IMG/VR virus record: IMGVR_UViG_2788500220_000013
Location: 44,872 to 108,871 of that record
Reading direction: 5' to 3' (one strand)
DNA length: 64,000 bases
From: a virus
Taxonomy: Duplodnaviria > Caudoviricetes
Shown here: positions 1 to 64,000 of the stretch, piece after piece
Position numbering within the stretch: the stretch's first letter is position 1
Layout of the letters: every line of letters begins with the position of its first letter
Notes under the pieces: model-generated
Told to the model about the DNA's origin: nothing
Seen by the model: only the letters and a program-made list of their open reading frames with translations
Database searches by the model: none
Position numbers and translations under genes: made by a program

Positions 1-758
1 TGGGTAGGTCGGGGAAAAACCCTAATTTTTGTACCAGAAATTCTGTAACTATAATTTGATCTTCTTACCCTATTAGATATATCCATTTGTCCTGCTCGAA
101 GAATATCTTCAAAGACTGGTAGCACATAGAATACTGTTTCTGGGGTAAATGATTCAAAGCTAAATTCATTGTTAAGATAATTTATTGCAGATGTTGTATC
201 AAAGAATCTATATGCAGCCTGAGGTGAAAAATGGTATACATCAAGAATCTTTATTTTTGTCTGGGGATCATTTTGTGCGCTGTCAAATAATGCATCACCG
301 TTCTCGTCTTTAAGCTCAGAATATATATCATAATCTTGTTGATCTTGTACTAACTGAATAGATCCTGACATCGTGTTATATGATCCACCTATGCCGGCTT
401 CCATCGCATATGGCTCTGCGCGGCGTAATAAAAATTCTAAATTTTCAAGTGGAAATAGCTGTTCTTTTCCATGGGGGCCTACATCATATGATCCAGACAT
501 ATTGCTGCCAGTAGGAAATCCTAGCAGGTTCATTAAGTGAGACTCTGCCTGAAATTCGTTAACAATCTTGCCATATTCTAAAAATGATTCTTCAAAACAT
601 GTCCAAATTTGTTTTTTTGTTAGCTCTACGCTTAGTATGTCATCCCCAAGCTTTCTTTTAACAAAAGTAACTAATGCATCGGCCTCAAATTGAAATGAAG
701 CGTCGTCATCAAAGAAACCAAAAGGAGTCGGATTAAGTGTGTTTATAAATGATGCCAT
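1..758 (-). CDS. gp13: Neck/head-completion protein, T4 gp13-like (runs off the left window edge; not in the ORF track)
   Basis: Manual translation from ATG at 758 (GGAG upstream): MASFINTLNPTPFGFFDDDASFQFEADALVTFVKRKLGDDILSVELTKKQIWTCFEESFLEYG. This matches the gp13 pattern '[20 protein letters not shown]'. It lies directly downstream of the major capsid gene. Confidence 0.8.
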   Translation of the reverse strand, partial: MASFINTLNPTPFGFFDDDASFQFEADALVTFVKRKLGDDILSVELTKKQIWTCFEESFLEYGKIVNEFQAESHLMNLLGFPTGSNMSGSYDVGPHGKEQLFPLENLEFLLRRAEPYAMEAGIGGSYNTMSGSIQLVQDQQDYDIYSELKDENGDALFDSAQNDPQTKIKILDVYHFSPQAAYRFFDTTSAINYLNNEFSFESFTPETVFYVLPVFEDILRAGQMDISNRVRRSNYSYRISGTKIRVFPRPT

Positions 759-787
759 TAAGATACTCCGATTCGCTAAATCACTAA

Positions 788-794
788 TAAATAT
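788..794 (-). promoter_or_regulatory. Putative late-promoter motif ATATTTA upstream of gp13
   Basis: The same ATANTTA motif recurs upstream of several structural genes (4685, 13173, 21359, 23482, 33384, 50278). Confidence 0.45.
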
Positions 795-865
795 GTAGCT
801 TCGACTATGGTTGACAGAACCAACTCAATAAGCGGCTCAAGAATATCATAAGAATGAAAAAAAAG

Positions 866-903
866 TAGATAAAACAAAAGCGGCTCCTAAAAAGGAGCCG
901 CTT
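866..903 (-). terminator. Rho-independent terminator after the major capsid gene
   Basis: Perfect 11-bp stem AAGCGGCTCCT/AGGAGCCGCTT with a 4-nt loop (878-903), followed on the minus strand by TTGTTTT and a further T run. It starts about 25 nt after the capsid stop. Confidence 0.9.
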
Positions 904-927
904 GGAAGGTTGGTTTTAAACTATCTG

Positions 928-2793
928 TTAGATAACGTCAAGATCTAGAACCGTAACTGTACCGTAGAAGTCAGCACGAACCATCTTCTTACCATACCGG
1001 GTCATTACGCCCTTACGAGGAGTGAAATCCTCAGGAGCGAAAATAGTCGGTGTGACAATCAATGGAACATATGGCGCGTAGACGTAACCGGTCTCAAGGT
1101 AGCTTCCACCCTTATACCCAACAAGAATCTTGTTGCGTGGGAAGTAAGGATCCTTGTAAACCGTAAAGCGGTTACTAAGTGTACCCACCTTCTCAGCACC
1201 AAGACTCATTGGGGCACCAACCTGACCATCGCCGTCAAGGCTATAGGAAGGCCGGTAAAGGACGGAAGACTCAAGGATGGTAGCCACATCAGGACCAACA
1301 ACCATGAAGTTCGCCGAACCCCTAAGGGTCTTACGGTGGATTGTATTTGCACAATCAATTACAGTCTCAGTAAGAGTCTCATACCACTCGCGGACGGTAC
1401 CAGTAAACTGTGGACCAGGGGCACCGGCAGGAGTCTGGGTCTGGAAGACCTCAGCGCCGGAATTCTTATTAACAAACTTACCAGGTGCGCGACTCCAGAA
1501 GAGATTAGCACCAGAAGCCGAGGTAAGAAGATCGTTGAGGATTTCACGGTCAAGCTCTAGAGCAATCTGCTCAGAGAGAATCTGCGTAAGCTCAACCTCT
1601 GCATCAAGGCTGTGATAAGCGTTAAGATCCTGTGCAAGTTCCGGACTCCAACGAGCTCGTAACTTACGAGTTACTGCGGTAACAGCAATTGATTCAATCT
1701 TGATATCAATTTCTGGAATCTCAGGGGAAGGCTCAGTATCAAAATCTGATTCAAAGGATGGTACAACCAAACTATCACCAGAATCGCCAGATGCTCTTGT
1801 AGGAGCCTGAACAAATGATACTGCCATGCCAGCTGCTTGAGTAGCGGTATCGCCAACAATTACCAAAAGCTCGTCTCCGCTCATTGCATTTGGCGTCCAC
1901 GGATTCGTAAGATTGCTTGGATCCCAATCACCACGCTGATTAAGGCGTCGGATATTTTGGATACTAGTACCATGCTCTTGTAAGCCTCCTGGAAGTGCGC
2001 CTGCATCAGCATGCCCATGAACTGCAAAATCCTTAATCATTGTTTTGTCTGCACGATTGAAATCGGAACCAGATATATCAATAATCAAGGCGCTGAAACC
2101 CTCACCGTCGTCGTCGATCGATGCTAGGACAGCAGGATCAAATTGAAGCAGTTTGGCATCTTTACCAGCACTATCAAGTGTAGCACCATCAACGAATGCA
2201 CCGTTTGTAGCACCATGAGCGCCACAAGAAACTCCGGCTGTTACGGTTACATTCTCATGTACTCGAGAATAACCGCTACCAGCAAGATTGTACATACCAC
2301 CGAGAGCATCAGAACCAGCCTGAATGTTTCCTACAGGCGAGCTATAAATAGATGCACCCGCTGAGTATGTATGTGTTCCATCAGCTGGTGTTCCGCCTGT
2401 TGGACTTGCACTTGCACCGACGTTTGAGCCGTATGTATAGTCAAGATAGAAAAGAAGCCCACTGGGGAGGCTCATTGGTTGAATAGAAACGAGCTCGTTT
2501 GCTACTAGGCCACCGAATACACGGCGAACGATTGGGAACGCAATATTGGTAAAACCACGAATATCACCACTAGCAACGCCAGTGCCGCTACCATCACCAA
2601 GTGAGTTAGCCTCTCGTAGCTGCTGTGCAGCCTGGTTTTCGAGTAGCATAGCCATATTTTCACGATATACGCTATCCAGACCACGAAGCAAACCAGTACG
2701 AGACCACTTTTCCACCAAGCGGCGGTTAGCCGTTCCAAGATGTCGCTGGCGAATTCCTTCGGTCAGCTGTTCTAAAGTAAAAGTCTTCGACAT
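928..2793 (-). CDS. gp23: Major capsid protein, T4 gp23-like (HK97 fold)
   Basis: Motifs LLENQ, 'FPIVRRVFGGLVANELVSIQPMSLPSGLLFYLDY', 'TRKLRARWSPELAQDLNAYHSLDAEVEL', 'GYVYAPYVPL', 'FTPRKGVMTRYG'. Strong SD (AGGAG) and a downstream terminator. Confidence 0.97.
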   Translation of the reverse strand: MSKTFTLEQLTEGIRQRHLGTANRRLVEKWSRTGLLRGLDSVYRENMAMLLENQAAQQLREANSLGDGSGTGVASGDIRGFTNIAFPIVRRVFGGLVANELVSIQPMSLPSGLLFYLDYTYGSNVGASASPTGGTPADGTHTYSAGASIYSSPVGNIQAGSDALGGMYNLAGSGYSRVHENVTVTAGVSCGAHGATNGAFVDGATLDSAGKDAKLLQFDPAVLASIDDDGEGFSALIIDISGSDFNRADKTMIKDFAVHGHADAGALPGGLQEHGTSIQNIRRLNQRGDWDPSNLTNPWTPNAMSGDELLVIVGDTATQAAGMAVSFVQAPTRASGDSGDSLVVPSFESDFDTEPSPEIPEIDIKIESIAVTAVTRKLRARWSPELAQDLNAYHSLDAEVELTQILSEQIALELDREILNDLLTSASGANLFWSRAPGKFVNKNSGAEVFQTQTPAGAPGPQFTGTVREWYETLTETVIDCANTIHRKTLRGSANFMVVGPDVATILESSVLYRPSYSLDGDGQVGAPMSLGAEKVGTLSNRFTVYKDPYFPRNKILVGYKGGSYLETGYVYAPYVPLIVTPTIFAPEDFTPRKGVMTRYGKKMVRADFYGTVTVLDLDVI

Positions 2794-2836
2794 TGTTAAA
2801 TTCTCCTATTTGTTGTGTTAGACATATTAAATGCGT

Positions 2837-4663
2837 CTACTTTTTAATTCCCGCTAGAACTTGCCAGCGGTTATCTGCCTCAACACCACTTTTGGCCGGA
2901 GCTGCCGACCGGGTTGATCTGGAAGACGAACCTGAAGTTCGAATACGACTCTCTTTTAACGTTGACGCTGAACGTCGTTGGAGTGAGGAAGTTAGGCTCT
3001 TATAAAGGAGCTTGGCTTCTCTAAGTGTCTTTGCCTCATCGAGAGCTTGGACAACTTGTCGCTGTTGTTTTGCCGTAATATTACGATTCTGCATAAGCTT
3101 ATTTGCATAAAGCAACTTCGCATTAAACAGATTCATCTCAGAAAGCTGTGAACGCAGAGTCTTTACGGCCTTAGCGTATTCTGCTAGCTTCTTCTTAAGA
3201 GCTCGATTAGTCCGGCTCTCATTGGTCCTGTTTCTGCGCCGGCGCCGGGTCTCAGCAACAGCAGCAGCTGCGCTTCCGCTAGCGGCGGTCACACTCCCTA
3301 GCTCATCAGCTAAGGCATTTAAAAGCGTATCTTCATCGACATCAACGAATGCTTCATCATCGACATCACCACCACCAAATGCATCGGCAGTCTGTGATGG
3401 ATCATCTACACCAGATGTCTCTTCTCGAATGTGGCGACGGCGAGTGCGGCTAGTTTCTTTAAGCTTCTTCATCCGGCGTAGTTCACTACGAAGCATAGCC
3501 TCATCAATCTCTACAACATCAGACTCATCAACTTCATCAACCTCGTCGACTTCATCGAATTCGTACATTCCCTCTCCGAGGTCAAAGTCATCGTCTCCAC
3601 CCTCTTCTTCAGGGGCTTCCTCACCGACTTCGGCTTCTTCATCGCCACCCTCTTCTTCAGAAGGCTCTTCGATTTCGAGGTCTATATCTAAATCAGCAAG
3701 AACATCCTCTACTGTTTCTGCTTCATCCTCTTCAGGCGTTAGGGTCAGCACGGCATCCAACTCAGCAAGTTCTAACCGATCTGACTCAAAAAGCCTTGCA
3801 AATTTACTGTTACGGCTATTTGACATTATTTTCATCTCCTTAATAATTGCAATTGCACGTTGACGGAGCCGACTTGAACTTGACTCTCCTTCACTAAATA
3901 TTACGTGTCCTTTCAAACTTCCCACTTCTTTTAACAACTTTATGTAATAATTGCGCATAATCTCTCTCTGGGAGGAACTTAGTTTCCTTCCTTCGAATGC
4001 CTCAATTATACGTTTAAAGTTACTAACCTTATTTCCCAACTTATATATTTTTTTCTCAAGAACTACTCGTTGGGAAGTTTGCTCTCTTTTCCGCAACAAA
4101 AGCGCAAGCGCCTCAGCTATTGGTTCATCAAGCAACAAATCTTCTTCTCCGTCATCTTCTGCGCTTTCTTCATCAGAAGTAGCAAGGTCAATATTAACCT
4201 TGCTTGTGTCGACGTTAACACCACCGTCTGAAGAAACTTGTACATCAACATCAGCACCAACAGGAACTGTAAGTGATGGGCCGGTCTCATCAGCATCTAA
4301 TTGCACCCCAGAATCATCAAGGCCGGACATATCCGGGTCTAAAGCATCTGTGGAACTTAAATCATCTAAATTGATTGTCATCATCTCTGTATCGCCAGTA
4401 CCATCAGTTGGCGAGTCAGTCCCTGCAGGACCCTCAGGCGATGCCAAAGTCTCTGTGTCATCTGACAACCCTAAATCATCTAATTCTAGATCTTCAGATT
4501 CACCAGATTCTTCACTGCTGTCCTCCCCTAATAACTCACGCTCAATCATGCGCCGAATTTTTGGAGTAACTGCATCTATGATTCTATTTTTTGCATTACG
4601 TTCAGCCATCTCTTTTAACTGTTTGGCTTCGGCTATTGCTTCATGATATAGGCTAGCTGACAT
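2837..4663 (-). CDS. Prohead core/scaffolding protein (gp22-like)
   Basis: Immediately upstream of the capsid gene. Very acidic and low-complexity, with coiled-coil ends (C-terminal 'EMNLFNAKLLYANKL'). Start moved to ATG 4663 (GGGAG SD) rather than 4699. Confidence 0.75.
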   Translation of the reverse strand: MSASLYHEAIAEAKQLKEMAERNAKNRIIDAVTPKIRRMIERELLGEDSSEESGESEDLELDDLGLSDDTETLASPEGPAGTDSPTDGTGDTEMMTINLDDLSSTDALDPDMSGLDDSGVQLDADETGPSLTVPVGADVDVQVSSDGGVNVDTSKVNIDLATSDEESAEDDGEEDLLLDEPIAEALALLLRKREQTSQRVVLEKKIYKLGNKVSNFKRIIEAFEGRKLSSSQREIMRNYYIKLLKEVGSLKGHVIFSEGESSSSRLRQRAIAIIKEMKIMSNSRNSKFARLFESDRLELAELDAVLTLTPEEDEAETVEDVLADLDIDLEIEEPSEEEGGDEEAEVGEEAPEEEGGDDDFDLGEGMYEFDEVDEVDEVDESDVVEIDEAMLRSELRRMKKLKETSRTRRRHIREETSGVDDPSQTADAFGGGDVDDEAFVDVDEDTLLNALADELGSVTAASGSAAAAVAETRRRRRNRTNESRTNRALKKKLAEYAKAVKTLRSQLSEMNLFNAKLLYANKLMQNRNITAKQQRQVVQALDEAKTLREAKLLYKSLTSSLQRRSASTLKESRIRTSGSSSRSTRSAAPAKSGVEADNRWQVLAGIKK

Positions 4664-4684
4664 AAATTTCTCCCGTGTATCCAT

Positions 4685-4691
4685 TAAATAT
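4685..4691 (-). promoter_or_regulatory. Putative late-promoter motif ATATTTA upstream of scaffold/capsid
   Basis: Recurrent motif, about 20 nt upstream of the scaffold start. Confidence 0.45.
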
Positions 4692-4734
4692 ATCGTCACG
4701 TGTAAAAGTTACATATCAGACATCATAACGATTA

Positions 4735-5337
4735 CTATAATTCCTTCTCGGTTTCTTGTTGATAAAAGATATTGGCTATTAATTTCCTGAGATCTTTAAT
4801 CGTTAACTCATCATCTGATGTTAAATTTTCTAATTCGTATACTGGGTCATCTTCAACGACGTCAACATGCACAGGCTTAGACCACCCTATCTTGCTACCG
4901 GTTGGCCGGCCACTTGGATGATAGCCTGGTGGATGGAAATTGGCAGGGGATGCGCCCCCACCAGCGGAGGCAGTTCTTTTTTTATAAAGGTCAGGAATAG
5001 GACTTAACCCAGTTGATATCCCTTGTGCACGTTCTTTCAATTTATTATTACCTGCCACAAAATAAAATGGATCTCCGCTTGCTGCATCTAAATAATCTAC
5101 TGGATTGTAACCAATGTTAACCATCTTAACAAACAAATCTATATCATCATCATCGATAGGTAAATCTATATCATCATCTAATTCTATATCATCATCAATA
5201 TAAGGAAAAACGCCCTGCAGTTGGCGGGGCGTTTGAAATTTAGGCTCCAGGATTCCGTACCCTAGACCTTTGCGGTCATCATAGGATCCTATGCCTTGTT
5301 TATATCCTTGTAATTTTGCGTCTTGTCTTTTAGGCAT
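4735..5337 (-). CDS. Hypothetical head-module protein
   Basis: 200-aa ORF with an SD (AGGTGG), within the head operon; no family recognised. Confidence 0.7.
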   Translation of the reverse strand: MPKRQDAKLQGYKQGIGSYDDRKGLGYGILEPKFQTPRQLQGVFPYIDDDIELDDDIDLPIDDDDIDLFVKMVNIGYNPVDYLDAASGDPFYFVAGNNKLKERAQGISTGLSPIPDLYKKRTASAGGGASPANFHPPGYHPSGRPTGSKIGWSKPVHVDVVEDDPVYELENLTSDDELTIKDLRKLIANIFYQQETEKEL

Positions 5338-5352
5338 ATTCTGGCCACCTTA

Positions 5353-5892
5353 TCAACCGGTAGGAGAAGAACCTAATATATAATCATTGACAGTAAACGT
5401 ATCAATCTTTGCAGAAGAGCGGGCAGGTGACAATACTGCACCTTCCCCAGAGCCCGGTGTTGATGCGGATGGCACAGCTTTCTCCATCCAGGCAGGAGGA
5501 GAAGACATTGCATCCCACGGGCTGCCGGCAGGGGCTGATGCTGCGACATTCGGGCCCCACGGACTACCAGGATCAGAATTTCCACCAGTTTTAAAAGCGG
5601 TGTTTACATCACCGTAATTAAAATTACTAGCATGTGCGGCAAACTCTCGACTATAATCAGCCATTCCCCAATGTGCTAATGCACCGGGGCCTTGAGGGGC
5701 CCCATCAATTACCAATTTCTGAAAATTGACTAGAAGATCTTTTCGACCGTTATCACTGGTAATCCATTTGGGTGTATTAGGAAAACATGCCGTCAAAGAT
5801 GCCTTATTTGATCTAGATATCCCGCTAATTGGGCCAAGGCCGCCATCAGCACCTGGTCTGGTGTCTACCGTATTTTGACCTGCTGAAGGCAT
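5353..5892 (-). CDS. Hypothetical Gly/Pro/Ser-rich virion protein, paralog of 5907..6386
   Basis: Collinear motifs shared with its neighbour (QKLVIDG/QKNVLDG, YGDV/FGDV, PGSPWGPN/PASAWMPN, GSGEG..LSP/GSGVG..LNP). Confidence 0.7.
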   Translation of the reverse strand: MPSAGQNTVDTRPGADGGLGPISGISRSNKASLTACFPNTPKWITSDNGRKDLLVNFQKLVIDGAPQGPGALAHWGMADYSREFAAHASNFNYGDVNTAFKTGGNSDPGSPWGPNVAASAPAGSPWDAMSSPPAWMEKAVPSASTPGSGEGAVLSPARSSAKIDTFTVNDYILGSSPTG

Positions 5893-5906
5893 TCAAGAAT
5901 CCTTTA

Positions 5907-6386
5907 TTAGCTTGGCTGGCTTTTTCCAAACCCATAATCACCAAGCGTCTGGCCAGATTGAGCTTTCGAAGAGGTTTTTGGATTTAATTGTGATCCAACA
6001 CCAGAGCCCCATGTATCGCTCGGCGTTTCTCCATAACCTTTAGGCGCCTCGCCTTGTTTTGTTGGGTCTAGGCCGTTTCCTTCTCCAGGACTTGTTGGAT
6101 TAGGCATCCAAGCGCTAGCAGGAAGACCGCCGCCGCCGGTTTCTACATCGCCGAAATCTGGGGCATCAGCATAATCTCTGCTAAAAACGCCAAAAGTATG
6201 TCCTTGATCGTTGACCGTTCCATCCAAAACATTTTTTTGATAATCATCTTCTACGCTTTCTTTTGTAAGCGACCCATCATGGATAGGGCTAGAAGAATAT
6301 ATATCTGACATACTTTGTGATGCAGACTTGCCTAATGACCGATCTGTTACAACTGCTTCAACAGTTACTTGCTTATGTGTAGGCAT
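5907..6386 (-). CDS. Hypothetical Gly/Pro/Ser-rich virion protein, paralog of 5353..5892
   Basis: Strong SD (AAGGAG); motifs shared with its neighbour. Confidence 0.75.
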   Translation of the reverse strand: MPTHKQVTVEAVVTDRSLGKSASQSMSDIYSSSPIHDGSLTKESVEDDYQKNVLDGTVNDQGHTFGVFSRDYADAPDFGDVETGGGGLPASAWMPNPTSPGEGNGLDPTKQGEAPKGYGETPSDTWGSGVGSQLNPKTSSKAQSGQTLGDYGFGKSQPS

Positions 6387-6409
6387 TTAATATCTCCTTA
6401 AATTTAAAT

Positions 6410-6697
6410 TTATAGTTTTCTTAAAACTTTTCTACGGAGCTTCTTTCTGGCCTCATTTACTTTTGCTGCTCTGCGTTGCAAACGCTTCATTTCAACTTTA
6501 AGCACCTTAAGGTGGTCTAAATCTTTTTCAAGAGCACCTGCTTGCTCATCAGCATCTAATTCTTGAGCATCAACCTTCTCAGGATCATCCTTACCTTGCT
6601 CCAGTGTTTCCAAGCGGATTCTGCGGGCCAGTTTTCTTTTTTCTTCTAGCACCAAACGCCGTAGCATTTTAGGGGTTAACTTTCGTACATTCGCCAT
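6410..6697 (-). CDS. Small basic coiled-coil protein, possible internal head protein
   Basis: AGGAG SD; N-terminal KLTPKMLRRLVLEE motif; located in the head module. Confidence 0.7.
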   Translation of the reverse strand: MANVRKLTPKMLRRLVLEEKRKLARRIRLETLEQGKDDPEKVDAQELDADEQAGALEKDLDHLKVLKVEMKRLQRRAAKVNEARKKLRRKVLRKL

Positions 6698-6769
6698 GAT
6701 TTTAGTCTCCTATTAATTTAAACAAAACGAAACGATTCTATTATACATATTTCGTTGATGGGATTTATT

Positions 6770-7180
6770 CTAATTACCTTCTGTTTTTTTAGCATCAGAA
6801 AATGCTAGCGCTGCCCAATTTTGTGCAGCCTCTCCAAATGTATCATCTACACTCTCGACCGACGGTGTATCAATAATATCTGATTTTACATTTGAGCGTG
6901 GCTCATGAACCTGTTGTTCTTGCAGTGTTGTTGCAGCTGTATCAGCAAAAATTGATGCCATAGTACTATCACTAGTTAATGCATTAACCGTTCTATTGAC
7001 AGCACTTTCAAATTGCTTCGTAGGACGAGACTGAGTTCGAGTAGTTGGGCGAGCCCTTAGATCTCTTGATTCTTTAAGTGCTGATGTACTTTGGCTTTGA
7101 CCGGTAAGGCCTTCTTCTAGTATTTCAACAAGACATTCCTTAACAATCGACTTAAGTTGGCTTCTAGATAATTTTGCCAT
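6770..7180 (-). CDS. Hypothetical head-associated protein
   Basis: N-terminal KLSRSQLKSIVKECLVEILEEG; TAATG-coupled to the upstream gene. Confidence 0.7.
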   Translation of the reverse strand: MAKLSRSQLKSIVKECLVEILEEGLTGQSQSTSALKESRDLRARPTTRTQSRPTKQFESAVNRTVNALTSDSTMASIFADTAATTLQEQQVHEPRSNVKSDIIDTPSVESVDDTFGEAAQNWAALAFSDAKKTEGN

Positions 7181-7527
7181 TATGCAACACTTCCTAAATT
7201 ATTCTGATCAATTGCAGGCAATGCCTTGGCAGGAATGCCTGTTACTTCTGCACAAACTGAAACTCCTCCGTCGTTGACAGTGACCTCTATTTGTTTACAT
7301 TTTACTTCAAATCTGACCGGGGTTCCGTTGGGCAGTGTAAAGACACCGTCATTTAAATTACCAAAGGCGACTGAATTGTCATCCCCGGTGGAACAAACAA
7401 CAACAGCACTAGTAACAAACTCTAGGTCAACAGTGTAAGATGAGGTGTCAGACGTTATAAAAGGTACACCTGATGATTGAAATTCAGCGGTTGAACCTAT
7501 TCCTGGCTTATGATAATTTAAAGGCAT
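7180..7527 (-). CDS. Hypothetical small beta-rich virion protein
   Basis: 115 aa; TAATG-coupled to the protease stop; alternating hydrophobic strand pattern. Confidence 0.7.
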   Translation of the reverse strand: MPLNYHKPGIGSTAEFQSSGVPFITSDTSSYTVDLEFVTSAVVVCSTGDDNSVAFGNLNDGVFTLPNGTPVRFEVKCKQIEVTVNDGGVSVCAEVTGIPAKALPAIDQNNLGSVA

Positions 7528-8150
7528 TATTTATTCTCCCAATTCATGATATCGTTGAAAATCCTATCAATGCGATCTGACTTTGTAAAGAATTTATCCA
7601 GGTCCCCGCGTGAAACTAAAATATCCTTACCTTCCTGCATCATAAAAGCGCCAGGGGTTGAAGGTTCCGAAACAAAATCCCAGCAAATTAATTGAAAATC
7701 GTCTTGTACTACCTGGTAGTCACCCTCTGACCGGGTGGAGCCTACACCTCTTGATGATATCCCTAATGTAACACCAGCCTCAACAAGATTTTGGAGAATC
7801 TTTCCACATGGGGTATCTAATAATTCGACAGTCCCCTTACATACATCACCCTCCATCCAGGCCTCTCGTATAATATGGGAAACATTCTTTAGCTCTACAA
7901 CTGATGAATCTGGATGGTCACATTCTCCCAAGGCACGATTTTCTTTAATAAACTTTTGATAATTTCTTACTTCTCTTTCCAAAATAGTCCGTGGGTATAT
8001 TCTGCCATTCTGGTTTAGTGTATCAGACTTTTGAAGAATCCCCTTCATAACAATCTTACCATCATTATTATCTCGGGATTCCTTAATCATATCTGGTGTG
8101 TATTCCCAAGGAGTCCACCCTGTAAGCAGCTTTAATTTCGGCTCAGCCAT
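7527..8150 (-). CDS. gp21: Prohead core protease, T4 gp21-like
   Basis: 'GILQKSDTLNQNGRIYPR', 'ALGECDHP', 'VSHII', 'LLDTPCG', 'LGISSRGVGS', 'DFVSEPSTPGAF'. ATG 8150 (GGAG SD) preferred to GTG 8156. Confidence 0.95.
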   Translation of the reverse strand: MAEPKLKLLTGWTPWEYTPDMIKESRDNNDGKIVMKGILQKSDTLNQNGRIYPRTILEREVRNYQKFIKENRALGECDHPDSSVVELKNVSHIIREAWMEGDVCKGTVELLDTPCGKILQNLVEAGVTLGISSRGVGSTRSEGDYQVVQDDFQLICWDFVSEPSTPGAFMMQEGKDILVSRGDLDKFFTKSDRIDRIFNDIMNWENK

Positions 8151-8997
8151 TTTCACTCTCCAATAATTCTTTCTTTAGGCCTGACACTAACAAGAACTTT
8201 GCTATTACGTCATCGTCTATAGAAGTAAACTTAAAGTCGTTCACATTTTCTCTTACAACATTGATTTTTTCATTTAAAACATCATTATCACAGGTCTCAG
8301 AAAAATAATCAATTTCGCTTAATGTCGACTCCCTTAAGTATTCTAAATATTTCCTAAATTGCCCCGTATCTCCGCTAGATAAGCTAAAAACATACTCTTG
8401 AATTAATTTTGCCTGATCACTGTTTAGGGCCTGGCCATATTTCTTATTAAACTTTTCTGTCATAATCTTAACTGATAGTGAGTTAACATCTTCATCACGA
8501 TGGTATGACACGTCTTCTTCCACACGCTCAGTCATTAGCCACTCACAGACAATATCTTCATACTTTGCTATCCTTACTAAATCCGAAGCCCTTTCGCGGC
8601 GCCAATCATTTAATAAGGTTTGAATGGTCGCATATGACCTATAATCACCAACATGTTGGTGGTAAAAATTTTGATCATCTATTCGATAATTAATCTCTTT
8701 TATTAATGCTGCCTTTTCGCGGCGTAGCTGATCTTTATCAAATCCAATAGCGGCTTTTTTGGCCTCACCTAAAATTCTTGTAGCTAAAGACTCAGACTTA
8801 ACAGTCGTCTTAACTAGCGCATTAAATAATCTAAATTCTCTATATAATTGTGAGCCAGGTTTAAAATGCTTTTTTAAGATCTCTGATGTAACCTTGGCCT
8901 TGAGTTCATCGCCCTCAACCAAAGACTCAGAAATACATCTAAGTAACTGCTCATATATTATTCCAACATTACGTTTTTTATTATGTGCTTTTGCCAT
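8143..8997 (-). CDS. Hypothetical helical protein between portal and protease
   Basis: 284 aa (HNKKRNVGIIYEQL...); overlaps both neighbours. Confidence 0.75.
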   Translation of the reverse strand: MAKAHNKKRNVGIIYEQLLRCISESLVEGDELKAKVTSEILKKHFKPGSQLYREFRLFNALVKTTVKSESLATRILGEAKKAAIGFDKDQLRREKAALIKEINYRIDDQNFYHQHVGDYRSYATIQTLLNDWRRERASDLVRIAKYEDIVCEWLMTERVEEDVSYHRDEDVNSLSVKIMTEKFNKKYGQALNSDQAKLIQEYVFSLSSGDTGQFRKYLEYLRESTLSEIDYFSETCDNDVLNEKINVVRENVNDFKFTSIDDDVIAKFLLVSGLKKELLESENG

Positions 8998-11089
8998 TGT
9001 TCTTAGAATTTCCTTCTTCTAAATCAATTTCTAATTCGATGTCATCATCCACCATGCCTGTTTCAGCAAGGAGACCCTTCTTAGGAATACTTATTGCGCT
9101 ACCAAGCTTACTTAACGTAGATTCAATCTCTTTAGTCATCTTAGCATGTTGAACTATCTTAGTATCCAAAAATTCATCCAATGCTGGATTGTATATCAAG
9201 TCTTCAGCATTTTCTCTAAATGGATTTCTCGTTACGGAACCCTTATCATACGGGTCATTCATTGAATCTTGAGTTCTTGCAGGTTTCCCTACAGAAGTCA
9301 TCTTAACAAAATCTGGCATATGCGTTGAGCGGGGCCCCGAAGTAACCTTTCGTTTCTTTTTGATGGGTTGATTAAAGACATTCCTAATTTGCTTTTGAGC
9401 TTTAGCTGGTGAATCTTCATCATCTATCGACAATCTAACTATGCTGTCTTCATCTTCATCGTCATCGTCGTCATCGTCATCAGAATTTAACGATGGTGTT
9501 AATGAAGTTAATAAGTCACCGGGGCTTAAATCAGATGCAAATATGTCTCCGCCCTCTTCGCCACCCTCGTCGCCGGCGGCGTCGCCGCCTTCATCATCTC
9601 CAAAAAGACCACCGCCGGCATCACCGCCGGCATCACCGCCACCGGCATCAGGCATAGGGCCGGGGAGTTTAATAGCCTCTGATTCTGGTAATTGAGTTTG
9701 TTCAACCCTAAGATCATCAAGTTTATCATCTAACTGGTCATCACGAATTTTTTGGATCTCTTCTGCTCGAAGGCCAATGACGTTTTTCCGAACCCATTCC
9801 CTTGATAAAACGCCTTCAGGCGCCTGGCCAGCTATTTCAAACTTTCTAGCAATTAGCTCTAACTTTTGCTGTTGGGCAACTGATGAAGGATTCGACAGCT
9901 TTAACTCAAAGTCAATTAGGTCTTCACCCTCATAACCATGTGAATATAAATGTATCATTGCCAATTTATTTAATTCAGCAAGTATTGTTTTCTGAATCCT
10001 TTGGATAGTCCTAGAAAATCGTATATCTTCCTGGGCCAACGTAGCCTTTGATCCAACATCTTCATCGTAGCCAAGATATGCACGGGGGATTTTTAATGCA
10101 GCAAAAAGCTTCTTCTGGATATATTCAACATCTTCAATTGCAGCAGTATTTGTTCCGCCGGCCAGCGTCTCAATTTTTGTACCGGATTCACCCCCGCGTA
10201 CGGGAAGAAAATAATCCTCATCGACGCTAAGCGGATTATAACGTAGATCTACCTGTCCGGTCGTTTTATCAACAATCGCATTTCTTTTAAGCGATGACTG
10301 GGCTTGTTCAAGATAATTTGCAACATTTTCAGGCGGGACGTTACCAACATCAATATAAAATACTCGTCTTTCAGGCGCACGAATGACACGATATACAAGC
10401 ATTGCATCCTCAATAAGGATTAACTGGCGCCAGATACGGCGCGCTGCTTCTAATACTGAGGATCCGTATGGTAAAAATGCATCATTTCCCAGCAGCCTAA
10501 AATGTGTAACCTGCCAGTTCTCTAATACCTGATTCCCTTGTGTAATCCACCTAAAACGAACAGCTGCCGGATCATTTGGGTCAAAGCCTTCCTCACGTTC
10601 AATCTCTGATATGGGTATTGGAAACGCATTTAAAACACCAAACTCAGGTGAAACATCATTGAATAAGAAAAAATCACCGTATTTACATAAGTTCCTTACC
10701 CATAATACCAGATTAAAATCTATATTAAGAGTATCATAAAAAACGGTCTCAAGTAATTCCTGTATTTTTCTATTTTCTGAGTAAATGTGGAGCATGTGCC
10801 CCTTCTCATCTGTTGAGACAGTCTCCTCAGAGTATATATCTAATGCAGATGCTATCTCAGGAGTTGATTCCATCTCGCTAAAATCGCTATACCTGGACAT
10901 TCTATCAAATGCACCGTATGCGCTTAGAGTGCTATTATAAACATCACTGTGAGCACGTTTAAACATCTCCATAGCAGATGATGCAGGCTTAGATGTAGAA
11001 ACGTCGCGGACCCTTCTTTTAACAATCGGACCAGATCGAAATAGTCTGGTTAATCTTTGAAACAAGTTTGGATTTTTCTTTGAAGCCAT
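8981..11089 (-). CDS. gp20: Portal vertex protein, T4 gp20-like, with a long acidic C-terminal extension
   Basis: 'PEIASALDIYSEE', 'QLILIEDAMLVYRVIRAPERRVFYIDVGNVP', 'EDYFLPVRG', 'IETLAGG', 'IEDVEYIQKKLFAALKIP'. Confidence 0.96.
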   Translation of the reverse strand: MASKKNPNLFQRLTRLFRSGPIVKRRVRDVSTSKPASSAMEMFKRAHSDVYNSTLSAYGAFDRMSRYSDFSEMESTPEIASALDIYSEETVSTDEKGHMLHIYSENRKIQELLETVFYDTLNIDFNLVLWVRNLCKYGDFFLFNDVSPEFGVLNAFPIPISEIEREEGFDPNDPAAVRFRWITQGNQVLENWQVTHFRLLGNDAFLPYGSSVLEAARRIWRQLILIEDAMLVYRVIRAPERRVFYIDVGNVPPENVANYLEQAQSSLKRNAIVDKTTGQVDLRYNPLSVDEDYFLPVRGGESGTKIETLAGGTNTAAIEDVEYIQKKLFAALKIPRAYLGYDEDVGSKATLAQEDIRFSRTIQRIQKTILAELNKLAMIHLYSHGYEGEDLIDFELKLSNPSSVAQQQKLELIARKFEIAGQAPEGVLSREWVRKNVIGLRAEEIQKIRDDQLDDKLDDLRVEQTQLPESEAIKLPGPMPDAGGGDAGGDAGGGLFGDDEGGDAAGDEGGEEGGDIFASDLSPGDLLTSLTPSLNSDDDDDDDDEDEDSIVRLSIDDEDSPAKAQKQIRNVFNQPIKKKRKVTSGPRSTHMPDFVKMTSVGKPARTQDSMNDPYDKGSVTRNPFRENAEDLIYNPALDEFLDTKIVQHAKMTKEIESTLSKLGSAISIPKKGLLAETGMVDDDIELEIDLEEGNSKNNGKST
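9611..9650. repeat. Short 12-bp coding tandem repeat (DAGG units) in the portal tail
   Basis: accgccggcatc repeats encode DAGGGDAGGDAGGG. Confidence 0.7.
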
Positions 11090-11142
11090 GTCGTTCCCTA
11101 TTCTCTTCTACCCAAATATACTAGTTTTTGTAAAAGAATAAA

Positions 11143-12732
11143 TTATTTCAATAACCATGACATATCACCTAATGGACCATCAGAGCCTGAAACTGGTGCA
11201 CTTCCAATGCTAATTGGTTTAAATGGGTTTTGGTTCATGTTATTCCATGAACTAAATACCGATTTATCTGTAGAGTTACTATTTACAGCAAATGCCTGAA
11301 GCATTGCAGCGTTAATATCAACAGTGTGTTTATTGTATTCAGGTTTTGTATCATACAACCAAACACCTATAGCTAATGCTATTACTAAGTCATCATTTGC
11401 TCCTCTTTGAGCCTGAGCTTTGTTTCCTTTCCATATAAACGTCTTAAGTTCATCGTATAAACGAGAGGAATACGCATTAACTTGCCTATTTCTTAAAACC
11501 TCTTCAAGCTTTGTTAAGATCTGTACCCTTGACACACCTGATGTCGTGAAGCCGGCCTTGGAGATATTTCCTTCTCCATACATCGCAGCAAATTTATCTT
11601 TTTGATTTTTATAATAAAGATTTGGATACCCAAGCTCCTGTAGTTTCATAATAACTGCATAACCATATGAATTATTTTCTGGACATATAACTGCCTTGTT
11701 ATACCTCATCCCTGCTTCATTTAAAAGTGTAGCAAATTGATCAGGAGGTATTTTCCCTTTATATTCTGCAACTATCTCAGATTCGTTAGTATCTATAACA
11801 TGAAATGTAGAATAATCAGCTGCATCTCCTCTAGAAACATCTGCTGAAATAATATATTTGTGTTCTGTCAATGCATATTTCCAGACCCATACCCCCATGT
11901 CGGGGCCCCATTTTTCTAACGGGTTTTTTATACGGGTACGTATATATTCAATATCTTCAGCTGATAAAAATGTGTCTCCGGAGGCTGCAAAGTCACACAA
12001 CAACTCTTGCGCAATTTGTTTATTTGTTAAATTTTTACATTCGTCCTCAAACCACTCATCGCTTCTTTCTGGGTGTACATCCCATGGTAGCTTCGTAGGA
12101 TGAAACTCATTTTCCCCACTTGCTGCCTTCATATAGAGATCATAGTACTGACCACCTACGCCGTTAGGGGTCGACAAGACAATGGCACGGCCGCCCGTTG
12201 ACAGGGTAGGATATAACCCCATCCATAACTCATCAAAGTTTCTTACAAATGCGGCCTCATCGACGATTAGCAAAGACAATGCCTCTGATCTACCTGCATC
12301 ATCAGATGTTGGTACTGCCTTTATTTGAGATCCATTTGAAAACTCAATTGACTGCTTATTATTTGAAACTATCTCTGATAGCATCATCCATGGTGGTAGA
12401 CTCTTAATACCTACCTTTACCTTTTTAATAAAGTTCATTGCCACAGAAAGCTTTGTGGCAATTACTAATATGTTCTTATCTTTATAAAAAAGAGCTAACC
12501 ATGTAGCATATGCAGCAGACAATGTAGAAATACCCAGCTGCCTAGACTTCAAAATAACATTAAACCGGTTATCAACAAAGCTTTTAACACAATCATCTTG
12601 AAAATCATATGTATTAAAAGGAATTAGTCCTCTAGTGGGATGTTGAATCTTCATATATTTATTGAAAAAATATACGGGATCTTTTCCACACCGAACAATT
12701 TCTTTTACTTGTCTTTGTTTATTAACTGGCAC
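11143..12732 (-). CDS. terL: Terminase large subunit, T4 gp17-like
   Basis: 'ILKSRQLGIST' Walker A, 'LLIVDEAAF' Walker B, 'STPNG' motif III, nuclease 'ADVSRGDAADYS' and 'NDDLVIA'. GTG start. Confidence 0.96.
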   Translation of the reverse strand: MPVNKQRQVKEIVRCGKDPVYFFNKYMKIQHPTRGLIPFNTYDFQDDCVKSFVDNRFNVILKSRQLGISTLSAAYATWLALFYKDKNILVIATKLSVAMNFIKKVKVGIKSLPPWMMLSEIVSNNKQSIEFSNGSQIKAVPTSDDAGRSEALSLLIVDEAAFVRNFDELWMGLYPTLSTGGRAIVLSTPNGVGGQYYDLYMKAASGENEFHPTKLPWDVHPERSDEWFEDECKNLTNKQIAQELLCDFAASGDTFLSAEDIEYIRTRIKNPLEKWGPDMGVWVWKYALTEHKYIISADVSRGDAADYSTFHVIDTNESEIVAEYKGKIPPDQFATLLNEAGMRYNKAVICPENNSYGYAVIMKLQELGYPNLYYKNQKDKFAAMYGEGNISKAGFTTSGVSRVQILTKLEEVLRNRQVNAYSSRLYDELKTFIWKGNKAQAQRGANDDLVIALAIGVWLYDTKPEYNKHTVDINAAMLQAFAVNSNSTDKSVFSSWNNMNQNPFKPISIGSAPVSGSDGPLGDMSWLLK

Positions 12733-12747
12733 CGTTTCATCTCTATT

Positions 12748-13125
12748 TTAGTTTTGTATTTCTAGCTCAATATCGCGCCGATAATACGCAACCTTACGAG
12801 GTGAATTTACTGTTGCAGATATTAGTTCAACATTATCACGGTTTGAAAGCTCTGAAGTTTTTAATGTATTGCCAGTTCGGTCTTTAAACTGTGACTTAAC
12901 ATCGCCCACCGCATCATTCAATATTTGCATTGATTCATCAATAAGCGCCTTGACTTGCTCTCTTAAAGCGATCTCAGACGCAAAATGAACAATTGTCTGA
13001 AATCTGAATGATACGATATCATCTTTAAGTTTGCATGTTACGCTGCGGCCATTTACTTCAGCAGATTTTCCCCACGTATGATTAACAATATCACCGAGTT
13101 GATTGATTTCTGTACTATTTAACAT
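12748..13125 (-). CDS. Hypothetical protein
   Basis: 125-aa ORF with a duplicated SD upstream. Confidence 0.7.
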   Translation of the reverse strand: MLNSTEINQLGDIVNHTWGKSAEVNGRSVTCKLKDDIVSFRFQTIVHFASEIALREQVKALIDESMQILNDAVGDVKSQFKDRTGNTLKTSELSNRDNVELISATVNSPRKVAYYRRDIELEIQN

Positions 13126-13126
13126 A

Positions 13127-13164
13127 AGTTCTCCTGTGATTCCTCAGTTCTCCTGTGATTCCTC
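13127..13164. repeat. Perfect 19-bp tandem duplication containing the ribosome-binding site
   Basis: agttctcctgtgattcctc at 13127-13145 and 13146-13164 (minus strand GAGGAATCACAGGAGAACT x2). Confidence 0.9.
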
Positions 13165-13191
13165 ATCATTAGTAATTATTTACCTTTATCA

Positions 13192-13491
13192 TTATTTAAC
13201 TAGATAGGACGGTTGTAATAGTCTTTTCTCTTTTTCTTTTTCTATTTCATTGCTAGTCGGGCGCCTTCCTGCATGCCACCCGTCAATATCATATTCTACC
13301 CATTTCATAAAACAGCTAGCGCAACAACCGTATTTACTGTAAAGCGAGGCATCACTATAGTCACGCATTAAAAATCCACATATGTCACAATCTAAAGGAA
13401 CTGTCTTCATGTGCCCTTCAGGAATTATAATTTTAAATCCTGAAACGTCTTCTAGCATTTTTCTATTCTGTGTCAGTTTTTTCCAGACCAT
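13192..13491 (-). CDS. Small putative zinc-binding protein
   Basis: CDIC ... CCASC motifs; overlaps the end of the Mre11-Rad50 gene. Confidence 0.65.
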   Translation of the reverse strand: MVWKKLTQNRKMLEDVSGFKIIIPEGHMKTVPLDCDICGFLMRDYSDASLYSKYGCCASCFMKWVEYDIDGWHAGRRPTSNEIEKEKEKRLLQPSYLVK

Positions 13492-16400
13492 TACAAATTA
13501 CCTGTGCATTTTTTCCGTTAGAAGATATTTCGATAGTATTATCAACAATATCCTTGACTCCATCAACATGAGAAATTACTAAAATATTCTTAAACCACCG
13601 TTTTAAAGACTTAAGCAGCCTATTACAAGATTCAACATTCATATCATCTAATGCGCCAAATCCCTCATCAATTACCAGTAGATCAGTTTTTGGTAAAGAA
13701 GAAACATTAATAAGGGCTACTCGAATAGCTAAAGATGCCATCATTTTCTCCATCCCAGATCCGCATTCAATAATCCTACGTGAATCACCATAGTTTATGT
13801 AAATATCCATAGCATTCGACGTCGACTCAGCTTCGAGCTCCACAGTAAACCCAACAACATCCTGAAGAATTTTTGATATTTCTGCATTAATTGCAGGGAG
13901 TTGTGATGTTATAATTTGAAGTGGTATGCCTTTTTTTGAAACGGCATTCATAAATAATTCGTATGTTTTCCAGCTAGCCAATAACTCAGTGTACTTGTCC
14001 CTATCTGTCTTAAGCTTTATAATCTCATTTGATAAGCGGCCAATCAACTCACTTAAAGACATCCTCTTTGCATCAGTTGTGGTAATGTCATCAGTAAGAG
14101 AAACTATTTCACCCTTTATCTTTGTTATTTCAGCTGAAACATTGGCAGACGAAACCCTAAGCTTCATGTCATTTAAGATATTTGTATCTTTATCAATCTC
14201 AGAATCTAAAGAAGCTTCTCTAGATTGCAATCCATGAAGCTCAACCGTTTTGCTTGAAACTGTTACCTTAAGCTCTGATTCCTGCTTTAAAACATCATCA
14301 TACTTCTGTATTTTTGTACTTAAGTCTTCTAATAATAAAACGTCTAACGCTTTTTGTGCTACCTTTACCTGGCTTAATATCTCACCAGTCTTTTCTAGCT
14401 GCCCTGTTAATAATTTCTTGTTTTTATGTGATTCCTTTATAAATTTACATGTTGGAAATGAATCACCACAAGGGACTTCTTCAAGGCGCTTAATAGAATT
14501 CTTTTGTGTCTTTAATAACGTCTTTTCCCTCTCATGATCATGACGTAATTGAATTAGTGATCGCTCAAGACCAAGCTGCGCTGCTAATCTCTCTTTAAGA
14601 TCATCAATCGGAAAGACATTTCTAATATTTTCAATTTTTACTAATTTTTCGTTTAATATAGTAATTTCATCATTAAGGGCAGATATCCTTGATCTTGCTT
14701 GTAGTAATTCATTATTAGCAGCATCAATTTTTTTCTGCTGAATAGTAACATCATCCGGTGTTACGATATCTTTATCTTTGTGAGTAGCCAAAGAAATCTT
14801 AAGACCTTGAAGCTTTTTCCTTAGCTTGGTTAATTCTGCATCAACTAAGTCGCGATCTTTTGCTTTTGCATCATGTTCAATTTGTGCTTCTAGAATCTTT
14901 GTTTCATATTCAATATTTGGGACTGATTTTAATAAAGCCTTAACGGTCGCAGATTCATCCTTAACTAGGTCTAACATATTCTCAAATATGTTTAGATCTA
15001 AAAAGTTTGTTAGTATTGACTTTCGCTGAGTTGCCTTGTGTTTTATAAATGCATTCATTTCACCCTGGCTGGCTAGTGACGTTAATAGAAAGTCATCGCT
15101 AGTACCAATAAGGCTACGTAGAACCTTCTCAGTCTCGCGGCGTTGCTCTTCTGTCATATCAATTGCTAAGCCATCGTCAATTTTATGCAAATTTAAGTGT
15201 GTCACAGCATGAAGCTTTCCAGCCCTAGTTTCATGCTTAACAGATTGACGTTCAACACGAAAGTTCTTACCAGAAATTGCGATATCAATCCCCGCCTTAC
15301 AGAACCCCTTTCGTGAATTAATAATATGTAAATTTTTAATTGAACCCCTATCTGTTGTATTAAAAAGGCCATACATTATAGCGCCAGGGATTGATGATTT
15401 ACCTATCCTGTTAGGGCCAAATAGGCCTGTGATTCCCCCTAAATTCTCAAAATCAATTACATTACCTTTACCATAGGAAAATATATTATCAAACTCTAAA
15501 CGCCTAATAGACCACTTAATGTTTCTAGCAGCATCATTATGCGCTAGCTGATTTACGGTGGTTGTAGTTAGTTCCTCTAACTTATCCCACTCATCATCTG
15601 TTAAGTCTAAATCAGAATAATACTCTCTCATTAACTTACAATGTGTCTTAGAGTCTCGTAGATCATCCTTAAAAAATGACGTTCCATTTGACTTAATAAT
15701 TGTAACATCAGAGTCATACTCATTCTTATATACAACTTCAGTTGCATCCTTAAACTCTTTTAAAGCAGAATGTAATTGTTTTATCTCTGGTTGTGATATC
15801 GGTGAGTTCGTTCTAATTCTAAATCTAGAACCATCTGGATATGTCTCTGCAAAGTCTAATGTTGACTGAACATCTTCACTCCAGTCAATCGTCACAAATG
15901 GTTGATCATGGGGAATTTCATAAAACGTACTAGTGAAATTGTCTTTATCTTCAATTTCCCAAAACAAAAATCCCTTACCGGGTGTTTCCCCATAATTCTG
16001 CTGGATCGATGAACCACAATATGCCACACGCTTATCATCGTCCAAATATTGTACCTTATGAATATCACCAAGCATAGTAAAGTCATAATTCTTAAAGAAA
16101 TCTACATCTACTTCGCCCTCGATATTCCAATTGATGTCTGTCTTTGAGCCCCTAACACCTCCATGGAATAATGCAATATTAATTTCGTTAGGAGTAGGCT
16201 TAACATTCGGCCAGTTTTCTTCATCAAAACATGAAAATACTGACCAATTAAATCCCGGGATGCCAATCGGGTACGTACCAGAATTTTTGTATAAATGAAT
16301 ATTCGGATTATTTAATGCTGAAAGAATCGGGCTGATTGCATCTTGTCTATGCTTGTTTAAAATTAGGCCATCATGGTTCCCTAGAATGACATGTGTGGGG

Positions 16401-16621
16401 GCAATATCTGCTAGTGATGTAAACCACCAATTTAATATATCAATTAACTCAGGTGATATCCCCTGTGTCTTCGAGTGAACAATGTCACCACCGACGTAAA
16501 TAACATCCGGGTCAAGATCTTTTGCAATCTCAAAAAATTTCTCAAAAGACCTACGATATTCATCATGACGACTTAAGCCACGGAAATGAATATCCGAAAT
16601 GTGTATACACTTTAAACTCAT
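13463..16621 (-). CDS. Fused Mre11/SbcD nuclease - Rad50/SbcC ATPase (gp47-gp46-like)
   Basis: N-terminal metallophosphoesterase motifs (SDIH, GGDIVH, GNHD, FHG, LGDIH). Then Walker A GPNRIGKS, Q-loop SQG, a long coiled coil, signature GSGMEK, Walker B/D-loop LLVIDEGFGALD and H-loop VISH. Confidence 0.93.
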   Translation of the reverse strand: MSLKCIHISDIHFRGLSRHDEYRRSFEKFFEIAKDLDPDVIYVGGDIVHSKTQGISPELIDILNWWFTSLADIAPTHVILGNHDGLILNKHRQDAISPILSALNNPNIHLYKNSGTYPIGIPGFNWSVFSCFDEENWPNVKPTPNEINIALFHGGVRGSKTDINWNIEGEVDVDFFKNYDFTMLGDIHKVQYLDDDKRVAYCGSSIQQNYGETPGKGFLFWEIEDKDNFTSTFYEIPHDQPFVTIDWSEDVQSTLDFAETYPDGSRFRIRTNSPISQPEIKQLHSALKEFKDATEVVYKNEYDSDVTIIKSNGTSFFKDDLRDSKTHCKLMREYYSDLDLTDDEWDKLEELTTTTVNQLAHNDAARNIKWSIRRLEFDNIFSYGKGNVIDFENLGGITGLFGPNRIGKSSIPGAIMYGLFNTTDRGSIKNLHIINSRKGFCKAGIDIAISGKNFRVERQSVKHETRAGKLHAVTHLNLHKIDDGLAIDMTEEQRRETEKVLRSLIGTSDDFLLTSLASQGEMNAFIKHKATQRKSILTNFLDLNIFENMLDLVKDESATVKALLKSVPNIEYETKILEAQIEHDAKAKDRDLVDAELTKLRKKLQGLKISLATHKDKDIVTPDDVTIQQKKIDAANNELLQARSRISALNDEITILNEKLVKIENIRNVFPIDDLKERLAAQLGLERSLIQLRHDHEREKTLLKTQKNSIKRLEEVPCGDSFPTCKFIKESHKNKKLLTGQLEKTGEILSQVKVAQKALDVLLLEDLSTKIQKYDDVLKQESELKVTVSSKTVELHGLQSREASLDSEIDKDTNILNDMKLRVSSANVSAEITKIKGEIVSLTDDITTTDAKRMSLSELIGRLSNEIIKLKTDRDKYTELLASWKTYELFMNAVSKKGIPLQIITSQLPAINAEISKILQDVVGFTVELEAESTSNAMDIYINYGDSRRIIECGSGMEKMMASLAIRVALINVSSLPKTDLLVIDEGFGALDDMNVESCNRLLKSLKRWFKNILVISHVDGVKDIVDNTIEISSNGKNAQVICNGLEKTDTE

Positions 16622-16638
16622 AAACTATCCTACAGGAT

Positions 16639-17610
16639 CTACAAAATTGATCCACTTTTTACCGTATCAAATAGATTATATAGTCTATCATCCGGCTGCC
16701 ACTCTTTTGCCTTTTGCAATGCACATGCAAAATCCAATTTTGACATTTCCCCAACATCAGAAAACTGCCCTAAATCCAACATCCGAATTCGGATACCGTA
16801 AGATGATAATTTACGTGCATATTCCTGCGTCTTCAATTTAACATCCGGATCCAGTGCCATCAGCACAGGAGTTGAATTTTTAATAATTTGTTGAAATAAC
16901 TTATAGTCTTCTGAGAAGTGTGAACCCAACAGACACGTCGCATTATCATTACATTTTGTTAGATCAAAGGGCCCTTCTACCAAAGTTAACTCAGAAGACC
17001 AGTCGATATTAATTTCGTTAAAAATAACATCTTTCTTTGGTACTTTTGCATTTAAGTACTTCATTTTTGAATCATCATCGATCGTTCTTGCAACAAAGTA
17101 ATTTAGATCCCCATCAGCATTAAAAGATGGCATTATAGCGCGGCGGCGGTACCTGCCCCTAGTGCAGGTTCCGAACCTAAAATACCATAAGTCTTTTGAT
17201 GTGAGGCCCCTATTTGACAAGTATCTAATTGTGCTCCGAACGTCGGGGTCCTTGCTCGATAGACTAGCTGCTAAAAGTACAAAATTCTCTGGAACTGATA
17301 CTAGAATTTCTTCTTCGACAATATCAATCGGTTTAAATGACTTTTTAGAAAACCTTGTTAAGTACTCAGATAAATGTCTAGGAAAATGTCTTTTTAAAAG
17401 ATATGATAAGTTTCTACCTTTAAGGTCACATACCCAACAATGATATTGATCAGTATCAACTCGGATAATCAATTTTTTCTTAGATGAATTACCATATGTG
17501 CTACATTTTGGATTTGGGCAACAAACAGACACGTTTATGCCATCATTGCCAAGCACACATGTACCAAAAACCCTACTCAAAAATGATATTTTATCGCTCG
17601 TTAAAGACAT
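16639..17610 (-). CDS. Small DnaG/gp61-like primase (Zn ribbon + TOPRIM)
   Basis: CCPNPKC...HCWVC zinc ribbon; 'YFVARTI', 'KYLN'; TOPRIM 'LVEGPFD', 'ALDPD', 'DVGEM'. Confidence 0.85.
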   Translation of the reverse strand: MSLTSDKISFLSRVFGTCVLGNDGINVSVCCPNPKCSTYGNSSKKKLIIRVDTDQYHCWVCDLKGRNLSYLLKRHFPRHLSEYLTRFSKKSFKPIDIVEEEILVSVPENFVLLAASLSSKDPDVRSTIRYLSNRGLTSKDLWYFRFGTCTRGRYRRRAIMPSFNADGDLNYFVARTIDDDSKMKYLNAKVPKKDVIFNEINIDWSSELTLVEGPFDLTKCNDNATCLLGSHFSEDYKLFQQIIKNSTPVLMALDPDVKLKTQEYARKLSSYGIRIRMLDLGQFSDVGEMSKLDFACALQKAKEWQPDDRLYNLFDTVKSGSIL

Positions 17611-17619
17611 CTTACCTAT

Positions 17620-17647
17620 AATATACCCACTAATGGATAAGTGTTCA
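17620..17647 (-). promoter_or_regulatory. Putative early/middle promoter TGAACA-N16-TATATT
   Basis: Same -35 hexamer and 16-nt spacer as at 58650-58677 and 60682-60709; the -10 ends 9 nt before the primase ATG. Confidence 0.6.
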
Positions 17648-17678
17648 TTTCAGATTATCCTAGCCCATTCGAACTAAA

Positions 17679-18230
17679 CTAATCTTTTGTTAGATAACCT
17701 GCTTGAGCAATTACATATGCATCTGCGGCATCGTAGCATCCTGGTTCTAAAATTGTTTGATTCTTTCTAGGCCCTGATTTTAGTGTCTTGGTCGGCCAGT
17801 TGAAGGCTACCCGTTCAGAAACCCATGTATGTACCTGTTCCTTTGTAGGAGCCCCACCCTTAGACTTGCGGACAATCTTTAGGCCAACTAGCTTCCTTGC
17901 CGCGTTGACATTAATATATTCTGGTTCAAAATCAAATTGTTGTTGTACTAAATAACCCACTATCCCATTAAACCTGGCCAATGTTAGCAGGGTCTTTGCA
18001 GAAGATAAACCAGGTCGAAATGCTTGAAGGTTCTCCTCAATATAGGTTTTAGTTATATTATACGGCGCGGCTATAATAGACAGATGTTCTGATGCTTCTT
18101 GTGCCTTCTTAAAGAGGCCTATATGTTTAGACAGTGGTATATACCCCATCGCAACTAGTTGGCCCTTAGGGCCTAATACACACCACCCAATACATGATGT
18201 TGATATATCAAGGCCTAAAATATTATCCAC
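17679..18230 (-). CDS. RuvC-like (RNase H fold) Holliday junction resolvase
   Basis: 'ILGLDISTSCIGW', 'YIEE', 'DAADA' catalytic pattern. GTG start overlaps the upstream TAG. Confidence 0.82.
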   Translation of the reverse strand: MDNILGLDISTSCIGWCVLGPKGQLVAMGYIPLSKHIGLFKKAQEASEHLSIIAAPYNITKTYIEENLQAFRPGLSSAKTLLTLARFNGIVGYLVQQQFDFEPEYINVNAARKLVGLKIVRKSKGGAPTKEQVHTWVSERVAFNWPTKTLKSGPRKNQTILEPGCYDAADAYVIAQAGYLTKD

Positions 18231-21200
18231 TAAAAATCTACCTTGACACGAAACACATACCCATCACTGTTTCTCTTAATAATAGGTCTAGCTAGGTTTG
18301 TTCTGGCTACAACATTCAAGTTTTCATCATGAAAATTTAAACCGGTGATATAAACAAACTCTGATTCATTTTCACTGGCAAAATTTGATGCATATAATTT
18401 TTCAAACTGAGGGTTGGAGGAAGAGTTTATTGTCCCTGCATCACAGGGAACATGGATCTCCATGATATGAATGTTTTGATCTCCTGCCATCTTTACCTCA
18501 AACTGTTCCTTACCATAATATGGTATAACTGGAGATTTTATAACAGATATTCCTTCTTCATAAATTATACTACCTGCATCTGCCCACTTAGCGTGGGGTG
18601 TTTTAGCATCAGCACGATAAAGACCACCAATCCCATTATCACGCATTCGAATTCTTACCTTACCATCAGAACCGGTAACATCAGAATCATATATTTCGTA
18701 CGTGTTTGGTTGAATCGCATTTCCATAAAATAAGTTTGATGCATCAAAAAACACAACTTCGTTCGACGACCCATCCCTAGTTCTCTGAAAAATTGTCAAA
18801 ACAGAACCTGGTGCAATACCAGGATTTTCTGGAGAAGCACCCATAATTGCAGCCATGGTTCCAGATGCCTCTTCTGGTGTCCCTTCACCCAAGCTATCAA
18901 CCTGAATAAGGCCTGGGTATAACGTTTCTTCAGGAATTAGGTTCGTCAAAGAAATCTTACTATAGTCTAAACTACCAAAATCGTTCGTATATTTCTCCGT
19001 TTCAGAACCAGAAACAGGGTGGGTTGTTATTGAGCCAGAACTTAATAACCGAAACCCGGGAAAAAATAGACCGTTGTCACAAGGAAGTACAGTTAAATTA
19101 CGCTTTCTAATTGATGACGTCGCAAACAAATACTCATTCGCCTCAAGGGGAGTTTGCACCTGGACGTCTATCCTAGATGCAGTTAGATTTAGTAACCTCG
19201 GATAATCTTTTCTAACAAATTCTCTACAAAAATTCTCTAAATTTAATAAATGACCACCTACACCAAATGACATAGCAACATTAAATGGGTCATCCGTTGT
19301 TGTCGTCATATTTTGGAAAGGTGTTAATAAAACATCTCTTTCACGCGTTTCCTTAACAAAAAACGGAGGAACATAAAATAATAGACCATCACCCTGATTA
19401 ATTGAAGATATTCCATACATCGATGATGTTACAACTTGTTCTAATGATCGATAATGATCCCATACCTTCAAATCATGAACTTCTGCATTTAAGGGATGAT
19501 TAAAAGCGTATGTTCCATGTTCTAATGCATCTAAACCAGAACCTACATTATCGCCATAAATTAGGCCCTCGGAGACTGATGTGGCTGAATCAAAGAAGCC
19601 ACCAATATAGTGCTGGTTTGGCATCGCTGTCACATCTAGGTTATTTCTACCCTCATAAAAATTACCTATGAATACAGCACTAGGGTCACCTAGCTCCTCA
19701 TCGAGATGTGTTATATGATTATCAAATTCCTGAGGAATTACTGAACCTGATTGGATTACAAACTCAGAATCAACTTTACCATCGATTACAAATGATCCGG
19801 TCCCGTTATTTACTGCATCGGTACCCCAGCGGATGGCAACATGATGCCAGTGATCCCTCTTTAATGAATTATCAGAAGATGCGAATATCAGGTCAGTAGG
19901 TGTCCCTTCACCTGTCATTGGATCATAGGGTTCAACCCCACCATACCCTGCAGTTATTAAATGCTCATTATTCTCTATAATATTTCCTGATCCATCATAA
20001 AGCGGAATTGTAGACGGAGGAACTTCGGCCGATGAGCTGAGTTGTAACATTATCCTGAATCCGTCTAGTTCTTCATCATAATTGCTCGTTGAGCTACCAG
20101 ACACTAATGAAACTGTATAGCTGGATGACATATGGAAAATTGTCCCAGCTTTAAATTCAGGATATATAGGGCCGCCGAAGTCAAATCCTGAGTATAGTAT
20201 AGCTTCTGATGGTAGGCCCAGATTTGTGTCACCTGGATCTATGGTAACATTACCGGCTGGGCCCAAGATATTTTGGGTTAAATGTATAACATTACCAATT
20301 CGATTGACAGTAATTGTATTAGTGCCCATGTTACCATGGCCATTCACACTATTTATAGCTATTTCTACTTGTTCAGCAACATCGGTACAAGGCGGGAAAG
20401 CGCCTAAGGTGCCAATACCAATAAGGACACCGGAAGCTGTAACATTACCAGTTGCAGACCAATGTACATCTTTATCAAAGTAATATACAATGCTGGTGCC
20501 ATTAGAGTCTGTAATCGTGAACCCGTCCTCAGCTGGAACATCTGTGTCTAAGTCAGCAGCAACGGCCTGGCCGCCGCCATCATCAAAGATTGTGATTGTT
20601 GCAACAGCGGCAGTATTAGGTTCTTCATCACGGATATAATACCTGGGATTAATATAAAAGTCAAATGTGAATCCCTCAGGAGGACTGTAGGGGATTACCT
20701 TTGGAACTTCCGTTGTAATTGCAGCTGCCGGATATATTAGCACAGAATCTGATGGGACGTTGGATGCCGTAAAAAAGTTTAAGCTATGATAGTTTGTCGT
20801 AGCCCAATGTAGCGAAGGGTACATACTTCTATAATATGGAAATAATATTTGCCTCGTAACATTTTTTCGGCTAGTGTCACTAGTAAATCTTACAGAAGGT
20901 TCAAACCTTAATACTTCTACTACTTTCTTTTTTCTTTCACTTGGCCCTGAGCTGTTTATTGATACGGGTGTTGTAGGAATACCAGTGTTCGGGTCTAGAG
21001 AGCCCATGTAATTATTTATAGAGCCAAAAATATCTGTTACGCCCAAGTCTGATGCAGATATGACTAACTCACTTCTTATAGATTCTAAATTTTCATCCTC
21101 AAATATAGATGCAGCGTCGCTAAATGCGCGCAGTTTTTGGGCCTCTTTCTCTATAGGCGAACGTTGGGCAAAAACATGTACAGTACCTGTCATCCCAGAT

Positions 21201-21301
21201 GGTTGACTGCTCTCTACTGATGCAGATACAAATTCCCTTCTAGGATGAGTTGTTAATGATAGGTTTTCAAAATGATCTTTTGTTAGCTCAAATATAGCCA
21301 T
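18230..21301 (-). CDS. Virion/baseplate protein with LamG-like domain and C-terminal tail-collar-like module
   Basis: 'FTFDFYINP', 'WHHVAIRW', 'VHDLKVWD' (LamG-like). The C-terminus is paralogous to that of 21408..22742. Confidence 0.7.
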   Translation of the reverse strand: MAIFELTKDHFENLSLTTHPRREFVSASVESSQPSGMTGTVHVFAQRSPIEKEAQKLRAFSDAASIFEDENLESIRSELVISASDLGVTDIFGSINNYMGSLDPNTGIPTTPVSINSSGPSERKKKVVEVLRFEPSVRFTSDTSRKNVTRQILFPYYRSMYPSLHWATTNYHSLNFFTASNVPSDSVLIYPAAAITTEVPKVIPYSPPEGFTFDFYINPRYYIRDEEPNTAAVATITIFDDGGGQAVAADLDTDVPAEDGFTITDSNGTSIVYYFDKDVHWSATGNVTASGVLIGIGTLGAFPPCTDVAEQVEIAINSVNGHGNMGTNTITVNRIGNVIHLTQNILGPAGNVTIDPGDTNLGLPSEAILYSGFDFGGPIYPEFKAGTIFHMSSSYTVSLVSGSSTSNYDEELDGFRIMLQLSSSAEVPPSTIPLYDGSGNIIENNEHLITAGYGGVEPYDPMTGEGTPTDLIFASSDNSLKRDHWHHVAIRWGTDAVNNGTGSFVIDGKVDSEFVIQSGSVIPQEFDNHITHLDEELGDPSAVFIGNFYEGRNNLDVTAMPNQHYIGGFFDSATSVSEGLIYGDNVGSGLDALEHGTYAFNHPLNAEVHDLKVWDHYRSLEQVVTSSMYGISSINQGDGLLFYVPPFFVKETRERDVLLTPFQNMTTTTDDPFNVAMSFGVGGHLLNLENFCREFVRKDYPRLLNLTASRIDVQVQTPLEANEYLFATSSIRKRNLTVLPCDNGLFFPGFRLLSSGSITTHPVSGSETEKYTNDFGSLDYSKISLTNLIPEETLYPGLIQVDSLGEGTPEEASGTMAAIMGASPENPGIAPGSVLTIFQRTRDGSSNEVVFFDASNLFYGNAIQPNTYEIYDSDVTGSDGKVRIRMRDNGIGGLYRADAKTPHAKWADAGSIIYEEGISVIKSPVIPYYGKEQFEVKMAGDQNIHIMEIHVPCDAGTINSSSNPQFEKLYASNFASENESEFVYITGLNFHDENLNVVARTNLARPIIKRNSDGYVFRVKVDF

Positions 21302-21324
21302 ATGATTTCACCTGGTTTATTATC

Positions 21325-21369
21325 TTTCAAACTATTAGTTAAGTTAATTTTCAAACTATAACTATTAGT
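21325..21369. repeat. AT-rich intergenic direct repeats
   Basis: tttcaaactat at 21325 and 21349; actattagt at 21331 and 21361; they overlap an ATAGTTA motif. Confidence 0.6.
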
Positions 21370-21407
21370 CTCTTGTATACCATTATGCATGATACACATA
21401 CCAACCA

Positions 21408-22742
21408 CTAGAAATCAAGTCTAACTCGGACGGTTATATCCTTTTCATCATTTTTTTCAATTGGGCGGGACATCTTCGCAACAGCTAAAAGATTATCATT
21501 CGCATCATATAGACCCACGGTAGTTGGAAATGTAAATGATCTTTGCACATCCTCCTGACCTTCATCAATTACTGTGATTCTGTTGTCATCGTCCGTATAG
21601 GTTGGGTTGGCGGAATAATTAAACTCATCAGCAGTAGCCCTGCAAAATATTAGCGTAGAATTAATATTTGTAATATTTTGAAATGTTGCTGCAGTAAGTG
21701 TACCAGATTGAAATCTGCAAGATGCAAGGTGATCTACAATATTATCAATTGAGCCTGATATCATGAAATCTGGATAAAATGTGGGTGGCCCTAGGGCTGC
21801 ACGCCAATCACCCATTTCTTCCTTACTACCCATTACAATACTGCCACCGGGACAATCATCGACAGTATCCAGATCAGAGTCATAATCACCCTGGCGCATT
21901 GCATGAATTCTTCCCAGGCATGGTTGTTTAGGGGCCCAGATTTTATTTAGATCTAGAACAGCTATTCCTGCATCATAGAACATTAGGCCGACCGTGGTCT
22001 CTGTATCGCTGGCGTCAACGATGTCCGCGACCTCACCACCGAATGTAACACGTTTTGCAGTTGCAGATCCGATGTCAGTATAGATTTGTACGCTACCTGT
22101 TGATGTAGTATGGATATTATCATGTACATCTGTCATGGGGTTCATGGCGTCCAGACCAGTGGCAGCTTCGCCGTTGGCAACGCCCCCATAGTCAGGGTTA
22201 AGGTATGTATTACCAGCTAGAGTACCTGATTGATAGAAACGAAGTGCAAACGTCTCCCGTTTGATTTTGTCTCTTGCAAATAGACGTTTAAATGACAGAA
22301 ACATTGCTGCATCAATTTCTGCTGTTTCATCTTTATTGCCAAAAGGAGTAGTAAATGCTGCATCTGCATCACCCAAAAGTGTTTGGGCAAATTGTTTATA
22401 GTTGTATGTCTTTTCTCTCATCATAAGACTTTGAGATGTATAAAGCCTTTTATTTGATGAGTCAAGGCCGGTAGAAGCAGCAAGGACGGCTGGGCCCTCT
22501 GGCTTAAGGCCTACCGTCATATCGAAAATTGCATTTGAACTTTGCAAAGTAAAGTCTTGATCATAAACAGTCTGAAACAAGGAAGATGTAACACCCGGGC
22601 CGATACCACCCGTCACGAATACTTCATAATGTTTTCTAGTTACAGATCCAGAAACATCTTCTTGAATGATATCAACTAGTTGATTTAATGCTGACCTGCT
22701 AGTTTTTATATCAGCTGCTGAAATTTCTTTAAACGTTGCCAT
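21408..22742 (-). CDS. Virion/baseplate structural protein
   Basis: C-terminal 'EFNYSANPTY...TTVGLYDANDNLLAVAKMSRPIEK...VRVRLDF'; located in the structural block. Confidence 0.7.
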   Translation of the reverse strand: MATFKEISAADIKTSRSALNQLVDIIQEDVSGSVTRKHYEVFVTGGIGPGVTSSLFQTVYDQDFTLQSSNAIFDMTVGLKPEGPAVLAASTGLDSSNKRLYTSQSLMMREKTYNYKQFAQTLLGDADAAFTTPFGNKDETAEIDAAMFLSFKRLFARDKIKRETFALRFYQSGTLAGNTYLNPDYGGVANGEAATGLDAMNPMTDVHDNIHTTSTGSVQIYTDIGSATAKRVTFGGEVADIVDASDTETTVGLMFYDAGIAVLDLNKIWAPKQPCLGRIHAMRQGDYDSDLDTVDDCPGGSIVMGSKEEMGDWRAALGPPTFYPDFMISGSIDNIVDHLASCRFQSGTLTAATFQNITNINSTLIFCRATADEFNYSANPTYTDDDNRITVIDEGQEDVQRSFTFPTTVGLYDANDNLLAVAKMSRPIEKNDEKDITVRVRLDF

Positions 22743-22754
22743 TTATATTCCCTT

Positions 22755-23465
22755 TTATCTAGATATCTGAACTTCGAATTCTTTTGTTGCACCAGATTGT
22801 ACACCTACAATGCCTACAACGGATGATATCACCGTTTTATCCCCAGCATTCCCGTACACATCAAACTGTGCATCTGTTATTGATTTGGTCTCAATCTCAA
22901 GTTTTAATTGGGACCCCCCAAGTGCAGTTATACTAGCATCCCGGGGAATGATATATGTTGCAATATTATTACTATCAACGTTATCAGGGGTCTCAGACTT
23001 CATTTGTAAAAACATATGTGGGAGTTTAGCTATAAATGCTTGATCTCGAAGCTCAACATCAATCGAGCTTTCGTTAATAATACTCTGGGTTATTGTAACC
23101 GTTCTTGAGGAGCCGGATCCTGATCTGCTCATATCCAATGTAGAACTTGTAGAATCTAGGCCGTCTCCCCTGAGTGATAATGACGGAAGCCGAAGAAGGT
23201 TTGGGTTTGATATACTAACTAACTTATGTTTAAGTGCTAAATTTCCAATGGTTTGAGCTTCAAAAACCGGAGTATTTTTCTCAATCTTCTCTTTTCCTAC
23301 AGTTCTACCGAACTTTCTTATTACTTCATAATCAACTTCATCATCACCTAAGGCAAATTTTACAATAGAAAATGATCCGTCGTTTCGTGCTAAAAATGCT
23401 CGACCAACGTCAGTTAGTACAGCATCAATTATAATATTGTTAGTTGAATGATCTAAAAAACCCAT
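22755..23465 (-). CDS. Virion/baseplate structural protein
   Basis: N-terminal 'IDAVLTDVGRAFLA...IVKFALGDDEVDY'; strong SD (AAGGAG). Confidence 0.7.
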   Translation of the reverse strand: MGFLDHSTNNIIIDAVLTDVGRAFLARNDGSFSIVKFALGDDEVDYEVIRKFGRTVGKEKIEKNTPVFEAQTIGNLALKHKLVSISNPNLLRLPSLSLRGDGLDSTSSTLDMSRSGSGSSRTVTITQSIINESSIDVELRDQAFIAKLPHMFLQMKSETPDNVDSNNIATYIIPRDASITALGGSQLKLEIETKSITDAQFDVYGNAGDKTVISSVVGIVGVQSGATKEFEVQISR

Positions 23466-23481
23466 TTATATACTCCTTCGA

Positions 23482-23488
23482 TAAATAT
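23482..23488 (-). promoter_or_regulatory. Putative late-promoter motif ATATTTA
   Basis: Recurrent motif, just upstream of the SD of 22755..23465. Confidence 0.45.
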
Positions 23489-23492
23489 ATTG

Positions 23493-25328
23493 TCATTTTC
23501 CTGTCCGTAAATCTTTAACATCAATACTGACTATTTGGCTCTTTTGCCGGTCTGTATTTATAACTTGCAATTTGTAACGCCCTTCTGTGTCCTTTGTGCT
23601 TACTGACAGTAGCCCAAGATCATGATCCTGTTCATCTACAATTGATAAGTATTCCGGATCAAAGAATATGCTACATTTTTGGTGGCCACTATCTGTTATT
23701 GAATCAGATGTTAGGCTGACATCCCCTATGCCAAGATTTGAATTCTGGATAAGATAAAAATTTGGATATGGCTTGGGAGCCCCTTCGGGGGATATCATTT
23801 TCTTTACCAGTCGGTTTGTATTGACATCAAATGTTACAAGAAATTGTTGCGAATAGTTTGAGCTAAAGTCATGTGCATCTATACTACATAAGGTATATAT
23901 GTATTCTGACTCTTTTGTAAATTCATAATCAACATATATTGTGGATGGCTCGTCCATTTCATGAACCCTTGATGACCTCGGCGTTTCTTTTCTTGGGTCA
24001 GGTATTTCGCTATCGTCAAAATCATATTCTGCTAATAGTTCATATGGATCGTTTACTGTCATTCGGCGAAAAACCTGAAATCTTTTTACATCGCGGGTTG
24101 AAGTAACAGGAAAACTCCACATCATCATCATTTTTTTGTCTCTATAATCCCATATAAAATCTAGATCCTGGGGAGGAGGGGGAGGATTATATTCCCTACA
24201 AACAACATGAGATGATGGGCTCGGCCTAGATGAAATTAAGCCAGTTGTAATATATGCCTGGCCGGTTTCTTCATTTAGGGCTTGAAATTGTACCATCGCG
24301 ATTGCCCTAATAGAGTATCGATATGCCGAACCATATTTTACTTTTGAATCAAGGGCTGATGAAACTGATGAGGCTGCAATTATAATCGGTCGGTGGCGGC
24401 GAACTCTTCGATCTGATGTATATTCTATTTTGTCTACCAGGTATCCAATAATCTTAACAGCATTTTTATACGTGCCGGCGCTAACAGGCTTTGTCATAAT
24501 TGGCCGGAAGTTAGGTATAAATTCGTAGTCAGATATTACACCTGGATTACTTTGCAATCTTGCAGTCCGTTGTAGGTCTAGTGACTGTTTTGCCAAATTT
24601 GACAATTCACCAGCAAAAGGATTTGCAGGATCCATTATAGATTTCTTTAATATAGATCCTAAAAACTTATCATTAAACTGTGAATAATGATTAACATTTG
24701 CCAGCTCCCTAGACCATGATGACCGATATCGACGCCTCTGGCGTGTCCTAGTGGAGTATGAGTATACCCCTTGATCTGCTAGCTTTCCGGAAACTTTCAT
24801 TATCCAGTTTCCGGCAACCCTCGAGGATGTTACACTGTTTAATAGCTTTGCAACATCTGCCCTTGAGTCCGGTAAGTCTTTTTTCTTTCCCTTTGTCTCA
24901 GACTGTGATCTTACTGCCACTGCCAAACCCATACTTCTAGAGGCCTTAGTTTCGATCTCCCTATCTTGAAGATTTAAAGAGGAATATCCCCTTGTTGCAA
25001 CATCAGTTTCACTCTGGATTCTCCACATGTTTTTATGCAAAAGGCGGTGAACGTTTGAAGCGGTTGATATGTCAACTGCAAATTCATTATCAACAGACAC
25101 ATTGGATCTTACGTCAACAGTCTCAAACATTAACCTAACATATCTGGGAACCTTTCTAGAAATTAATACTTCATTATTTTCATCGTATACGCCGAAAGCA
25201 ACGGTGTTACCCCTATCATTTGTCTTTTCATCTTTTTCAAAAAAATTATATTGAAATTCTGTTCTAAACTTTCGTACTTCCGGAACGTCTAAAACAGTCA
25301 TAATTTTTGAAGGATATGATATTGTCAT
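23493..25328 (-). CDS. Putative virion protein with FN3-like domains
   Basis: 'DSKVKYGSAYRYSIRAI' and 'PPPPQDL..W..P....FQVFRR...YIYTLCSID' follow the FN3 pattern. Confidence 0.6.
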   Translation of the reverse strand: MTISYPSKIMTVLDVPEVRKFRTEFQYNFFEKDEKTNDRGNTVAFGVYDENNEVLISRKVPRYVRLMFETVDVRSNVSVDNEFAVDISTASNVHRLLHKNMWRIQSETDVATRGYSSLNLQDREIETKASRSMGLAVAVRSQSETKGKKKDLPDSRADVAKLLNSVTSSRVAGNWIMKVSGKLADQGVYSYSTRTRQRRRYRSSWSRELANVNHYSQFNDKFLGSILKKSIMDPANPFAGELSNLAKQSLDLQRTARLQSNPGVISDYEFIPNFRPIMTKPVSAGTYKNAVKIIGYLVDKIEYTSDRRVRRHRPIIIAASSVSSALDSKVKYGSAYRYSIRAIAMVQFQALNEETGQAYITTGLISSRPSPSSHVVCREYNPPPPPQDLDFIWDYRDKKMMMMWSFPVTSTRDVKRFQVFRRMTVNDPYELLAEYDFDDSEIPDPRKETPRSSRVHEMDEPSTIYVDYEFTKESEYIYTLCSIDAHDFSSNYSQQFLVTFDVNTNRLVKKMISPEGAPKPYPNFYLIQNSNLGIGDVSLTSDSITDSGHQKCSIFFDPEYLSIVDEQDHDLGLLSVSTKDTEGRYKLQVINTDRQKSQIVSIDVKDLRTGK

Positions 25329-28300
25329 TATATTTCCTCCGAAGACGGCGTTGATATAGCCACAAAAAATTCATTAAATGAACTATAATTTTCGCCGCGG
25401 CGGCGGGGGCGGACCATTTTAACTACCCTTCCATCTTCTTGCTCAACATCAATTAACATCTCTGATAACATGTCTTGATTTAGAAGGCCCTTCCCGCTAG
25501 CTGACTCTTGAGTAGCATCTATATCTACTTCAAAATCATCTGGATCAACTGGCAATAAAAATACTCTATCAAATAACTTCGGTGACAGTGCTTGATGCAT
25601 AATAGCATCCCTAGAAAATAATCCAGAACTGCATAATGCCCTAAAGTTATTTAAGTCTTCAGTTGTTAAATGATTTGCTATAACATAAGTTCTTGACCTG
25701 GGCCCTGCATATTTGCGGCGCCTAAGGCGATGGTATTTAGAAAATATTCTACCCTTAGATGTAAGCAGCCTTGAATACCTTCTAGAAAATACCCTTCCAA
25801 GGCCTCGCTTACCCCCAACCTTAAACATTCCAGCAAACATTGACATAGGATTTGAACCCATGCGTGCTTTTGTCATAGTTCTGTTTGCTTTAAAAACCCT
25901 AGAGCGTGAAATGCTAGAATATCGCTTTTTAGTTTTTACTCTGTGCTGTATACTCTTTCTTTTCCTTATCGGCTTTATTACTCTTTTCTGAGGGGGACAT
26001 GCCTGTTTTCTAGCCTTACGAGGGCTGGTTGTAACTCGAGGGCGTATCCAGGTTGCTGTATCGTTTAGGGTCAATACTCTTTGACGGGATTCACCATCTA
26101 TATTAATTTTTTGTAATAAACTAGCAACAGGTATTGTCCCATTCCTTACCCAGTATTTGAGTTTTTCATTAGCTTCCATTATCTTTAATGTATTTGCAGC
26201 TCCATCGTCGACTATTAGATCAGACCATATGTCATGTTGAATAAATGTATTTTCATCAAACTCATAACCAAATAATAGTTGATAGTATTTTCTTAATAAA
26301 AAATTAGTCATATGATTGGATAACATTTTAGATGCCTGGCCGGTGCCGAGATAATCATATACTCCTGACTCTAATATGTTCGTCGCTGTCTCTTCACTTT
26401 CAAAATCATTATCTGACTGCTTTTCAATTTTTAATCTTGAAAACGTTGCATTCTTTATAACGTCTTCATATGAACTAAATTTATATCCATCTGCAACAGG
26501 GGAAAATGCATTTGGTAAAAGAAACATTGATATATCAAATAAATATTTTTTAGGTTTAAAGACCAGGTCTTCATACTCTAAATCGCGCTTATAAACTAAT
26601 ATCTCAATAATGTTTTGTTGTGATGCAATCTCAGTCGACTCTTTTGACCCTAAAGTATATGGAGGATTGTATAACGCATCTATTAACTCTGCTGGAATCC
26701 CAACCGCCAAGGTGCGAATATTATCACCTACCCTGCCTGACATTATTGCTTCCGAGGCAAATGCTTTTACTGCCGATAATTCATTTTCATTAATAACTTG
26801 ATCTGCAGGAAGATATGAACCATCATTATTTCTAGGAAATAGTTTTTCCCTGGCAGCATTTAACAATATGAACTGTTGAGGATTTAGATCTCGCAAGAAT
26901 TTCTTACTCTCCTTTGTGTCTAAAAGCAATAAGCTATCTTTTGTTGTAGAAGATCTTGTGTCTGATTTTAAATCAAAGAATGATGTAAGTTGTTCTGATG
27001 CTGTCTCTAGAGTAGAGCTTAAGGCCTGAAGAAAACTTAGCATTTGATTTACAAAAACTGTTTCACGTTCCAGGTCACTAATAAATGATTGAATGTCAGA
27101 TGTCAATGTTGCGGATGATTCATTACCCTTTAGTGAAGATAAAGCAGCACCTCGAGACAATCTTTTATTATCTTTCTTATTAAAGAAGTTGTTAGATAAT
27201 AATGATCCTGACTTCTGGATAGTTGAAATTAACTTTGTCTGGCGGGCTCGGGCTGCAGGACTATCAACAATGGCTAGTTCTGAAATCGTACCCAGGGCCT
27301 CCAGCATATTCTTATTATTAGAATAGTTGTATAATACATGAAGCTCACTATTATCATGGGTTTGTACAAAGTTAGCAGAAACATATCTTGAGAATAGTGA
27401 ACAAAATATCTCTAATAAAACCATTAATAATGTATCTTCATCCCACCCATTAAACAGTGTAACCCCGTTATCATCAAGGTAACTGCTGTCATTTGATGCT
27501 GCAGCTATCTCGGCAGCAGACTCTTCTAACTGCTTGGCTAAATCAACAATAACTGCCATAATATTTTTTGACTGGCGGGGGCTACTTACAGCAGACTGTA
27601 GTACAGAATATACTGAGGATCTGGATATCTTTATTGAGTTTGCATCCCTTCCTGATGTTGCACTTTCAATACTAGGGACATTGTCTGCAATCTTTGAAGC
27701 TTTTACTGCAATTCTCATCCCTGTTGTGGCTATAGGATTTTTTGAAGATGAAAATAATCGCTCGGCGGCGCCGAGATTAATTAACAAATTCTTAGATATT
27801 GAAGACTGTGTTAAGTCAGACATATAAGGGCTAAAACTATTAACCCTTGTTAGTTTGACAGGTTTCTTTTTTGTATTTCGTCTAGGCGATTTCCTGTTTC
27901 TTGAAGGAGTCACGCGTTCGTCTGTTGAAGTATCTGTGTCCGTATCCTCTATTGTATCCCTAATTTCAATTAAATATCTCAATAACATATGCTTGAGTTC
28001 TTGATCCTCTTTACTCATATTAAGTAAGGCAGCTGTAACAGCTAACTCCTCATCAATAAGAGATGTATTAGAGATTCCATCAATTAGCTCTTTTATACGA
28101 GATAAAATATCAATAAAAACTGAATGGGGGTGCAGTACAAAGTTTTCATCATCTAAATTAAGAAGCTTCTCTATAAACTTGACAACATCAGAAGACGTAC
28201 TGTTAAAATTTTTAGCAAATTCAGAATACTCTTTTGTACTAAATCCGCTTCTTTCCTCCTTGCCAAATCTAAGAATATTATCAACATATGCTACAGACCC

Positions 28301-29773
28301 CGGTATTGAGCGATTACCCTTATTATCAGAAAATGCTCGAGTCTCAAATGGTAGTACTATTTCTCTATTTTTAGACTCTACATGTACATAATCAGCAATG
28401 CTTCCAGCAGGACCAGGTGAATCGAGAATGTTGTCACGAGGACGGCCGAGGGCGTTGACAACTGCATTACTTGCATTTAGCTTATCTGCACCAAACCTTT
28501 TTCCTATAGTATATTCAGATAATGCACCAATCCCAGCTGATATGGTCAGTTCTCGAGATAAAGAGACCAACAAAACTTTTATTCTATCTGCATCGTCAAT
28601 CGGTAGTGAAGATAAGAATGAAGAATATCTAGAATATTGCGTCGGATTAAACACATTTTTAATATTTTTAGATCCGATATTCTGTATTCTAAATTTAAAT
28701 GACTTATTTCTTGGAGAAATTTGTTTATTTATTTTTAAGGAATCTAAATCATCAATTCTATCAAAGTTCTCAGATGATATTAGTAATGGAGAATGACGCT
28801 GACATGCCATTAACAGGTCATGTAATACCTGGTTTATAATCTTACTATTACTAAACCTTGCATATCCTTCTTCAGAAAATTTCATACTATTAGTAAGCAT
28901 TGCCTTTACTGAGGTGTCTAAATTGGATGACAGTCCTGGATTATTTTTTTGAGAAAAATATTTTGCTATTGACGTTGATAATATATCTGAATTATCTTTT
29001 ATATCTAGTGCTTTTTTTGCATTAATAGTTGCCATTAATGTCTCAAACATGGCGTTGACTAGCTCTTTCGAACTATTATTGACTATGCTATCATACTCCT
29101 CCTTAAGCGCCGTATAGGTACCTTCAGGGTCTTCTTCTTTAAATAGCTCAATAGCATCATGAACATTATCAATCACTAATTGCCGCAAATACCATCTAAA
29201 GTCTAACATTCTTTCGATAGATGTGTGATACCCTTTATCATTTCTGGTTGGTAGCCAATCTAATGATGCAATAAGCTCCGGTCGGAGGCGGCTAATACTA
29301 GCATCTCTCATATATGTAGAGACGCCTGCAAGGGAATCTAAAACCAATTCTTCAGACGTTGAATCAGCAATATAATTTTCCGGAATTTTTGGCTCTTCAG
29401 GATGCGGTCGGGGCTTTGTATTGATTCCTGGAACATATTGCATTAATAGCCCTGTTGGGTCGGGAGATACTAACGCAGAGCTAGCACGTGATGTTGTGGC
29501 AGATCTCTGTGCAATAGGTGAGTATATTGCCATTGGTGCTGCTCTTTGATCTCTCCTTGTAGGTTTTTGCTGCTTGACTTTTGCATTAAACCCAATTGTA
29601 TATAAGGACCTAAAAATACTTTTAGAAGACGTCTTGGGTGCCGGTGCCTGCCTTGCTATCGAGACCTTAACCTTCCGTGAAGGCTTACAGTCACCAGACC
29701 TGTTGTTAACTTTTAACAACGGCATTGCCTGAACTGACATGGTAAACATTGAACGATAATTTCTTTTTGCCAT
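25328..29773 (-). CDS. Large hypothetical protein (1481 aa), helical, with very basic segments
   Basis: Long ORF, TAATG-coupled on both sides, inside the structural block. Confidence 0.7.
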   Translation of the reverse strand: MAKRNYRSMFTMSVQAMPLLKVNNRSGDCKPSRKVKVSIARQAPAPKTSSKSIFRSLYTIGFNAKVKQQKPTRRDQRAAPMAIYSPIAQRSATTSRASSALVSPDPTGLLMQYVPGINTKPRPHPEEPKIPENYIADSTSEELVLDSLAGVSTYMRDASISRLRPELIASLDWLPTRNDKGYHTSIERMLDFRWYLRQLVIDNVHDAIELFKEEDPEGTYTALKEEYDSIVNNSSKELVNAMFETLMATINAKKALDIKDNSDILSTSIAKYFSQKNNPGLSSNLDTSVKAMLTNSMKFSEEGYARFSNSKIINQVLHDLLMACQRHSPLLISSENFDRIDDLDSLKINKQISPRNKSFKFRIQNIGSKNIKNVFNPTQYSRYSSFLSSLPIDDADRIKVLLVSLSRELTISAGIGALSEYTIGKRFGADKLNASNAVVNALGRPRDNILDSPGPAGSIADYVHVESKNREIVLPFETRAFSDNKGNRSIPGSVAYVDNILRFGKEERSGFSTKEYSEFAKNFNSTSSDVVKFIEKLLNLDDENFVLHPHSVFIDILSRIKELIDGISNTSLIDEELAVTAALLNMSKEDQELKHMLLRYLIEIRDTIEDTDTDTSTDERVTPSRNRKSPRRNTKKKPVKLTRVNSFSPYMSDLTQSSISKNLLINLGAAERLFSSSKNPIATTGMRIAVKASKIADNVPSIESATSGRDANSIKISRSSVYSVLQSAVSSPRQSKNIMAVIVDLAKQLEESAAEIAAASNDSSYLDDNGVTLFNGWDEDTLLMVLLEIFCSLFSRYVSANFVQTHDNSELHVLYNYSNNKNMLEALGTISELAIVDSPAARARQTKLISTIQKSGSLLSNNFFNKKDNKRLSRGAALSSLKGNESSATLTSDIQSFISDLERETVFVNQMLSFLQALSSTLETASEQLTSFFDLKSDTRSSTTKDSLLLLDTKESKKFLRDLNPQQFILLNAAREKLFPRNNDGSYLPADQVINENELSAVKAFASEAIMSGRVGDNIRTLAVGIPAELIDALYNPPYTLGSKESTEIASQQNIIEILVYKRDLEYEDLVFKPKKYLFDISMFLLPNAFSPVADGYKFSSYEDVIKNATFSRLKIEKQSDNDFESEETATNILESGVYDYLGTGQASKMLSNHMTNFLLRKYYQLLFGYEFDENTFIQHDIWSDLIVDDGAANTLKIMEANEKLKYWVRNGTIPVASLLQKINIDGESRQRVLTLNDTATWIRPRVTTSPRKARKQACPPQKRVIKPIRKRKSIQHRVKTKKRYSSISRSRVFKANRTMTKARMGSNPMSMFAGMFKVGGKRGLGRVFSRRYSRLLTSKGRIFSKYHRLRRRKYAGPRSRTYVIANHLTTEDLNNFRALCSSGLFSRDAIMHQALSPKLFDRVFLLPVDPDDFEVDIDATQESASGKGLLNQDMLSEMLIDVEQEDGRVVKMVRPRRRGENYSSFNEFFVAISTPSSEEI

Positions 29774-32421
29774 TACGTTGCTATCCTAAAAATAGGCTCC
29801 TCAGAATCAGTTGTTATAGAAGCAGCAGATACTTCGGTACCGTATGTATAATCAGAAAAAACTGGGATAACAGAATACTCTATTGATCCTAACTCACCGG
29901 AAAGATCTAAGTCAATAACCTTGTAATTTCCGGTGTCAGAAATATTATGTGTAGAAGCCACTGTCGATTTTACACCCTGGTATACTGCCATTACTAGAAA
30001 ATGATCAACTTCATTTTGATTTCCTGTTATTGACCATTGAATCATATTCCTGTTATCTCCTGTCTTCATTGCTGAGACGTTTGATATACGGCAGCGCTGA
30101 CATGGGATAGTTGCCTCTATGCTTCTTTCTAGACCGATTCTGCCTAAGGAAAATTGGCTTCTAGAAGTTATTCTAGATGCAACCTTAAACCCTAATGCAG
30201 CAGATGTTGAAGGCAATGTACCTCTAGTCAATGTATACGGATTAAAATATTTAGCAACTAACTTCTCAAAAGTACGAGACGTCTCTAAATCAATAGTTGT
30301 AGAAGCAGCACCTGTAAATAACGACTCAGGACTTCTTAATAGTACCTTAATAATATATCTATATTTCCGGCCGGAGAGGAGGTCTGATACGCCGGCCTTT
30401 GTTCTTGAGGCTAGGTCATCTACAAATAGGCCGTTAAGGTGAATACCCATATCCTCTGTTACACCTGATATACTATCCTGCCTTAAAACCCAAAATGATA
30501 ATATTGATGACAGCTTAGAACGATCAGCCTGAATTTCTGAAACGAAGTTTGTGCCTACGCCGGCTGCAGATAACGAATCGAGAACCAAGTTAATCCCTAC
30601 ATCTGTTAGTTCTGCATTTATTTCAAACGTTATTGATAGATTACTCTCATCATCGGCACGAACAGTAAGGTCATCTAAGTTTAAGATTGCGCGCTCTTGA
30701 GCAACATATTCTTTTTTAAATTCATGAAGCTCAGTTATTTTTGATATTTCTTCTTTGCCATTAGGGTAAATTAAAACACAACGATATTCATATACATGGT
30801 TATCTTTAACACCATAATCTGGTACTTCTATGTCTATAGACTTTGAATTAATTGTGTGTATCTGATCAGAAGGCAGCCTTCCGACAATCCTATAATCTTT
30901 TAGCCCATTTCTTACTAGGGGCCGGGAAGTCATATCTGTAGCTGTAATATATAGGGCACATGGGCCTTCCGGAATGTTTGTAACTCTAATATTTACATGA
31001 TCTTGAGATGTTTCTGCGAATATTGAAATATGCGAAAGTTCTTGTTCTATTTTCTTTGGTACTAGAGGACTTCTATATCTTTCACAAACTGCCCTTCTAG
31101 CGCGTGCAGAAACAGAGCCCCGGGGCCCAACTGCAATTGCCATGTATATGCAGTTTTGTGTATTGTTAACCCTGTCTAAAATTCTTTTGTTGCCATCTTC
31201 TCTTGTTAGGGGCACGGTCTCTATCAACTGGTAGTTTGTCGACGTTACAGAGCTTAGAGGTGATACTTTTTTTCTATATATTTTTATAGCTGTTGCCGTA
31301 GCATCCACTTGCGTAACCCTTAATGCATTATGTCCTAACTCAAATGGGGTAGCATAAATAATCGGAGGATAGTCAGGTGTTAAGTAATCCTCTAATAGAT
31401 CTTCATGATTAATAACACGGTGAATAACATCAACTATAGCATTTTCAGAATCAAAAAGCTCAAACAAAAAATGTATCTCGCTAGCGCCAGCTAAAGAGTC
31501 TTTATGTACTAATAATTCTTCAGTTATATTAGTCGTCGTATTTTTTACAATCTTATTAACTACATGAAAGCGGCTAGATAAATCGCCAGCAGCACCTGAA
31601 GTTGCATATACATTTGCAATCGATCTTAGTTTATTTCTAATTATCAATCCAGACTGTGATGATTTAATCTTCCTATTTGCATGACTATGTAATAATTCTC
31701 TTGAATTAGGATTTGCTGTATTCCTTGTATTTCTAGGGTACCTATGTGGGAAATAGTTTCTAGTTTTTGTACCGTATCTTGTCAGCCCCTGCATAGCCAT
31801 TGTATGAGTATTAATAGGAAACGTTGCCTCTGCAACAGATGCAGGATCTATTGAATTTCGGAAAATTGATCTAATTGCAGCTAAACGAATTGATTTATTT
31901 TGTAATTTATCAAGCTTAATATTAGAGAAAGAAGAAGTCTTTGGTGCACACAGTACCGGGTACTCTTTTTCAGTATCGTCAATAATACTAGATGTAGGTA
32001 CTGTCACTGAAATTCTTCTAGTGCCTAAAAGTCTTGTTGCATGCTCTGGATTTGCAGCGATTCTTTTTGCTACATCATTATTAATACCTGTGGTAATATC
32101 AGAGTTCTTAACAACTATAGGATCTTTTCTTGCTGCAGTAATCCTATCCTTGACACGTGTTGCATAGTTTCGAATATTCTTAATAACATCTTCAGCGGCA
32201 ACAGAATTCCCAAACATACTTGAACGAACTAGGGGATCATGAGTATAAGCGGACAATTTAACTGTTGTGACCTTATTTCTTATGCTGTCTGGAATCGATG
32301 CGATATAATTTATATTATATAAAAACCTGCCGTATTCATCAATTCCGACAATGGCTGCAAAGGCTTTTGGAACTTCAATAATTTTCTTCTTTTTAAAGAA
32401 ATTTTTTGTTGATATTTTCAT
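29773..32421 (-). CDS. Putative virion protein with FN3-like repeats
   Basis: 'IKIYRK', 'DYGVKDNHVYEYRCVL', 'GRKYRYIIKV', 'IQWSI...YSVIPV'. Confidence 0.6.
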   Translation of the reverse strand: MKISTKNFFKKKKIIEVPKAFAAIVGIDEYGRFLYNINYIASIPDSIRNKVTTVKLSAYTHDPLVRSSMFGNSVAAEDVIKNIRNYATRVKDRITAARKDPIVVKNSDITTGINNDVAKRIAANPEHATRLLGTRRISVTVPTSSIIDDTEKEYPVLCAPKTSSFSNIKLDKLQNKSIRLAAIRSIFRNSIDPASVAEATFPINTHTMAMQGLTRYGTKTRNYFPHRYPRNTRNTANPNSRELLHSHANRKIKSSQSGLIIRNKLRSIANVYATSGAAGDLSSRFHVVNKIVKNTTTNITEELLVHKDSLAGASEIHFLFELFDSENAIVDVIHRVINHEDLLEDYLTPDYPPIIYATPFELGHNALRVTQVDATATAIKIYRKKVSPLSSVTSTNYQLIETVPLTREDGNKRILDRVNNTQNCIYMAIAVGPRGSVSARARRAVCERYRSPLVPKKIEQELSHISIFAETSQDHVNIRVTNIPEGPCALYITATDMTSRPLVRNGLKDYRIVGRLPSDQIHTINSKSIDIEVPDYGVKDNHVYEYRCVLIYPNGKEEISKITELHEFKKEYVAQERAILNLDDLTVRADDESNLSITFEINAELTDVGINLVLDSLSAAGVGTNFVSEIQADRSKLSSILSFWVLRQDSISGVTEDMGIHLNGLFVDDLASRTKAGVSDLLSGRKYRYIIKVLLRSPESLFTGAASTTIDLETSRTFEKLVAKYFNPYTLTRGTLPSTSAALGFKVASRITSRSQFSLGRIGLERSIEATIPCQRCRISNVSAMKTGDNRNMIQWSITGNQNEVDHFLVMAVYQGVKSTVASTHNISDTGNYKVIDLDLSGELGSIEYSVIPVFSDYTYGTEVSAASITTDSEEPIFRIAT

Positions 32422-32423
32422 TC

Positions 32424-33377
32424 CTACTCCAGTATAACCGTGAAGATATTAACATACGTTGACATGCCATCATCATCAGTAAAGATTTTCCCAACAAAAA
32501 AAACTCTTTTTCCAGGAGAATATGGGTCATCACTAGGAAACTCTCCAAAATCTATCATAGAAAGCTTCTCTATTTCGCCTATCCCTGTTTCTAAGAACTG
32601 CATTATAATATTATTATGTTGTGAAGTTTCTGAAAATTCTAGTTCTATAACTTCTCTATTTACTAACTGCATTTCTAATTCATTAATGGTCATGACCTCA
32701 GGTTGATTTAATTTAGCATAAACACCTAAAGGTTCACCCTCATCCTGACCAGGCTTTTCTTGGTTAATAGGGGGTAAATATTTATAAAATGGAAGATGTT
32801 GCAGCCTTTTATCTTCATGTAATGATTCAACCTTGGTAATTGATGCCTCAGTTATTTCACCTGGGGTAAAGGGTGTACTGTTAGTTATTGCAAATTGAGT
32901 ATAGTTTGGGGTTATTGTAAAACTGCTAGTCTCTGATAGCCTATCCAAAGTTCCTATAATTTTTTGGTCTCTAAAGTTTTGGGCTGAGCCTTCTAGCAGT
33001 TCATCAATTAGTTCTGCAGTTACTGAAATTTCTGCTGGTATTAGTTCTTCATTGGGGGTTGAGGATCCCACTATGTCTTTATAGAGTTTTCCATTATACC
33101 CTATCTTTATATCATTTCCTGCAAATGGAAGCATCTTTGTGTCATTATCAGTCTCAAAAATGATTTGATCTTGTGGCCGGTTTGTTGCCTCGAAGAAAAG
33201 ACGGCCGTCAGCTGACTCTACAGAGCCATCTCCTCTATCTGACTCAGTATAGAACGTATGTCTGTCTGTAAATGTAACATATCTTATACGTAATTCACCA
33301 TCAGCAATCTGGCGGCGACCTTCTTTTGTTATGATCGTGTCTAAAATACGTTGTTTTTGATCTAATATACCAGCCAT
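32424..33377 (-). CDS. Virion/baseplate structural protein; N-terminus paralogous to 22755..23465
   Basis: 'GILD...ILDTIITKEGRRQIADG' versus 'GFLD...IIDAVLTDVGRAFLA'. Confidence 0.65.
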   Translation of the reverse strand: MAGILDQKQRILDTIITKEGRRQIADGELRIRYVTFTDRHTFYTESDRGDGSVESADGRLFFEATNRPQDQIIFETDNDTKMLPFAGNDIKIGYNGKLYKDIVGSSTPNEELIPAEISVTAELIDELLEGSAQNFRDQKIIGTLDRLSETSSFTITPNYTQFAITNSTPFTPGEITEASITKVESLHEDKRLQHLPFYKYLPPINQEKPGQDEGEPLGVYAKLNQPEVMTINELEMQLVNREVIELEFSETSQHNNIIMQFLETGIGEIEKLSMIDFGEFPSDDPYSPGKRVFFVGKIFTDDDGMSTYVNIFTVILE

Positions 33378-33409
33378 ACTGATTAACTATTTCCGTTATA
33401 AATTTTCAA

Positions 33410-34591
33410 CTAAGTCATTTCAGGTTTTGCTAGCATAGGAATACTATTTAAAATGATATTAATATTCCTAAATATTCTACATCTAACATCACCAGGTATG
33501 CCTTGTTTATGCATTAAACCATTCATCAAATTAAATCCAGCATGTACATCATTAACCTGACACAGACAAATTGACAATTCATCTATCAGCTTAAAATCAT
33601 ATATTGCATGTGGCACAAATAAAATATCATGGGGTGGAACTTTTAAAAACGACATCGCTGCCTGCCCCCAGAAGCATCCCTCAGCAAACAATCCCTTAGA
33701 TCTACAATACGCAACCAAATGATATAATGGTTCGGCTGACCGGAGTCTATGTAGTTTACAGGCTTTTAATAAGTTATCAGCAGCTTCTTCATATGTGTAG
33801 TCATCACTATGCAACATAAGCAAACCTGTTTGAAATTGTGCAAAATACTTTTCTTCTTGCCAACCGTCTAGCTCTGCCCTTTTTTTATAGTTTAATAATG
33901 CTTTCTTCTTATCCCCTGCATCGCGATAACTTTGTGCAAGGTAAAATAAACTTCTTAAATCATCAGGATTTTTTTCAAGCTCCATTTCTAAAAGCTCAGC
34001 ATCGGCAGAAAACTTTTCTTCTAAAGTTTTTCCTCTTGACCTAACTCCCTCGCCATGCTTTGCAGTAATATGTGCCATCGAAAGCTCGCCTTTTCTCATT
34101 TCTTCCATCTGGCCTGGTGCTGTAATTGCTTCATGAACAACACCTTTCCATTCCCAATTATAGTCTCTTATATTTGGAATTGCCGGCAACCTGTATCTTA
34201 AACCACCGTAATGTTTTTCTATTAAGTAAACACCAAGATTATGTGAAAATGATTCCCGAAATGCTACGGGATCCGTACAGTGGAATATTTCATCTGCATC
34301 AATAAATAAGGCATATTTGGCGTCAGTATCATTAATAACAAATTCTAGAGCTTCATTTCTATTATGCTCAAAACTTACCCAGTCAGAATGATAGACCTTT
34401 CCAGGGATCCCCTTTTCCTTAAAAAATGATTCAATAATCCCAGGAGTATCATCAGATGACCCAGTATCAACAATAACATACGAATCAATTATATTATAGA
34501 CAGATTCCAGGCATCTCTCGATAACTGGCGACTCGTCTTTTACAATCATATTTAAACAAACTGTATTAGAAATAATATCACCTACCCACAC
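33410..34591 (-). CDS. GT2 glycosyltransferase with C-terminal TPR repeats
   Basis: 'VCLNMIVKDE..IERCLES', 'IVDTGSSDDT', 'F...RNEAL', 'FIDADE', 'WKGVVHE'; TPR-like 'RSLFYLAQSYRDAG' and 'AEPLYHL'. Confidence 0.9.
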   Translation of the reverse strand: MWVGDIISNTVCLNMIVKDESPVIERCLESVYNIIDSYVIVDTGSSDDTPGIIESFFKEKGIPGKVYHSDWVSFEHNRNEALEFVINDTDAKYALFIDADEIFHCTDPVAFRESFSHNLGVYLIEKHYGGLRYRLPAIPNIRDYNWEWKGVVHEAITAPGQMEEMRKGELSMAHITAKHGEGVRSRGKTLEEKFSADAELLEMELEKNPDDLRSLFYLAQSYRDAGDKKKALLNYKKRAELDGWQEEKYFAQFQTGLLMLHSDDYTYEEAADNLLKACKLHRLRSAEPLYHLVAYCRSKGLFAEGCFWGQAAMSFLKVPPHDILFVPHAIYDFKLIDELSICLCQVNDVHAGFNLMNGLMHKQGIPGDVRCRIFRNINIILNSIPMLAKPEMT

Positions 34592-34657
34592 TTTTTGATT
34601 ATTATACCCATAATACAGAAAATAGTTACTATATAAGTTCTATATCACATGCCCTTA

Positions 34658-37600
34658 TCATCTATTTCTCGGTATACCATCATCAAAATAAGGCAACGAT
34701 GATGTAAAGACTGAACTAATATTTTGAGCTTGGGTTAATATAGGATCTAATAAGTCACCTGCAGGGTTAATAAATTTGCATGTAACCGGTGCAGCTGTTA
34801 CTGGATTCTTTGATTTTCCTGTTGTTATAAACAATCTAGCATCTAAACGTTGCTCAATCATATCTCGATACTGGCCAAAGGTATCACTTCTAAAAACTGC
34901 ATTTGAGTTTAGTGGTAATGCACTAATTAGGCCATATTTCCACCCTCTAATCTCTGGTATATATCTCCATGTAGCCGACTGTGATAATATTGGAGAGTGG
35001 ACCCAACCATTTCCAGAACCAAAATAAAACTTATAAATATTGTTGTCTAGCTCCTGAGTATCGCCGAACATTATGTTGCCATCAGTGTCAGAAATAAATC
35101 CCTGGGCGCCGTAATTCGGGCCAGAGGGGCCCCAGGGGTTCGGCATAAGCCCAGTTCGAGAGCCGGTCACAAACATTGTTGTAAACTTTAGACTTTCATC
35201 AGATGATCCGTATATACCAGTTGGGGCATTTGATAAAGATAATTGGGGTGTTGACTTCCAGTCTGTTTCATCCTCTGAAAATACAGTTCTTAGCATACCA
35301 GAATATCTTTTTTCAAAAGGATATGCACCTAACCACCCATCATCAACTACATCTTTCATTGATGTATGATATGAACTAATCCCCTGCACAAGCGTCTCAG
35401 CTTTCCAAGGTGTGCTTGTATTGTTAACAACCTGGCCTCCGTCTGTTTGAGGGCCTGTACCATCTTCAGAAGCGCCGGCACCACCAGGCGCTCCATATTG
35501 GATAAATTGTGGGCTGAATTCGATATATGGACCAGGACTATAACCAGGCGGGAGTGCTGCATCAGGCAAGCTTAAATGGCCCTCGACGCCTGGGAATGTT
35601 ACGTCAGTAGCTGCACCGGTTGAGGTATTTCTAATTAAAAATGAATCAGAACCTTCTAGGCCAGGCTCATACTCAACTATAAACTCATCTAATGCGTTGA
35701 TTGCAGCTGCGGTCTTTTCAGCAACTTCATATTTGTTTGCACCCTGGGTTATATCTTCAATTTTTACCAGGGTTCCATCTGGTTGTGATGGGGCTGGTGG
35801 AGGTATCCCAATGGATCCGCGGCCTTCAATATCATACCATATGTTATATGCTCGATTATCACCATCATAAATCGTGAACCAGCAACCCTCGAGGCTAGTC
35901 TCGTATCCATCATTTAAAGTAGAATGACCGTCCAGAATAGAGCTTTCAGGGCCGCATGTAATCCTTGTTTGTTCAGGTACCACAGGGCCATTATCTGCAG
36001 GGTTTGGTTGGCCAACAGCTAAATGTGTTCCAAAAAAATTCATAAGTTCTTTATTGTTTCGCTTATGGTAATTTGAAGGAGAAGGTGTTACTGTATCATA
36101 AAATCTGTCAGAGTCTGAAATATGCTTGACGTTTCTAGAAAATGAACCTTGTGTACCTGGGTATGGTATATCAATATTTTCCCCAGGAAGGCCAGGCAAA
36201 AATCCTGAACCTGAGGCTCTATATCTTACTCTACGAGTTCTATCAAAATATGTAATACCCTGCACATATTCATCTCCGGGATCTAGCTGTTTAGATGTAA
36301 TCAGATCAGATAATCCATGGCCAGATAATGTTTGAGAATCATATGCCGCAGTTATTTCAATGTCAGTACTTAGATCACCTAGCACACCTGCTTCATCAAA
36401 GATTTTTATTTGGCCGCCTGTTGACTTGAATGATAGCCTATGCCATGCAAAAATATCCCCAAGCTGTTTCCAGCCAGTAGCTCCTGGGGTATATGGGTCG
36501 GCAGAGTTCTCAGTACGAATTCGTGTTTGGGGATTTGATAAAACAGTATATACTAATTTAGACAGCTGGTTTGCTGTAAGTGGTGTATCGTCCCACATTG
36601 TTGAGTATGTATTGACACTTTCATTATCACTATTCCATGTATGCTTTGTTACATGGATACCGCCGTCATAGTTTGGTGCATTGGTACCCCCGGTATCAGC
36701 CATTATGATACCACTACCACCACCGCCAGTTGTTGGAGGTAATGCTGGATCTTCTATATAGGACATATAGTTATTTGTGAAATCGTTAAAGTAGATCCTG
36801 AAGGTGAAATTATTTAAAGCAGGGTCACTTAATGATGTTCCATCCCAATATTCATTCTTATTATGGTCACCGTAGTATACTGCTTCTGGATCTGGAGAGG
36901 GCCTAACAACTATGTCGACATAATCTATACACTTGGTTGGGGCGAAGTGGTGGTCAAAATTATCAAGTACTTCTACATAATATGGGTCGCGGCCGCCAAT
37001 AAATGATGTTGTAAACCCGTTATTATCTTCTGTAGATGAAAAATATGTAGCATGACCTGGCCAGTCCGAGCTGCACTTTGTATACTCATTATAGTTTATA
37101 GAACCATCATTTGCCGTCCCCCGGAAACTCCTTGACCATTGATATGATGTATTATTAAAATTTGTTGCCAAAAACAACGGATCTACATTTCCAGCATCTC
37201 CAGCAAACCAAGACTCAAATACGATTGTGTCTAGTAGCCCATCATTGGTTGAATTGATTATTTTAAAATCATATGGTATAAACCATGTACATAGATCATT
37301 TGCTGCTGCTGTGCTTGTGGCGCTGGCTACTGCTGCGGCAACTGTTTGTTGATATGCTAATAGACTATAAAAAATCGTTTTTGTTTGCTGTTCCCTAGAC
37401 CATGTAGTCACTTGCGGGCCCGAGAAGAAAGTGCTCAACGTGGCCCCAGGAGAAATAGGCGGAGAGGTTACACAGCCGGCTGCTAATGGAACCCTAATTC
37501 TGCGGGTGCCTAGATTCCAGAAGCTACCTACAGATTCTGCATAGTACGTACTTGCAGGATCGAAAGGATTATAGAGAGTGCCAAACCCATTAAAATCCTG

Positions 37601-40600
37601 ACCAGTGGCAGGAAATGAAGCAACTCCTGGATGGGTTATTAGTAGTTCCGGATTACAAATATCTCCGGAGATGATGGCTGTGGCGCCGAAGACACAACCT
37701 GTATACCCTATTTCGGCAAAAGCTTTTAACTGGCCAGTATCAAGGTCATCCAAGACTAGCTTTGTCTTTGCATTTGCAAATTCACTCCATTGAGTAGAAT
37801 CTAAGGTCGTTCCGTACGTAGGATTTAAAACATTTGGTAAATACCTGATCCTATCCGGCATTTCGAATGAACTGTCTCCCGGGCCGGGGATCATGAATAC
37901 TTCAGCAGATGCGTCACAAATCACACTGGCGCAATCAACACCGAGGTCCTCGCCGACGGTATCATTCAAGTAGCAGTGTACATAACCAGCGTTATTCAGC
38001 CATAAGCTGTCTGGATCTGCACCAGGGACACTGGCTGCATGCTGATCATGAGTCCACCTTATTGGGCGGTGTGATCCAGTCACTGGCCAGTTTCCTGCAG
38101 TTGCTATAGGCCCAGGCCCGATGCCTTGATCAATGCTATTTGAATTTGCAAATGGGCCCTTGTCGATTTTAAATGCGTACACACTCCAGTCACCCATTGC
38201 AGATGTTGACCCTACATCATTCCACCCTATTGGATTAGGTTTGAGATTTGAATTTAAAAAGCCTGTTGACCCAACTTGGTCCATAAGAAAATCATCCAGC
38301 CACTCTGCAGAAGTTACCCGTTCACGTGGGCCCTGGAGAACGCCGTCAAACCTTACATTAAAATCTCCAGTTCTATAGTTAACAGCTCCTCCAAGAACTG
38401 CATCGCTAGTTGATGTTACAAGGCCGGAGCCACCAGACAAGTCAAACGAACCATCATGAGCAACAAGATCAACACCGCCACAAATACCGCACTCTGAGGA
38501 CCCTGCACCGCCTTCAGCAGATATTCTGCTTTCATCTAGATATTCTAGCGAGGCTAAGCTAGGATATAGACTTGTAATCGGCCGATATGGTAGTGTCCAC
38601 TGGGCGCCGGCGGGTTTGGTGGCGAAAAGATTTTTCCCTTGATCTGTAAATGACCCGGTAGTTCCTTCAAAAAGTAATCTTGAAGACGTACAGTCTGGAT
38701 CCGACTCAGGAGCTAATACACCAACCGGATCCCCAAGTGCATTCACCTGGGAAGGGGCTATGGTTGCAGTTTTGTTCAAGTCGGGGGCAGTTATATATAC
38801 ACAATTTCTTGTTACATTGGAGTCAAGGCCGGTTTGTATATTATAATCGTGGAAAAATAATTCTGTAACTGATGGATAGGGGCCTATTTCTTGCATGTCG
38901 CCGGCAACAATATCATCTAGGTAATTCTCAGCATGGTATCCTAAATTATCGACATCAAATTGATCAACTACAGGAGTAGAATATTGTAATGCCTCATGAA
39001 CTGCGTCCGTAGTTAATGGCTGGTTTAGTGAGTCATGTTTCTCTCTTTTGTCACTAACCAATGAACCATACAACGTTATTTTAATCTTCGAGGGATTGTT
39101 CGGGGTGGCGCCTGGGGCCAGGATCATATGAGGCCCGGTATTATACATATCGGCAGATCTAGCAAACATATAAGGACAAGCAGCCTGAAACCCGAATACT
39201 AGTTTGTCACCTGGTAACAAGACATATGGGCTGTGTGGACGAAGTCTTTGTGAGGTTTTTGTTTCTATAAGACCTGTTGAAGCACTGTCATTAAATGATG
39301 ACATCACCGTTCCCATATCCATTGTGCTGGATATAGGAGTAGTTCCAGGAGTAGCAGCATTAAATGCTCTTGCAGTTGATAGTTCATTCTCTAAGCCAGT
39401 TCTTACTCCAGTATGACTTGTCTGGAATGCCACTATACCAGTAACTGGGTCATTAAGCACCGGTTTTGTCCCTATTGCATATGCATGGCCATCCTGGAAT
39501 CGGCCCGGGCGTTGGCATATACCTTTTATAAAATGACGGCCAGCGACCATCATCTGGTCATCCCCGGTAGTCAGTGGGTCGCCACTTATATCTGATCCTG
39601 AAACTACTAGTTCTCTCTTAAGGCCTGTTTCTAATATATCATGTATATTATTAACTGAGTCTGGAATATCTGCATATCCTGTAACTTGGCCATAGGTTAC
39701 CAACTCTCGAATAGTATCAACGTATTCAGTAGTATAATCATAACATGAAAGTGTTATAAAGTCATAATCATAATATTCAAGTAATGTTGGGGGATTAAAC
39801 TCTTTTGAACTAGCGGATGGATCAAACACCATATTCATAGGAACGGTGCCTGTATTTCCAGCTGGATCTTGACAGATGGTCTCAATCCAGTCTTTAATTT
39901 CTTCTAGTGTAGGATATCCCACTAGGGCGCCATTATTATCAAGATTAGTAACCTGGATTGTAAGGGTTGTACCCCCACTAATATCTGGGGCCCAATTGCC
40001 ATCAATCTGTAGTGATCCACCTACTACTGGCATTGTCGTAAAGATAATGTTCCATGGGCCTGGAAAGGAAGAAGGTGCAGTATCAGGATAATCAGCACAG
40101 TCTACATCAATGGCTTCAAATGTTATAATGTCTGATGTTGATGTTGCTTCGTATGTTGTGTCTGGAACGCCGGACCCATCTTCAATTCCCACTCTGGCGA
40201 AATCAGGAATTTGACCAGATAGATTAATGACATCGCCATCTTCCCATGACGGATCATTTGGATTGGCACCCCCATCGGGAATATCAAGACCATAAACCTT
40301 GGTCTTAAATGAATAATCACCAGCCCAAGGTCTTTGATTTAAAATAAAGAAGTTATTAATAACGGCCTTATTATTCTTATACGTGTCGGTCTCGTTTGAT
40401 ATATTACCAGCAGCGTCGACGGAATACATCACTGCGCGAGGATCGACGTCATCGCCTTCATACCATTCACTATCAAACTCTATTGTAAATTTCTCAAGTA
40501 AGAATGGTTTATTAATGACGGACGACATCTTAAACGTCTTACCATCTTGGGCTGCAAACTTAGGATGTGCGGGAAACCCAAAGTTAGATATTGGGCGGGA

Positions 40601-41743
40601 TGACATCAATGAACCTGACTCTAATAATTCAAGGCCGCGTGAGAACCCAATACAACCGTCCCTCATAAAGTCTTCGCAATATGCCTTGTCATCTGCCCAG
40701 CCTCCGGCTGGTCCGGATGCACCATCAATATTAATACCGGTACCTTGTTTTTCCCATTGATTGGTCTCAAAGTTATAATAGACCATATTATGGAAACGAA
40801 TACCTGGATTACTTCCATCTGCTGTAGAATCATCAAGGCCGAAAGACGTTTCATTTTGACAATCCATCTCAATAACAATTTGTGTTTTGCTTTTAAGGGG
40901 ACCTGAAAATCCTTCTAGATCTTTCTTGCTTACACCTTCATCAAAAAACTCATCATCATTTGAAAGCTTTAATAGGCTATCATCGAAAGCACCAAGATTT
41001 TCGCCTGGGGTAAATGTAAGTTCAACGTCTGCAATACCTTTTGGTGTTATTGCAACTGAGGTAAGATCCGATGGTAGGCTCGGTGATGCTATTCTATGAT
41101 CAGTCCAGCTGGAATCTTCATGTAGCTTAGTTGGGTATCTTACAATATGGCCTGGTGATGGACTGACGAACGAACCGGTTATAGAAAATGCATCACCGGG
41201 AAGAAAACTTTGTGAATTTGATATCTCTAAATTCGTATTAGATGTTGCCGTTATCTCAGTAGAATATTCACCCGGTATTGAGTGCCTTAGTTCAATTCTA
41301 TCTTTTTTTGCATATGCATGGATCTTTAAGCTAGATGAACTTATTTCTCGAGCAAATTCAGCATGAATAGATGATAAGTCAGGACAATCTCTAATGTCGA
41401 CAACTATATTTCCCAGCTCAGATATTATGCCCCGTTGTGTTTCAAACGTTTCACTGTTGCCAAGGGAGTCAGTTAGTACTATTGTTGATGCATCACTTGG
41501 ACGTTTGGTAAACTTTATCCATCCCGTTGAATAAGAACTATTAAAGATTATAGCACTAGTATCATCATATGTACTCTTGTGGGTCCCTAGTCTCCCAGAT
41601 GGATTAGTCCTCATTACTGTGGGATAAGAGCCTGTAGCCGAATCCCAGGCCCGGAGGATGGTACGTGGTGGGTTATTTAAAACTCCGCTCCCAGTTACAT
41701 ACCCCCTAGAAGGACCACTACCTGTTAGATATATTTTAGGCAT
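34658..41743 (-). CDS. Giant (2361 aa) virion structural protein, probably baseplate/fibre
   Basis: G/S/T/D/P-rich and beta-rich; contains inserted alpha/beta modules; lies in the baseplate operon. Confidence 0.7.
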   Translation of the reverse strand: MPKIYLTGSGPSRGYVTGSGVLNNPPRTILRAWDSATGSYPTVMRTNPSGRLGTHKSTYDDTSAIIFNSSYSTGWIKFTKRPSDASTIVLTDSLGNSETFETQRGIISELGNIVVDIRDCPDLSSIHAEFAREISSSSLKIHAYAKKDRIELRHSIPGEYSTEITATSNTNLEISNSQSFLPGDAFSITGSFVSPSPGHIVRYPTKLHEDSSWTDHRIASPSLPSDLTSVAITPKGIADVELTFTPGENLGAFDDSLLKLSNDDEFFDEGVSKKDLEGFSGPLKSKTQIVIEMDCQNETSFGLDDSTADGSNPGIRFHNMVYYNFETNQWEKQGTGINIDGASGPAGGWADDKAYCEDFMRDGCIGFSRGLELLESGSLMSSRPISNFGFPAHPKFAAQDGKTFKMSSVINKPFLLEKFTIEFDSEWYEGDDVDPRAVMYSVDAAGNISNETDTYKNNKAVINNFFILNQRPWAGDYSFKTKVYGLDIPDGGANPNDPSWEDGDVINLSGQIPDFARVGIEDGSGVPDTTYEATSTSDIITFEAIDVDCADYPDTAPSSFPGPWNIIFTTMPVVGGSLQIDGNWAPDISGGTTLTIQVTNLDNNGALVGYPTLEEIKDWIETICQDPAGNTGTVPMNMVFDPSASSKEFNPPTLLEYYDYDFITLSCYDYTTEYVDTIRELVTYGQVTGYADIPDSVNNIHDILETGLKRELVVSGSDISGDPLTTGDDQMMVAGRHFIKGICQRPGRFQDGHAYAIGTKPVLNDPVTGIVAFQTSHTGVRTGLENELSTARAFNAATPGTTPISSTMDMGTVMSSFNDSASTGLIETKTSQRLRPHSPYVLLPGDKLVFGFQAACPYMFARSADMYNTGPHMILAPGATPNNPSKIKITLYGSLVSDKREKHDSLNQPLTTDAVHEALQYSTPVVDQFDVDNLGYHAENYLDDIVAGDMQEIGPYPSVTELFFHDYNIQTGLDSNVTRNCVYITAPDLNKTATIAPSQVNALGDPVGVLAPESDPDCTSSRLLFEGTTGSFTDQGKNLFATKPAGAQWTLPYRPITSLYPSLASLEYLDESRISAEGGAGSSECGICGGVDLVAHDGSFDLSGGSGLVTSTSDAVLGGAVNYRTGDFNVRFDGVLQGPRERVTSAEWLDDFLMDQVGSTGFLNSNLKPNPIGWNDVGSTSAMGDWSVYAFKIDKGPFANSNSIDQGIGPGPIATAGNWPVTGSHRPIRWTHDQHAASVPGADPDSLWLNNAGYVHCYLNDTVGEDLGVDCASVICDASAEVFMIPGPGDSSFEMPDRIRYLPNVLNPTYGTTLDSTQWSEFANAKTKLVLDDLDTGQLKAFAEIGYTGCVFGATAIISGDICNPELLITHPGVASFPATGQDFNGFGTLYNPFDPASTYYAESVGSFWNLGTRRIRVPLAAGCVTSPPISPGATLSTFFSGPQVTTWSREQQTKTIFYSLLAYQQTVAAAVASATSTAAANDLCTWFIPYDFKIINSTNDGLLDTIVFESWFAGDAGNVDPLFLATNFNNTSYQWSRSFRGTANDGSINYNEYTKCSSDWPGHATYFSSTEDNNGFTTSFIGGRDPYYVEVLDNFDHHFAPTKCIDYVDIVVRPSPDPEAVYYGDHNKNEYWDGTSLSDPALNNFTFRIYFNDFTNNYMSYIEDPALPPTTGGGGSGIIMADTGGTNAPNYDGGIHVTKHTWNSDNESVNTYSTMWDDTPLTANQLSKLVYTVLSNPQTRIRTENSADPYTPGATGWKQLGDIFAWHRLSFKSTGGQIKIFDEAGVLGDLSTDIEITAAYDSQTLSGHGLSDLITSKQLDPGDEYVQGITYFDRTRRVRYRASGSGFLPGLPGENIDIPYPGTQGSFSRNVKHISDSDRFYDTVTPSPSNYHKRNNKELMNFFGTHLAVGQPNPADNGPVVPEQTRITCGPESSILDGHSTLNDGYETSLEGCWFTIYDGDNRAYNIWYDIEGRGSIGIPPPAPSQPDGTLVKIEDITQGANKYEVAEKTAAAINALDEFIVEYEPGLEGSDSFLIRNTSTGAATDVTFPGVEGHLSLPDAALPPGYSPGPYIEFSPQFIQYGAPGGAGASEDGTGPQTDGGQVVNNTSTPWKAETLVQGISSYHTSMKDVVDDGWLGAYPFEKRYSGMLRTVFSEDETDWKSTPQLSLSNAPTGIYGSSDESLKFTTMFVTGSRTGLMPNPWGPSGPNYGAQGFISDTDGNIMFGDTQELDNNIYKFYFGSGNGWVHSPILSQSATWRYIPEIRGWKYGLISALPLNSNAVFRSDTFGQYRDMIEQRLDARLFITTGKSKNPVTAAPVTCKFINPAGDLLDPILTQAQNISSVFTSSLPYFDDGIPRNR

Positions 41744-42792
41744 TACTTAAGTAACCCCCCGAATGCTAGTGAATCAGTCCCAAGTTCATTGTTATTATAA
41801 GTAAAACCAGCACCTGATGATTTGTGGTCTCTGGCCAATAGGCTGTCAACGGACGATGGATGTGTAGAAGCAGTTGCACCGGAAACACGAGTAAACTCTG
41901 ATTGTGCCATGTCTAACAATGCTTGTTGCATTCCTCCGGGGTCATGAGCAACGGAGTCTGATACCTGAATTTTTTCATGAATCTCTTCCCAATCTGTTGA
42001 CTCAATAAATGGGCTTATGGATGCATCATTTAATGTTAGGTAACCTGGATGTACTGGACCGGTTTTTTCTTCACCATTTTGATATAACAGCTTTGCACCA
42101 AAATTTTCTATGCCATCCTCATACCAGTCAAATGATGTGTCCTTCATATCAATCATCTGCACAATTCTATTTGCCCGAAGACGTGAACACTCGCCGGCAT
42201 CGGAAACTAATAAACCTCTAATGTCATGACCAAAAAAAGGATTTTCAGGATTTTGGCGAGAAGCGCGTGACCTTACTGTAAGCGGTTCAATTACACCGTC
42301 AAACTGATCTGGGTCAGTCATCGATGCATTCCATAAAATCAGCGGATACATTAATGTGTTATTGTCATCTAAAAGAAAGTGAACAGGATGAAATTTCTTC
42401 ATATCCTCATAAGGTTCATCATCCTTAAAGAATTTTGGCTGGCCAAAGTCTCGACGCTCAACCTCATGATTAGGAACCAAGACAATTTGTTGACCAGCGT
42501 CGGTGAGCGGTGATGTTGTACTACCGCTAACCCATGTGCCGTCCACATCTACAAACCCCTTATCATTTGATAGGGGGTTAATCATTTTAAGAGTAGGAGT
42601 AACCAATGAATCATCGAAGCATACTTCTTCTACACAATGAGAACCTTTCATAACCCTTTTAAAGTTTGATCCAGCAGAAAACTTCGGCACCATACCAGTC
42701 ATTAGTTTATCCATTGTATTTACACTTATACCCTGGATGTATGGGATCACACTTTCATTTGAGCCTGAAATGGGCGTCATTGTAGATGCCAT
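41743..42792 (-). CDS. Hypothetical virion protein
   Basis: 349 aa, abutting or overlapping baseplate genes on both sides. Confidence 0.7.
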   Translation of the reverse strand: MASTMTPISGSNESVIPYIQGISVNTMDKLMTGMVPKFSAGSNFKRVMKGSHCVEEVCFDDSLVTPTLKMINPLSNDKGFVDVDGTWVSGSTTSPLTDAGQQIVLVPNHEVERRDFGQPKFFKDDEPYEDMKKFHPVHFLLDDNNTLMYPLILWNASMTDPDQFDGVIEPLTVRSRASRQNPENPFFGHDIRGLLVSDAGECSRLRANRIVQMIDMKDTSFDWYEDGIENFGAKLLYQNGEEKTGPVHPGYLTLNDASISPFIESTDWEEIHEKIQVSDSVAHDPGGMQQALLDMAQSEFTRVSGATASTHPSSVDSLLARDHKSSGAGFTYNNNELGTDSLAFGGLLK

Positions 42793-45700
42793 TTAGTATC
42801 TCCCCATTTTTGCAATATATTGTTGCAATGTAATTGTCCCTTTAAGGCCATGGCGATTATTCTCACCCAAATATACATCTTCGTATGAATATTTAAACTT
42901 TGCTCTTTCTAACATGTGTGACTCAATTATAAAGTTCATTCCTAAAAACTTGGTTTTCTTAGGTATTAAATCTTCAATTATTAGACCGATTGAATTATCA
43001 AACCACTTAAAAAACTCAAAGAATGACGTAATATTAATTTTATCAGTAAGCCTATTAAAATAAACTTCTCTAAGATTTTTAAGATCTGGATATTCTGTTG
43101 CAAATAATAGCTCAGGGGCACCAAGAATATTATCTAAAGAATCTAGAGTTGAAAAAATCTTAATAATATCCTCATTTAATGCTTGCACTGACGACATGTC
43201 TATTGCAAATCGTGTATCATCTTGAGGGCGCTCAGATGGAAGAATCTCATAAACTGGGGCAACTTCGGCACCAAACTCAGTTACATTATCAAAATTTAGA
43301 AAACTTCGTATACGAACTTTATTTGTAACTGAGTGTTCATCAAACTTCGGATCCAACATACCTTTATAGATCCTTTCAGGCTTAATAATTCTTGTTTCTG
43401 GCTCAAATCCAGTAGCTAATATATGAAACCCAGATTGGCTATAATCAAATATGTCTAAGTTACCTATATTATCCGTGGTATGGTGTGCCTGGTGGGCGGA
43501 AACATCTAATCGCAGCTTTTCGAAAGATCCTGTTGGCGTTATGGTAAAATTAAAATTTGTTAAAGGGTCTTCGACACCAAGGGAAGCATAATTCCTTATA
43601 TGCTCAGTGATATCAACAGTACTTAAAGCCTTAGACCAAAACCTAATTTGTGCAACTTGACCAGCAAATTGTGTAGTCCTTGATGCATCATCTGCAATTG
43701 GATTAAGTCCCCAGTACGCGGATGCTACCGTATCATCAATCTGCTGGTTGCCTATTACAATACATGACCCAGATGCATTTAGTGCAGGATCTATCACTGA
43801 CCATCTATTATCACGACTGGGGTCAATAGTCTCTTTGAATAAAGATGATGTAGTCTTATGTTCAATAATATCACCATAATTTTGCCTTGCAGCAGATAGA
43901 TAATACGAAGAACTTACATATGAATTGATAGAGTCATTTCGGCTTCTACCGAAGCATATATGCCATATATTTCCATCAAATATATCAATATCTGAAATTG
44001 TTAATTGTAAATAGTCATCTGCAGGGTCTAGTCCGGGCCGGGAATAAAGATCAAGCGTCTTAGCATCAGGGTCAGCAACAAGGTTTGTAATAACTGCAGG
44101 AACTATTTCATCAGATCCTGTTGCATGCAACCTAACTAAACTTTGAGGTTGAAGAGAAGGTGTTTTTATAGGGTCAAACTTATAGATTGCCTCATATGAC
44201 CAAGAACCTGATGTAAATAGACCATCATTAGGATCTGTTGATATTCCATGCAACCCATATGGGCCACCGTCTGGGCCTGTTGATGCGTCAATAAAGGTCC
44301 CGGCCGGGGGTGGATAACCTACTTCAGTACGTGAGCCAGATAAAAATGGAGACATAAAGAACGGCTGATTCAATGGAATACCCTGGGTATCAACTGGCAT
44401 ACTAGTATTGGGGGCTATAGATCCTGAAAAATCTGTCATAGCTGTAACTTCAGAAACAGCCTTCCTAATATCTGATAGGTCTTTTGTCTTAGACCCTCCA
44501 TACTCTCTAAATCTAAAATATTTATCTGGGTTAACCCCCATCGAACGCATTAGCACCTTAAGGCTATGTACAGTACCTTTTGATCGAATAATCTCATTTA
44601 CATTTGTCAATATTCGGCGCCACAGCTGGTTTTGTACATATTGTAAAGTATGCTCGCTTATTGACAGATCCGGACCAAGATTTAATCCCTCGAATAACTG
44701 TTCTATAGAGGCACCCTCAAATGGAGAGGGTAGCTCAATTCCATGATGTTCAGCTAACATTGGTAAGAATTGATCTGCTACAACATCTGTCCCCGTGTAA
44801 TCAACATGCAAAAGATTTGAAATATGATCTAGAAACATTTTTGTTTCATCAAAAAATCTTGCCCAGGTAAAGAGAAGTGAAGCTAACAGTTGCGCTGAAC
44901 CAAGTTTACCATAGCCAGGCACCGCATCAGTACCTGAATAACTGTAGTCGTCTCCTACATCTCCAAACTCAGTATCAAACCCTTCTGCCAATTGAGACTC
45001 GAGTAGATAATGCTTTGGAACTAGTTTGGTAATTAAGTTTGGATTATTCGAATCATAGTTAATTGCAGAAGCCAATAACTCCTTGTTTAATGTTATGACA
45101 TCAGAATGCGAAGGAAATAAATTCGGTGAATATACAGAAGATTCTAGTACCAAAGGTGTCTGTACTACATCACCGTTAGTATCAATAATTTTTGTTGGAT
45201 CCCTATTATCAATATGATAATTTGTAATACGAGCATGTAATGAGTTTCCAGAACTATCTAATACTACGTCATTTGAAACAAAATCGCCAGAGGGTTCATT
45301 AAATTTGAAGTACGTCTTTAAGTCGCCACTAAAATTTGAAAATACTGTTCTATCTAGGTATTTTTTAAGTTGACCAGTACTACGAACTGAGTGCCAAGCC
45401 CTGAATTCGTCAATAGAACCTGATAGTGTTTGTAAGGGCGTAATAGTATCATGGATTGATCCAGTGCCAATAGTTAATGGTGCCGTTACAAATTCCGGAG
45501 ATAATTTACCCATTTGTAAACTATTTGATGTGCTAGCCAGTTCTGCATTTTGAAACAGTTTTAGATTATGTTCTCCAGAACTACGATCTAGCGTACCACA
45601 AATATGAACAAACTCCCCCTTAGGAATTTCCATATCTGTCTCTATAGAATTTGACCCAGATGCTGCCAACATTTTTACTTCGACTGTTGTACTTGCAGCT

Positions 45701-46353
45701 AGGGAAGGCATTAAGGCGATAGTCAGGCCATCAGCAACAGGGATATCTGAACCATCTATTTTTTGAACTAATATCTGCGTTTCAGTATCGGTACCTTGAT
45801 CTGGGACTAATAAATGCATCTCAAAAGATATAGACTTATTTGCCATAGGGTCTAGTACCGACTCGCCGGTATTGATCTTAGATAATGATGGGAAAAGTGC
45901 ACCAGCATGATCAATGACAGATATATGTGACCCGAGATTCTCATCATAACCGAAGGCGGGGGTTTCGTCAACAACAGTACCAGAAAAATGAAGAAATCCA
46001 ACATTTTTTGGAAATCTATCATAAACATGTTTTTCAAATCCTGTTAGCTCATCAAAAAATGTTTCTAGCTCGTCCTTTGTGCCATCGAATGGATAACCAT
46101 TAATGATAACATCAAATGCTGTATTCGTCTTAGCTTCTGCTGAATTAAAGAATGTATGATTCTCAAACTGTGACCAATCAACTGGCAACTGTTGTGTTGA
46201 TTTGAGCCCGGACCCAGGCGGATCAAATCTAAATGAATTCTCAGCGCCGATAGTCGTGCCTGATAAATGTGACGCAGCGATGGGGCTAGTCTGTACAGAT
46301 TTATGAGTAAGCTTACGAACAAATGAAGGCTTAAATAATCTATTTGATGCCAT
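42793..46353 (-). CDS. Baseplate wedge-like protein with two LamG-like domains
   Basis: 'FVHICG...LSGSIDEFRAWH...YFKFNE' and 'WHICF...QIRFWSKAL'; 'IIRSKGTVHSLKVLMRSMG' resembles gp7/tail-I type wedge motifs. Confidence 0.7.
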   Translation of the reverse strand: MASNRLFKPSFVRKLTHKSVQTSPIAASHLSGTTIGAENSFRFDPPGSGLKSTQQLPVDWSQFENHTFFNSAEAKTNTAFDVIINGYPFDGTKDELETFFDELTGFEKHVYDRFPKNVGFLHFSGTVVDETPAFGYDENLGSHISVIDHAGALFPSLSKINTGESVLDPMANKSISFEMHLLVPDQGTDTETQILVQKIDGSDIPVADGLTIALMPSLAASTTVEVKMLAASGSNSIETDMEIPKGEFVHICGTLDRSSGEHNLKLFQNAELASTSNSLQMGKLSPEFVTAPLTIGTGSIHDTITPLQTLSGSIDEFRAWHSVRSTGQLKKYLDRTVFSNFSGDLKTYFKFNEPSGDFVSNDVVLDSSGNSLHARITNYHIDNRDPTKIIDTNGDVVQTPLVLESSVYSPNLFPSHSDVITLNKELLASAINYDSNNPNLITKLVPKHYLLESQLAEGFDTEFGDVGDDYSYSGTDAVPGYGKLGSAQLLASLLFTWARFFDETKMFLDHISNLLHVDYTGTDVVADQFLPMLAEHHGIELPSPFEGASIEQLFEGLNLGPDLSISEHTLQYVQNQLWRRILTNVNEIIRSKGTVHSLKVLMRSMGVNPDKYFRFREYGGSKTKDLSDIRKAVSEVTAMTDFSGSIAPNTSMPVDTQGIPLNQPFFMSPFLSGSRTEVGYPPPAGTFIDASTGPDGGPYGLHGISTDPNDGLFTSGSWSYEAIYKFDPIKTPSLQPQSLVRLHATGSDEIVPAVITNLVADPDAKTLDLYSRPGLDPADDYLQLTISDIDIFDGNIWHICFGRSRNDSINSYVSSSYYLSAARQNYGDIIEHKTTSSLFKETIDPSRDNRWSVIDPALNASGSCIVIGNQQIDDTVASAYWGLNPIADDASRTTQFAGQVAQIRFWSKALSTVDITEHIRNYASLGVEDPLTNFNFTITPTGSFEKLRLDVSAHQAHHTTDNIGNLDIFDYSQSGFHILATGFEPETRIIKPERIYKGMLDPKFDEHSVTNKVRIRSFLNFDNVTEFGAEVAPVYEILPSERPQDDTRFAIDMSSVQALNEDIIKIFSTLDSLDNILGAPELLFATEYPDLKNLREVYFNRLTDKINITSFFEFFKWFDNSIGLIIEDLIPKKTKFLGMNFIIESHMLERAKFKYSYEDVYLGENNRHGLKGTITLQQYIAKMGRY

Positions 46354-46355
46354 TA

Positions 46356-47888
46356 TTACTCCACCCTAAATTGGGCCCCTGAATCTTCTATAATATACTC
46401 TACATCTCTGTCTAACACAAGATAATCTACTGTATATGATCGGCCGGAAGGGAGGGCACTCATATAAAAATCAAAAAACATTCCATCAACATCAGATGAT
46501 ACCCTTGTCCCATTGTTCTCTTGCTTGAATGGTACTATAACATCCCCAGTTAATACATCTTTTATCCTATAATAAACCTCATTTAAAATAATACTATCTA
46601 AACTAACAGGAAGTTTTGTGGCTTTTCTTTCGACCTCTAAATCACGAGCAAACAATCTAAATCTGGTTTTATCAGAGGTGTGATATTTTTCCCTGATATT
46701 TGTTGTAACCAAGTCTAAACGGCGTGAAGATGAAGAAAATGCAGTTCTAAATGGTGATTGTATCTTTAAAGATCCAGTATGATAACATATACTGTTATCA
46801 GTTGACCTCCAATATTCATCAAATGTAATTGATCCGCTAGCCAAAACAAAATCCTGGATCGTGTCTTCAGGATTTACATTAGTAGAATCAGTTGTGTCGA
46901 TTGCGAATGAGGCAGTATATACCCCATCAACAGAATTCTCACCAATCATTAACTGAGATACATCTACTGTTTTTGTAAAAGATCCTGTAACGATATCTAC
47001 CTTCATACATGATGCCCCAGAGAGCCCTAAAGAATTGCCGGCTAGAATATTTGCTCCAGCTCCATAATGATAATTCTTTAAAAATAAAGATCCCGTTAAG
47101 TCAAAATAAAAGTTTTTATGATTATCTTGGTTGCTATTATCCCATGAAACCTCAATGCGGGGCCTGTTTCGTGAAGTACTAACATGGCGTGAGGCAAAGC
47201 GTTTAACAAACCTAGTTTTATTATCTGTTTCTTGAGAACCTGAAAATGATAGCCTGAATCCATGATTGGGAATCAGGCCGGCCATTGAGGCGGAGACAAT
47301 TGTGGTTATATCCAGAACCAGATTTTCTGTTCCATTAACAAAATGTTGAGTTACAAACAGGTCTTGAATACCTGAACCATCATTTAAGTTTCCGGATGAA
47401 ATAATATCAATATCATTTGAGCCCAATAATCCCTGGGCGTTGGCACCAGTGGTATGCCATTCGACAGCAGAAGAATTTGAAATCGATGATGTTACCCAGT
47501 TTGAAACATCTAAGTCATTAAATGATAAAACATCTTTTCCAGAACCTTCATCAAATGATTTTGCTAATGGAAATAATATAATAGTAAAATCTACGGGTAC
47601 TGCCTGGCCTCCCATAATATCAGACATATGTAATTTACACTCGAAAGAATCATCATTTAAGTCTAAAATAGATGATGTTAACTCTTGTAGGCCTTCATAA
47701 TCAAATTTCAATAATATTCTAGATAGTTCCTGTGGCTCTGTCTCTCCATCTATTACTGATTCATCATGTAGTTTAAATAAATCTAACGTACCGGCCATCC
47801 CAACATTTGCATCCGACGTACGAAACTTATTATTCATAATTTTGTTAGTTATATACGTGTCTTTATCTGGGTCTAAAATAAAAAACAT
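46356..47888 (-). CDS. Virion structural protein (DNRLRE-like N-terminal domain)
   Basis: 'KDTYI', 'SRILLKFD', 'NHGFRL', 'RPRIEVSW'; follows gp6. Confidence 0.6.
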   Translation of the reverse strand: MFFILDPDKDTYITNKIMNNKFRTSDANVGMAGTLDLFKLHDESVIDGETEPQELSRILLKFDYEGLQELTSSILDLNDDSFECKLHMSDIMGGQAVPVDFTIILFPLAKSFDEGSGKDVLSFNDLDVSNWVTSSISNSSAVEWHTTGANAQGLLGSNDIDIISSGNLNDGSGIQDLFVTQHFVNGTENLVLDITTIVSASMAGLIPNHGFRLSFSGSQETDNKTRFVKRFASRHVSTSRNRPRIEVSWDNSNQDNHKNFYFDLTGSLFLKNYHYGAGANILAGNSLGLSGASCMKVDIVTGSFTKTVDVSQLMIGENSVDGVYTASFAIDTTDSTNVNPEDTIQDFVLASGSITFDEYWRSTDNSICYHTGSLKIQSPFRTAFSSSSRRLDLVTTNIREKYHTSDKTRFRLFARDLEVERKATKLPVSLDSIILNEVYYRIKDVLTGDVIVPFKQENNGTRVSSDVDGMFFDFYMSALPSGRSYTVDYLVLDRDVEYIIEDSGAQFRVE

Positions 47889-47901
47889 AGACTATAATCT
47901 C

Positions 47902-49752
47902 CTAAGATGCTGTTCCAATAATATCATGATCTGGATATCTAAGCTCAAATATCGAACCTGGTGGCCCTACAACAAGGCCTTTAAATGTATTTGCTGCAAG
48001 ATTTAGACTTACATTACTATATTCTCTATCCTGAATTATTCCTCGCATGTTATTAACGGATAAGTCAACCAATGATAAAACGTCTGGTGTATTAATAATA
48101 ACATTGATAATATCAATCATCATAATGGGTTGATCTATTTGGAATGCCTCAATCTTTAAAATATCCTTAAGACGACGAATGACCTTCTGTACAGTTACTT
48201 CTTTATTAGCAATTGGATCAACTATAATGTTAAATTCAACAGAATAATTTAAAATCCTTGCATCTAAAACATCAACTGCATCTGATATTAGTCTAAAATC
48301 GTCTACATATGTCCTTAGGTTTTTCTTTAATGAATCTGGGGCAAATGCCAGTCGGCCCATTTTATCCAAACTAACAATAAATAATTGGGATGCTAAATGG
48401 TTATTTGGATCTGGTCGTAAACCTGCCCGAAAGACGCGGCCGAATTCAGAGGGCAAAGTATAAATACGAGACAATAAGTCTTGCTTTGTTACTACCCGGG
48501 ATTGCATTTGTCTAGCAGAAGGGATTTGTTTTTTAACTTGATCTAACGTTGGTTTTTTCGCGCCACCAGCTGCTGGGAATCGATTTGTGACAGCAATAGA
48601 ATCCCGTACGAACCTGATTGTTTCGGTCGGTAAGCTAGAGTTTCTTGGCCATTTTATCAGAAGTTGTTCAACATTTTTAATTTCCCCTGAATTAACATTA
48701 TGTGATAGACCACCGCCGAAACGATACTTTACCTTAATAGTTGTTCCCCGGGGTGATAGGCCAAGGGTATGGGTATCTAATAGCTTGTTTGGATCTAGCG
48801 AAAATCTAGGAATGACCGTCTTTCCATACAGGGGCAATGATAATTCGCTAGGGTCTGGTATAACGTCATCATCAAATGATGCAGAATCACCAGAGCCAAA
48901 CCTAAGGACTGTCCTCTTTGTATTAGGGTCAACATGTCTTGTGTATCGATATGTTGCAGGTTTAACCTCTAGGGTATATTCTACAATATCAGCATCATCA
49001 TTAATATTCTTAATTCCCTGATATACTGTGTCTTGTGCTAGGGATTCAACTTCGTAGTAAATGTTGTGGTTCGTATCTTCAACGGAAATAATGTCTGTCA
49101 AGTCAGGTTTTGATAATGATATTTTTCTGAAAGGAACATGGTCATCTGAGATCGTAAAATACTCTTCCGTGGATTTTCCCGAAAGACATATTACATTTTT
49201 TTCTAACACAAAATATGTCGGGTGATTATCATTTGGGTCTGTTGCGGATGTTGTTACATTGGCTAGTAAGACCCCACCTAAATTCGTCTCAGAAAAATCT
49301 ACATCTTCCGTTGTGATAAATGATGCTCCACCCCCAGTAAAAACTGTCCCCTCTAGTATTTGTGGTAGTGCCATTGTATTGGGGACATAAGCATCCCCCT
49401 CAAAAACAGACGGTACCTCTATTCGAATTGTTACCTCTGCAACTGCAGGTGAGGGCCCTGGGATTTTTAATCCAGCATTTTCGATATGCCGATGGATATT
49501 CTTCATCTCAATAGCAGTATCCCACCGAAGCTCATTAAATTGATGATCCATATAAAATGACATAGAGTCGCCAATCATCGCAGCCATATCTAACAACAAC
49601 CCGCCGACAGACGCCTCAGAAAAATCATTAATCTGATCTGGGAAATACGTTCTGGCATATCTTAATAAGTCAGATCTAAATCCAGAGAAATCCCTGGACA
49701 AATAGGATCTCGTTTTCTCTTTCTTTATCTTCTTCTTAATATTAATCGTCAT
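47902..49752 (-). CDS. gp6: Baseplate wedge subunit, T4 gp6-like (baseplate J family)
   Basis: 'YLSRDFSGFRSDL...YFPDQINDFSEASVGGLLLDMAAMIGDSMSFYMDHQFNE', 'LRFGSG', 'AAGG', 'QSRVVTKQD'. Confidence 0.9.
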   Translation of the reverse strand: MTINIKKKIKKEKTRSYLSRDFSGFRSDLLRYARTYFPDQINDFSEASVGGLLLDMAAMIGDSMSFYMDHQFNELRWDTAIEMKNIHRHIENAGLKIPGPSPAVAEVTIRIEVPSVFEGDAYVPNTMALPQILEGTVFTGGGASFITTEDVDFSETNLGGVLLANVTTSATDPNDNHPTYFVLEKNVICLSGKSTEEYFTISDDHVPFRKISLSKPDLTDIISVEDTNHNIYYEVESLAQDTVYQGIKNINDDADIVEYTLEVKPATYRYTRHVDPNTKRTVLRFGSGDSASFDDDVIPDPSELSLPLYGKTVIPRFSLDPNKLLDTHTLGLSPRGTTIKVKYRFGGGLSHNVNSGEIKNVEQLLIKWPRNSSLPTETIRFVRDSIAVTNRFPAAGGAKKPTLDQVKKQIPSARQMQSRVVTKQDLLSRIYTLPSEFGRVFRAGLRPDPNNHLASQLFIVSLDKMGRLAFAPDSLKKNLRTYVDDFRLISDAVDVLDARILNYSVEFNIIVDPIANKEVTVQKVIRRLKDILKIEAFQIDQPIMMIDIINVIINTPDVLSLVDLSVNNMRGIIQDREYSNVSLNLAANTFKGLVVGPPGSIFELRYPDHDIIGTAS

Positions 49753-49758
49753 TAAACA

Positions 49759-50247
49759 TTATCCCGTTACATACATTGTTACTTCCATTGCCTTAATATT
49801 ATTATTAAGCTTAGGAACCTTATAGGTAATACGTATCTTAACTTTTGCAACATGTTGATTATCATGATGTTCGACAGACGTCTCAAATGTATCAAGTTCT
49901 ATATACGGTAAATACTTTGTTGTTGAAACCTTAATCCTGCTTATAGCTTTTGTATCGCCAGACTCACTACCTAATTCATGGACTAACTCTTCAAGATTTG
50001 CACCAAAATCAAAAAATCCTAATCTCTCTCCATGGTTTGTCATTAATAGATTGCGAAAATTATCATGAATCTGATCTGCTAGTGCAGTGTGCATCTTAAA
50101 TAGGCCATGATTATTTATTCCTGGCTCTAGAGGTGTCTTGAACCCTATGGGTATCTCATTGGGAGGAATGATACCATCAATAATCCGATCAGACTCATTA
50201 ATGCCAACACTCTTAAAACTATATTTTGTTGCGATCTGATTTGCCAT
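49759..50247 (-). CDS. gp25: Baseplate wedge/sheath initiator, T4 gp25-like
   Basis: 'QIHDNFRNLLMTNHGERLGFFDFGANLEELVHE'. Confidence 0.9.
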   Translation of the reverse strand: MANQIATKYSFKSVGINESDRIIDGIIPPNEIPIGFKTPLEPGINNHGLFKMHTALADQIHDNFRNLLMTNHGERLGFFDFGANLEELVHELGSESGDTKAISRIKVSTTKYLPYIELDTFETSVEHHDNQHVAKVKIRITYKVPKLNNNIKAMEVTMYVTG

Positions 50248-50347
50248 AAACTGTTTGTCCTTACCACCTATCGTAACTAAATATTGCCCTTAATAAATTA
50301 TCGCAATATATAGGCGAATAATTCAAGGCTATAAAGTAAACTATCAA

Positions 50348-51268
50348 TCAAGATAATGTTCCCGTACCGGATCCTGAACAACCGTCAGTCTCCGACGGTA
50401 CTGTAGCTCCTGATGATACGTTCGAGTTTCCGGAAACAGTTCTTCCATCAGTCTTCTCATCAGTAGTTATGACAGTGACTGATTCAAAATATGCACGGAT
50501 GCCATCACAGACACCCTTCGCAAGGATCTTATTAACTATCTCATCCTTTGCTAATGACAATTTGTCCGAATCTGTTGCATCTGGGTTTGACAAATCTGCA
50601 TATGACCCGGAGGGCGCTGCACCTGCTTCCATAGCTTCAATATATGCATCTTTTATTGCAGCATCTAAATCGCTGTCAGCGCCTGCAGTTAAGCCAGTAG
50701 CTGTGCCACCCTCACCCTCACCATCGCCCTCACCATCAGTAGCAATCGAACCCCCAGAATTTCCGCTACCTGGTGCACTTGTGCCTGCAGTTGTATCTGA
50801 CTTTGTTACAATAGCATGATCCTTTGTATACGTATGGATATACCCGGCCAGCTCAGTAGCAAAAGAAGTTATATTTGCTACTGCATCTTGTTCACCAGCC
50901 TCGCCCTTGTCATGAAGATTTGTTTTTTTTGCATTAAATATATCTTCCTGAAGTGTTGACAATAGTCCTGAATCGTGAACTACGTGGCCCTTACATGCTG
51001 ATGATGTTGTTTCGTCATTTGCGCCAGATGCTGAACACGTCTCTGTTTCCCATGTAACAACAAGATCTAACTTTGAAGACATTAGAAATTGATCAATAGC
51101 CAGGCCGAGGTCATTAGCTAACTGTTCTAGAACTGAAAGCCCGGCAGTATTATCTGCATTCTGCATTGCAGCATCATAAGCATCGGTGACATCTAAATGA
51201 AATGCATCATAGGCTGCCGCTAGTCCATCATCATAATTATCTGATTGTTCGTACGCAGCATAACCCAT
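50348..51268 (-). CDS. Baseplate-associated protein made of three ~100-aa tandem repeats
   Basis: Three units of L..L..DI..A...LA..L...I..Y/F....V.T...G.G; located directly after the gp5-like spike. Confidence 0.65.
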   Translation of the reverse strand: MGYAAYEQSDNYDDGLAAAYDAFHLDVTDAYDAAMQNADNTAGLSVLEQLANDLGLAIDQFLMSSKLDLVVTWETETCSASGANDETTSSACKGHVVHDSGLLSTLQEDIFNAKKTNLHDKGEAGEQDAVANITSFATELAGYIHTYTKDHAIVTKSDTTAGTSAPGSGNSGGSIATDGEGDGEGEGGTATGLTAGADSDLDAAIKDAYIEAMEAGAAPSGSYADLSNPDATDSDKLSLAKDEIVNKILAKGVCDGIRAYFESVTVITTDEKTDGRTVSGNSNVSSGATVPSETDGCSGSGTGTLS

Positions 51269-51271
51269 GGA

Positions 51272-52948
51272 TTATTCCCCAAATATTCTTTCTGATTTTA
51301 TGGTATTAATCTGTGCTATCCTATCATCCATATCGTCTTGTAACGTCTGACATTCTGCAGAAGCTGATGCCGTTAAGGATGGATTCGGTGCACCATATCC
51401 AGGGGTTGAATTTGAGCTAAAATTTGTTTGTAGGTCTAGTGCAAACTGCTTTATATTTTCCATAGTTGCCGTCAACAAATTGTCAAGCTGTTCATACTTT
51501 ACCCAGGGTTGAGAATTGCCCGGGCCTGGCCCGGAGCTTGTACCAGAGTCGGCATCTGCGGCTGCGATACCTCCATCAGGATCTTCAGTTCGGCCTAGAA
51601 AGATCTTACTTCCTGAAATCTGAATCGTACCATCAGGTAGTAATAATATCGTTGCCATATCGTCCGATGGGTCACCTTCCTTTATTATCCGAATGCTTCC
51701 ATTGATTTCGGGATACCCCGTTGGTGGCTCTTCCCCTGTTTTCCTTGCAATAATACGTACTTCATCTGACTTTGCGACAATAAATGCTGCATCTTCTATA
51801 TCATCAATTGTATGTTCACCATATGGTGCCACCATTGAACCAGTTTCAGAGCTAATTCCGAAATTTGCATCACCATTTGTTTTCATTGATACATAGATTC
51901 TTGATGCATCATGCATAAGATCAGGATCTCCCTCAGAGGGATTGTCTAGCCTATTTTCAGCTTCTTCTGTTGACGCTGCCTCCACAGGGCTTTTGTCAGT
52001 CTCTTGATATCCACGGGCATTTTCTATCACTCGTTGAGATGTAAATTCCGTCCCGTCGGCGCCATCGGGAAAGGCAGATGACCTTCCGCGGCCGGCAACA
52101 ATATCAATTGTACCAGCATATGATCTTTCATTCTCATCTGTAGGTGGACCGTCATCACCCCAACGGCCATCGGCATCAGCTGATGTAGAGCTTTCAGACC
52201 ACTGTGCGTCTGTTGAGTCTGCAACTGTCTCAGCGGTCCATCCCCGATCTTCACCTAAGCATATTAATGTATTATTAGAACCTTGTATCACAAAGTCACC
52301 AGGGCGTTTAGTAAACCTTGGAACTGACTCAAAAGTTATCGATTGATTTGCTATAGCCTGTTCATGAATTTCTTCATATGCATCCACAGTACCGGGTAAG
52401 GACATTAAGTCTATAGCTCCCCCACCATTTAGAAATCCAGGAACTGTATCTGTTTCGTCATATGTCTCACCTTCTTCATCTTCAATTGTAGCTCTGCGAC
52501 TTGAGGGTGTTCGGCCAGTTTGAACCCATTCCCTATCTAAATGTGTAAAGTTTAAATCATCAACATGAGATGACCCGGGTATTCTACACAACCAATACAT
52601 TAGCTGTGTTTGCCCTTCTGACCTTTCACTTATAACCCATACTTGTTCACCAGGCTTTACAGGAAAGCATAGATGAGGAGGGAAAAAAGGATAACATATT
52701 ATGCTAGGGAATGGATCACGACTGCTCTGTTGATCTGACACTATCCTTGCTATTATGGAGTTTCTTGGCTTATTTGCGAAATGTGGTGAGGATTCAGATG
52801 ATAGTGCATGGATATATCCACCTTGTACTGCATCATTATGAATCGCAATATCAGAAAATACGTCCACAACAACCGCCCTATACAATATACGATTGGGAAC
52901 TAACCTAGCAAAGCTTTCTACTGTACTGCGGTCATATGACTCTGACAT
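51272..52948 (-). CDS. Baseplate central spike/hub, gp5/gpV-like (N-terminal OB fold)
   Basis: 'YRAVVVDV', 'CYPFFP..LCFPVKPGEQVWVI', 'YWLCRI', 'PGDFVIQGSNNTLICLG', C-terminal 'QPWVK...IKSERIFGE'; upstream of gp25/gp6. Confidence 0.7.
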   Translation of the reverse strand: MSESYDRSTVESFARLVPNRILYRAVVVDVFSDIAIHNDAVQGGYIHALSSESSPHFANKPRNSIIARIVSDQQSSRDPFPSIICYPFFPPHLCFPVKPGEQVWVISERSEGQTQLMYWLCRIPGSSHVDDLNFTHLDREWVQTGRTPSSRRATIEDEEGETYDETDTVPGFLNGGGAIDLMSLPGTVDAYEEIHEQAIANQSITFESVPRFTKRPGDFVIQGSNNTLICLGEDRGWTAETVADSTDAQWSESSTSADADGRWGDDGPPTDENERSYAGTIDIVAGRGRSSAFPDGADGTEFTSQRVIENARGYQETDKSPVEAASTEEAENRLDNPSEGDPDLMHDASRIYVSMKTNGDANFGISSETGSMVAPYGEHTIDDIEDAAFIVAKSDEVRIIARKTGEEPPTGYPEINGSIRIIKEGDPSDDMATILLLPDGTIQISGSKIFLGRTEDPDGGIAAADADSGTSSGPGPGNSQPWVKYEQLDNLLTATMENIKQFALDLQTNFSSNSTPGYGAPNPSLTASASAECQTLQDDMDDRIAQINTIKSERIFGE

Positions 52949-53322
52949 TATTTTTCACCGTCGCCACTTATTTGCGCAAATAAATCATCTGGATTTACTC
53001 GAGCCCTTTGCTCCTCAGCTTTTGCAATTAGCTCTGCCAACTTTAAAATCTGTTCATTAGATTTCCCCATACGTTCCAGATACTTTGTCATAACGGCGCC
53101 GAGGGTTGCATGTTCGAACATTCCACCGGACATTTGCTTATAAGCGTCTGTAAATAGCATGCTAGCATTTTCTCTATCAATTAATGCATTTTCATATATC
53201 TCTTTCCACAGCAGTTTTTTCTTATCCTCTGTGGCCTCTAAAGAATCTAAAATATCAGAAAATTGCTCTATCTTTTTTTCAGTCTCTTTAAGTTTGTCCA
53301 TTTGCTTACTTACAACTTTCAT
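52948..53322 (-). CDS. Helical protein, candidate terminase small subunit (gp16-like)
   Basis: 'ERMGKSNEQILKLAE' resembles my recollection of T4 gp16 'GQMTTTNREILKLHK'; AAGGAG SD. Confidence 0.45.
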   Translation of the reverse strand: MKVVSKQMDKLKETEKKIEQFSDILDSLEATEDKKKLLWKEIYENALIDRENASMLFTDAYKQMSGGMFEHATLGAVMTKYLERMGKSNEQILKLAELIAKAEEQRARVNPDDLFAQISGDGEK

Positions 53323-53331
53323 GTCTGCTCC

Positions 53332-54075
53332 TTAAAATAACCCATAATCCTCTGTTTTAGCCAATGCCTTATAATGTTTACGTATTATTGACATTGCAAC
53401 AGACAATTGCTTTGGATTTAATCCAGAAATTTCCCTTACATATACAAAAATCGCACGCTTGTTTAAATAGTCTAAGTCATCTATACTTTCAAAAACCTTA
53501 ACAACTGCATGCATACACTTTTTTTCATTCTCACCAGTGACCTTTTTTTGAATTTCCAATAGAATTTTCATAATATCACCACGGAAATCTTTTTTAATCA
53601 TTAACTCATCTGGGGGTAGGATAATGTCATGGTTTGCGACGGCCATTTTGTCTACCATGGACATTGATTCCGGAGCATCTACGCTAACATGGCGCCTGGT
53701 ATTCTTTTGGCGTCGACGGGAGTTAATAATCAACCAATTTTTACCAACAACATTAAAATATGAAAATGCTTTTGTGCCCTTATGCCTGTCCCACTTATGA
53801 AGTGTTTCAAACAAAAATGAAATACAGTCAGACTTTAAATGTTCAACTGGCTCTGCAGGGGTTGCAAATCCATATATAAAAATTAGATTTTGTACTAGCT
53901 TGTCAAACGCAGGAAGAATTTTTTCCACATATAAATCATTTTTTTTGTTTATATCTTCTGCATCTTGATAATCACATATCGCAGCTTGGGTATCTGCATT
54001 AAAATACATTGATGCAGGATCACCTTTACCCCTACGGATTATTCGCTTTTTCTTAGTTCGCTTTTTCGTTGCCAA
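53332..54075 (-). CDS. Phage RNA polymerase sigma factor, gp55-like (late transcription)
   Basis: 'YFNADTQAAI..Y', 'PAFDKLVQNLI', 'LKSDCISFL...LHKWD..KG.KAFSYFNVVGKNWLI' (sigma region 2 pattern). TTG start. Confidence 0.75.
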   Translation of the reverse strand: MATKKRTKKKRIIRRGKGDPASMYFNADTQAAICDYQDAEDINKKNDLYVEKILPAFDKLVQNLIFIYGFATPAEPVEHLKSDCISFLFETLHKWDRHKGTKAFSYFNVVGKNWLIINSRRRQKNTRRHVSVDAPESMSMVDKMAVANHDIILPPDELMIKKDFRGDIMKILLEIQKKVTGENEKKCMHAVVKVFESIDDLDYLNKRAIFVYVREISGLNPKQLSVAMSIIRKHYKALAKTEDYGLF

Positions 54076-54427
54076 TTTCTTTATTCCCTTGCATTAACGG
54101 GTTATCCGCCTGATTTATCGAAGGTACCTCAAGGCTCCCGTGAATAGACGTTAATGCATGGGCAATTTCTAAAATTGACTCCCTTACTTCCCTAACATTC
54201 TCTAATACACCTCTTATTTCAGGACTATTATAAAATAAAGGTGTACTTAAAACCTTAGAGATAGTAGCGTATTTATCATCCAGCATATCCAGTGAAACCT
54301 CAAGAACATCTTGTACCCTAATAATAATCAACCCAAATCTTATAAGGTAAAATAAAGATACGGCCAGGCATACTGCCAAAATTGATATTATTACTAGTAA
54401 TACAGTCGTTGAGGTAGCAAAAATCAT
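54053..54427 (-). CDS. Membrane-anchored hypothetical protein
   Basis: Hydrophobic N-terminal ~35 aa followed by a helical soluble part. Confidence 0.7.
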   Translation of the reverse strand: MIFATSTTVLLVIISILAVCLAVSLFYLIRFGLIIIRVQDVLEVSLDMLDDKYATISKVLSTPLFYNSPEIRGVLENVREVRESILEIAHALTSIHGSLEVPSINQADNPLMQGNKEIGNEKAN

Positions 54428-55596
54428 TTAAATAATAGCTCCAATGACTCGCTATATAACTGGTTTATCTTTTCCTGTGAATACATGTCTTTGAGTTTTT
54501 TTGATAATGACTCAGCCCATTTAGTAGGGGTGCCAGGAGACTTATAAAACTTCTGAAACCTTCGTTTGGCATCTTCCTCAATTGGTTCGGCCCATCGAGC
54601 ACCGGGGATAAATATATTGTTATCAACCCTAGAACTATGAATTTCTTGAAGATTATACTTTACATCTAAAAATTTTCCATGGCCCATAAAATCTAAATGG
54701 CCTGACCAGCCAGTTGCTATTATTGGCATGCCGGACACAGCTGCCTCTAGTAAGGGTAAACCATACCCTTCCCCCCTTGTTAGTGACACTAGCGCTTTTA
54801 CTTTGGGGTGTCTATACAAAGATGCAATCTCGTCTTGAGTCATACTACCGTGGAGAAAATGTATTTTGGGGTAATCACCAATACGAGTTTCCTCTATAAG
54901 ACGTGATAAGACACGTGTTGTAACAACCCTATCAATCTTTGTATTTCTTCCAGAATTTGTCTTTATGACAATTCCAACATCAGGATTATCTTTAAACGTT
55001 TCACACAACCATTTTACAGTATAAAACAAATTTTTTCGATCGCTATCTGGGTTTTTACCTGTAAGTTGGCCAAAGACTAAAAAGTTAAAAGGCGTATCAA
55101 AATCTAAGTCTAAATCCTTAATATCATCATTAGACAAACATTCATAGTATGATTCCGGGATAACAAACAATGGCTTCGTAACTTGGCCAGTGTTGTATAT
55201 ACACGTTTTGACATGCTGCGATGGTACTATAACTGCATCCATATTATTACAACACTGAATCCAGTTAGGATTGCACCGATCGGTTTCGACAAATGCCGAA
55301 ATGCCGATATTCGTTTGCGCCAATGTAGAGTCCCACTCATTAGGGAGCTGAACTTGAAATGATATATCAAACGTCTCATTAGGAGGTAGTTGCCTAGATG
55401 AACTCATAATATCACCCATCAAACCGTCTTCAAGATCTGGATTAATCATCCAAGATGTTATTCCCCATGGAACTATATGAGAATATATCTCTACATCATC
55501 ACGACTTAATAGCCACTTAAAAATCTGTCTAGAGTGTGTACCATATCCTGAATATGAAAGTAGAGGTGCCCTAATCAATACATTTTTCTTCTTCAT
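54424..55596 (-). CDS. Glycosyltransferase family 4 (GT-B)
   Basis: 'SGYGTHSR', 'RKN', 'TRGEGYGLPLLEAAVSGMPIIATGWSGHLDF'. Start likely 55596 (track gives 55620). Confidence 0.92.
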   Translation of the reverse strand: MKKKNVLIRAPLLSYSGYGTHSRQIFKWLLSRDDVEIYSHIVPWGITSWMINPDLEDGLMGDIMSSSRQLPPNETFDISFQVQLPNEWDSTLAQTNIGISAFVETDRCNPNWIQCCNNMDAVIVPSQHVKTCIYNTGQVTKPLFVIPESYYECLSNDDIKDLDLDFDTPFNFLVFGQLTGKNPDSDRKNLFYTVKWLCETFKDNPDVGIVIKTNSGRNTKIDRVVTTRVLSRLIEETRIGDYPKIHFLHGSMTQDEIASLYRHPKVKALVSLTRGEGYGLPLLEAAVSGMPIIATGWSGHLDFMGHGKFLDVKYNLQEIHSSRVDNNIFIPGARWAEPIEEDAKRRFQKFYKSPGTPTKWAESLSKKLKDMYSQEKINQLYSESLELLFK

Positions 55597-55604
55597 TTTT
55601 CTTC

Positions 55605-56849
55605 CTAAAGCGTTACGCATTCCCAGGGTTTATATTTCTCTTTCCAATTAGCAACAGTGTCATTTAATGTTTCATGCCATAAATCAACTGTAGTTTGATA
55701 TGAAAATTCTGACTTTACATAGTTCAGGACTTTATTACTTAGCTTCTTTTGTTCCTTAGGGCTAAGATTATGCATTTTCATAAAAGCGGCAGCGATGGAT
55801 TCGCATGATACATAGTCTTCATATATGTACGGCACAGTTTGAGATCCTACCAACGTTTTTATCTCAATAGGCAATGCGACACCATTTTCAGTACCATCTC
55901 TATGATCAACAACTTGCCTTGTTAGGCCGCCGGTCTTCGGCGCAATAATTGGGGTACCAGTCTGCATAGATTCAAGTGTCCCAAGGCCGAAGCCCTCGGC
56001 ATAACTTATATTCACACCAACATCTGCAATATTGTGTAATACATTCATTTGTGCAAATTCAATTCTGTCCTTTGAAAAAACAACATTATCTTTTATCCCT
56101 AACATATCAACTGTCTCAAAAAGATTTGAGCCTTCGCGATCCATGGGATCAGTATGTAGCAATAGTGTTGCATTTTTATGCTTATGTGTTTTTTCTAGTC
56201 CATCTAAAAATAATTTCCATGACAACAAAAGATCATTCCCACGTTTCCTTTTAGCATTACGATTAACCCAGAATGCGACAAAATGATCAACCTTGTTCGG
56301 CCCTAAAATTTGAGCCCGGGCGTCTTTGATTTCCTTATCTTTTAATGGGTAAAAAAGACCAGGAGGTAGGGCATGCGGAATAAAATTTGCTTTACCAGGT
56401 ACAAGTTCAGAACACATTTCGTATGTTATATACGAATGACAATTGACTAAATCTGTAGATTCATATAAAACCTTATTAAATTTAGGTGTAGGATAATTGT
56501 CCCAAACATGCCAATAAACAATAGGACAAATTTGATGTACTTCATCCTCCATCTCCCATAACCATGTAAAAAATCTGGGATCTGTAAAAATGAATAAAAT
56601 GTCTGGTTTTTCTGCTGCAAGGGTTACTCTAATGAGTTCCTTATTTCCAAACCCATCAATAGGTTTAATAATAAAATCATCATTGACAGTAATTACATCA
56701 TAATTTTCATGACGAACAGCAGCGCCAAATTGCCTAACAGACCATTCACCCTTTTCAATAAGGCCTTCAATTAAAAATCTACTTTGACATCCTACACCTG
56801 AAGGACTTAAAGCATGATCTGACAGCATTAAAATTTTCTTCTTGGCCAT
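55605..56849 (-). CDS. Glycosyltransferase family 4 (GT-B)
   Basis: 'SGVGCQ', 'NRNAKRKR', 'SYAEGFGLGTLESMQTGTPIIA...GGL'; AAGGAG SD. Confidence 0.92.
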   Translation of the reverse strand: MAKKKILMLSDHALSPSGVGCQSRFLIEGLIEKGEWSVRQFGAAVRHENYDVITVNDDFIIKPIDGFGNKELIRVTLAAEKPDILFIFTDPRFFTWLWEMEDEVHQICPIVYWHVWDNYPTPKFNKVLYESTDLVNCHSYITYEMCSELVPGKANFIPHALPPGLFYPLKDKEIKDARAQILGPNKVDHFVAFWVNRNAKRKRGNDLLLSWKLFLDGLEKTHKHKNATLLLHTDPMDREGSNLFETVDMLGIKDNVVFSKDRIEFAQMNVLHNIADVGVNISYAEGFGLGTLESMQTGTPIIAPKTGGLTRQVVDHRDGTENGVALPIEIKTLVGSQTVPYIYEDYVSCESIAAAFMKMHNLSPKEQKKLSNKVLNYVKSEFSYQTTVDLWHETLNDTVANWKEKYKPWECVTL

Positions 56850-56914
56850 TTTGTACCATACTCCTTAACAATATATCCTTATAATACATTGACATTTAAA
56901 AGAGTTAATGATAA

Positions 56915-57781
56915 TCAATCAGAACTAACGGCTCTACCAATCATCGACTCCCAATCACGTTCTGCAGACTTTCGAACCTCAAGGTTCTTTTCCCAAACTG
57001 CAGTTAATACAGTCGGATTAATGCCACACTCATCAGCTACAAACCTAATTGCATTTAAATCCTTAGGAAAACAATGGCCGCCAAAACCCATACTTCCGTC
57101 AGGGCCGGGTACTGAGAGGTGAGAATTACCGATTCTATCATCATATAACGCATACTCTACAACCTTATCAAAGTCAACATTAATTTTATCACAAACCTGT
57201 TTCATTTCATTTGCAAAACTTACTTTTGTTGCAAGAAAACAATTTATAAAATATTTTACTGTCTCTGCAACGTTAGCGCCGGTCTTAACAATTGGCACCT
57301 TTGGAAACGCTTTGCGGTACATAGTCTTAACTTTTGTTGATGCAGGGCGGGGGCCCCCGATAATAATCCGATTTTGATTTTTAAAATCATTATATGAGTT
57401 TGCTTCTGTCAAAAACTCAGGATTAAAAATAACAGTTATGTGAGAATAACGATCATTCAATCTATCAGTAGTACCGGGCTCAACCGTTGATTTAATAACT
57501 GCAATCGTTGACTTATTGAGTCGGCGGTTGGCATCATTAATATCACTAATGGCCGTCTCGACAATCCTTGTATCACAACGTCCAGATTGGTTCATGGGTG
57601 TCGGTAAACAAACAAATATAATTTCATCAACCTTATCAACTAACTCACTGATATTTTCGACTGTTGATTGTTTCCCGGGATCAATATCATACGTCTCAAC
57701 ATTAAAGGCATTATTCATACCTTCCCTAATTGCAGATCCTACAAACCCCTGTCCTATAATTCCGATTGTTTTCTTTACCAT
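56915..57781 (-). CDS. ugd: UDP-glucose/GDP-mannose dehydrogenase family protein (short; lacks the C-terminal domain)
   Basis: GQGFVG, VCLPTP, IKSTV.PG, NPEFL, catalytic GFGGHCFPKD. ATG 57781 preferred to TTG 57805. Confidence 0.88.
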   Translation of the reverse strand: MVKKTIGIIGQGFVGSAIREGMNNAFNVETYDIDPGKQSTVENISELVDKVDEIIFVCLPTPMNQSGRCDTRIVETAISDINDANRRLNKSTIAVIKSTVEPGTTDRLNDRYSHITVIFNPEFLTEANSYNDFKNQNRIIIGGPRPASTKVKTMYRKAFPKVPIVKTGANVAETVKYFINCFLATKVSFANEMKQVCDKINVDFDKVVEYALYDDRIGNSHLSVPGPDGSMGFGGHCFPKDLNAIRFVADECGINPTVLTAVWEKNLEVRKSAERDWESMIGRAVSSD

Positions 57782-57795
57782 TTTATCTTTATCCT

Positions 57796-58644
57796 CTATG
57801 GGCAATGTTTTGTATCTAAAAACTCACAATATTTACATGAGTCACGATTTTTAAAAAATAAACCCCTCCGAACAGAGCTTATCATATTTGCAACTAACTT
57901 ATCAGCCTTCGCGGCGGCCTTTGGGCCAACTGATACTTTGACAAGTTCGCATGTTTGGCCAGGTGGTGCATCTCTCTTTAAGAGAACAAACCCACAGTGA
58001 ATATCCTTTGGGTTAACATTATATTTTCTAACCCAATAATTCTTATATAAAGCTAATTGACTAGTTACTAATACATCACGTTTCTTGTTGGCATGCCAGC
58101 CCCATTTAGGTGCAGTTTTCCAATCAATGATCCAGCCCCTCCATCCACCTCGTGGGGTGGGGGTTTTAATAATCCCATCAATGAATCCCTTAAACTTTAA
58201 GTCATCATTAGGAATCGCTTCATAAAGCTCTTGCTCTGCAGCAACATATTCCCAACCTGGAAAAGCTTTGTCCATAAAAGCTGGCAGATCTGAAATGGCA
58301 TTGGTCGCCCATTCGACCCATGAATCCACATAGTTATGAGGCCAAGGCTTATTCCCTTTTGCCTCAGCTATTAACTTCTGCTTATTAATATATTCATCTG
58401 AATCATAGCCACGTTTTTCCCATGCTTGACGAATCGATGCTGCCATCTTCTCAAGATCTAGTTCACGGGTCTTTAAAAAATGCTCACACGCTTCATGAAC
58501 TATGGTGCCATAATCGAGAAATGGTGATACTTCAAATGTATCAATTTTGTCAATCTGCTGGAGTTTATGACGCCAAGAACATTCTTTCCAGGTCCGGACC
58601 TCAGAGTATGATATATGAGGCTTATTTGTGGGAAAATTAGTCAT
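57796..58644 (-). CDS. PD-(D/E)XK nuclease, Cas4/AddB-like with a 4-Cys motif
   Basis: 'ISYS....WKEC', 'GTIVH', 'GFIDGI', 'IIDWKT', 'QLALY', 'CKYCEF....CP'. Confidence 0.88.
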   Translation of the reverse strand: MTNFPTNKPHISYSEVRTWKECSWRHKLQQIDKIDTFEVSPFLDYGTIVHEACEHFLKTRELDLEKMAASIRQAWEKRGYDSDEYINKQKLIAEAKGNKPWPHNYVDSWVEWATNAISDLPAFMDKAFPGWEYVAAEQELYEAIPNDDLKFKGFIDGIIKTPTPRGGWRGWIIDWKTAPKWGWHANKKRDVLVTSQLALYKNYWVRKYNVNPKDIHCGFVLLKRDAPPGQTCELVKVSVGPKAAAKADKLVANMISSVRRGLFFKNRDSCKYCEFLDTKHCP

Positions 58645-58649
58645 AGTTT

Positions 58650-58677
58650 ATTATACAAACCTCTACATGATTGTTCA
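58650..58677 (-). promoter_or_regulatory. Putative promoter TGAACA-N16-TATAAT (leaderless transcript)
   Basis: Perfect -10 ending 5 nt before the ATG; no SD present. Confidence 0.65.
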
Positions 58678-59667
58678 GCGATTAGTTACTAAAGTTTGTT
58701 CATCCTGAGCTATTTTAAAATCAGCCCTATACATCATCTTTGCCAACGTATCTAAATCAACTGTTGGAGACCACCCTAATTTTTCTTTAGCTTTAGAAGG
58801 GTCACCTAATAATATAGGCACTTCATGAGGACGAAGAAATCTAGAATCGAACTCAACATGATCATCAATATCCAAACCTGCATAATCAAAAACTAGCTCT
58901 AAAAACTCGCGTACCGTTTTAGTTTGTCCGGTTGCAATAACATAATCATCAGGTTCATCTTGCTGTAGCATCAACCACATGGCCTTTACGTAATCACCGG
59001 CATATCCCCAGTCCCGCTTGGCATCTAGGTTTCCAAGATATAACTTGTCTTGGAGACCTAACTTAATTCTTGCAGCTGCCCTTGTAATTTTTCTAGTTAC
59101 AAAAGTCTCGCCGCGGCGGGGCGACTCGTGGTTAAACAGGATTCCTGAAGATGCATGCATATTATAACTTATTCTATAATTCCTTATAAGGTTATGTGCA
59201 AACAGCTTTGCACATGCATAAGGAGATGCAGGAGTCATTCTTGTTTCCTCATTCTGTGGTACCATTGGGTTATCCCCATACATTTCAGAAGAGGACGCCT
59301 GATAGAACCTGGCATCTGGACATAGCAGCCTTGTGGCCTCTAATAGACGTAATGTTCCGAGTGCTATGCTATCGACAGTTTCTTCCGGTACATCAAATGA
59401 AACCCGGACATGTGATTGTGCTGCAATATTATAAATCTCATCCGGACGGTACTTATCAATGATGCTATATATTGATGTTGCATCATGTAAGTTCCCATAC
59501 ACCATGGTAAAATTTTTATTATTATAAATGTGATCTACTCGATCAGTTGTAATAAGGGATGTGCGGCGCTTTATGCCGACAACATCATAGCCTTTACCCA
59601 ATAAAAACTCGGCCAGATATGAACCATCTTGTCCGGTTATCCCGGTAATAAGGGCTGTCTTGGGCAT
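58675..59667 (-). CDS. gmd: GDP-mannose 4,6-dehydratase
   Basis: '[16 protein letters not shown]', '[10 protein letters not shown]', '[10 protein letters not shown]', 'SPYACAK', '[20 protein letters not shown]', 'KRDWGYA'. Confidence 0.97.
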
Positions 59668-60659
59668 TACTTTTTCCAGAAACTATATAGGTTTTTCTCA
59701 ATTTCATAATCAAAATATGCTACTTCATGTGCAGGTTGAGCCTCTGCCCAGGTAAACATTTCCTTAATTGTCTCCTCAAGATTTGTATCATCCTGAAAAC
59801 CTAAAAGATTCTTGGCCTTTGTGTGATCTGAGTATGCTGTGTGGACTTCATTTCTTTTTTCTAGATGTACAATTCCTGGTTCATAACCAAAATCCCTAGC
59901 TACCTTAGCTACCAAATTTGCAGCTTCGTTAATAGTCCATTCCTTATCAGCACCGATATTGAACGTTTCGCCACTATATTCTGTCATGAGCCTCTCAAAC
60001 GGTTCCATATAGAACTTAATGTCAGAAAAAGCACGTACCTGAGTTCCGTCACCAAAAATTGTAAGAGGCTCGCCACGCATTGACTGGCGGATCCAGATGC
60101 CGATAACATTACGGTATCTATCCCAAATATTTTGATACGTCCCTACAACGTTATGCGGGCGGACAATTGAATAATCCAGACCAAATTGCTCTTTGGCTAA
60201 TTTAAGATCCATTTCGACAGCATACTTTGCGATGCCATAAGGATCCTCAGGAGTCTGGGGCTGATCCTCTGTGAAGGGGGGATTGCCTTCGCCATATACA
60301 GCCATTGATGATGTAAAGATAACCTTCTGTACCCCAAAATTAATACATGCATTAATAACATTTGCAGAACAGACAACATTATTCATATAATTGTAGCGCC
60401 TAATATATGGGCTAAGCCCTTCAGCGGCATATGCTGCAAAATGATAAACATAATCAGGGTCTGTGCTACGAAATACTCGATCAACATCATCATGATCTTT
60501 AAGATCTACTTCATAAAAATCGACCCTTTCATCTACAGAGCTTTTAAAGCCTCCGGATAAGTCATCAATCCCTACTACATTATACCCATTGTTTAATAGA
60601 TACTTCGAAAAATTGGCCCCTAAAAGACCTGCAACCCCGGTAATCAACACTGTTTTCAT
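59667..60659 (-). CDS. NAD-dependent sugar epimerase/dehydratase (extended SDR)
   Basis: [23 protein letters not shown], '[12 protein letters not shown]'. Confidence 0.92.
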
Positions 60660-60681
60660 GTTTTGAAACTCCTTTAAAAAT

Positions 60682-60709
60682 ATTATAACATGCTAATATG
60701 AACTGTTCA
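60682..60709 (-). promoter_or_regulatory. Putative promoter TGAACA-N16-TATAAT with extended -10 (TGn)
   Basis: Minus strand: TGAACA gttcatattagcaTGt TATAAT, then AAGGAG SD and the epimerase ATG. Confidence 0.65.
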
Positions 60710-61642
60710 ATTAATACCCCTGACATTTGGGTATTTTGTCTTAAACCAATCGCATGTACTTTTCAATGATGTCTTAAAATCGGAATAAGGATACCATCTC
60801 ATTTCCATCAATTTATTATTTGAAGATGGTTTTCGGTATTGGCCAGAAGGCATTGATGTATCCCACACTATATTTCCCTCATACCCGATATTCTCTATAA
60901 TATTATTTGCAACTTCCTTAATACTAATCTCACCAGTATTACCAATATTAATGGGCCCGGTTCCATTATATTTTTCTAATAGAAAAAGAAGCAACCTAGC
61001 AACATCATCTGAATACGTGAATTCTCGGAGAGGTGATCCATCACCCCATAGTGTTACAATTGGCTCTTCGGCATTTTTTGCTTCGTATATTTTCCTAATT
61101 AGCGCTGGAATAACATGGCCATCTGTTAGATGGAAGTTGTCATTCTCACCAAATAGGTTATTTGGTATTGCAGTTATAAAGTTGCAACCATATTGTTGGC
61201 GATAGGCCTGGGACTGGATATCTAACATTCTTTTTGCGTATGCATACCCAAAATTTGACCTATGAGGTGGACCTTTATGAACCTGATCTTCTGTTAATGG
61301 ATATGTCGCAGAATCAGGATAGACGCATGTACTTAAAAGAGAAACAACTTTCCGAACCTTAAAAATATACGCTGCATCTAAGACGTTGGTATTCATTTGG
61401 ATATTTTGTGTATAAAAATCCGCAACATAATCTGTATTCCCTTTTACTCCACCAACCTTTGCAGCTAAATGAATAACATAATCTGGTTTGGTTTCCTCAA
61501 ACAATTTAAATGTTGCTTGGCGATCTGTTAGATCACAATCCTTAGAATCCAAAAAAATAAAGTGATAACTGTATGGGAGCTTAATGTTCTCCCTAAAGGA
61601 ATGACCGACCATTCCTGATGCACCGGTTACTAATACTCTCAT
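60707..61642 (-). CDS. fcl: GDP-L-fucose synthase
   Basis: TGASGMVG, HLAAKVGG, STCVYP, YAYAK, 'P.NLFG..DNF...GHVIPALIRK', 'WGDGSPLREF'. Confidence 0.94.
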   Translation of the reverse strand: MRVLVTGASGMVGHSFRENIKLPYSYHFIFLDSKDCDLTDRQATFKLFEETKPDYVIHLAAKVGGVKGNTDYVADFYTQNIQMNTNVLDAAYIFKVRKVVSLLSTCVYPDSATYPLTEDQVHKGPPHRSNFGYAYAKRMLDIQSQAYRQQYGCNFITAIPNNLFGENDNFHLTDGHVIPALIRKIYEAKNAEEPIVTLWGDGSPLREFTYSDDVARLLLFLLEKYNGTGPINIGNTGEISIKEVANNIIENIGYEGNIVWDTSMPSGQYRKPSSNNKLMEMRWYPYSDFKTSLKSTCDWFKTKYPNVRGIN

Positions 61643-61722
61643 ATCGCTAGCTCACTAACATTTATTAGGCCTAGATATTTTTTGGCAAAATATCCCATAT
61701 TTTTCATTGAACTATCATGCAT
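61639..61722 (-). pseudogene. 27-aa mini-ORF, possible remnant of a deleted gene (methyltransferase-like N-terminus)
   Basis: MHDSSMKNMGYFAKKYLGLINVSELAI*; GGAAGG upstream; its TGA overlaps the fcl ATG. Confidence 0.4.
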
Positions 61723-61739
61723 ACCTTATAGGCCTTCCA

Positions 61740-62591
61740 TTACTTTAATTCTTGAAGTGCAGACGACAACTCATCAATATTATTAACACCAATTATTCTT
61801 GAACCGTTAATGTCTTTTAAGTAAGAGTCAGTTTTCCAAACCCCACGCAAGGACATATCACCAGGGACAACACGAGGCGCATTAGGTGGGAGGTATTTAT
61901 CAACAATAATGTTTGTCCCCCCAAAATATGATGCAATGATTGCATTTCCTCCACAAATAGAAATATGTTTTTCAGAAAGTGAGTGGGCCATTAATTGCAT
62001 GGTATTAAAGTCAACATTCCAAAGCTTCATTAAATCGTTTCCAGTATAAATGTTATCATATTTTTTGACCAGGTCATAATCATTAAATTGAATATTGCCT
62101 TGAAGGGGATCCGGAAAATCTAGATTGTTCGTGGGTCTTATATAGACAATATCATGATCTAAAAACTCTTCAAAAATTAATCTTAGTTCGTCTATCTCTA
62201 TCCTATTTCTAGGTGGGCCGTTCCACTCGCTACAACTTTTATTATTTACTACTAATAATTTGCTGCTTAAACCTGGTGTTGATTCCAGTAGGCCCCCAAA
62301 CTTTTCTTTAAAGGGTGGGTATATAAACTTAGAAATATCTAAATTATGTCTATATAAGTCTACATAATTATCACCCATATATATGCTGTGTTTTCTAGCT
62401 AATGACTCTTTATGAGAAGGCGAAAAATAATAAAATGGACTAGTAGCGCCACAACTTTCTGTCATTTTTAATTTGCCTTCTTTTAACAACATATATGCAG
62501 TTGGAATTGCAAATACTAACTCCCAAGAAAACTCTCCGTTAAAAGAAAATACACCGTCCTTAAAGGGGGCTGCTTTAATTCCTAATCCCAT
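61740..62591 (-). CDS. Hypothetical protein, probable GT-B-type glycosyltransferase
   Basis: N-terminal 'GEFSWEL', C-terminal 'HISICGGNAIIASYFG'; located in the sugar cluster. Confidence 0.5.
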   Translation of the reverse strand: MGLGIKAAPFKDGVFSFNGEFSWELVFAIPTAYMLLKEGKLKMTESCGATSPFYYFSPSHKESLARKHSIYMGDNYVDLYRHNLDISKFIYPPFKEKFGGLLESTPGLSSKLLVVNNKSCSEWNGPPRNRIEIDELRLIFEEFLDHDIVYIRPTNNLDFPDPLQGNIQFNDYDLVKKYDNIYTGNDLMKLWNVDFNTMQLMAHSLSEKHISICGGNAIIASYFGGTNIIVDKYLPPNAPRVVPGDMSLRGVWKTDSYLKDINGSRIIGVNNIDELSSALQELK

Positions 62592-62600
62592 ACTAAGCTC

Positions 62601-63350
62601 CTAATCTCTGAAGTGGTTATTAATCATGCTCTTATAAAGAGGGCAATTAATATTCCAGGGTTTTGCATCATACCAATAATGGTTTATGTGAACTGGGTGT
62701 TCAACATTTAAGCCTCTACAAAATGGTACCCCTTCTTCCCACTTTGTATGTGCAGCCCAACTATTCCAACCAAACCCAATATCTTTATGTGTATAATCAT
62801 ATCCGATACCCTTAAAATAACTGTTGATTAGTGACTGATCTGTACCTGGATACACAAAACCTCTATCTCTATGAAGTATACTCTTGAAATTTTCCCACCT
62901 AAAAAGTTTAATATCAGAAACAGCCATAACACCAGAATTTAGCACCGGTTCCTTTAAGTGATCAGTATGGCCAGGTATTAGTTGATGATTCACTGCAATA
63001 AACCCCTGGTCACCCGATGCTTTAATCAGGGCCGATCCTGGGGAAACTATAAATGCATCTGCATCAATGAAGATAAATTTCTCAGATAACTTACACAGGT
63101 TAAAAAGCTTGAAGCATACATTATGGGTTGCCTTTTGATTTTGGCCGAAATTAATTTCATCAGTTGGGCTACAGATCATAACATTTATATTATTTTCATT
63201 TGCATAATCCTGCACACTGGGTGGGAGGCCTTTTGTCAATATTGCTATCTCACTATCTGGAAAATGTAAGAGAGCATACTTTATCCATCCCTTACACATC
63301 AGATTATATTCCTTCTCATCAGAATAATTCATTACAGTAGTTACTAACAT
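62601..63350 (-). CDS. Glycosyltransferase family 8-like (GT-A)
   Basis: 'KLFNL', 'FIDADAF', 'LNSGVM', 'TDQSLIN', 'HINHY...KPW'. Confidence 0.82.
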   Translation of the reverse strand: MLVTTVMNYSDEKEYNLMCKGWIKYALLHFPDSEIAILTKGLPPSVQDYANENNINVMICSPTDEINFGQNQKATHNVCFKLFNLCKLSEKFIFIDADAFIVSPGSALIKASGDQGFIAVNHQLIPGHTDHLKEPVLNSGVMAVSDIKLFRWENFKSILHRDRGFVYPGTDQSLINSYFKGIGYDYTHKDIGFGWNSWAAHTKWEEGVPFCRGLNVEHPVHINHYWYDAKPWNINCPLYKSMINNHFRD

Positions 63351-64000
63351 TTACTTTCTTCGCTTCTTTCTATTCTTTCGAGTTGACTTTCTAGACTTAC
63401 TCTTATTCTTTGGGGGCACCGGCTTGGGTTGTGCCTGTTGACGTTCCTTGTCTGCTATCAATAATTGTGGCACATCAAAGTCAATTTCTTTTCGAGATAA
63501 AAATAATGCCTCATCGGCTTTTACTTCTGCAGGATTATTATTTCTATCAAATGTTGCATCATGTTCTTGCTTTATTATATCAGGGTGCATATGCCTGATA
63601 ATCACATGATCAAAAAATCTTTGTTTTCCCAACAAATGGGCAACTATAGTAAACTCATTGTCACAAAACCATGTAGCATACTCTGGATTGTAGATATAAC
63701 CAAACCTATCATAGTATTTTTTCCCTAAAATACAAAGAGTATTCAAGTCTTTCCTAAATCCGTCGAAAAACCAAAGTACACCGTCGGTATCTGAAAAGTT
63801 TTTATACATTGCTTCCTTTATAAGGAGATCATATCCTGGGATTTCAGGGACCATATCATCGGATGCCAGCAATAATATATCAAACTTCTTATTTCTTAAA
63901 TCTGCGTTTATTGCCTCAACTTTGTTCTTGTTATTCGAATAGCTGGCCGTTAGGTTCTTAAAATTTTTAAAATGACTTCTTACTATATCATTATTCATTG
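63351..64000 (-). CDS. GT2-like glycosyltransferase (5' end beyond the window) with a basic C-terminal tail
   Basis: 'KVEAIN', 'LLLASDDM', 'YDRFG..Y..Y..WFCDNEF', 'IRHMHP'. Confidence 0.75.
   Translation of the reverse strand, partial: MNNDIVRSHFKNFKNLTASYSNNKNKVEAINADLRNKKFDILLLASDDMVPEIPGYDLLIKEAMYKNFSDTDGVLWFFDGFRKDLNTLCILGKKYYDRFGYIYNPEYATWFCDNEFTIVAHLLGKQRFFDHVIIRHMHPDIIKQEHDATFDRNNNPAEVKADEALFLSRKEIDFDVPQLLIADKERQQAQPKPVPPKNKSKSRKSTRKNRKKRRK

Follow-up and report, generated by a model that had tools for sequence, protein, structure and literature searches.

A selected [Ser/Thr]-Gly-Ser motif in the distal tail proteins of related tailed phages: a proposed surface-connector idiom or a possible site of sugar attachment

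Gene content of the tail and sugar regions

The stretch of DNA analysed (the window, 64,000 nucleotides of a tailed-phage genome) carries a block of tail genes and a cluster of sugar genes (Table 1). An earlier note on this DNA had proposed that the phage glycosylates its virion proteins at an [ST]-G-S sequon. The gene inventory given there holds with three caveats: the GT8 match is weak (E 7e-4, under the Pfam cut-off), the dehydrogenase is short (296 aa), and the 215-aa GT (63351..63998) is cut by the contig edge. Gmd scores above its NCBIfam cut-off (463.7 versus 415); the Fcl-like protein scores below the cut-off of its best match (274.1 versus 500), which it covers over its full length. 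The GT4 pair gave generic GT4 matches in NCBIfam (MshA, BshA etc.), all well under the cut-offs, and no match to GtfA/GtfB.

Table 1. Features of the tail block and of the sugar genes. Sites are occurrences of [ST]GS.
Feature	Coordinates	Strand	Remarks
Three distal tail ORFs (1023, 444 and 236 aa)	18230..23465	-	6, 3 and 2 sites
Four tail-block ORFs (317, 882, 1481 and 611 aa)	23493..33377	-	1 site versus ~2.4 expected
GT2-TPR glycosyltransferase, SunS/GmaR-like	33410..34591	-	Within the tail block
2361-aa fibre or baseplate protein	34658..41743	-	10 sites versus 3.72 expected
349-aa tail protein	41743..42792	-	2 sites; homologues in relatives
1186-aa distal baseplate protein with LamG_3 domain	42793..46353	-	9 sites versus 1.33 expected
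510-aa baseplate protein	46356..47888	-	Adjoins gp6-like wedge on its downstream side; 5 sites versus 0.72 expected
gp6-like wedge (616 aa) and gp25-like protein (162 aa)	47902..50247	-	Inner baseplate
306-aa and 558-aa ORFs (hub or spike region)	50348..52948	-	Upstream of gp25; 2 sites each
124-aa ORF (two TM-like segments) and conserved 247-aa ORF	53332..54427	-	Between GT4 pair and baseplate genes
Tandem GT4 pair (414 and 398 aa)	54424..56849	-	Pfam; directly upstream of baseplate genes
Short NDP-sugar dehydrogenase, Gmd, GalE-like epimerase, Fcl-like synthase	56915..61642	-	
PD-(D/E)XK nuclease	57796..58644		Among nucleotide-sugar genes
283-aa ORF, 249-aa GT8-like ORF, 215-aa GT fragment (phrog_14945)	61740..63998	-	

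The sugar cluster goes on in contig C6 of the assembly, with three GT2 enzymes and a GT47-like enzyme. Its enzymes are soluble and form a large set amid the structural genes; a Pfam scan of cluster ORFs gave no match to flippase, polymerase or priming-transferase families, and no polytopic membrane protein was seen. In the clade, the structural region holds clusters in which many soluble GTs are joined by methyltransferases and one sulfotransferase. The GT2-TPR protein matches the Pfam GT2 family (E 1.3e-10) and phrog_13126, and weakly TPR_17 (E 0.01). Its closest solved or curated relatives are GmaR, SunS and ThuS, which bears out the kinship with protein or peptide glycosyltransferases suggested earlier: residues 14-303 align to ThuS, and residues 10-302 match TIGR04195 (E 4e-9) with 35.7 bits, below the cut-off of 350.

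The motif is over-represented in the tail block

Counting was done on a tail block set in advance, namely the 15 ORFs within 18230..52948 with GT2-TPR left out (11,042 aa). The by-eye counts of the earlier note all proved exact on recount, and the enrichment survived correction for overall and local composition: 42 [ST]GS were observed versus 12.6 expected from whole-protein shuffles, 13.6 from shuffles in 30-aa blocks and 14.2 from shuffles in 12-aa blocks (z about 8; 7.7 in the 12-aa blocks), a count of 42 being reached by 0 of 3000 shuffles. SGS (25 versus 7.06 expected; Poisson p 1.3e-7) ranks first among the 8000 tripeptides, followed by GSI and TGS, and the scrambled orders are near chance or below (GSS 0.99x, SSG 1.27x, GST 0.53x, TSG 0.53x). 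The 42 sites are encoded by 30 distinct 9-mers, which excludes a DNA-level motif, and the variation of codons at the sites indicates selection at the protein level.

The enrichment distinguishes distal tail proteins from the remainder of the contig, where it is only 1.5x. The ORFs at 18230..21301 and 21408..22742 hold 6 sites versus 1.38 expected and 3 versus 0.39, respectively, and orthologues of the 1186-aa protein hold 13-18 versus ~2.2; among the four ORFs at 23493..33377, only the 317-aa ORF is widely conserved. The gp6-like wedge and the gp25-like protein have 0 sites in this phage and in all relatives. Elsewhere in the window, the Mre11-Rad50 fusion (13463..16621), the portal (8981..11089), Gmd and the GT4s hold no site, TerL (11143..12732) and the primase (16639..17610) hold a single one apiece, and the major head protein (928..2793) is at chance with 1 versus 0.84 expected; the ORF at 3..758 has 3 versus a composition expectation of 0.17. 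NGS is scarce (1 versus 4.0 expected) and Asn-Gly is depleted phage-wide, which may reflect avoidance of labile turn dipeptides; Asp-Gly is not depleted.

Could the excess be due to composition, to repeated domains, to Gly/Ser/Thr stretches of low complexity or to a signal in the DNA? Fibre proteins of phages S-PM2 and HTVC008M do reach 1.7-2.2x over the composition expectation from local composition alone. Against this stand the z score in 12-aa blocks, the diversity of 9-mers, the alignment of sites between orthologues, and the ratio of [ST]GS to its scrambled orders (3.3-7.3x in the clade, 0.7-1.4x in controls), and we reject an artefact as highly improbable.

Structural setting and turnover of the sites

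The 510-aa protein, whose family comprises 1671 clusters, is predicted to consist of a CBM-like jelly roll and Ig/FN3-like sandwiches (AF2 model, pLDDT 95.3). In this model its sites lie where a strand end leads to a helix start (residue 216), between a loop and a strand (265), in a hairpin turn (301), between a helix end and a strand (351) and in mid-strand (371), settings so different that the motif does not correspond to one turn type. Surface exposure, an expectation of the earlier proposal, is borne out by the orthologue columns, where the residues that replace the motif are hydrophobic in just 5-16% of cases. Other sites belong to fibre repeats of the type SGSF-x-GDGSGLTGI, and one site of the 1186-aa protein falls in the LamG strand motif S-G-S-I-D-E, which matches the canonical G-x-[IL]-D-E strand.

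Over 1092 unique sites the flanks are hydrophobic (0.50 at position -1, in line with the small or hydrophobic preceding residue noted by eye, and 0.52 after the last Ser, versus a background of 0.33) and poor in charge (0.07 and 0.09 versus 0.20). When the Gly is present, Ser/Thr occupies the first residue in 0.79-0.97 and the third in 0.59-0.97 of sequences; when it is absent, the flanking residues are Ser/Thr in 0.35-0.72. The trend is reversed for the third residue of site 301 (0.59 with Gly, 0.72 without), which lies in a gappy region of the alignment. The three residues are thus gained and lost together as a unit; Asp and Asn seldom adjoin the motif Gly. Motif-free orthologues carry turn-type residues in the same columns (TNR, DQR, RGD, NEK, KQGN).

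In 108 members of the 510-aa family, 486 [ST]GS were found versus 84 expected. Sites align among orthologues at 31-58% identity, and nine of them are each occupied in 25-55% of orthologues, with turnover from one orthologue to another. The motif is thus an ordered, protein-level, exposed feature that is dispensable for the fold and limited to proteins downstream of the gp6-like wedge.

Distribution among relatives and possible roles

The motif occurs in about 60 uncultured relatives and in three cultured members, Microcystis phage Mel-JY01, Flavobacterium phage immuto and Rhodothermus phage RM378, and in these it is restricted to the proteins downstream of the gp6-like wedge. Its density in positive lineages is continuous, from 4 to 14 per 1000 aa. 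The huge phage LR756508 is motif-poor, and in three lineages (L069, L070 and L071) every distal tail protein is motif-free together despite having the same folds, which points to a lineage-wide cause rather than to local structure.

Our preferred reading, to which we give somewhat less than an even chance, is that hydrophobic-[Ser/Thr]-Gly-Ser-hydrophobic is a selected idiom for surface connectors within the beta sandwiches of distal tail proteins. It would serve in the short, exposed links that run from strand to strand or join helix and strand, and most lineages of a large aquatic myovirus clade would use it. Gly would supply the tight reversal, and the two hydroxyl residues would cap strand ends and leave the exposed connector uncharged, the motif-free orthologues placing Asp, Glu, Lys, Arg, Asn or Gln there instead. 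The pressure for this chemistry on host-contacting parts may vary by lineage, the host envelope being one conceivable cause. No modification would be needed, and the sugar-gene cluster would serve another target. Consistent with a connector idiom are the hydrophobic and charge-poor flanks, the modelled placement of the 510-aa protein's sites at the ends of strands or helices, in a hairpin turn or where a strand is irregular, their replacement by turn-type residues, the presence of the LamG strand and fibre repeats among the sites, the continuous density, the depletion of Asn-Gly and the independence from sugar enzymes described below. However, settings differ between sites of one protein, the tripeptide comes and goes as a unit, its loss is lineage-wide despite unchanged folds, Asp-Gly is not depleted, and exposed turns also occur in the capsid, sheath, portal and inner baseplate proteins of these phages, which do not use the motif there. 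Moreover, hosts as unlike as Microcystis, Flavobacterium and Rhodothermus weaken the host-envelope explanation.

Some of the same observations, namely the lineage-wide presence or absence, the behaviour of the tripeptide as a unit and its confinement to one set of virion proteins, would also suit a motif recognised by a trans-acting factor that is not a glycosyltransferase, such as another Ser/Thr modification, a tail-assembly chaperone or a docking decoration protein, which the motif-free lineages would have lost. No candidate gene for such a factor was found, however: the conserved neighbours (the 247-aa ORF, the 124-aa ORF and the nuclease) persist in motif-free lineages, and we regard a factor of this kind as improbable.

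Relation of the motif to the sugar enzymes

The GT4 pair is a core gene pair of the clade (62-68% identity in marine relatives, 26-41% in immuto, Mel-JY01 and RM378), with synteny kept in nearly all loci that have enough upstream DNA; locus L121 gave no GT4 match despite 10 kb upstream. Motif-free L069 and L071 have the pair with synteny preserved, beside GT2 or sugar-nucleotide genes that are also kept; GT4b occurs in L070, and a GT4a orthologue in LR756508. Among the relatives examined, GT2-TPR is confined to this phage: no homologue was found in 93 related loci, three long relative contigs and the complete Mel-JY01 and immuto genomes, and relatives without it equal or exceed this phage in motif richness. 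Conversely, Tunturi_5 carries a homologue of GT2-TPR next to a gene for a tail fibre, yet shows no motif excess. The co-variation expected between the motif and the nominated glycosyltransferases thus fails for GT2-TPR and the GT4 pair, the ones profiled across lineages: GT2-TPR as the motif reader, and the GT4 pair alone as a sufficient reader, are both rejected, and the motif is independent of these enzymes. In line with the related expectation that phages without glycosyltransferases are motif-poor, the tail proteins of T4, S-PM2 and HTVC008M, which are without GT4-family (PF00534) genes, showed no motif preference, but L069 and L071 are motif-free and retain the GT4 pair.

That [ST]-G-S is the acceptor site, or its core, for cytoplasmic O-glycosylation by soluble phage glycosyltransferases, with a reader that is neither GT2-TPR nor the GT4 pair alone, is a possibility we consider rather unlikely. 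The sites are exposed, a hydroxyl is near-obligatory on both sides of Gly, sites turn over while density is kept, folds and settings are unrelated, and loss at the level of lineages is all-or-none. The glycosyltransferase clusters in the structural region are soluble and, in the ORFs scanned, lack the flippase, polymerase and priming-transferase families; the tail proteins have no signal peptide or N-terminal hydrophobic segment; and GT2-TPR is closest to solved protein or peptide O/S-glycosyltransferases. DNA is an unlikely sugar target in immuto, since LC-MS of its DNA shows just fdPreQ1 besides canonical dA, dC and dT (PMC10516641). As regards T4-type DNA glycosylation in the present phage, whose genome is incomplete, the sole PF00303 match in the assembly lies on a host contig (C17), and thus no phage-borne thymidylate-synthase-type hydroxymethylase was found there. 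On the other hand, motif-free or motif-poor phages hold glycosyltransferase genes, as described above; GT2-TPR is missing from other motif-rich phages; and plain turn geometry likewise gives Gly and hydrophobic flanks. Furthermore, O-glycosyltransferases that act in the cytoplasm are not known to use a strict tripeptide sequon, and literature searches on phage virion glycosylation gave no such enzyme. It is doubtful, though conceivable, that the motif is the clade's address for cytoplasmic sugar attachment to distal tail connectors, with a reader lost in L069, L070 and L071.

The motif itself is real and selected, and sugar attachment is a possibility. If the motif is a modification site, tailed phages would write a glycan shield or adhesin coat on their host-recognition apparatus at a readable sequon, the first one defined for phage virion glycosylation, with a bearing on host range, evasion of phage-binding defences and the reading of common phage glycosyltransferase islands. 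If it is not, it would still be a clear-cut example of selection that differs between lineages and acts on the surface chemistry of those virion parts that touch the host; about 60 of the related loci show it, and the protein family they come from has more than 1600 clusters.

Comparison with known systems

In mycobacteriophages, according to Freeman et al. 2023 as cited in PMC12619734, virion glycans are attached at the C-terminal ends of the capsid and tail-tube subunits, with no defined sequon. The present phage resembles this system, as described there, in having its own glycosyltransferases and virion proteins as suspected acceptors; it differs in that the candidate sites are internal and on distal baseplate or fibre proteins. 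Like the chlorovirus PBCV-1, it encodes soluble glycan enzymes, and the second-best solved homologue of GT4a is the PBCV-1 GT4 B736L (~300 residues, E 8e-6, low similarity). The PBCV-1 capsid protein is glycosylated at Asn.

SunS, ThuS and GmaR are cytoplasmic enzymes that attach sugars to Ser, Thr or Cys in peptides or proteins. GT2-TPR aligns over its whole length to ThuS and the SunS family, and through its GT2 domain to GmaR; unlike glycocin systems, its score is far from the cut-off (35.7 versus 350) and no glycocin-type precursor was seen near the gene. Among the relatives examined, GT2-TPR is in this phage only, and the motif is clade-wide. The general O-glycosylation of Bacteroidota, which acts in the periplasm on exported proteins at D-[ST]-[AILVMT], provides a precedent for a short three-residue O-glycosylation motif. 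By contrast with its substrates, the proteins studied here have D-[ST]-[AILVMT] at chance (55 versus 51.9 expected) and no signal peptide.

Finally, two-residue beta-hairpin turns with Gly followed by Ser, Thr or Asn, and ST-turns, are known from protein structure statistics. The sites differ from plain turns in that others besides 301-303 are modelled at a helix N-cap, at a helix C-cap and in mid-strand, that the Gly seldom has Asp or Asn, the common alternatives, beside it, and that control phage tails show no preference; they share with such turns the central Gly, the small polar flanks, the hydrophobic strand ends and, at residues 301-303, a predicted hairpin.

The Ser/Thr-Gly-Ser motif is in excess in the tail block

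The earlier note, made by a model from the sequence alone, had proposed that [ST]GS (Ser/Thr-Gly-Ser) is an acceptor sequon for virion glycosylation, and its by-eye counts of the motif all proved exact on recount. The test set, fixed in advance, comprised the 15 ORFs found from 18230 to 52948 once the gene of the SunS/GmaR-like GT2-TPR enzyme is set aside (hereafter the tail block). In this set, SGS ranked first of the 8000 tripeptides by over-representation (25 observed vs 7.06 expected), GSI and TGS ranked second and third, and scrambled orders of the same residues were at chance. [ST]GS itself was found 42 times, compared to 12.6-14.2 times in shuffles that kept the composition of whole proteins, 30-aa blocks or 12-aa blocks (0 of 3000 reached 42). 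The excess thus persists against the composition-shuffled null that the note had called for, and a composition artefact is ruled out by the whole-protein and block shuffles together with the scrambled-order controls. In the other 24,255 aa of the contig, [ST]GS was enriched just 1.5-fold. In its extended form the motif reads hydrophobic-[ST]-G-S-hydrophobic.

The sites are encoded by 30 different 9-mers and are therefore selected at the protein level; this codon diversity rules out a DNA-level signal. An artefact of repeated domains is true in part, LamG and fibre repeats accounting for a few of the sites, and repeats are not the whole cause because the pattern recurs at aligned orthologous positions of a protein without repeats.

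Also inside the tail block, four large ORFs in 23493..33377 (317, 882, 1481 and 611 aa) are Ser-rich, Gly-poor and motif-free; of the four, the 317-aa ORF alone is conserved in many of the relatives. Asn-Gly is depleted phage-wide on the contig (26 observed vs 42.4 expected in the tail block, 54 vs 87.0 elsewhere) and NGS occurs once vs 4.0 expected, Asp-Gly not being depleted.

The motif is a character of the clade

The 510-aa baseplate protein encoded downstream of the gp6-like wedge (46356..47888) has 20 IMG/VR relatives at 46-52% identity, and its family comprises 1671 clusters at 50% identity. In every IMG/VR relative, the proteins downstream of gp6 hold the motif at 5-9 times expectation, and the gp6-like proteins, gp25-like proteins and GT4s of the relatives hold zero or nearly zero copies. 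The same excess was seen in distant cultured relatives: Microcystis phage Mel-JY01 (45 vs 6.4 expected), Flavobacterium phage immuto (61 vs 13.7) and Rhodothermus phage RM378 (22 vs 4.0, within one gene cluster). Genome-wide, the enriched ORFs of Mel-JY01 and immuto concentrate in the block of tail-fibre genes; a small number lie outside it, e.g. at either end of the Mel-JY01 record. The motif outnumbers its scrambled orders 3.3-fold in the window and 3.6- to 7.3-fold in the relatives; the corresponding ratios are 1.4 in S-PM2, 1.2 in HTVC008M and 0.7 in T4. These three controls rule out a general property of myovirus fibres: the motif is a clade character, not a general tail-fibre property.

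In immuto (L022:34632-38442), the N-terminal parts of two tail-spike-region proteins are repeats of the type [ST]GSF[ST]GSFxGDGSGLTGI, which supply many of the 8 and 26 motif copies of these proteins.

The three residues act as a unit at exposed positions

Close relatives retain [ST]G[ST] at each of the five sites in the 510-aa protein. Across 108 diverse members of its family, we counted 486 motifs vs 84 expected, and each of nine alignment positions was occupied in 25-55% of the members. When Gly is present, the frequency of Ser/Thr is 0.79-0.97 at the first residue and 0.59-0.97 at the third, compared to 0.35-0.72 when Gly is absent (the third-residue trend is reversed at site 301, in a gappy region of the alignment). 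The three residues of the motif act as a unit, and occupancy is weakly correlated between sites. Positions that lack the motif carry charged or amide residues instead, hydrophobic residues being rare; from these substitution patterns alone, we therefore infer that the motif positions are exposed.

The AlphaFold model of the 510-aa protein, obtained with a deep alignment (pLDDT 95.3), predicts a CBM-like jelly roll with Ig/FN3-like sandwiches after it. The settings of the five sites in this model are all different: the passage from the end of a strand into a helix, the junction of a loop with a strand, a hairpin turn, the step from the end of a helix into a strand, and the middle of a strand.

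Gene content of the window and of contig C6

The window is the final 64 kb of contig C13 (108,871 bp), in an assembly of 4.9 Mb and 33 contigs. Its genes are phage genes, all on the minus strand, and megablast of the window against phages gave no match. The large proteins encoded in a row downstream of gp6 have almost no family matches, LamG_3 excepted.

Main features of the window
Feature	Position	Strand	Remark
Major head protein	928..2793	-	
Portal	8981..11089	-	
TerL	11143..12732	-	
Mre11-Rad50 fusion	13463..16621	-	
Primase	16639..17610	-	
RuvC-like resolvase	17679..18230	-	
GT2-TPR gene	33410..34591	-	Within tail block
gp6-like wedge	47902..49752	-	
gp25-like protein	49759..50247	-	
Two GT4	54424..55620 and 55605..56849	-	Sugar cluster, upstream of gp6/gp25 genes
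Short NDP-sugar dehydrogenase	56915..57805	-	Sugar cluster
PD-(D/E)XK nuclease		-	Sugar cluster
Gmd		-	Sugar cluster; score above NCBIfam cut-off
GalE-like epimerase and Fcl-like synthase		-	Sugar cluster
Weak GT8-like ORF		-	Sugar cluster
GT fragment		-	Sugar cluster; truncated by contig end

The sugar cluster goes on in contig C6, which duplicates the end of C13 (GT4a, the product of 55605..56849, is 100% identical) and adds three GT2 genes, a GT47-like enzyme and an FkbM methyltransferase. None of the sugar enzymes of the window and C6 has a transmembrane segment; all are soluble. C6 (L145:1-20000) contains scattered Ns, its ORF pattern upstream of fcl differs from that of C13, and its glycan genes are preceded by three large motif-free proteins (806, 905 and 1590 aa). 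The dehydrogenase (296 aa) covers positions 76-300 of a 413-position profile, without the C-terminal domain; its gene overlaps that of the nuclease, which directly adjoins GT4a in relatives. The stretch that separates the GT4 pair from the baseplate genes (53332..54427) holds two ORFs, one of 124 aa with two TM-like segments and one of 247 aa that is conserved.

Neither the GT2-TPR enzyme nor the GT4 pair co-varies with the motif

Among solved structures, the nearest to the GT2-TPR enzyme are three protein or peptide glycosyltransferases (GmaR, SunS and ThuS), and its sole NCBIfam match is the SunS family; the premise that this type of enzyme acts on proteins or peptides is therefore sound. 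No homologue was present in 93 related loci, three long relative contigs and the complete Mel-JY01 and immuto genomes, and the motif excess is absent from Tunturi_5, a soil jumbo phage in which a homologue lies 4 kb away from a gene for a tail fibre. Both results rule out the GT2-TPR enzyme as the clade-wide reader of the motif.

The GT4 pair belongs to the clade core. GT4a is 62-68% identical in marine relatives, higher than for the gp6-like wedge and for the 510-aa protein (46-52%), and matches the same few cultured phages as gp6. The nuclease-GT4-GT4 synteny was found in nearly all loci reaching far enough upstream, the exception being L121 (10 kb upstream, no match). Three orthologous lineages from Logan contigs (L069, L070 and L071) lack the motif, beyond background counts, throughout their distal tail proteins (3 vs 2.3 expected in 3851 aa, 3 vs 3.5 and 2 vs 1.3, respectively). 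Of these, L069 and L071 retain the GT4 pair plus GT2 or sugar-nucleotide genes, and L070 retains GT4b; LR756508, a 484-kb phage, combines a GT4a orthologue with just 7 motifs vs 2.9 expected. The GT4 pair is thus ruled out as sufficient by L069, L071 and LR756508, in addition to the GT4b of L070. Since GT2-TPR is missing in motif-rich relatives and GT4 genes are present in motif-free lineages, the test for co-variation of the motif with the GT repertoire, called for by the earlier note, was negative for both nominated classes.

No replacement motif ([ST]GxT, S[GA]xT, DGY or any tripeptide) was enriched in the motif-free lineages; [ST]GxT, S[GA]xT and DGY showed no enrichment in the present phage either, and an IMG/VR search for relatives of motif-poor proteins gave nothing useful. 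GC content is ruled out as a driver (0.33, 0.36 and 0.49 in motif-free loci, 0.32-0.48 in motif-rich loci), and an analogy with GtfA/GtfB was rejected, being without family support.

In Mel-JY01 (W01 83441-84536), the GT4a orthologue is split in two frames (198 and 313 aa). In RM378 (L043:8212-14008), the orthologue (p013) and the adjoining 425-aa ORF p014 are flanked by a PolI-like gene and ribonucleotide reductase rather than by baseplate genes.

Possible functions of the motif and targets of the sugar cluster

We conclude that the motif is real and under selection, that it sits at exposed positions, that folding does not depend on it and that it varies among lineages. A surface-connector idiom and a glycosylation sequon fit about equally. 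We tentatively rank slightly first the idiom, in which [ST]GS would carry no modification, for two reasons: neither nominated enzyme class co-varies with the motif, and turn geometry yields Gly between hydrophobic strand ends. That [ST]GS serves as a glycosylation sequon seems somewhat less likely to us; it is supported by the behaviour of the motif as a unit, its hydroxyl specificity, the heterogeneous structural settings of the sites and the all-or-none loss at the level of lineages. Reading of [ST]GS in trans by something other than a glycosyltransferase appears improbable.

As for the sugar cluster, relatives harbor still larger versions (two GT2, three GT4-like enzymes and a further GT, plus a radical SAM enzyme and a methyltransferase fused to a sulfotransferase). 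The glycan island of the marine relative L072 (G002:C1:28000-47000), with its 655-aa methyltransferase-sulfotransferase fusion and radical SAM enzyme, suggests sugars with methyl or sulfate groups. DNA is unlikely to be the target because immuto DNA analyzed by LC-MS contains canonical dA, dC and dT, with dG replaced by fdPreQ1 (PMC10516641), and because the only thymidylate-synthase-family gene in the assembly is on a host contig. The GT4 pair is conserved in phages of cyanobacteria, Flavobacterium and Rhodothermus, and its acceptor would therefore be phage-intrinsic. A protein target is plausible, which does not make [ST]GS the address. Four core GT orthogroups have been described in the moraphages, aquatic jumbo phages of Bacteroidota (PMC12619734), a lineage that may overlap with the motif clade.
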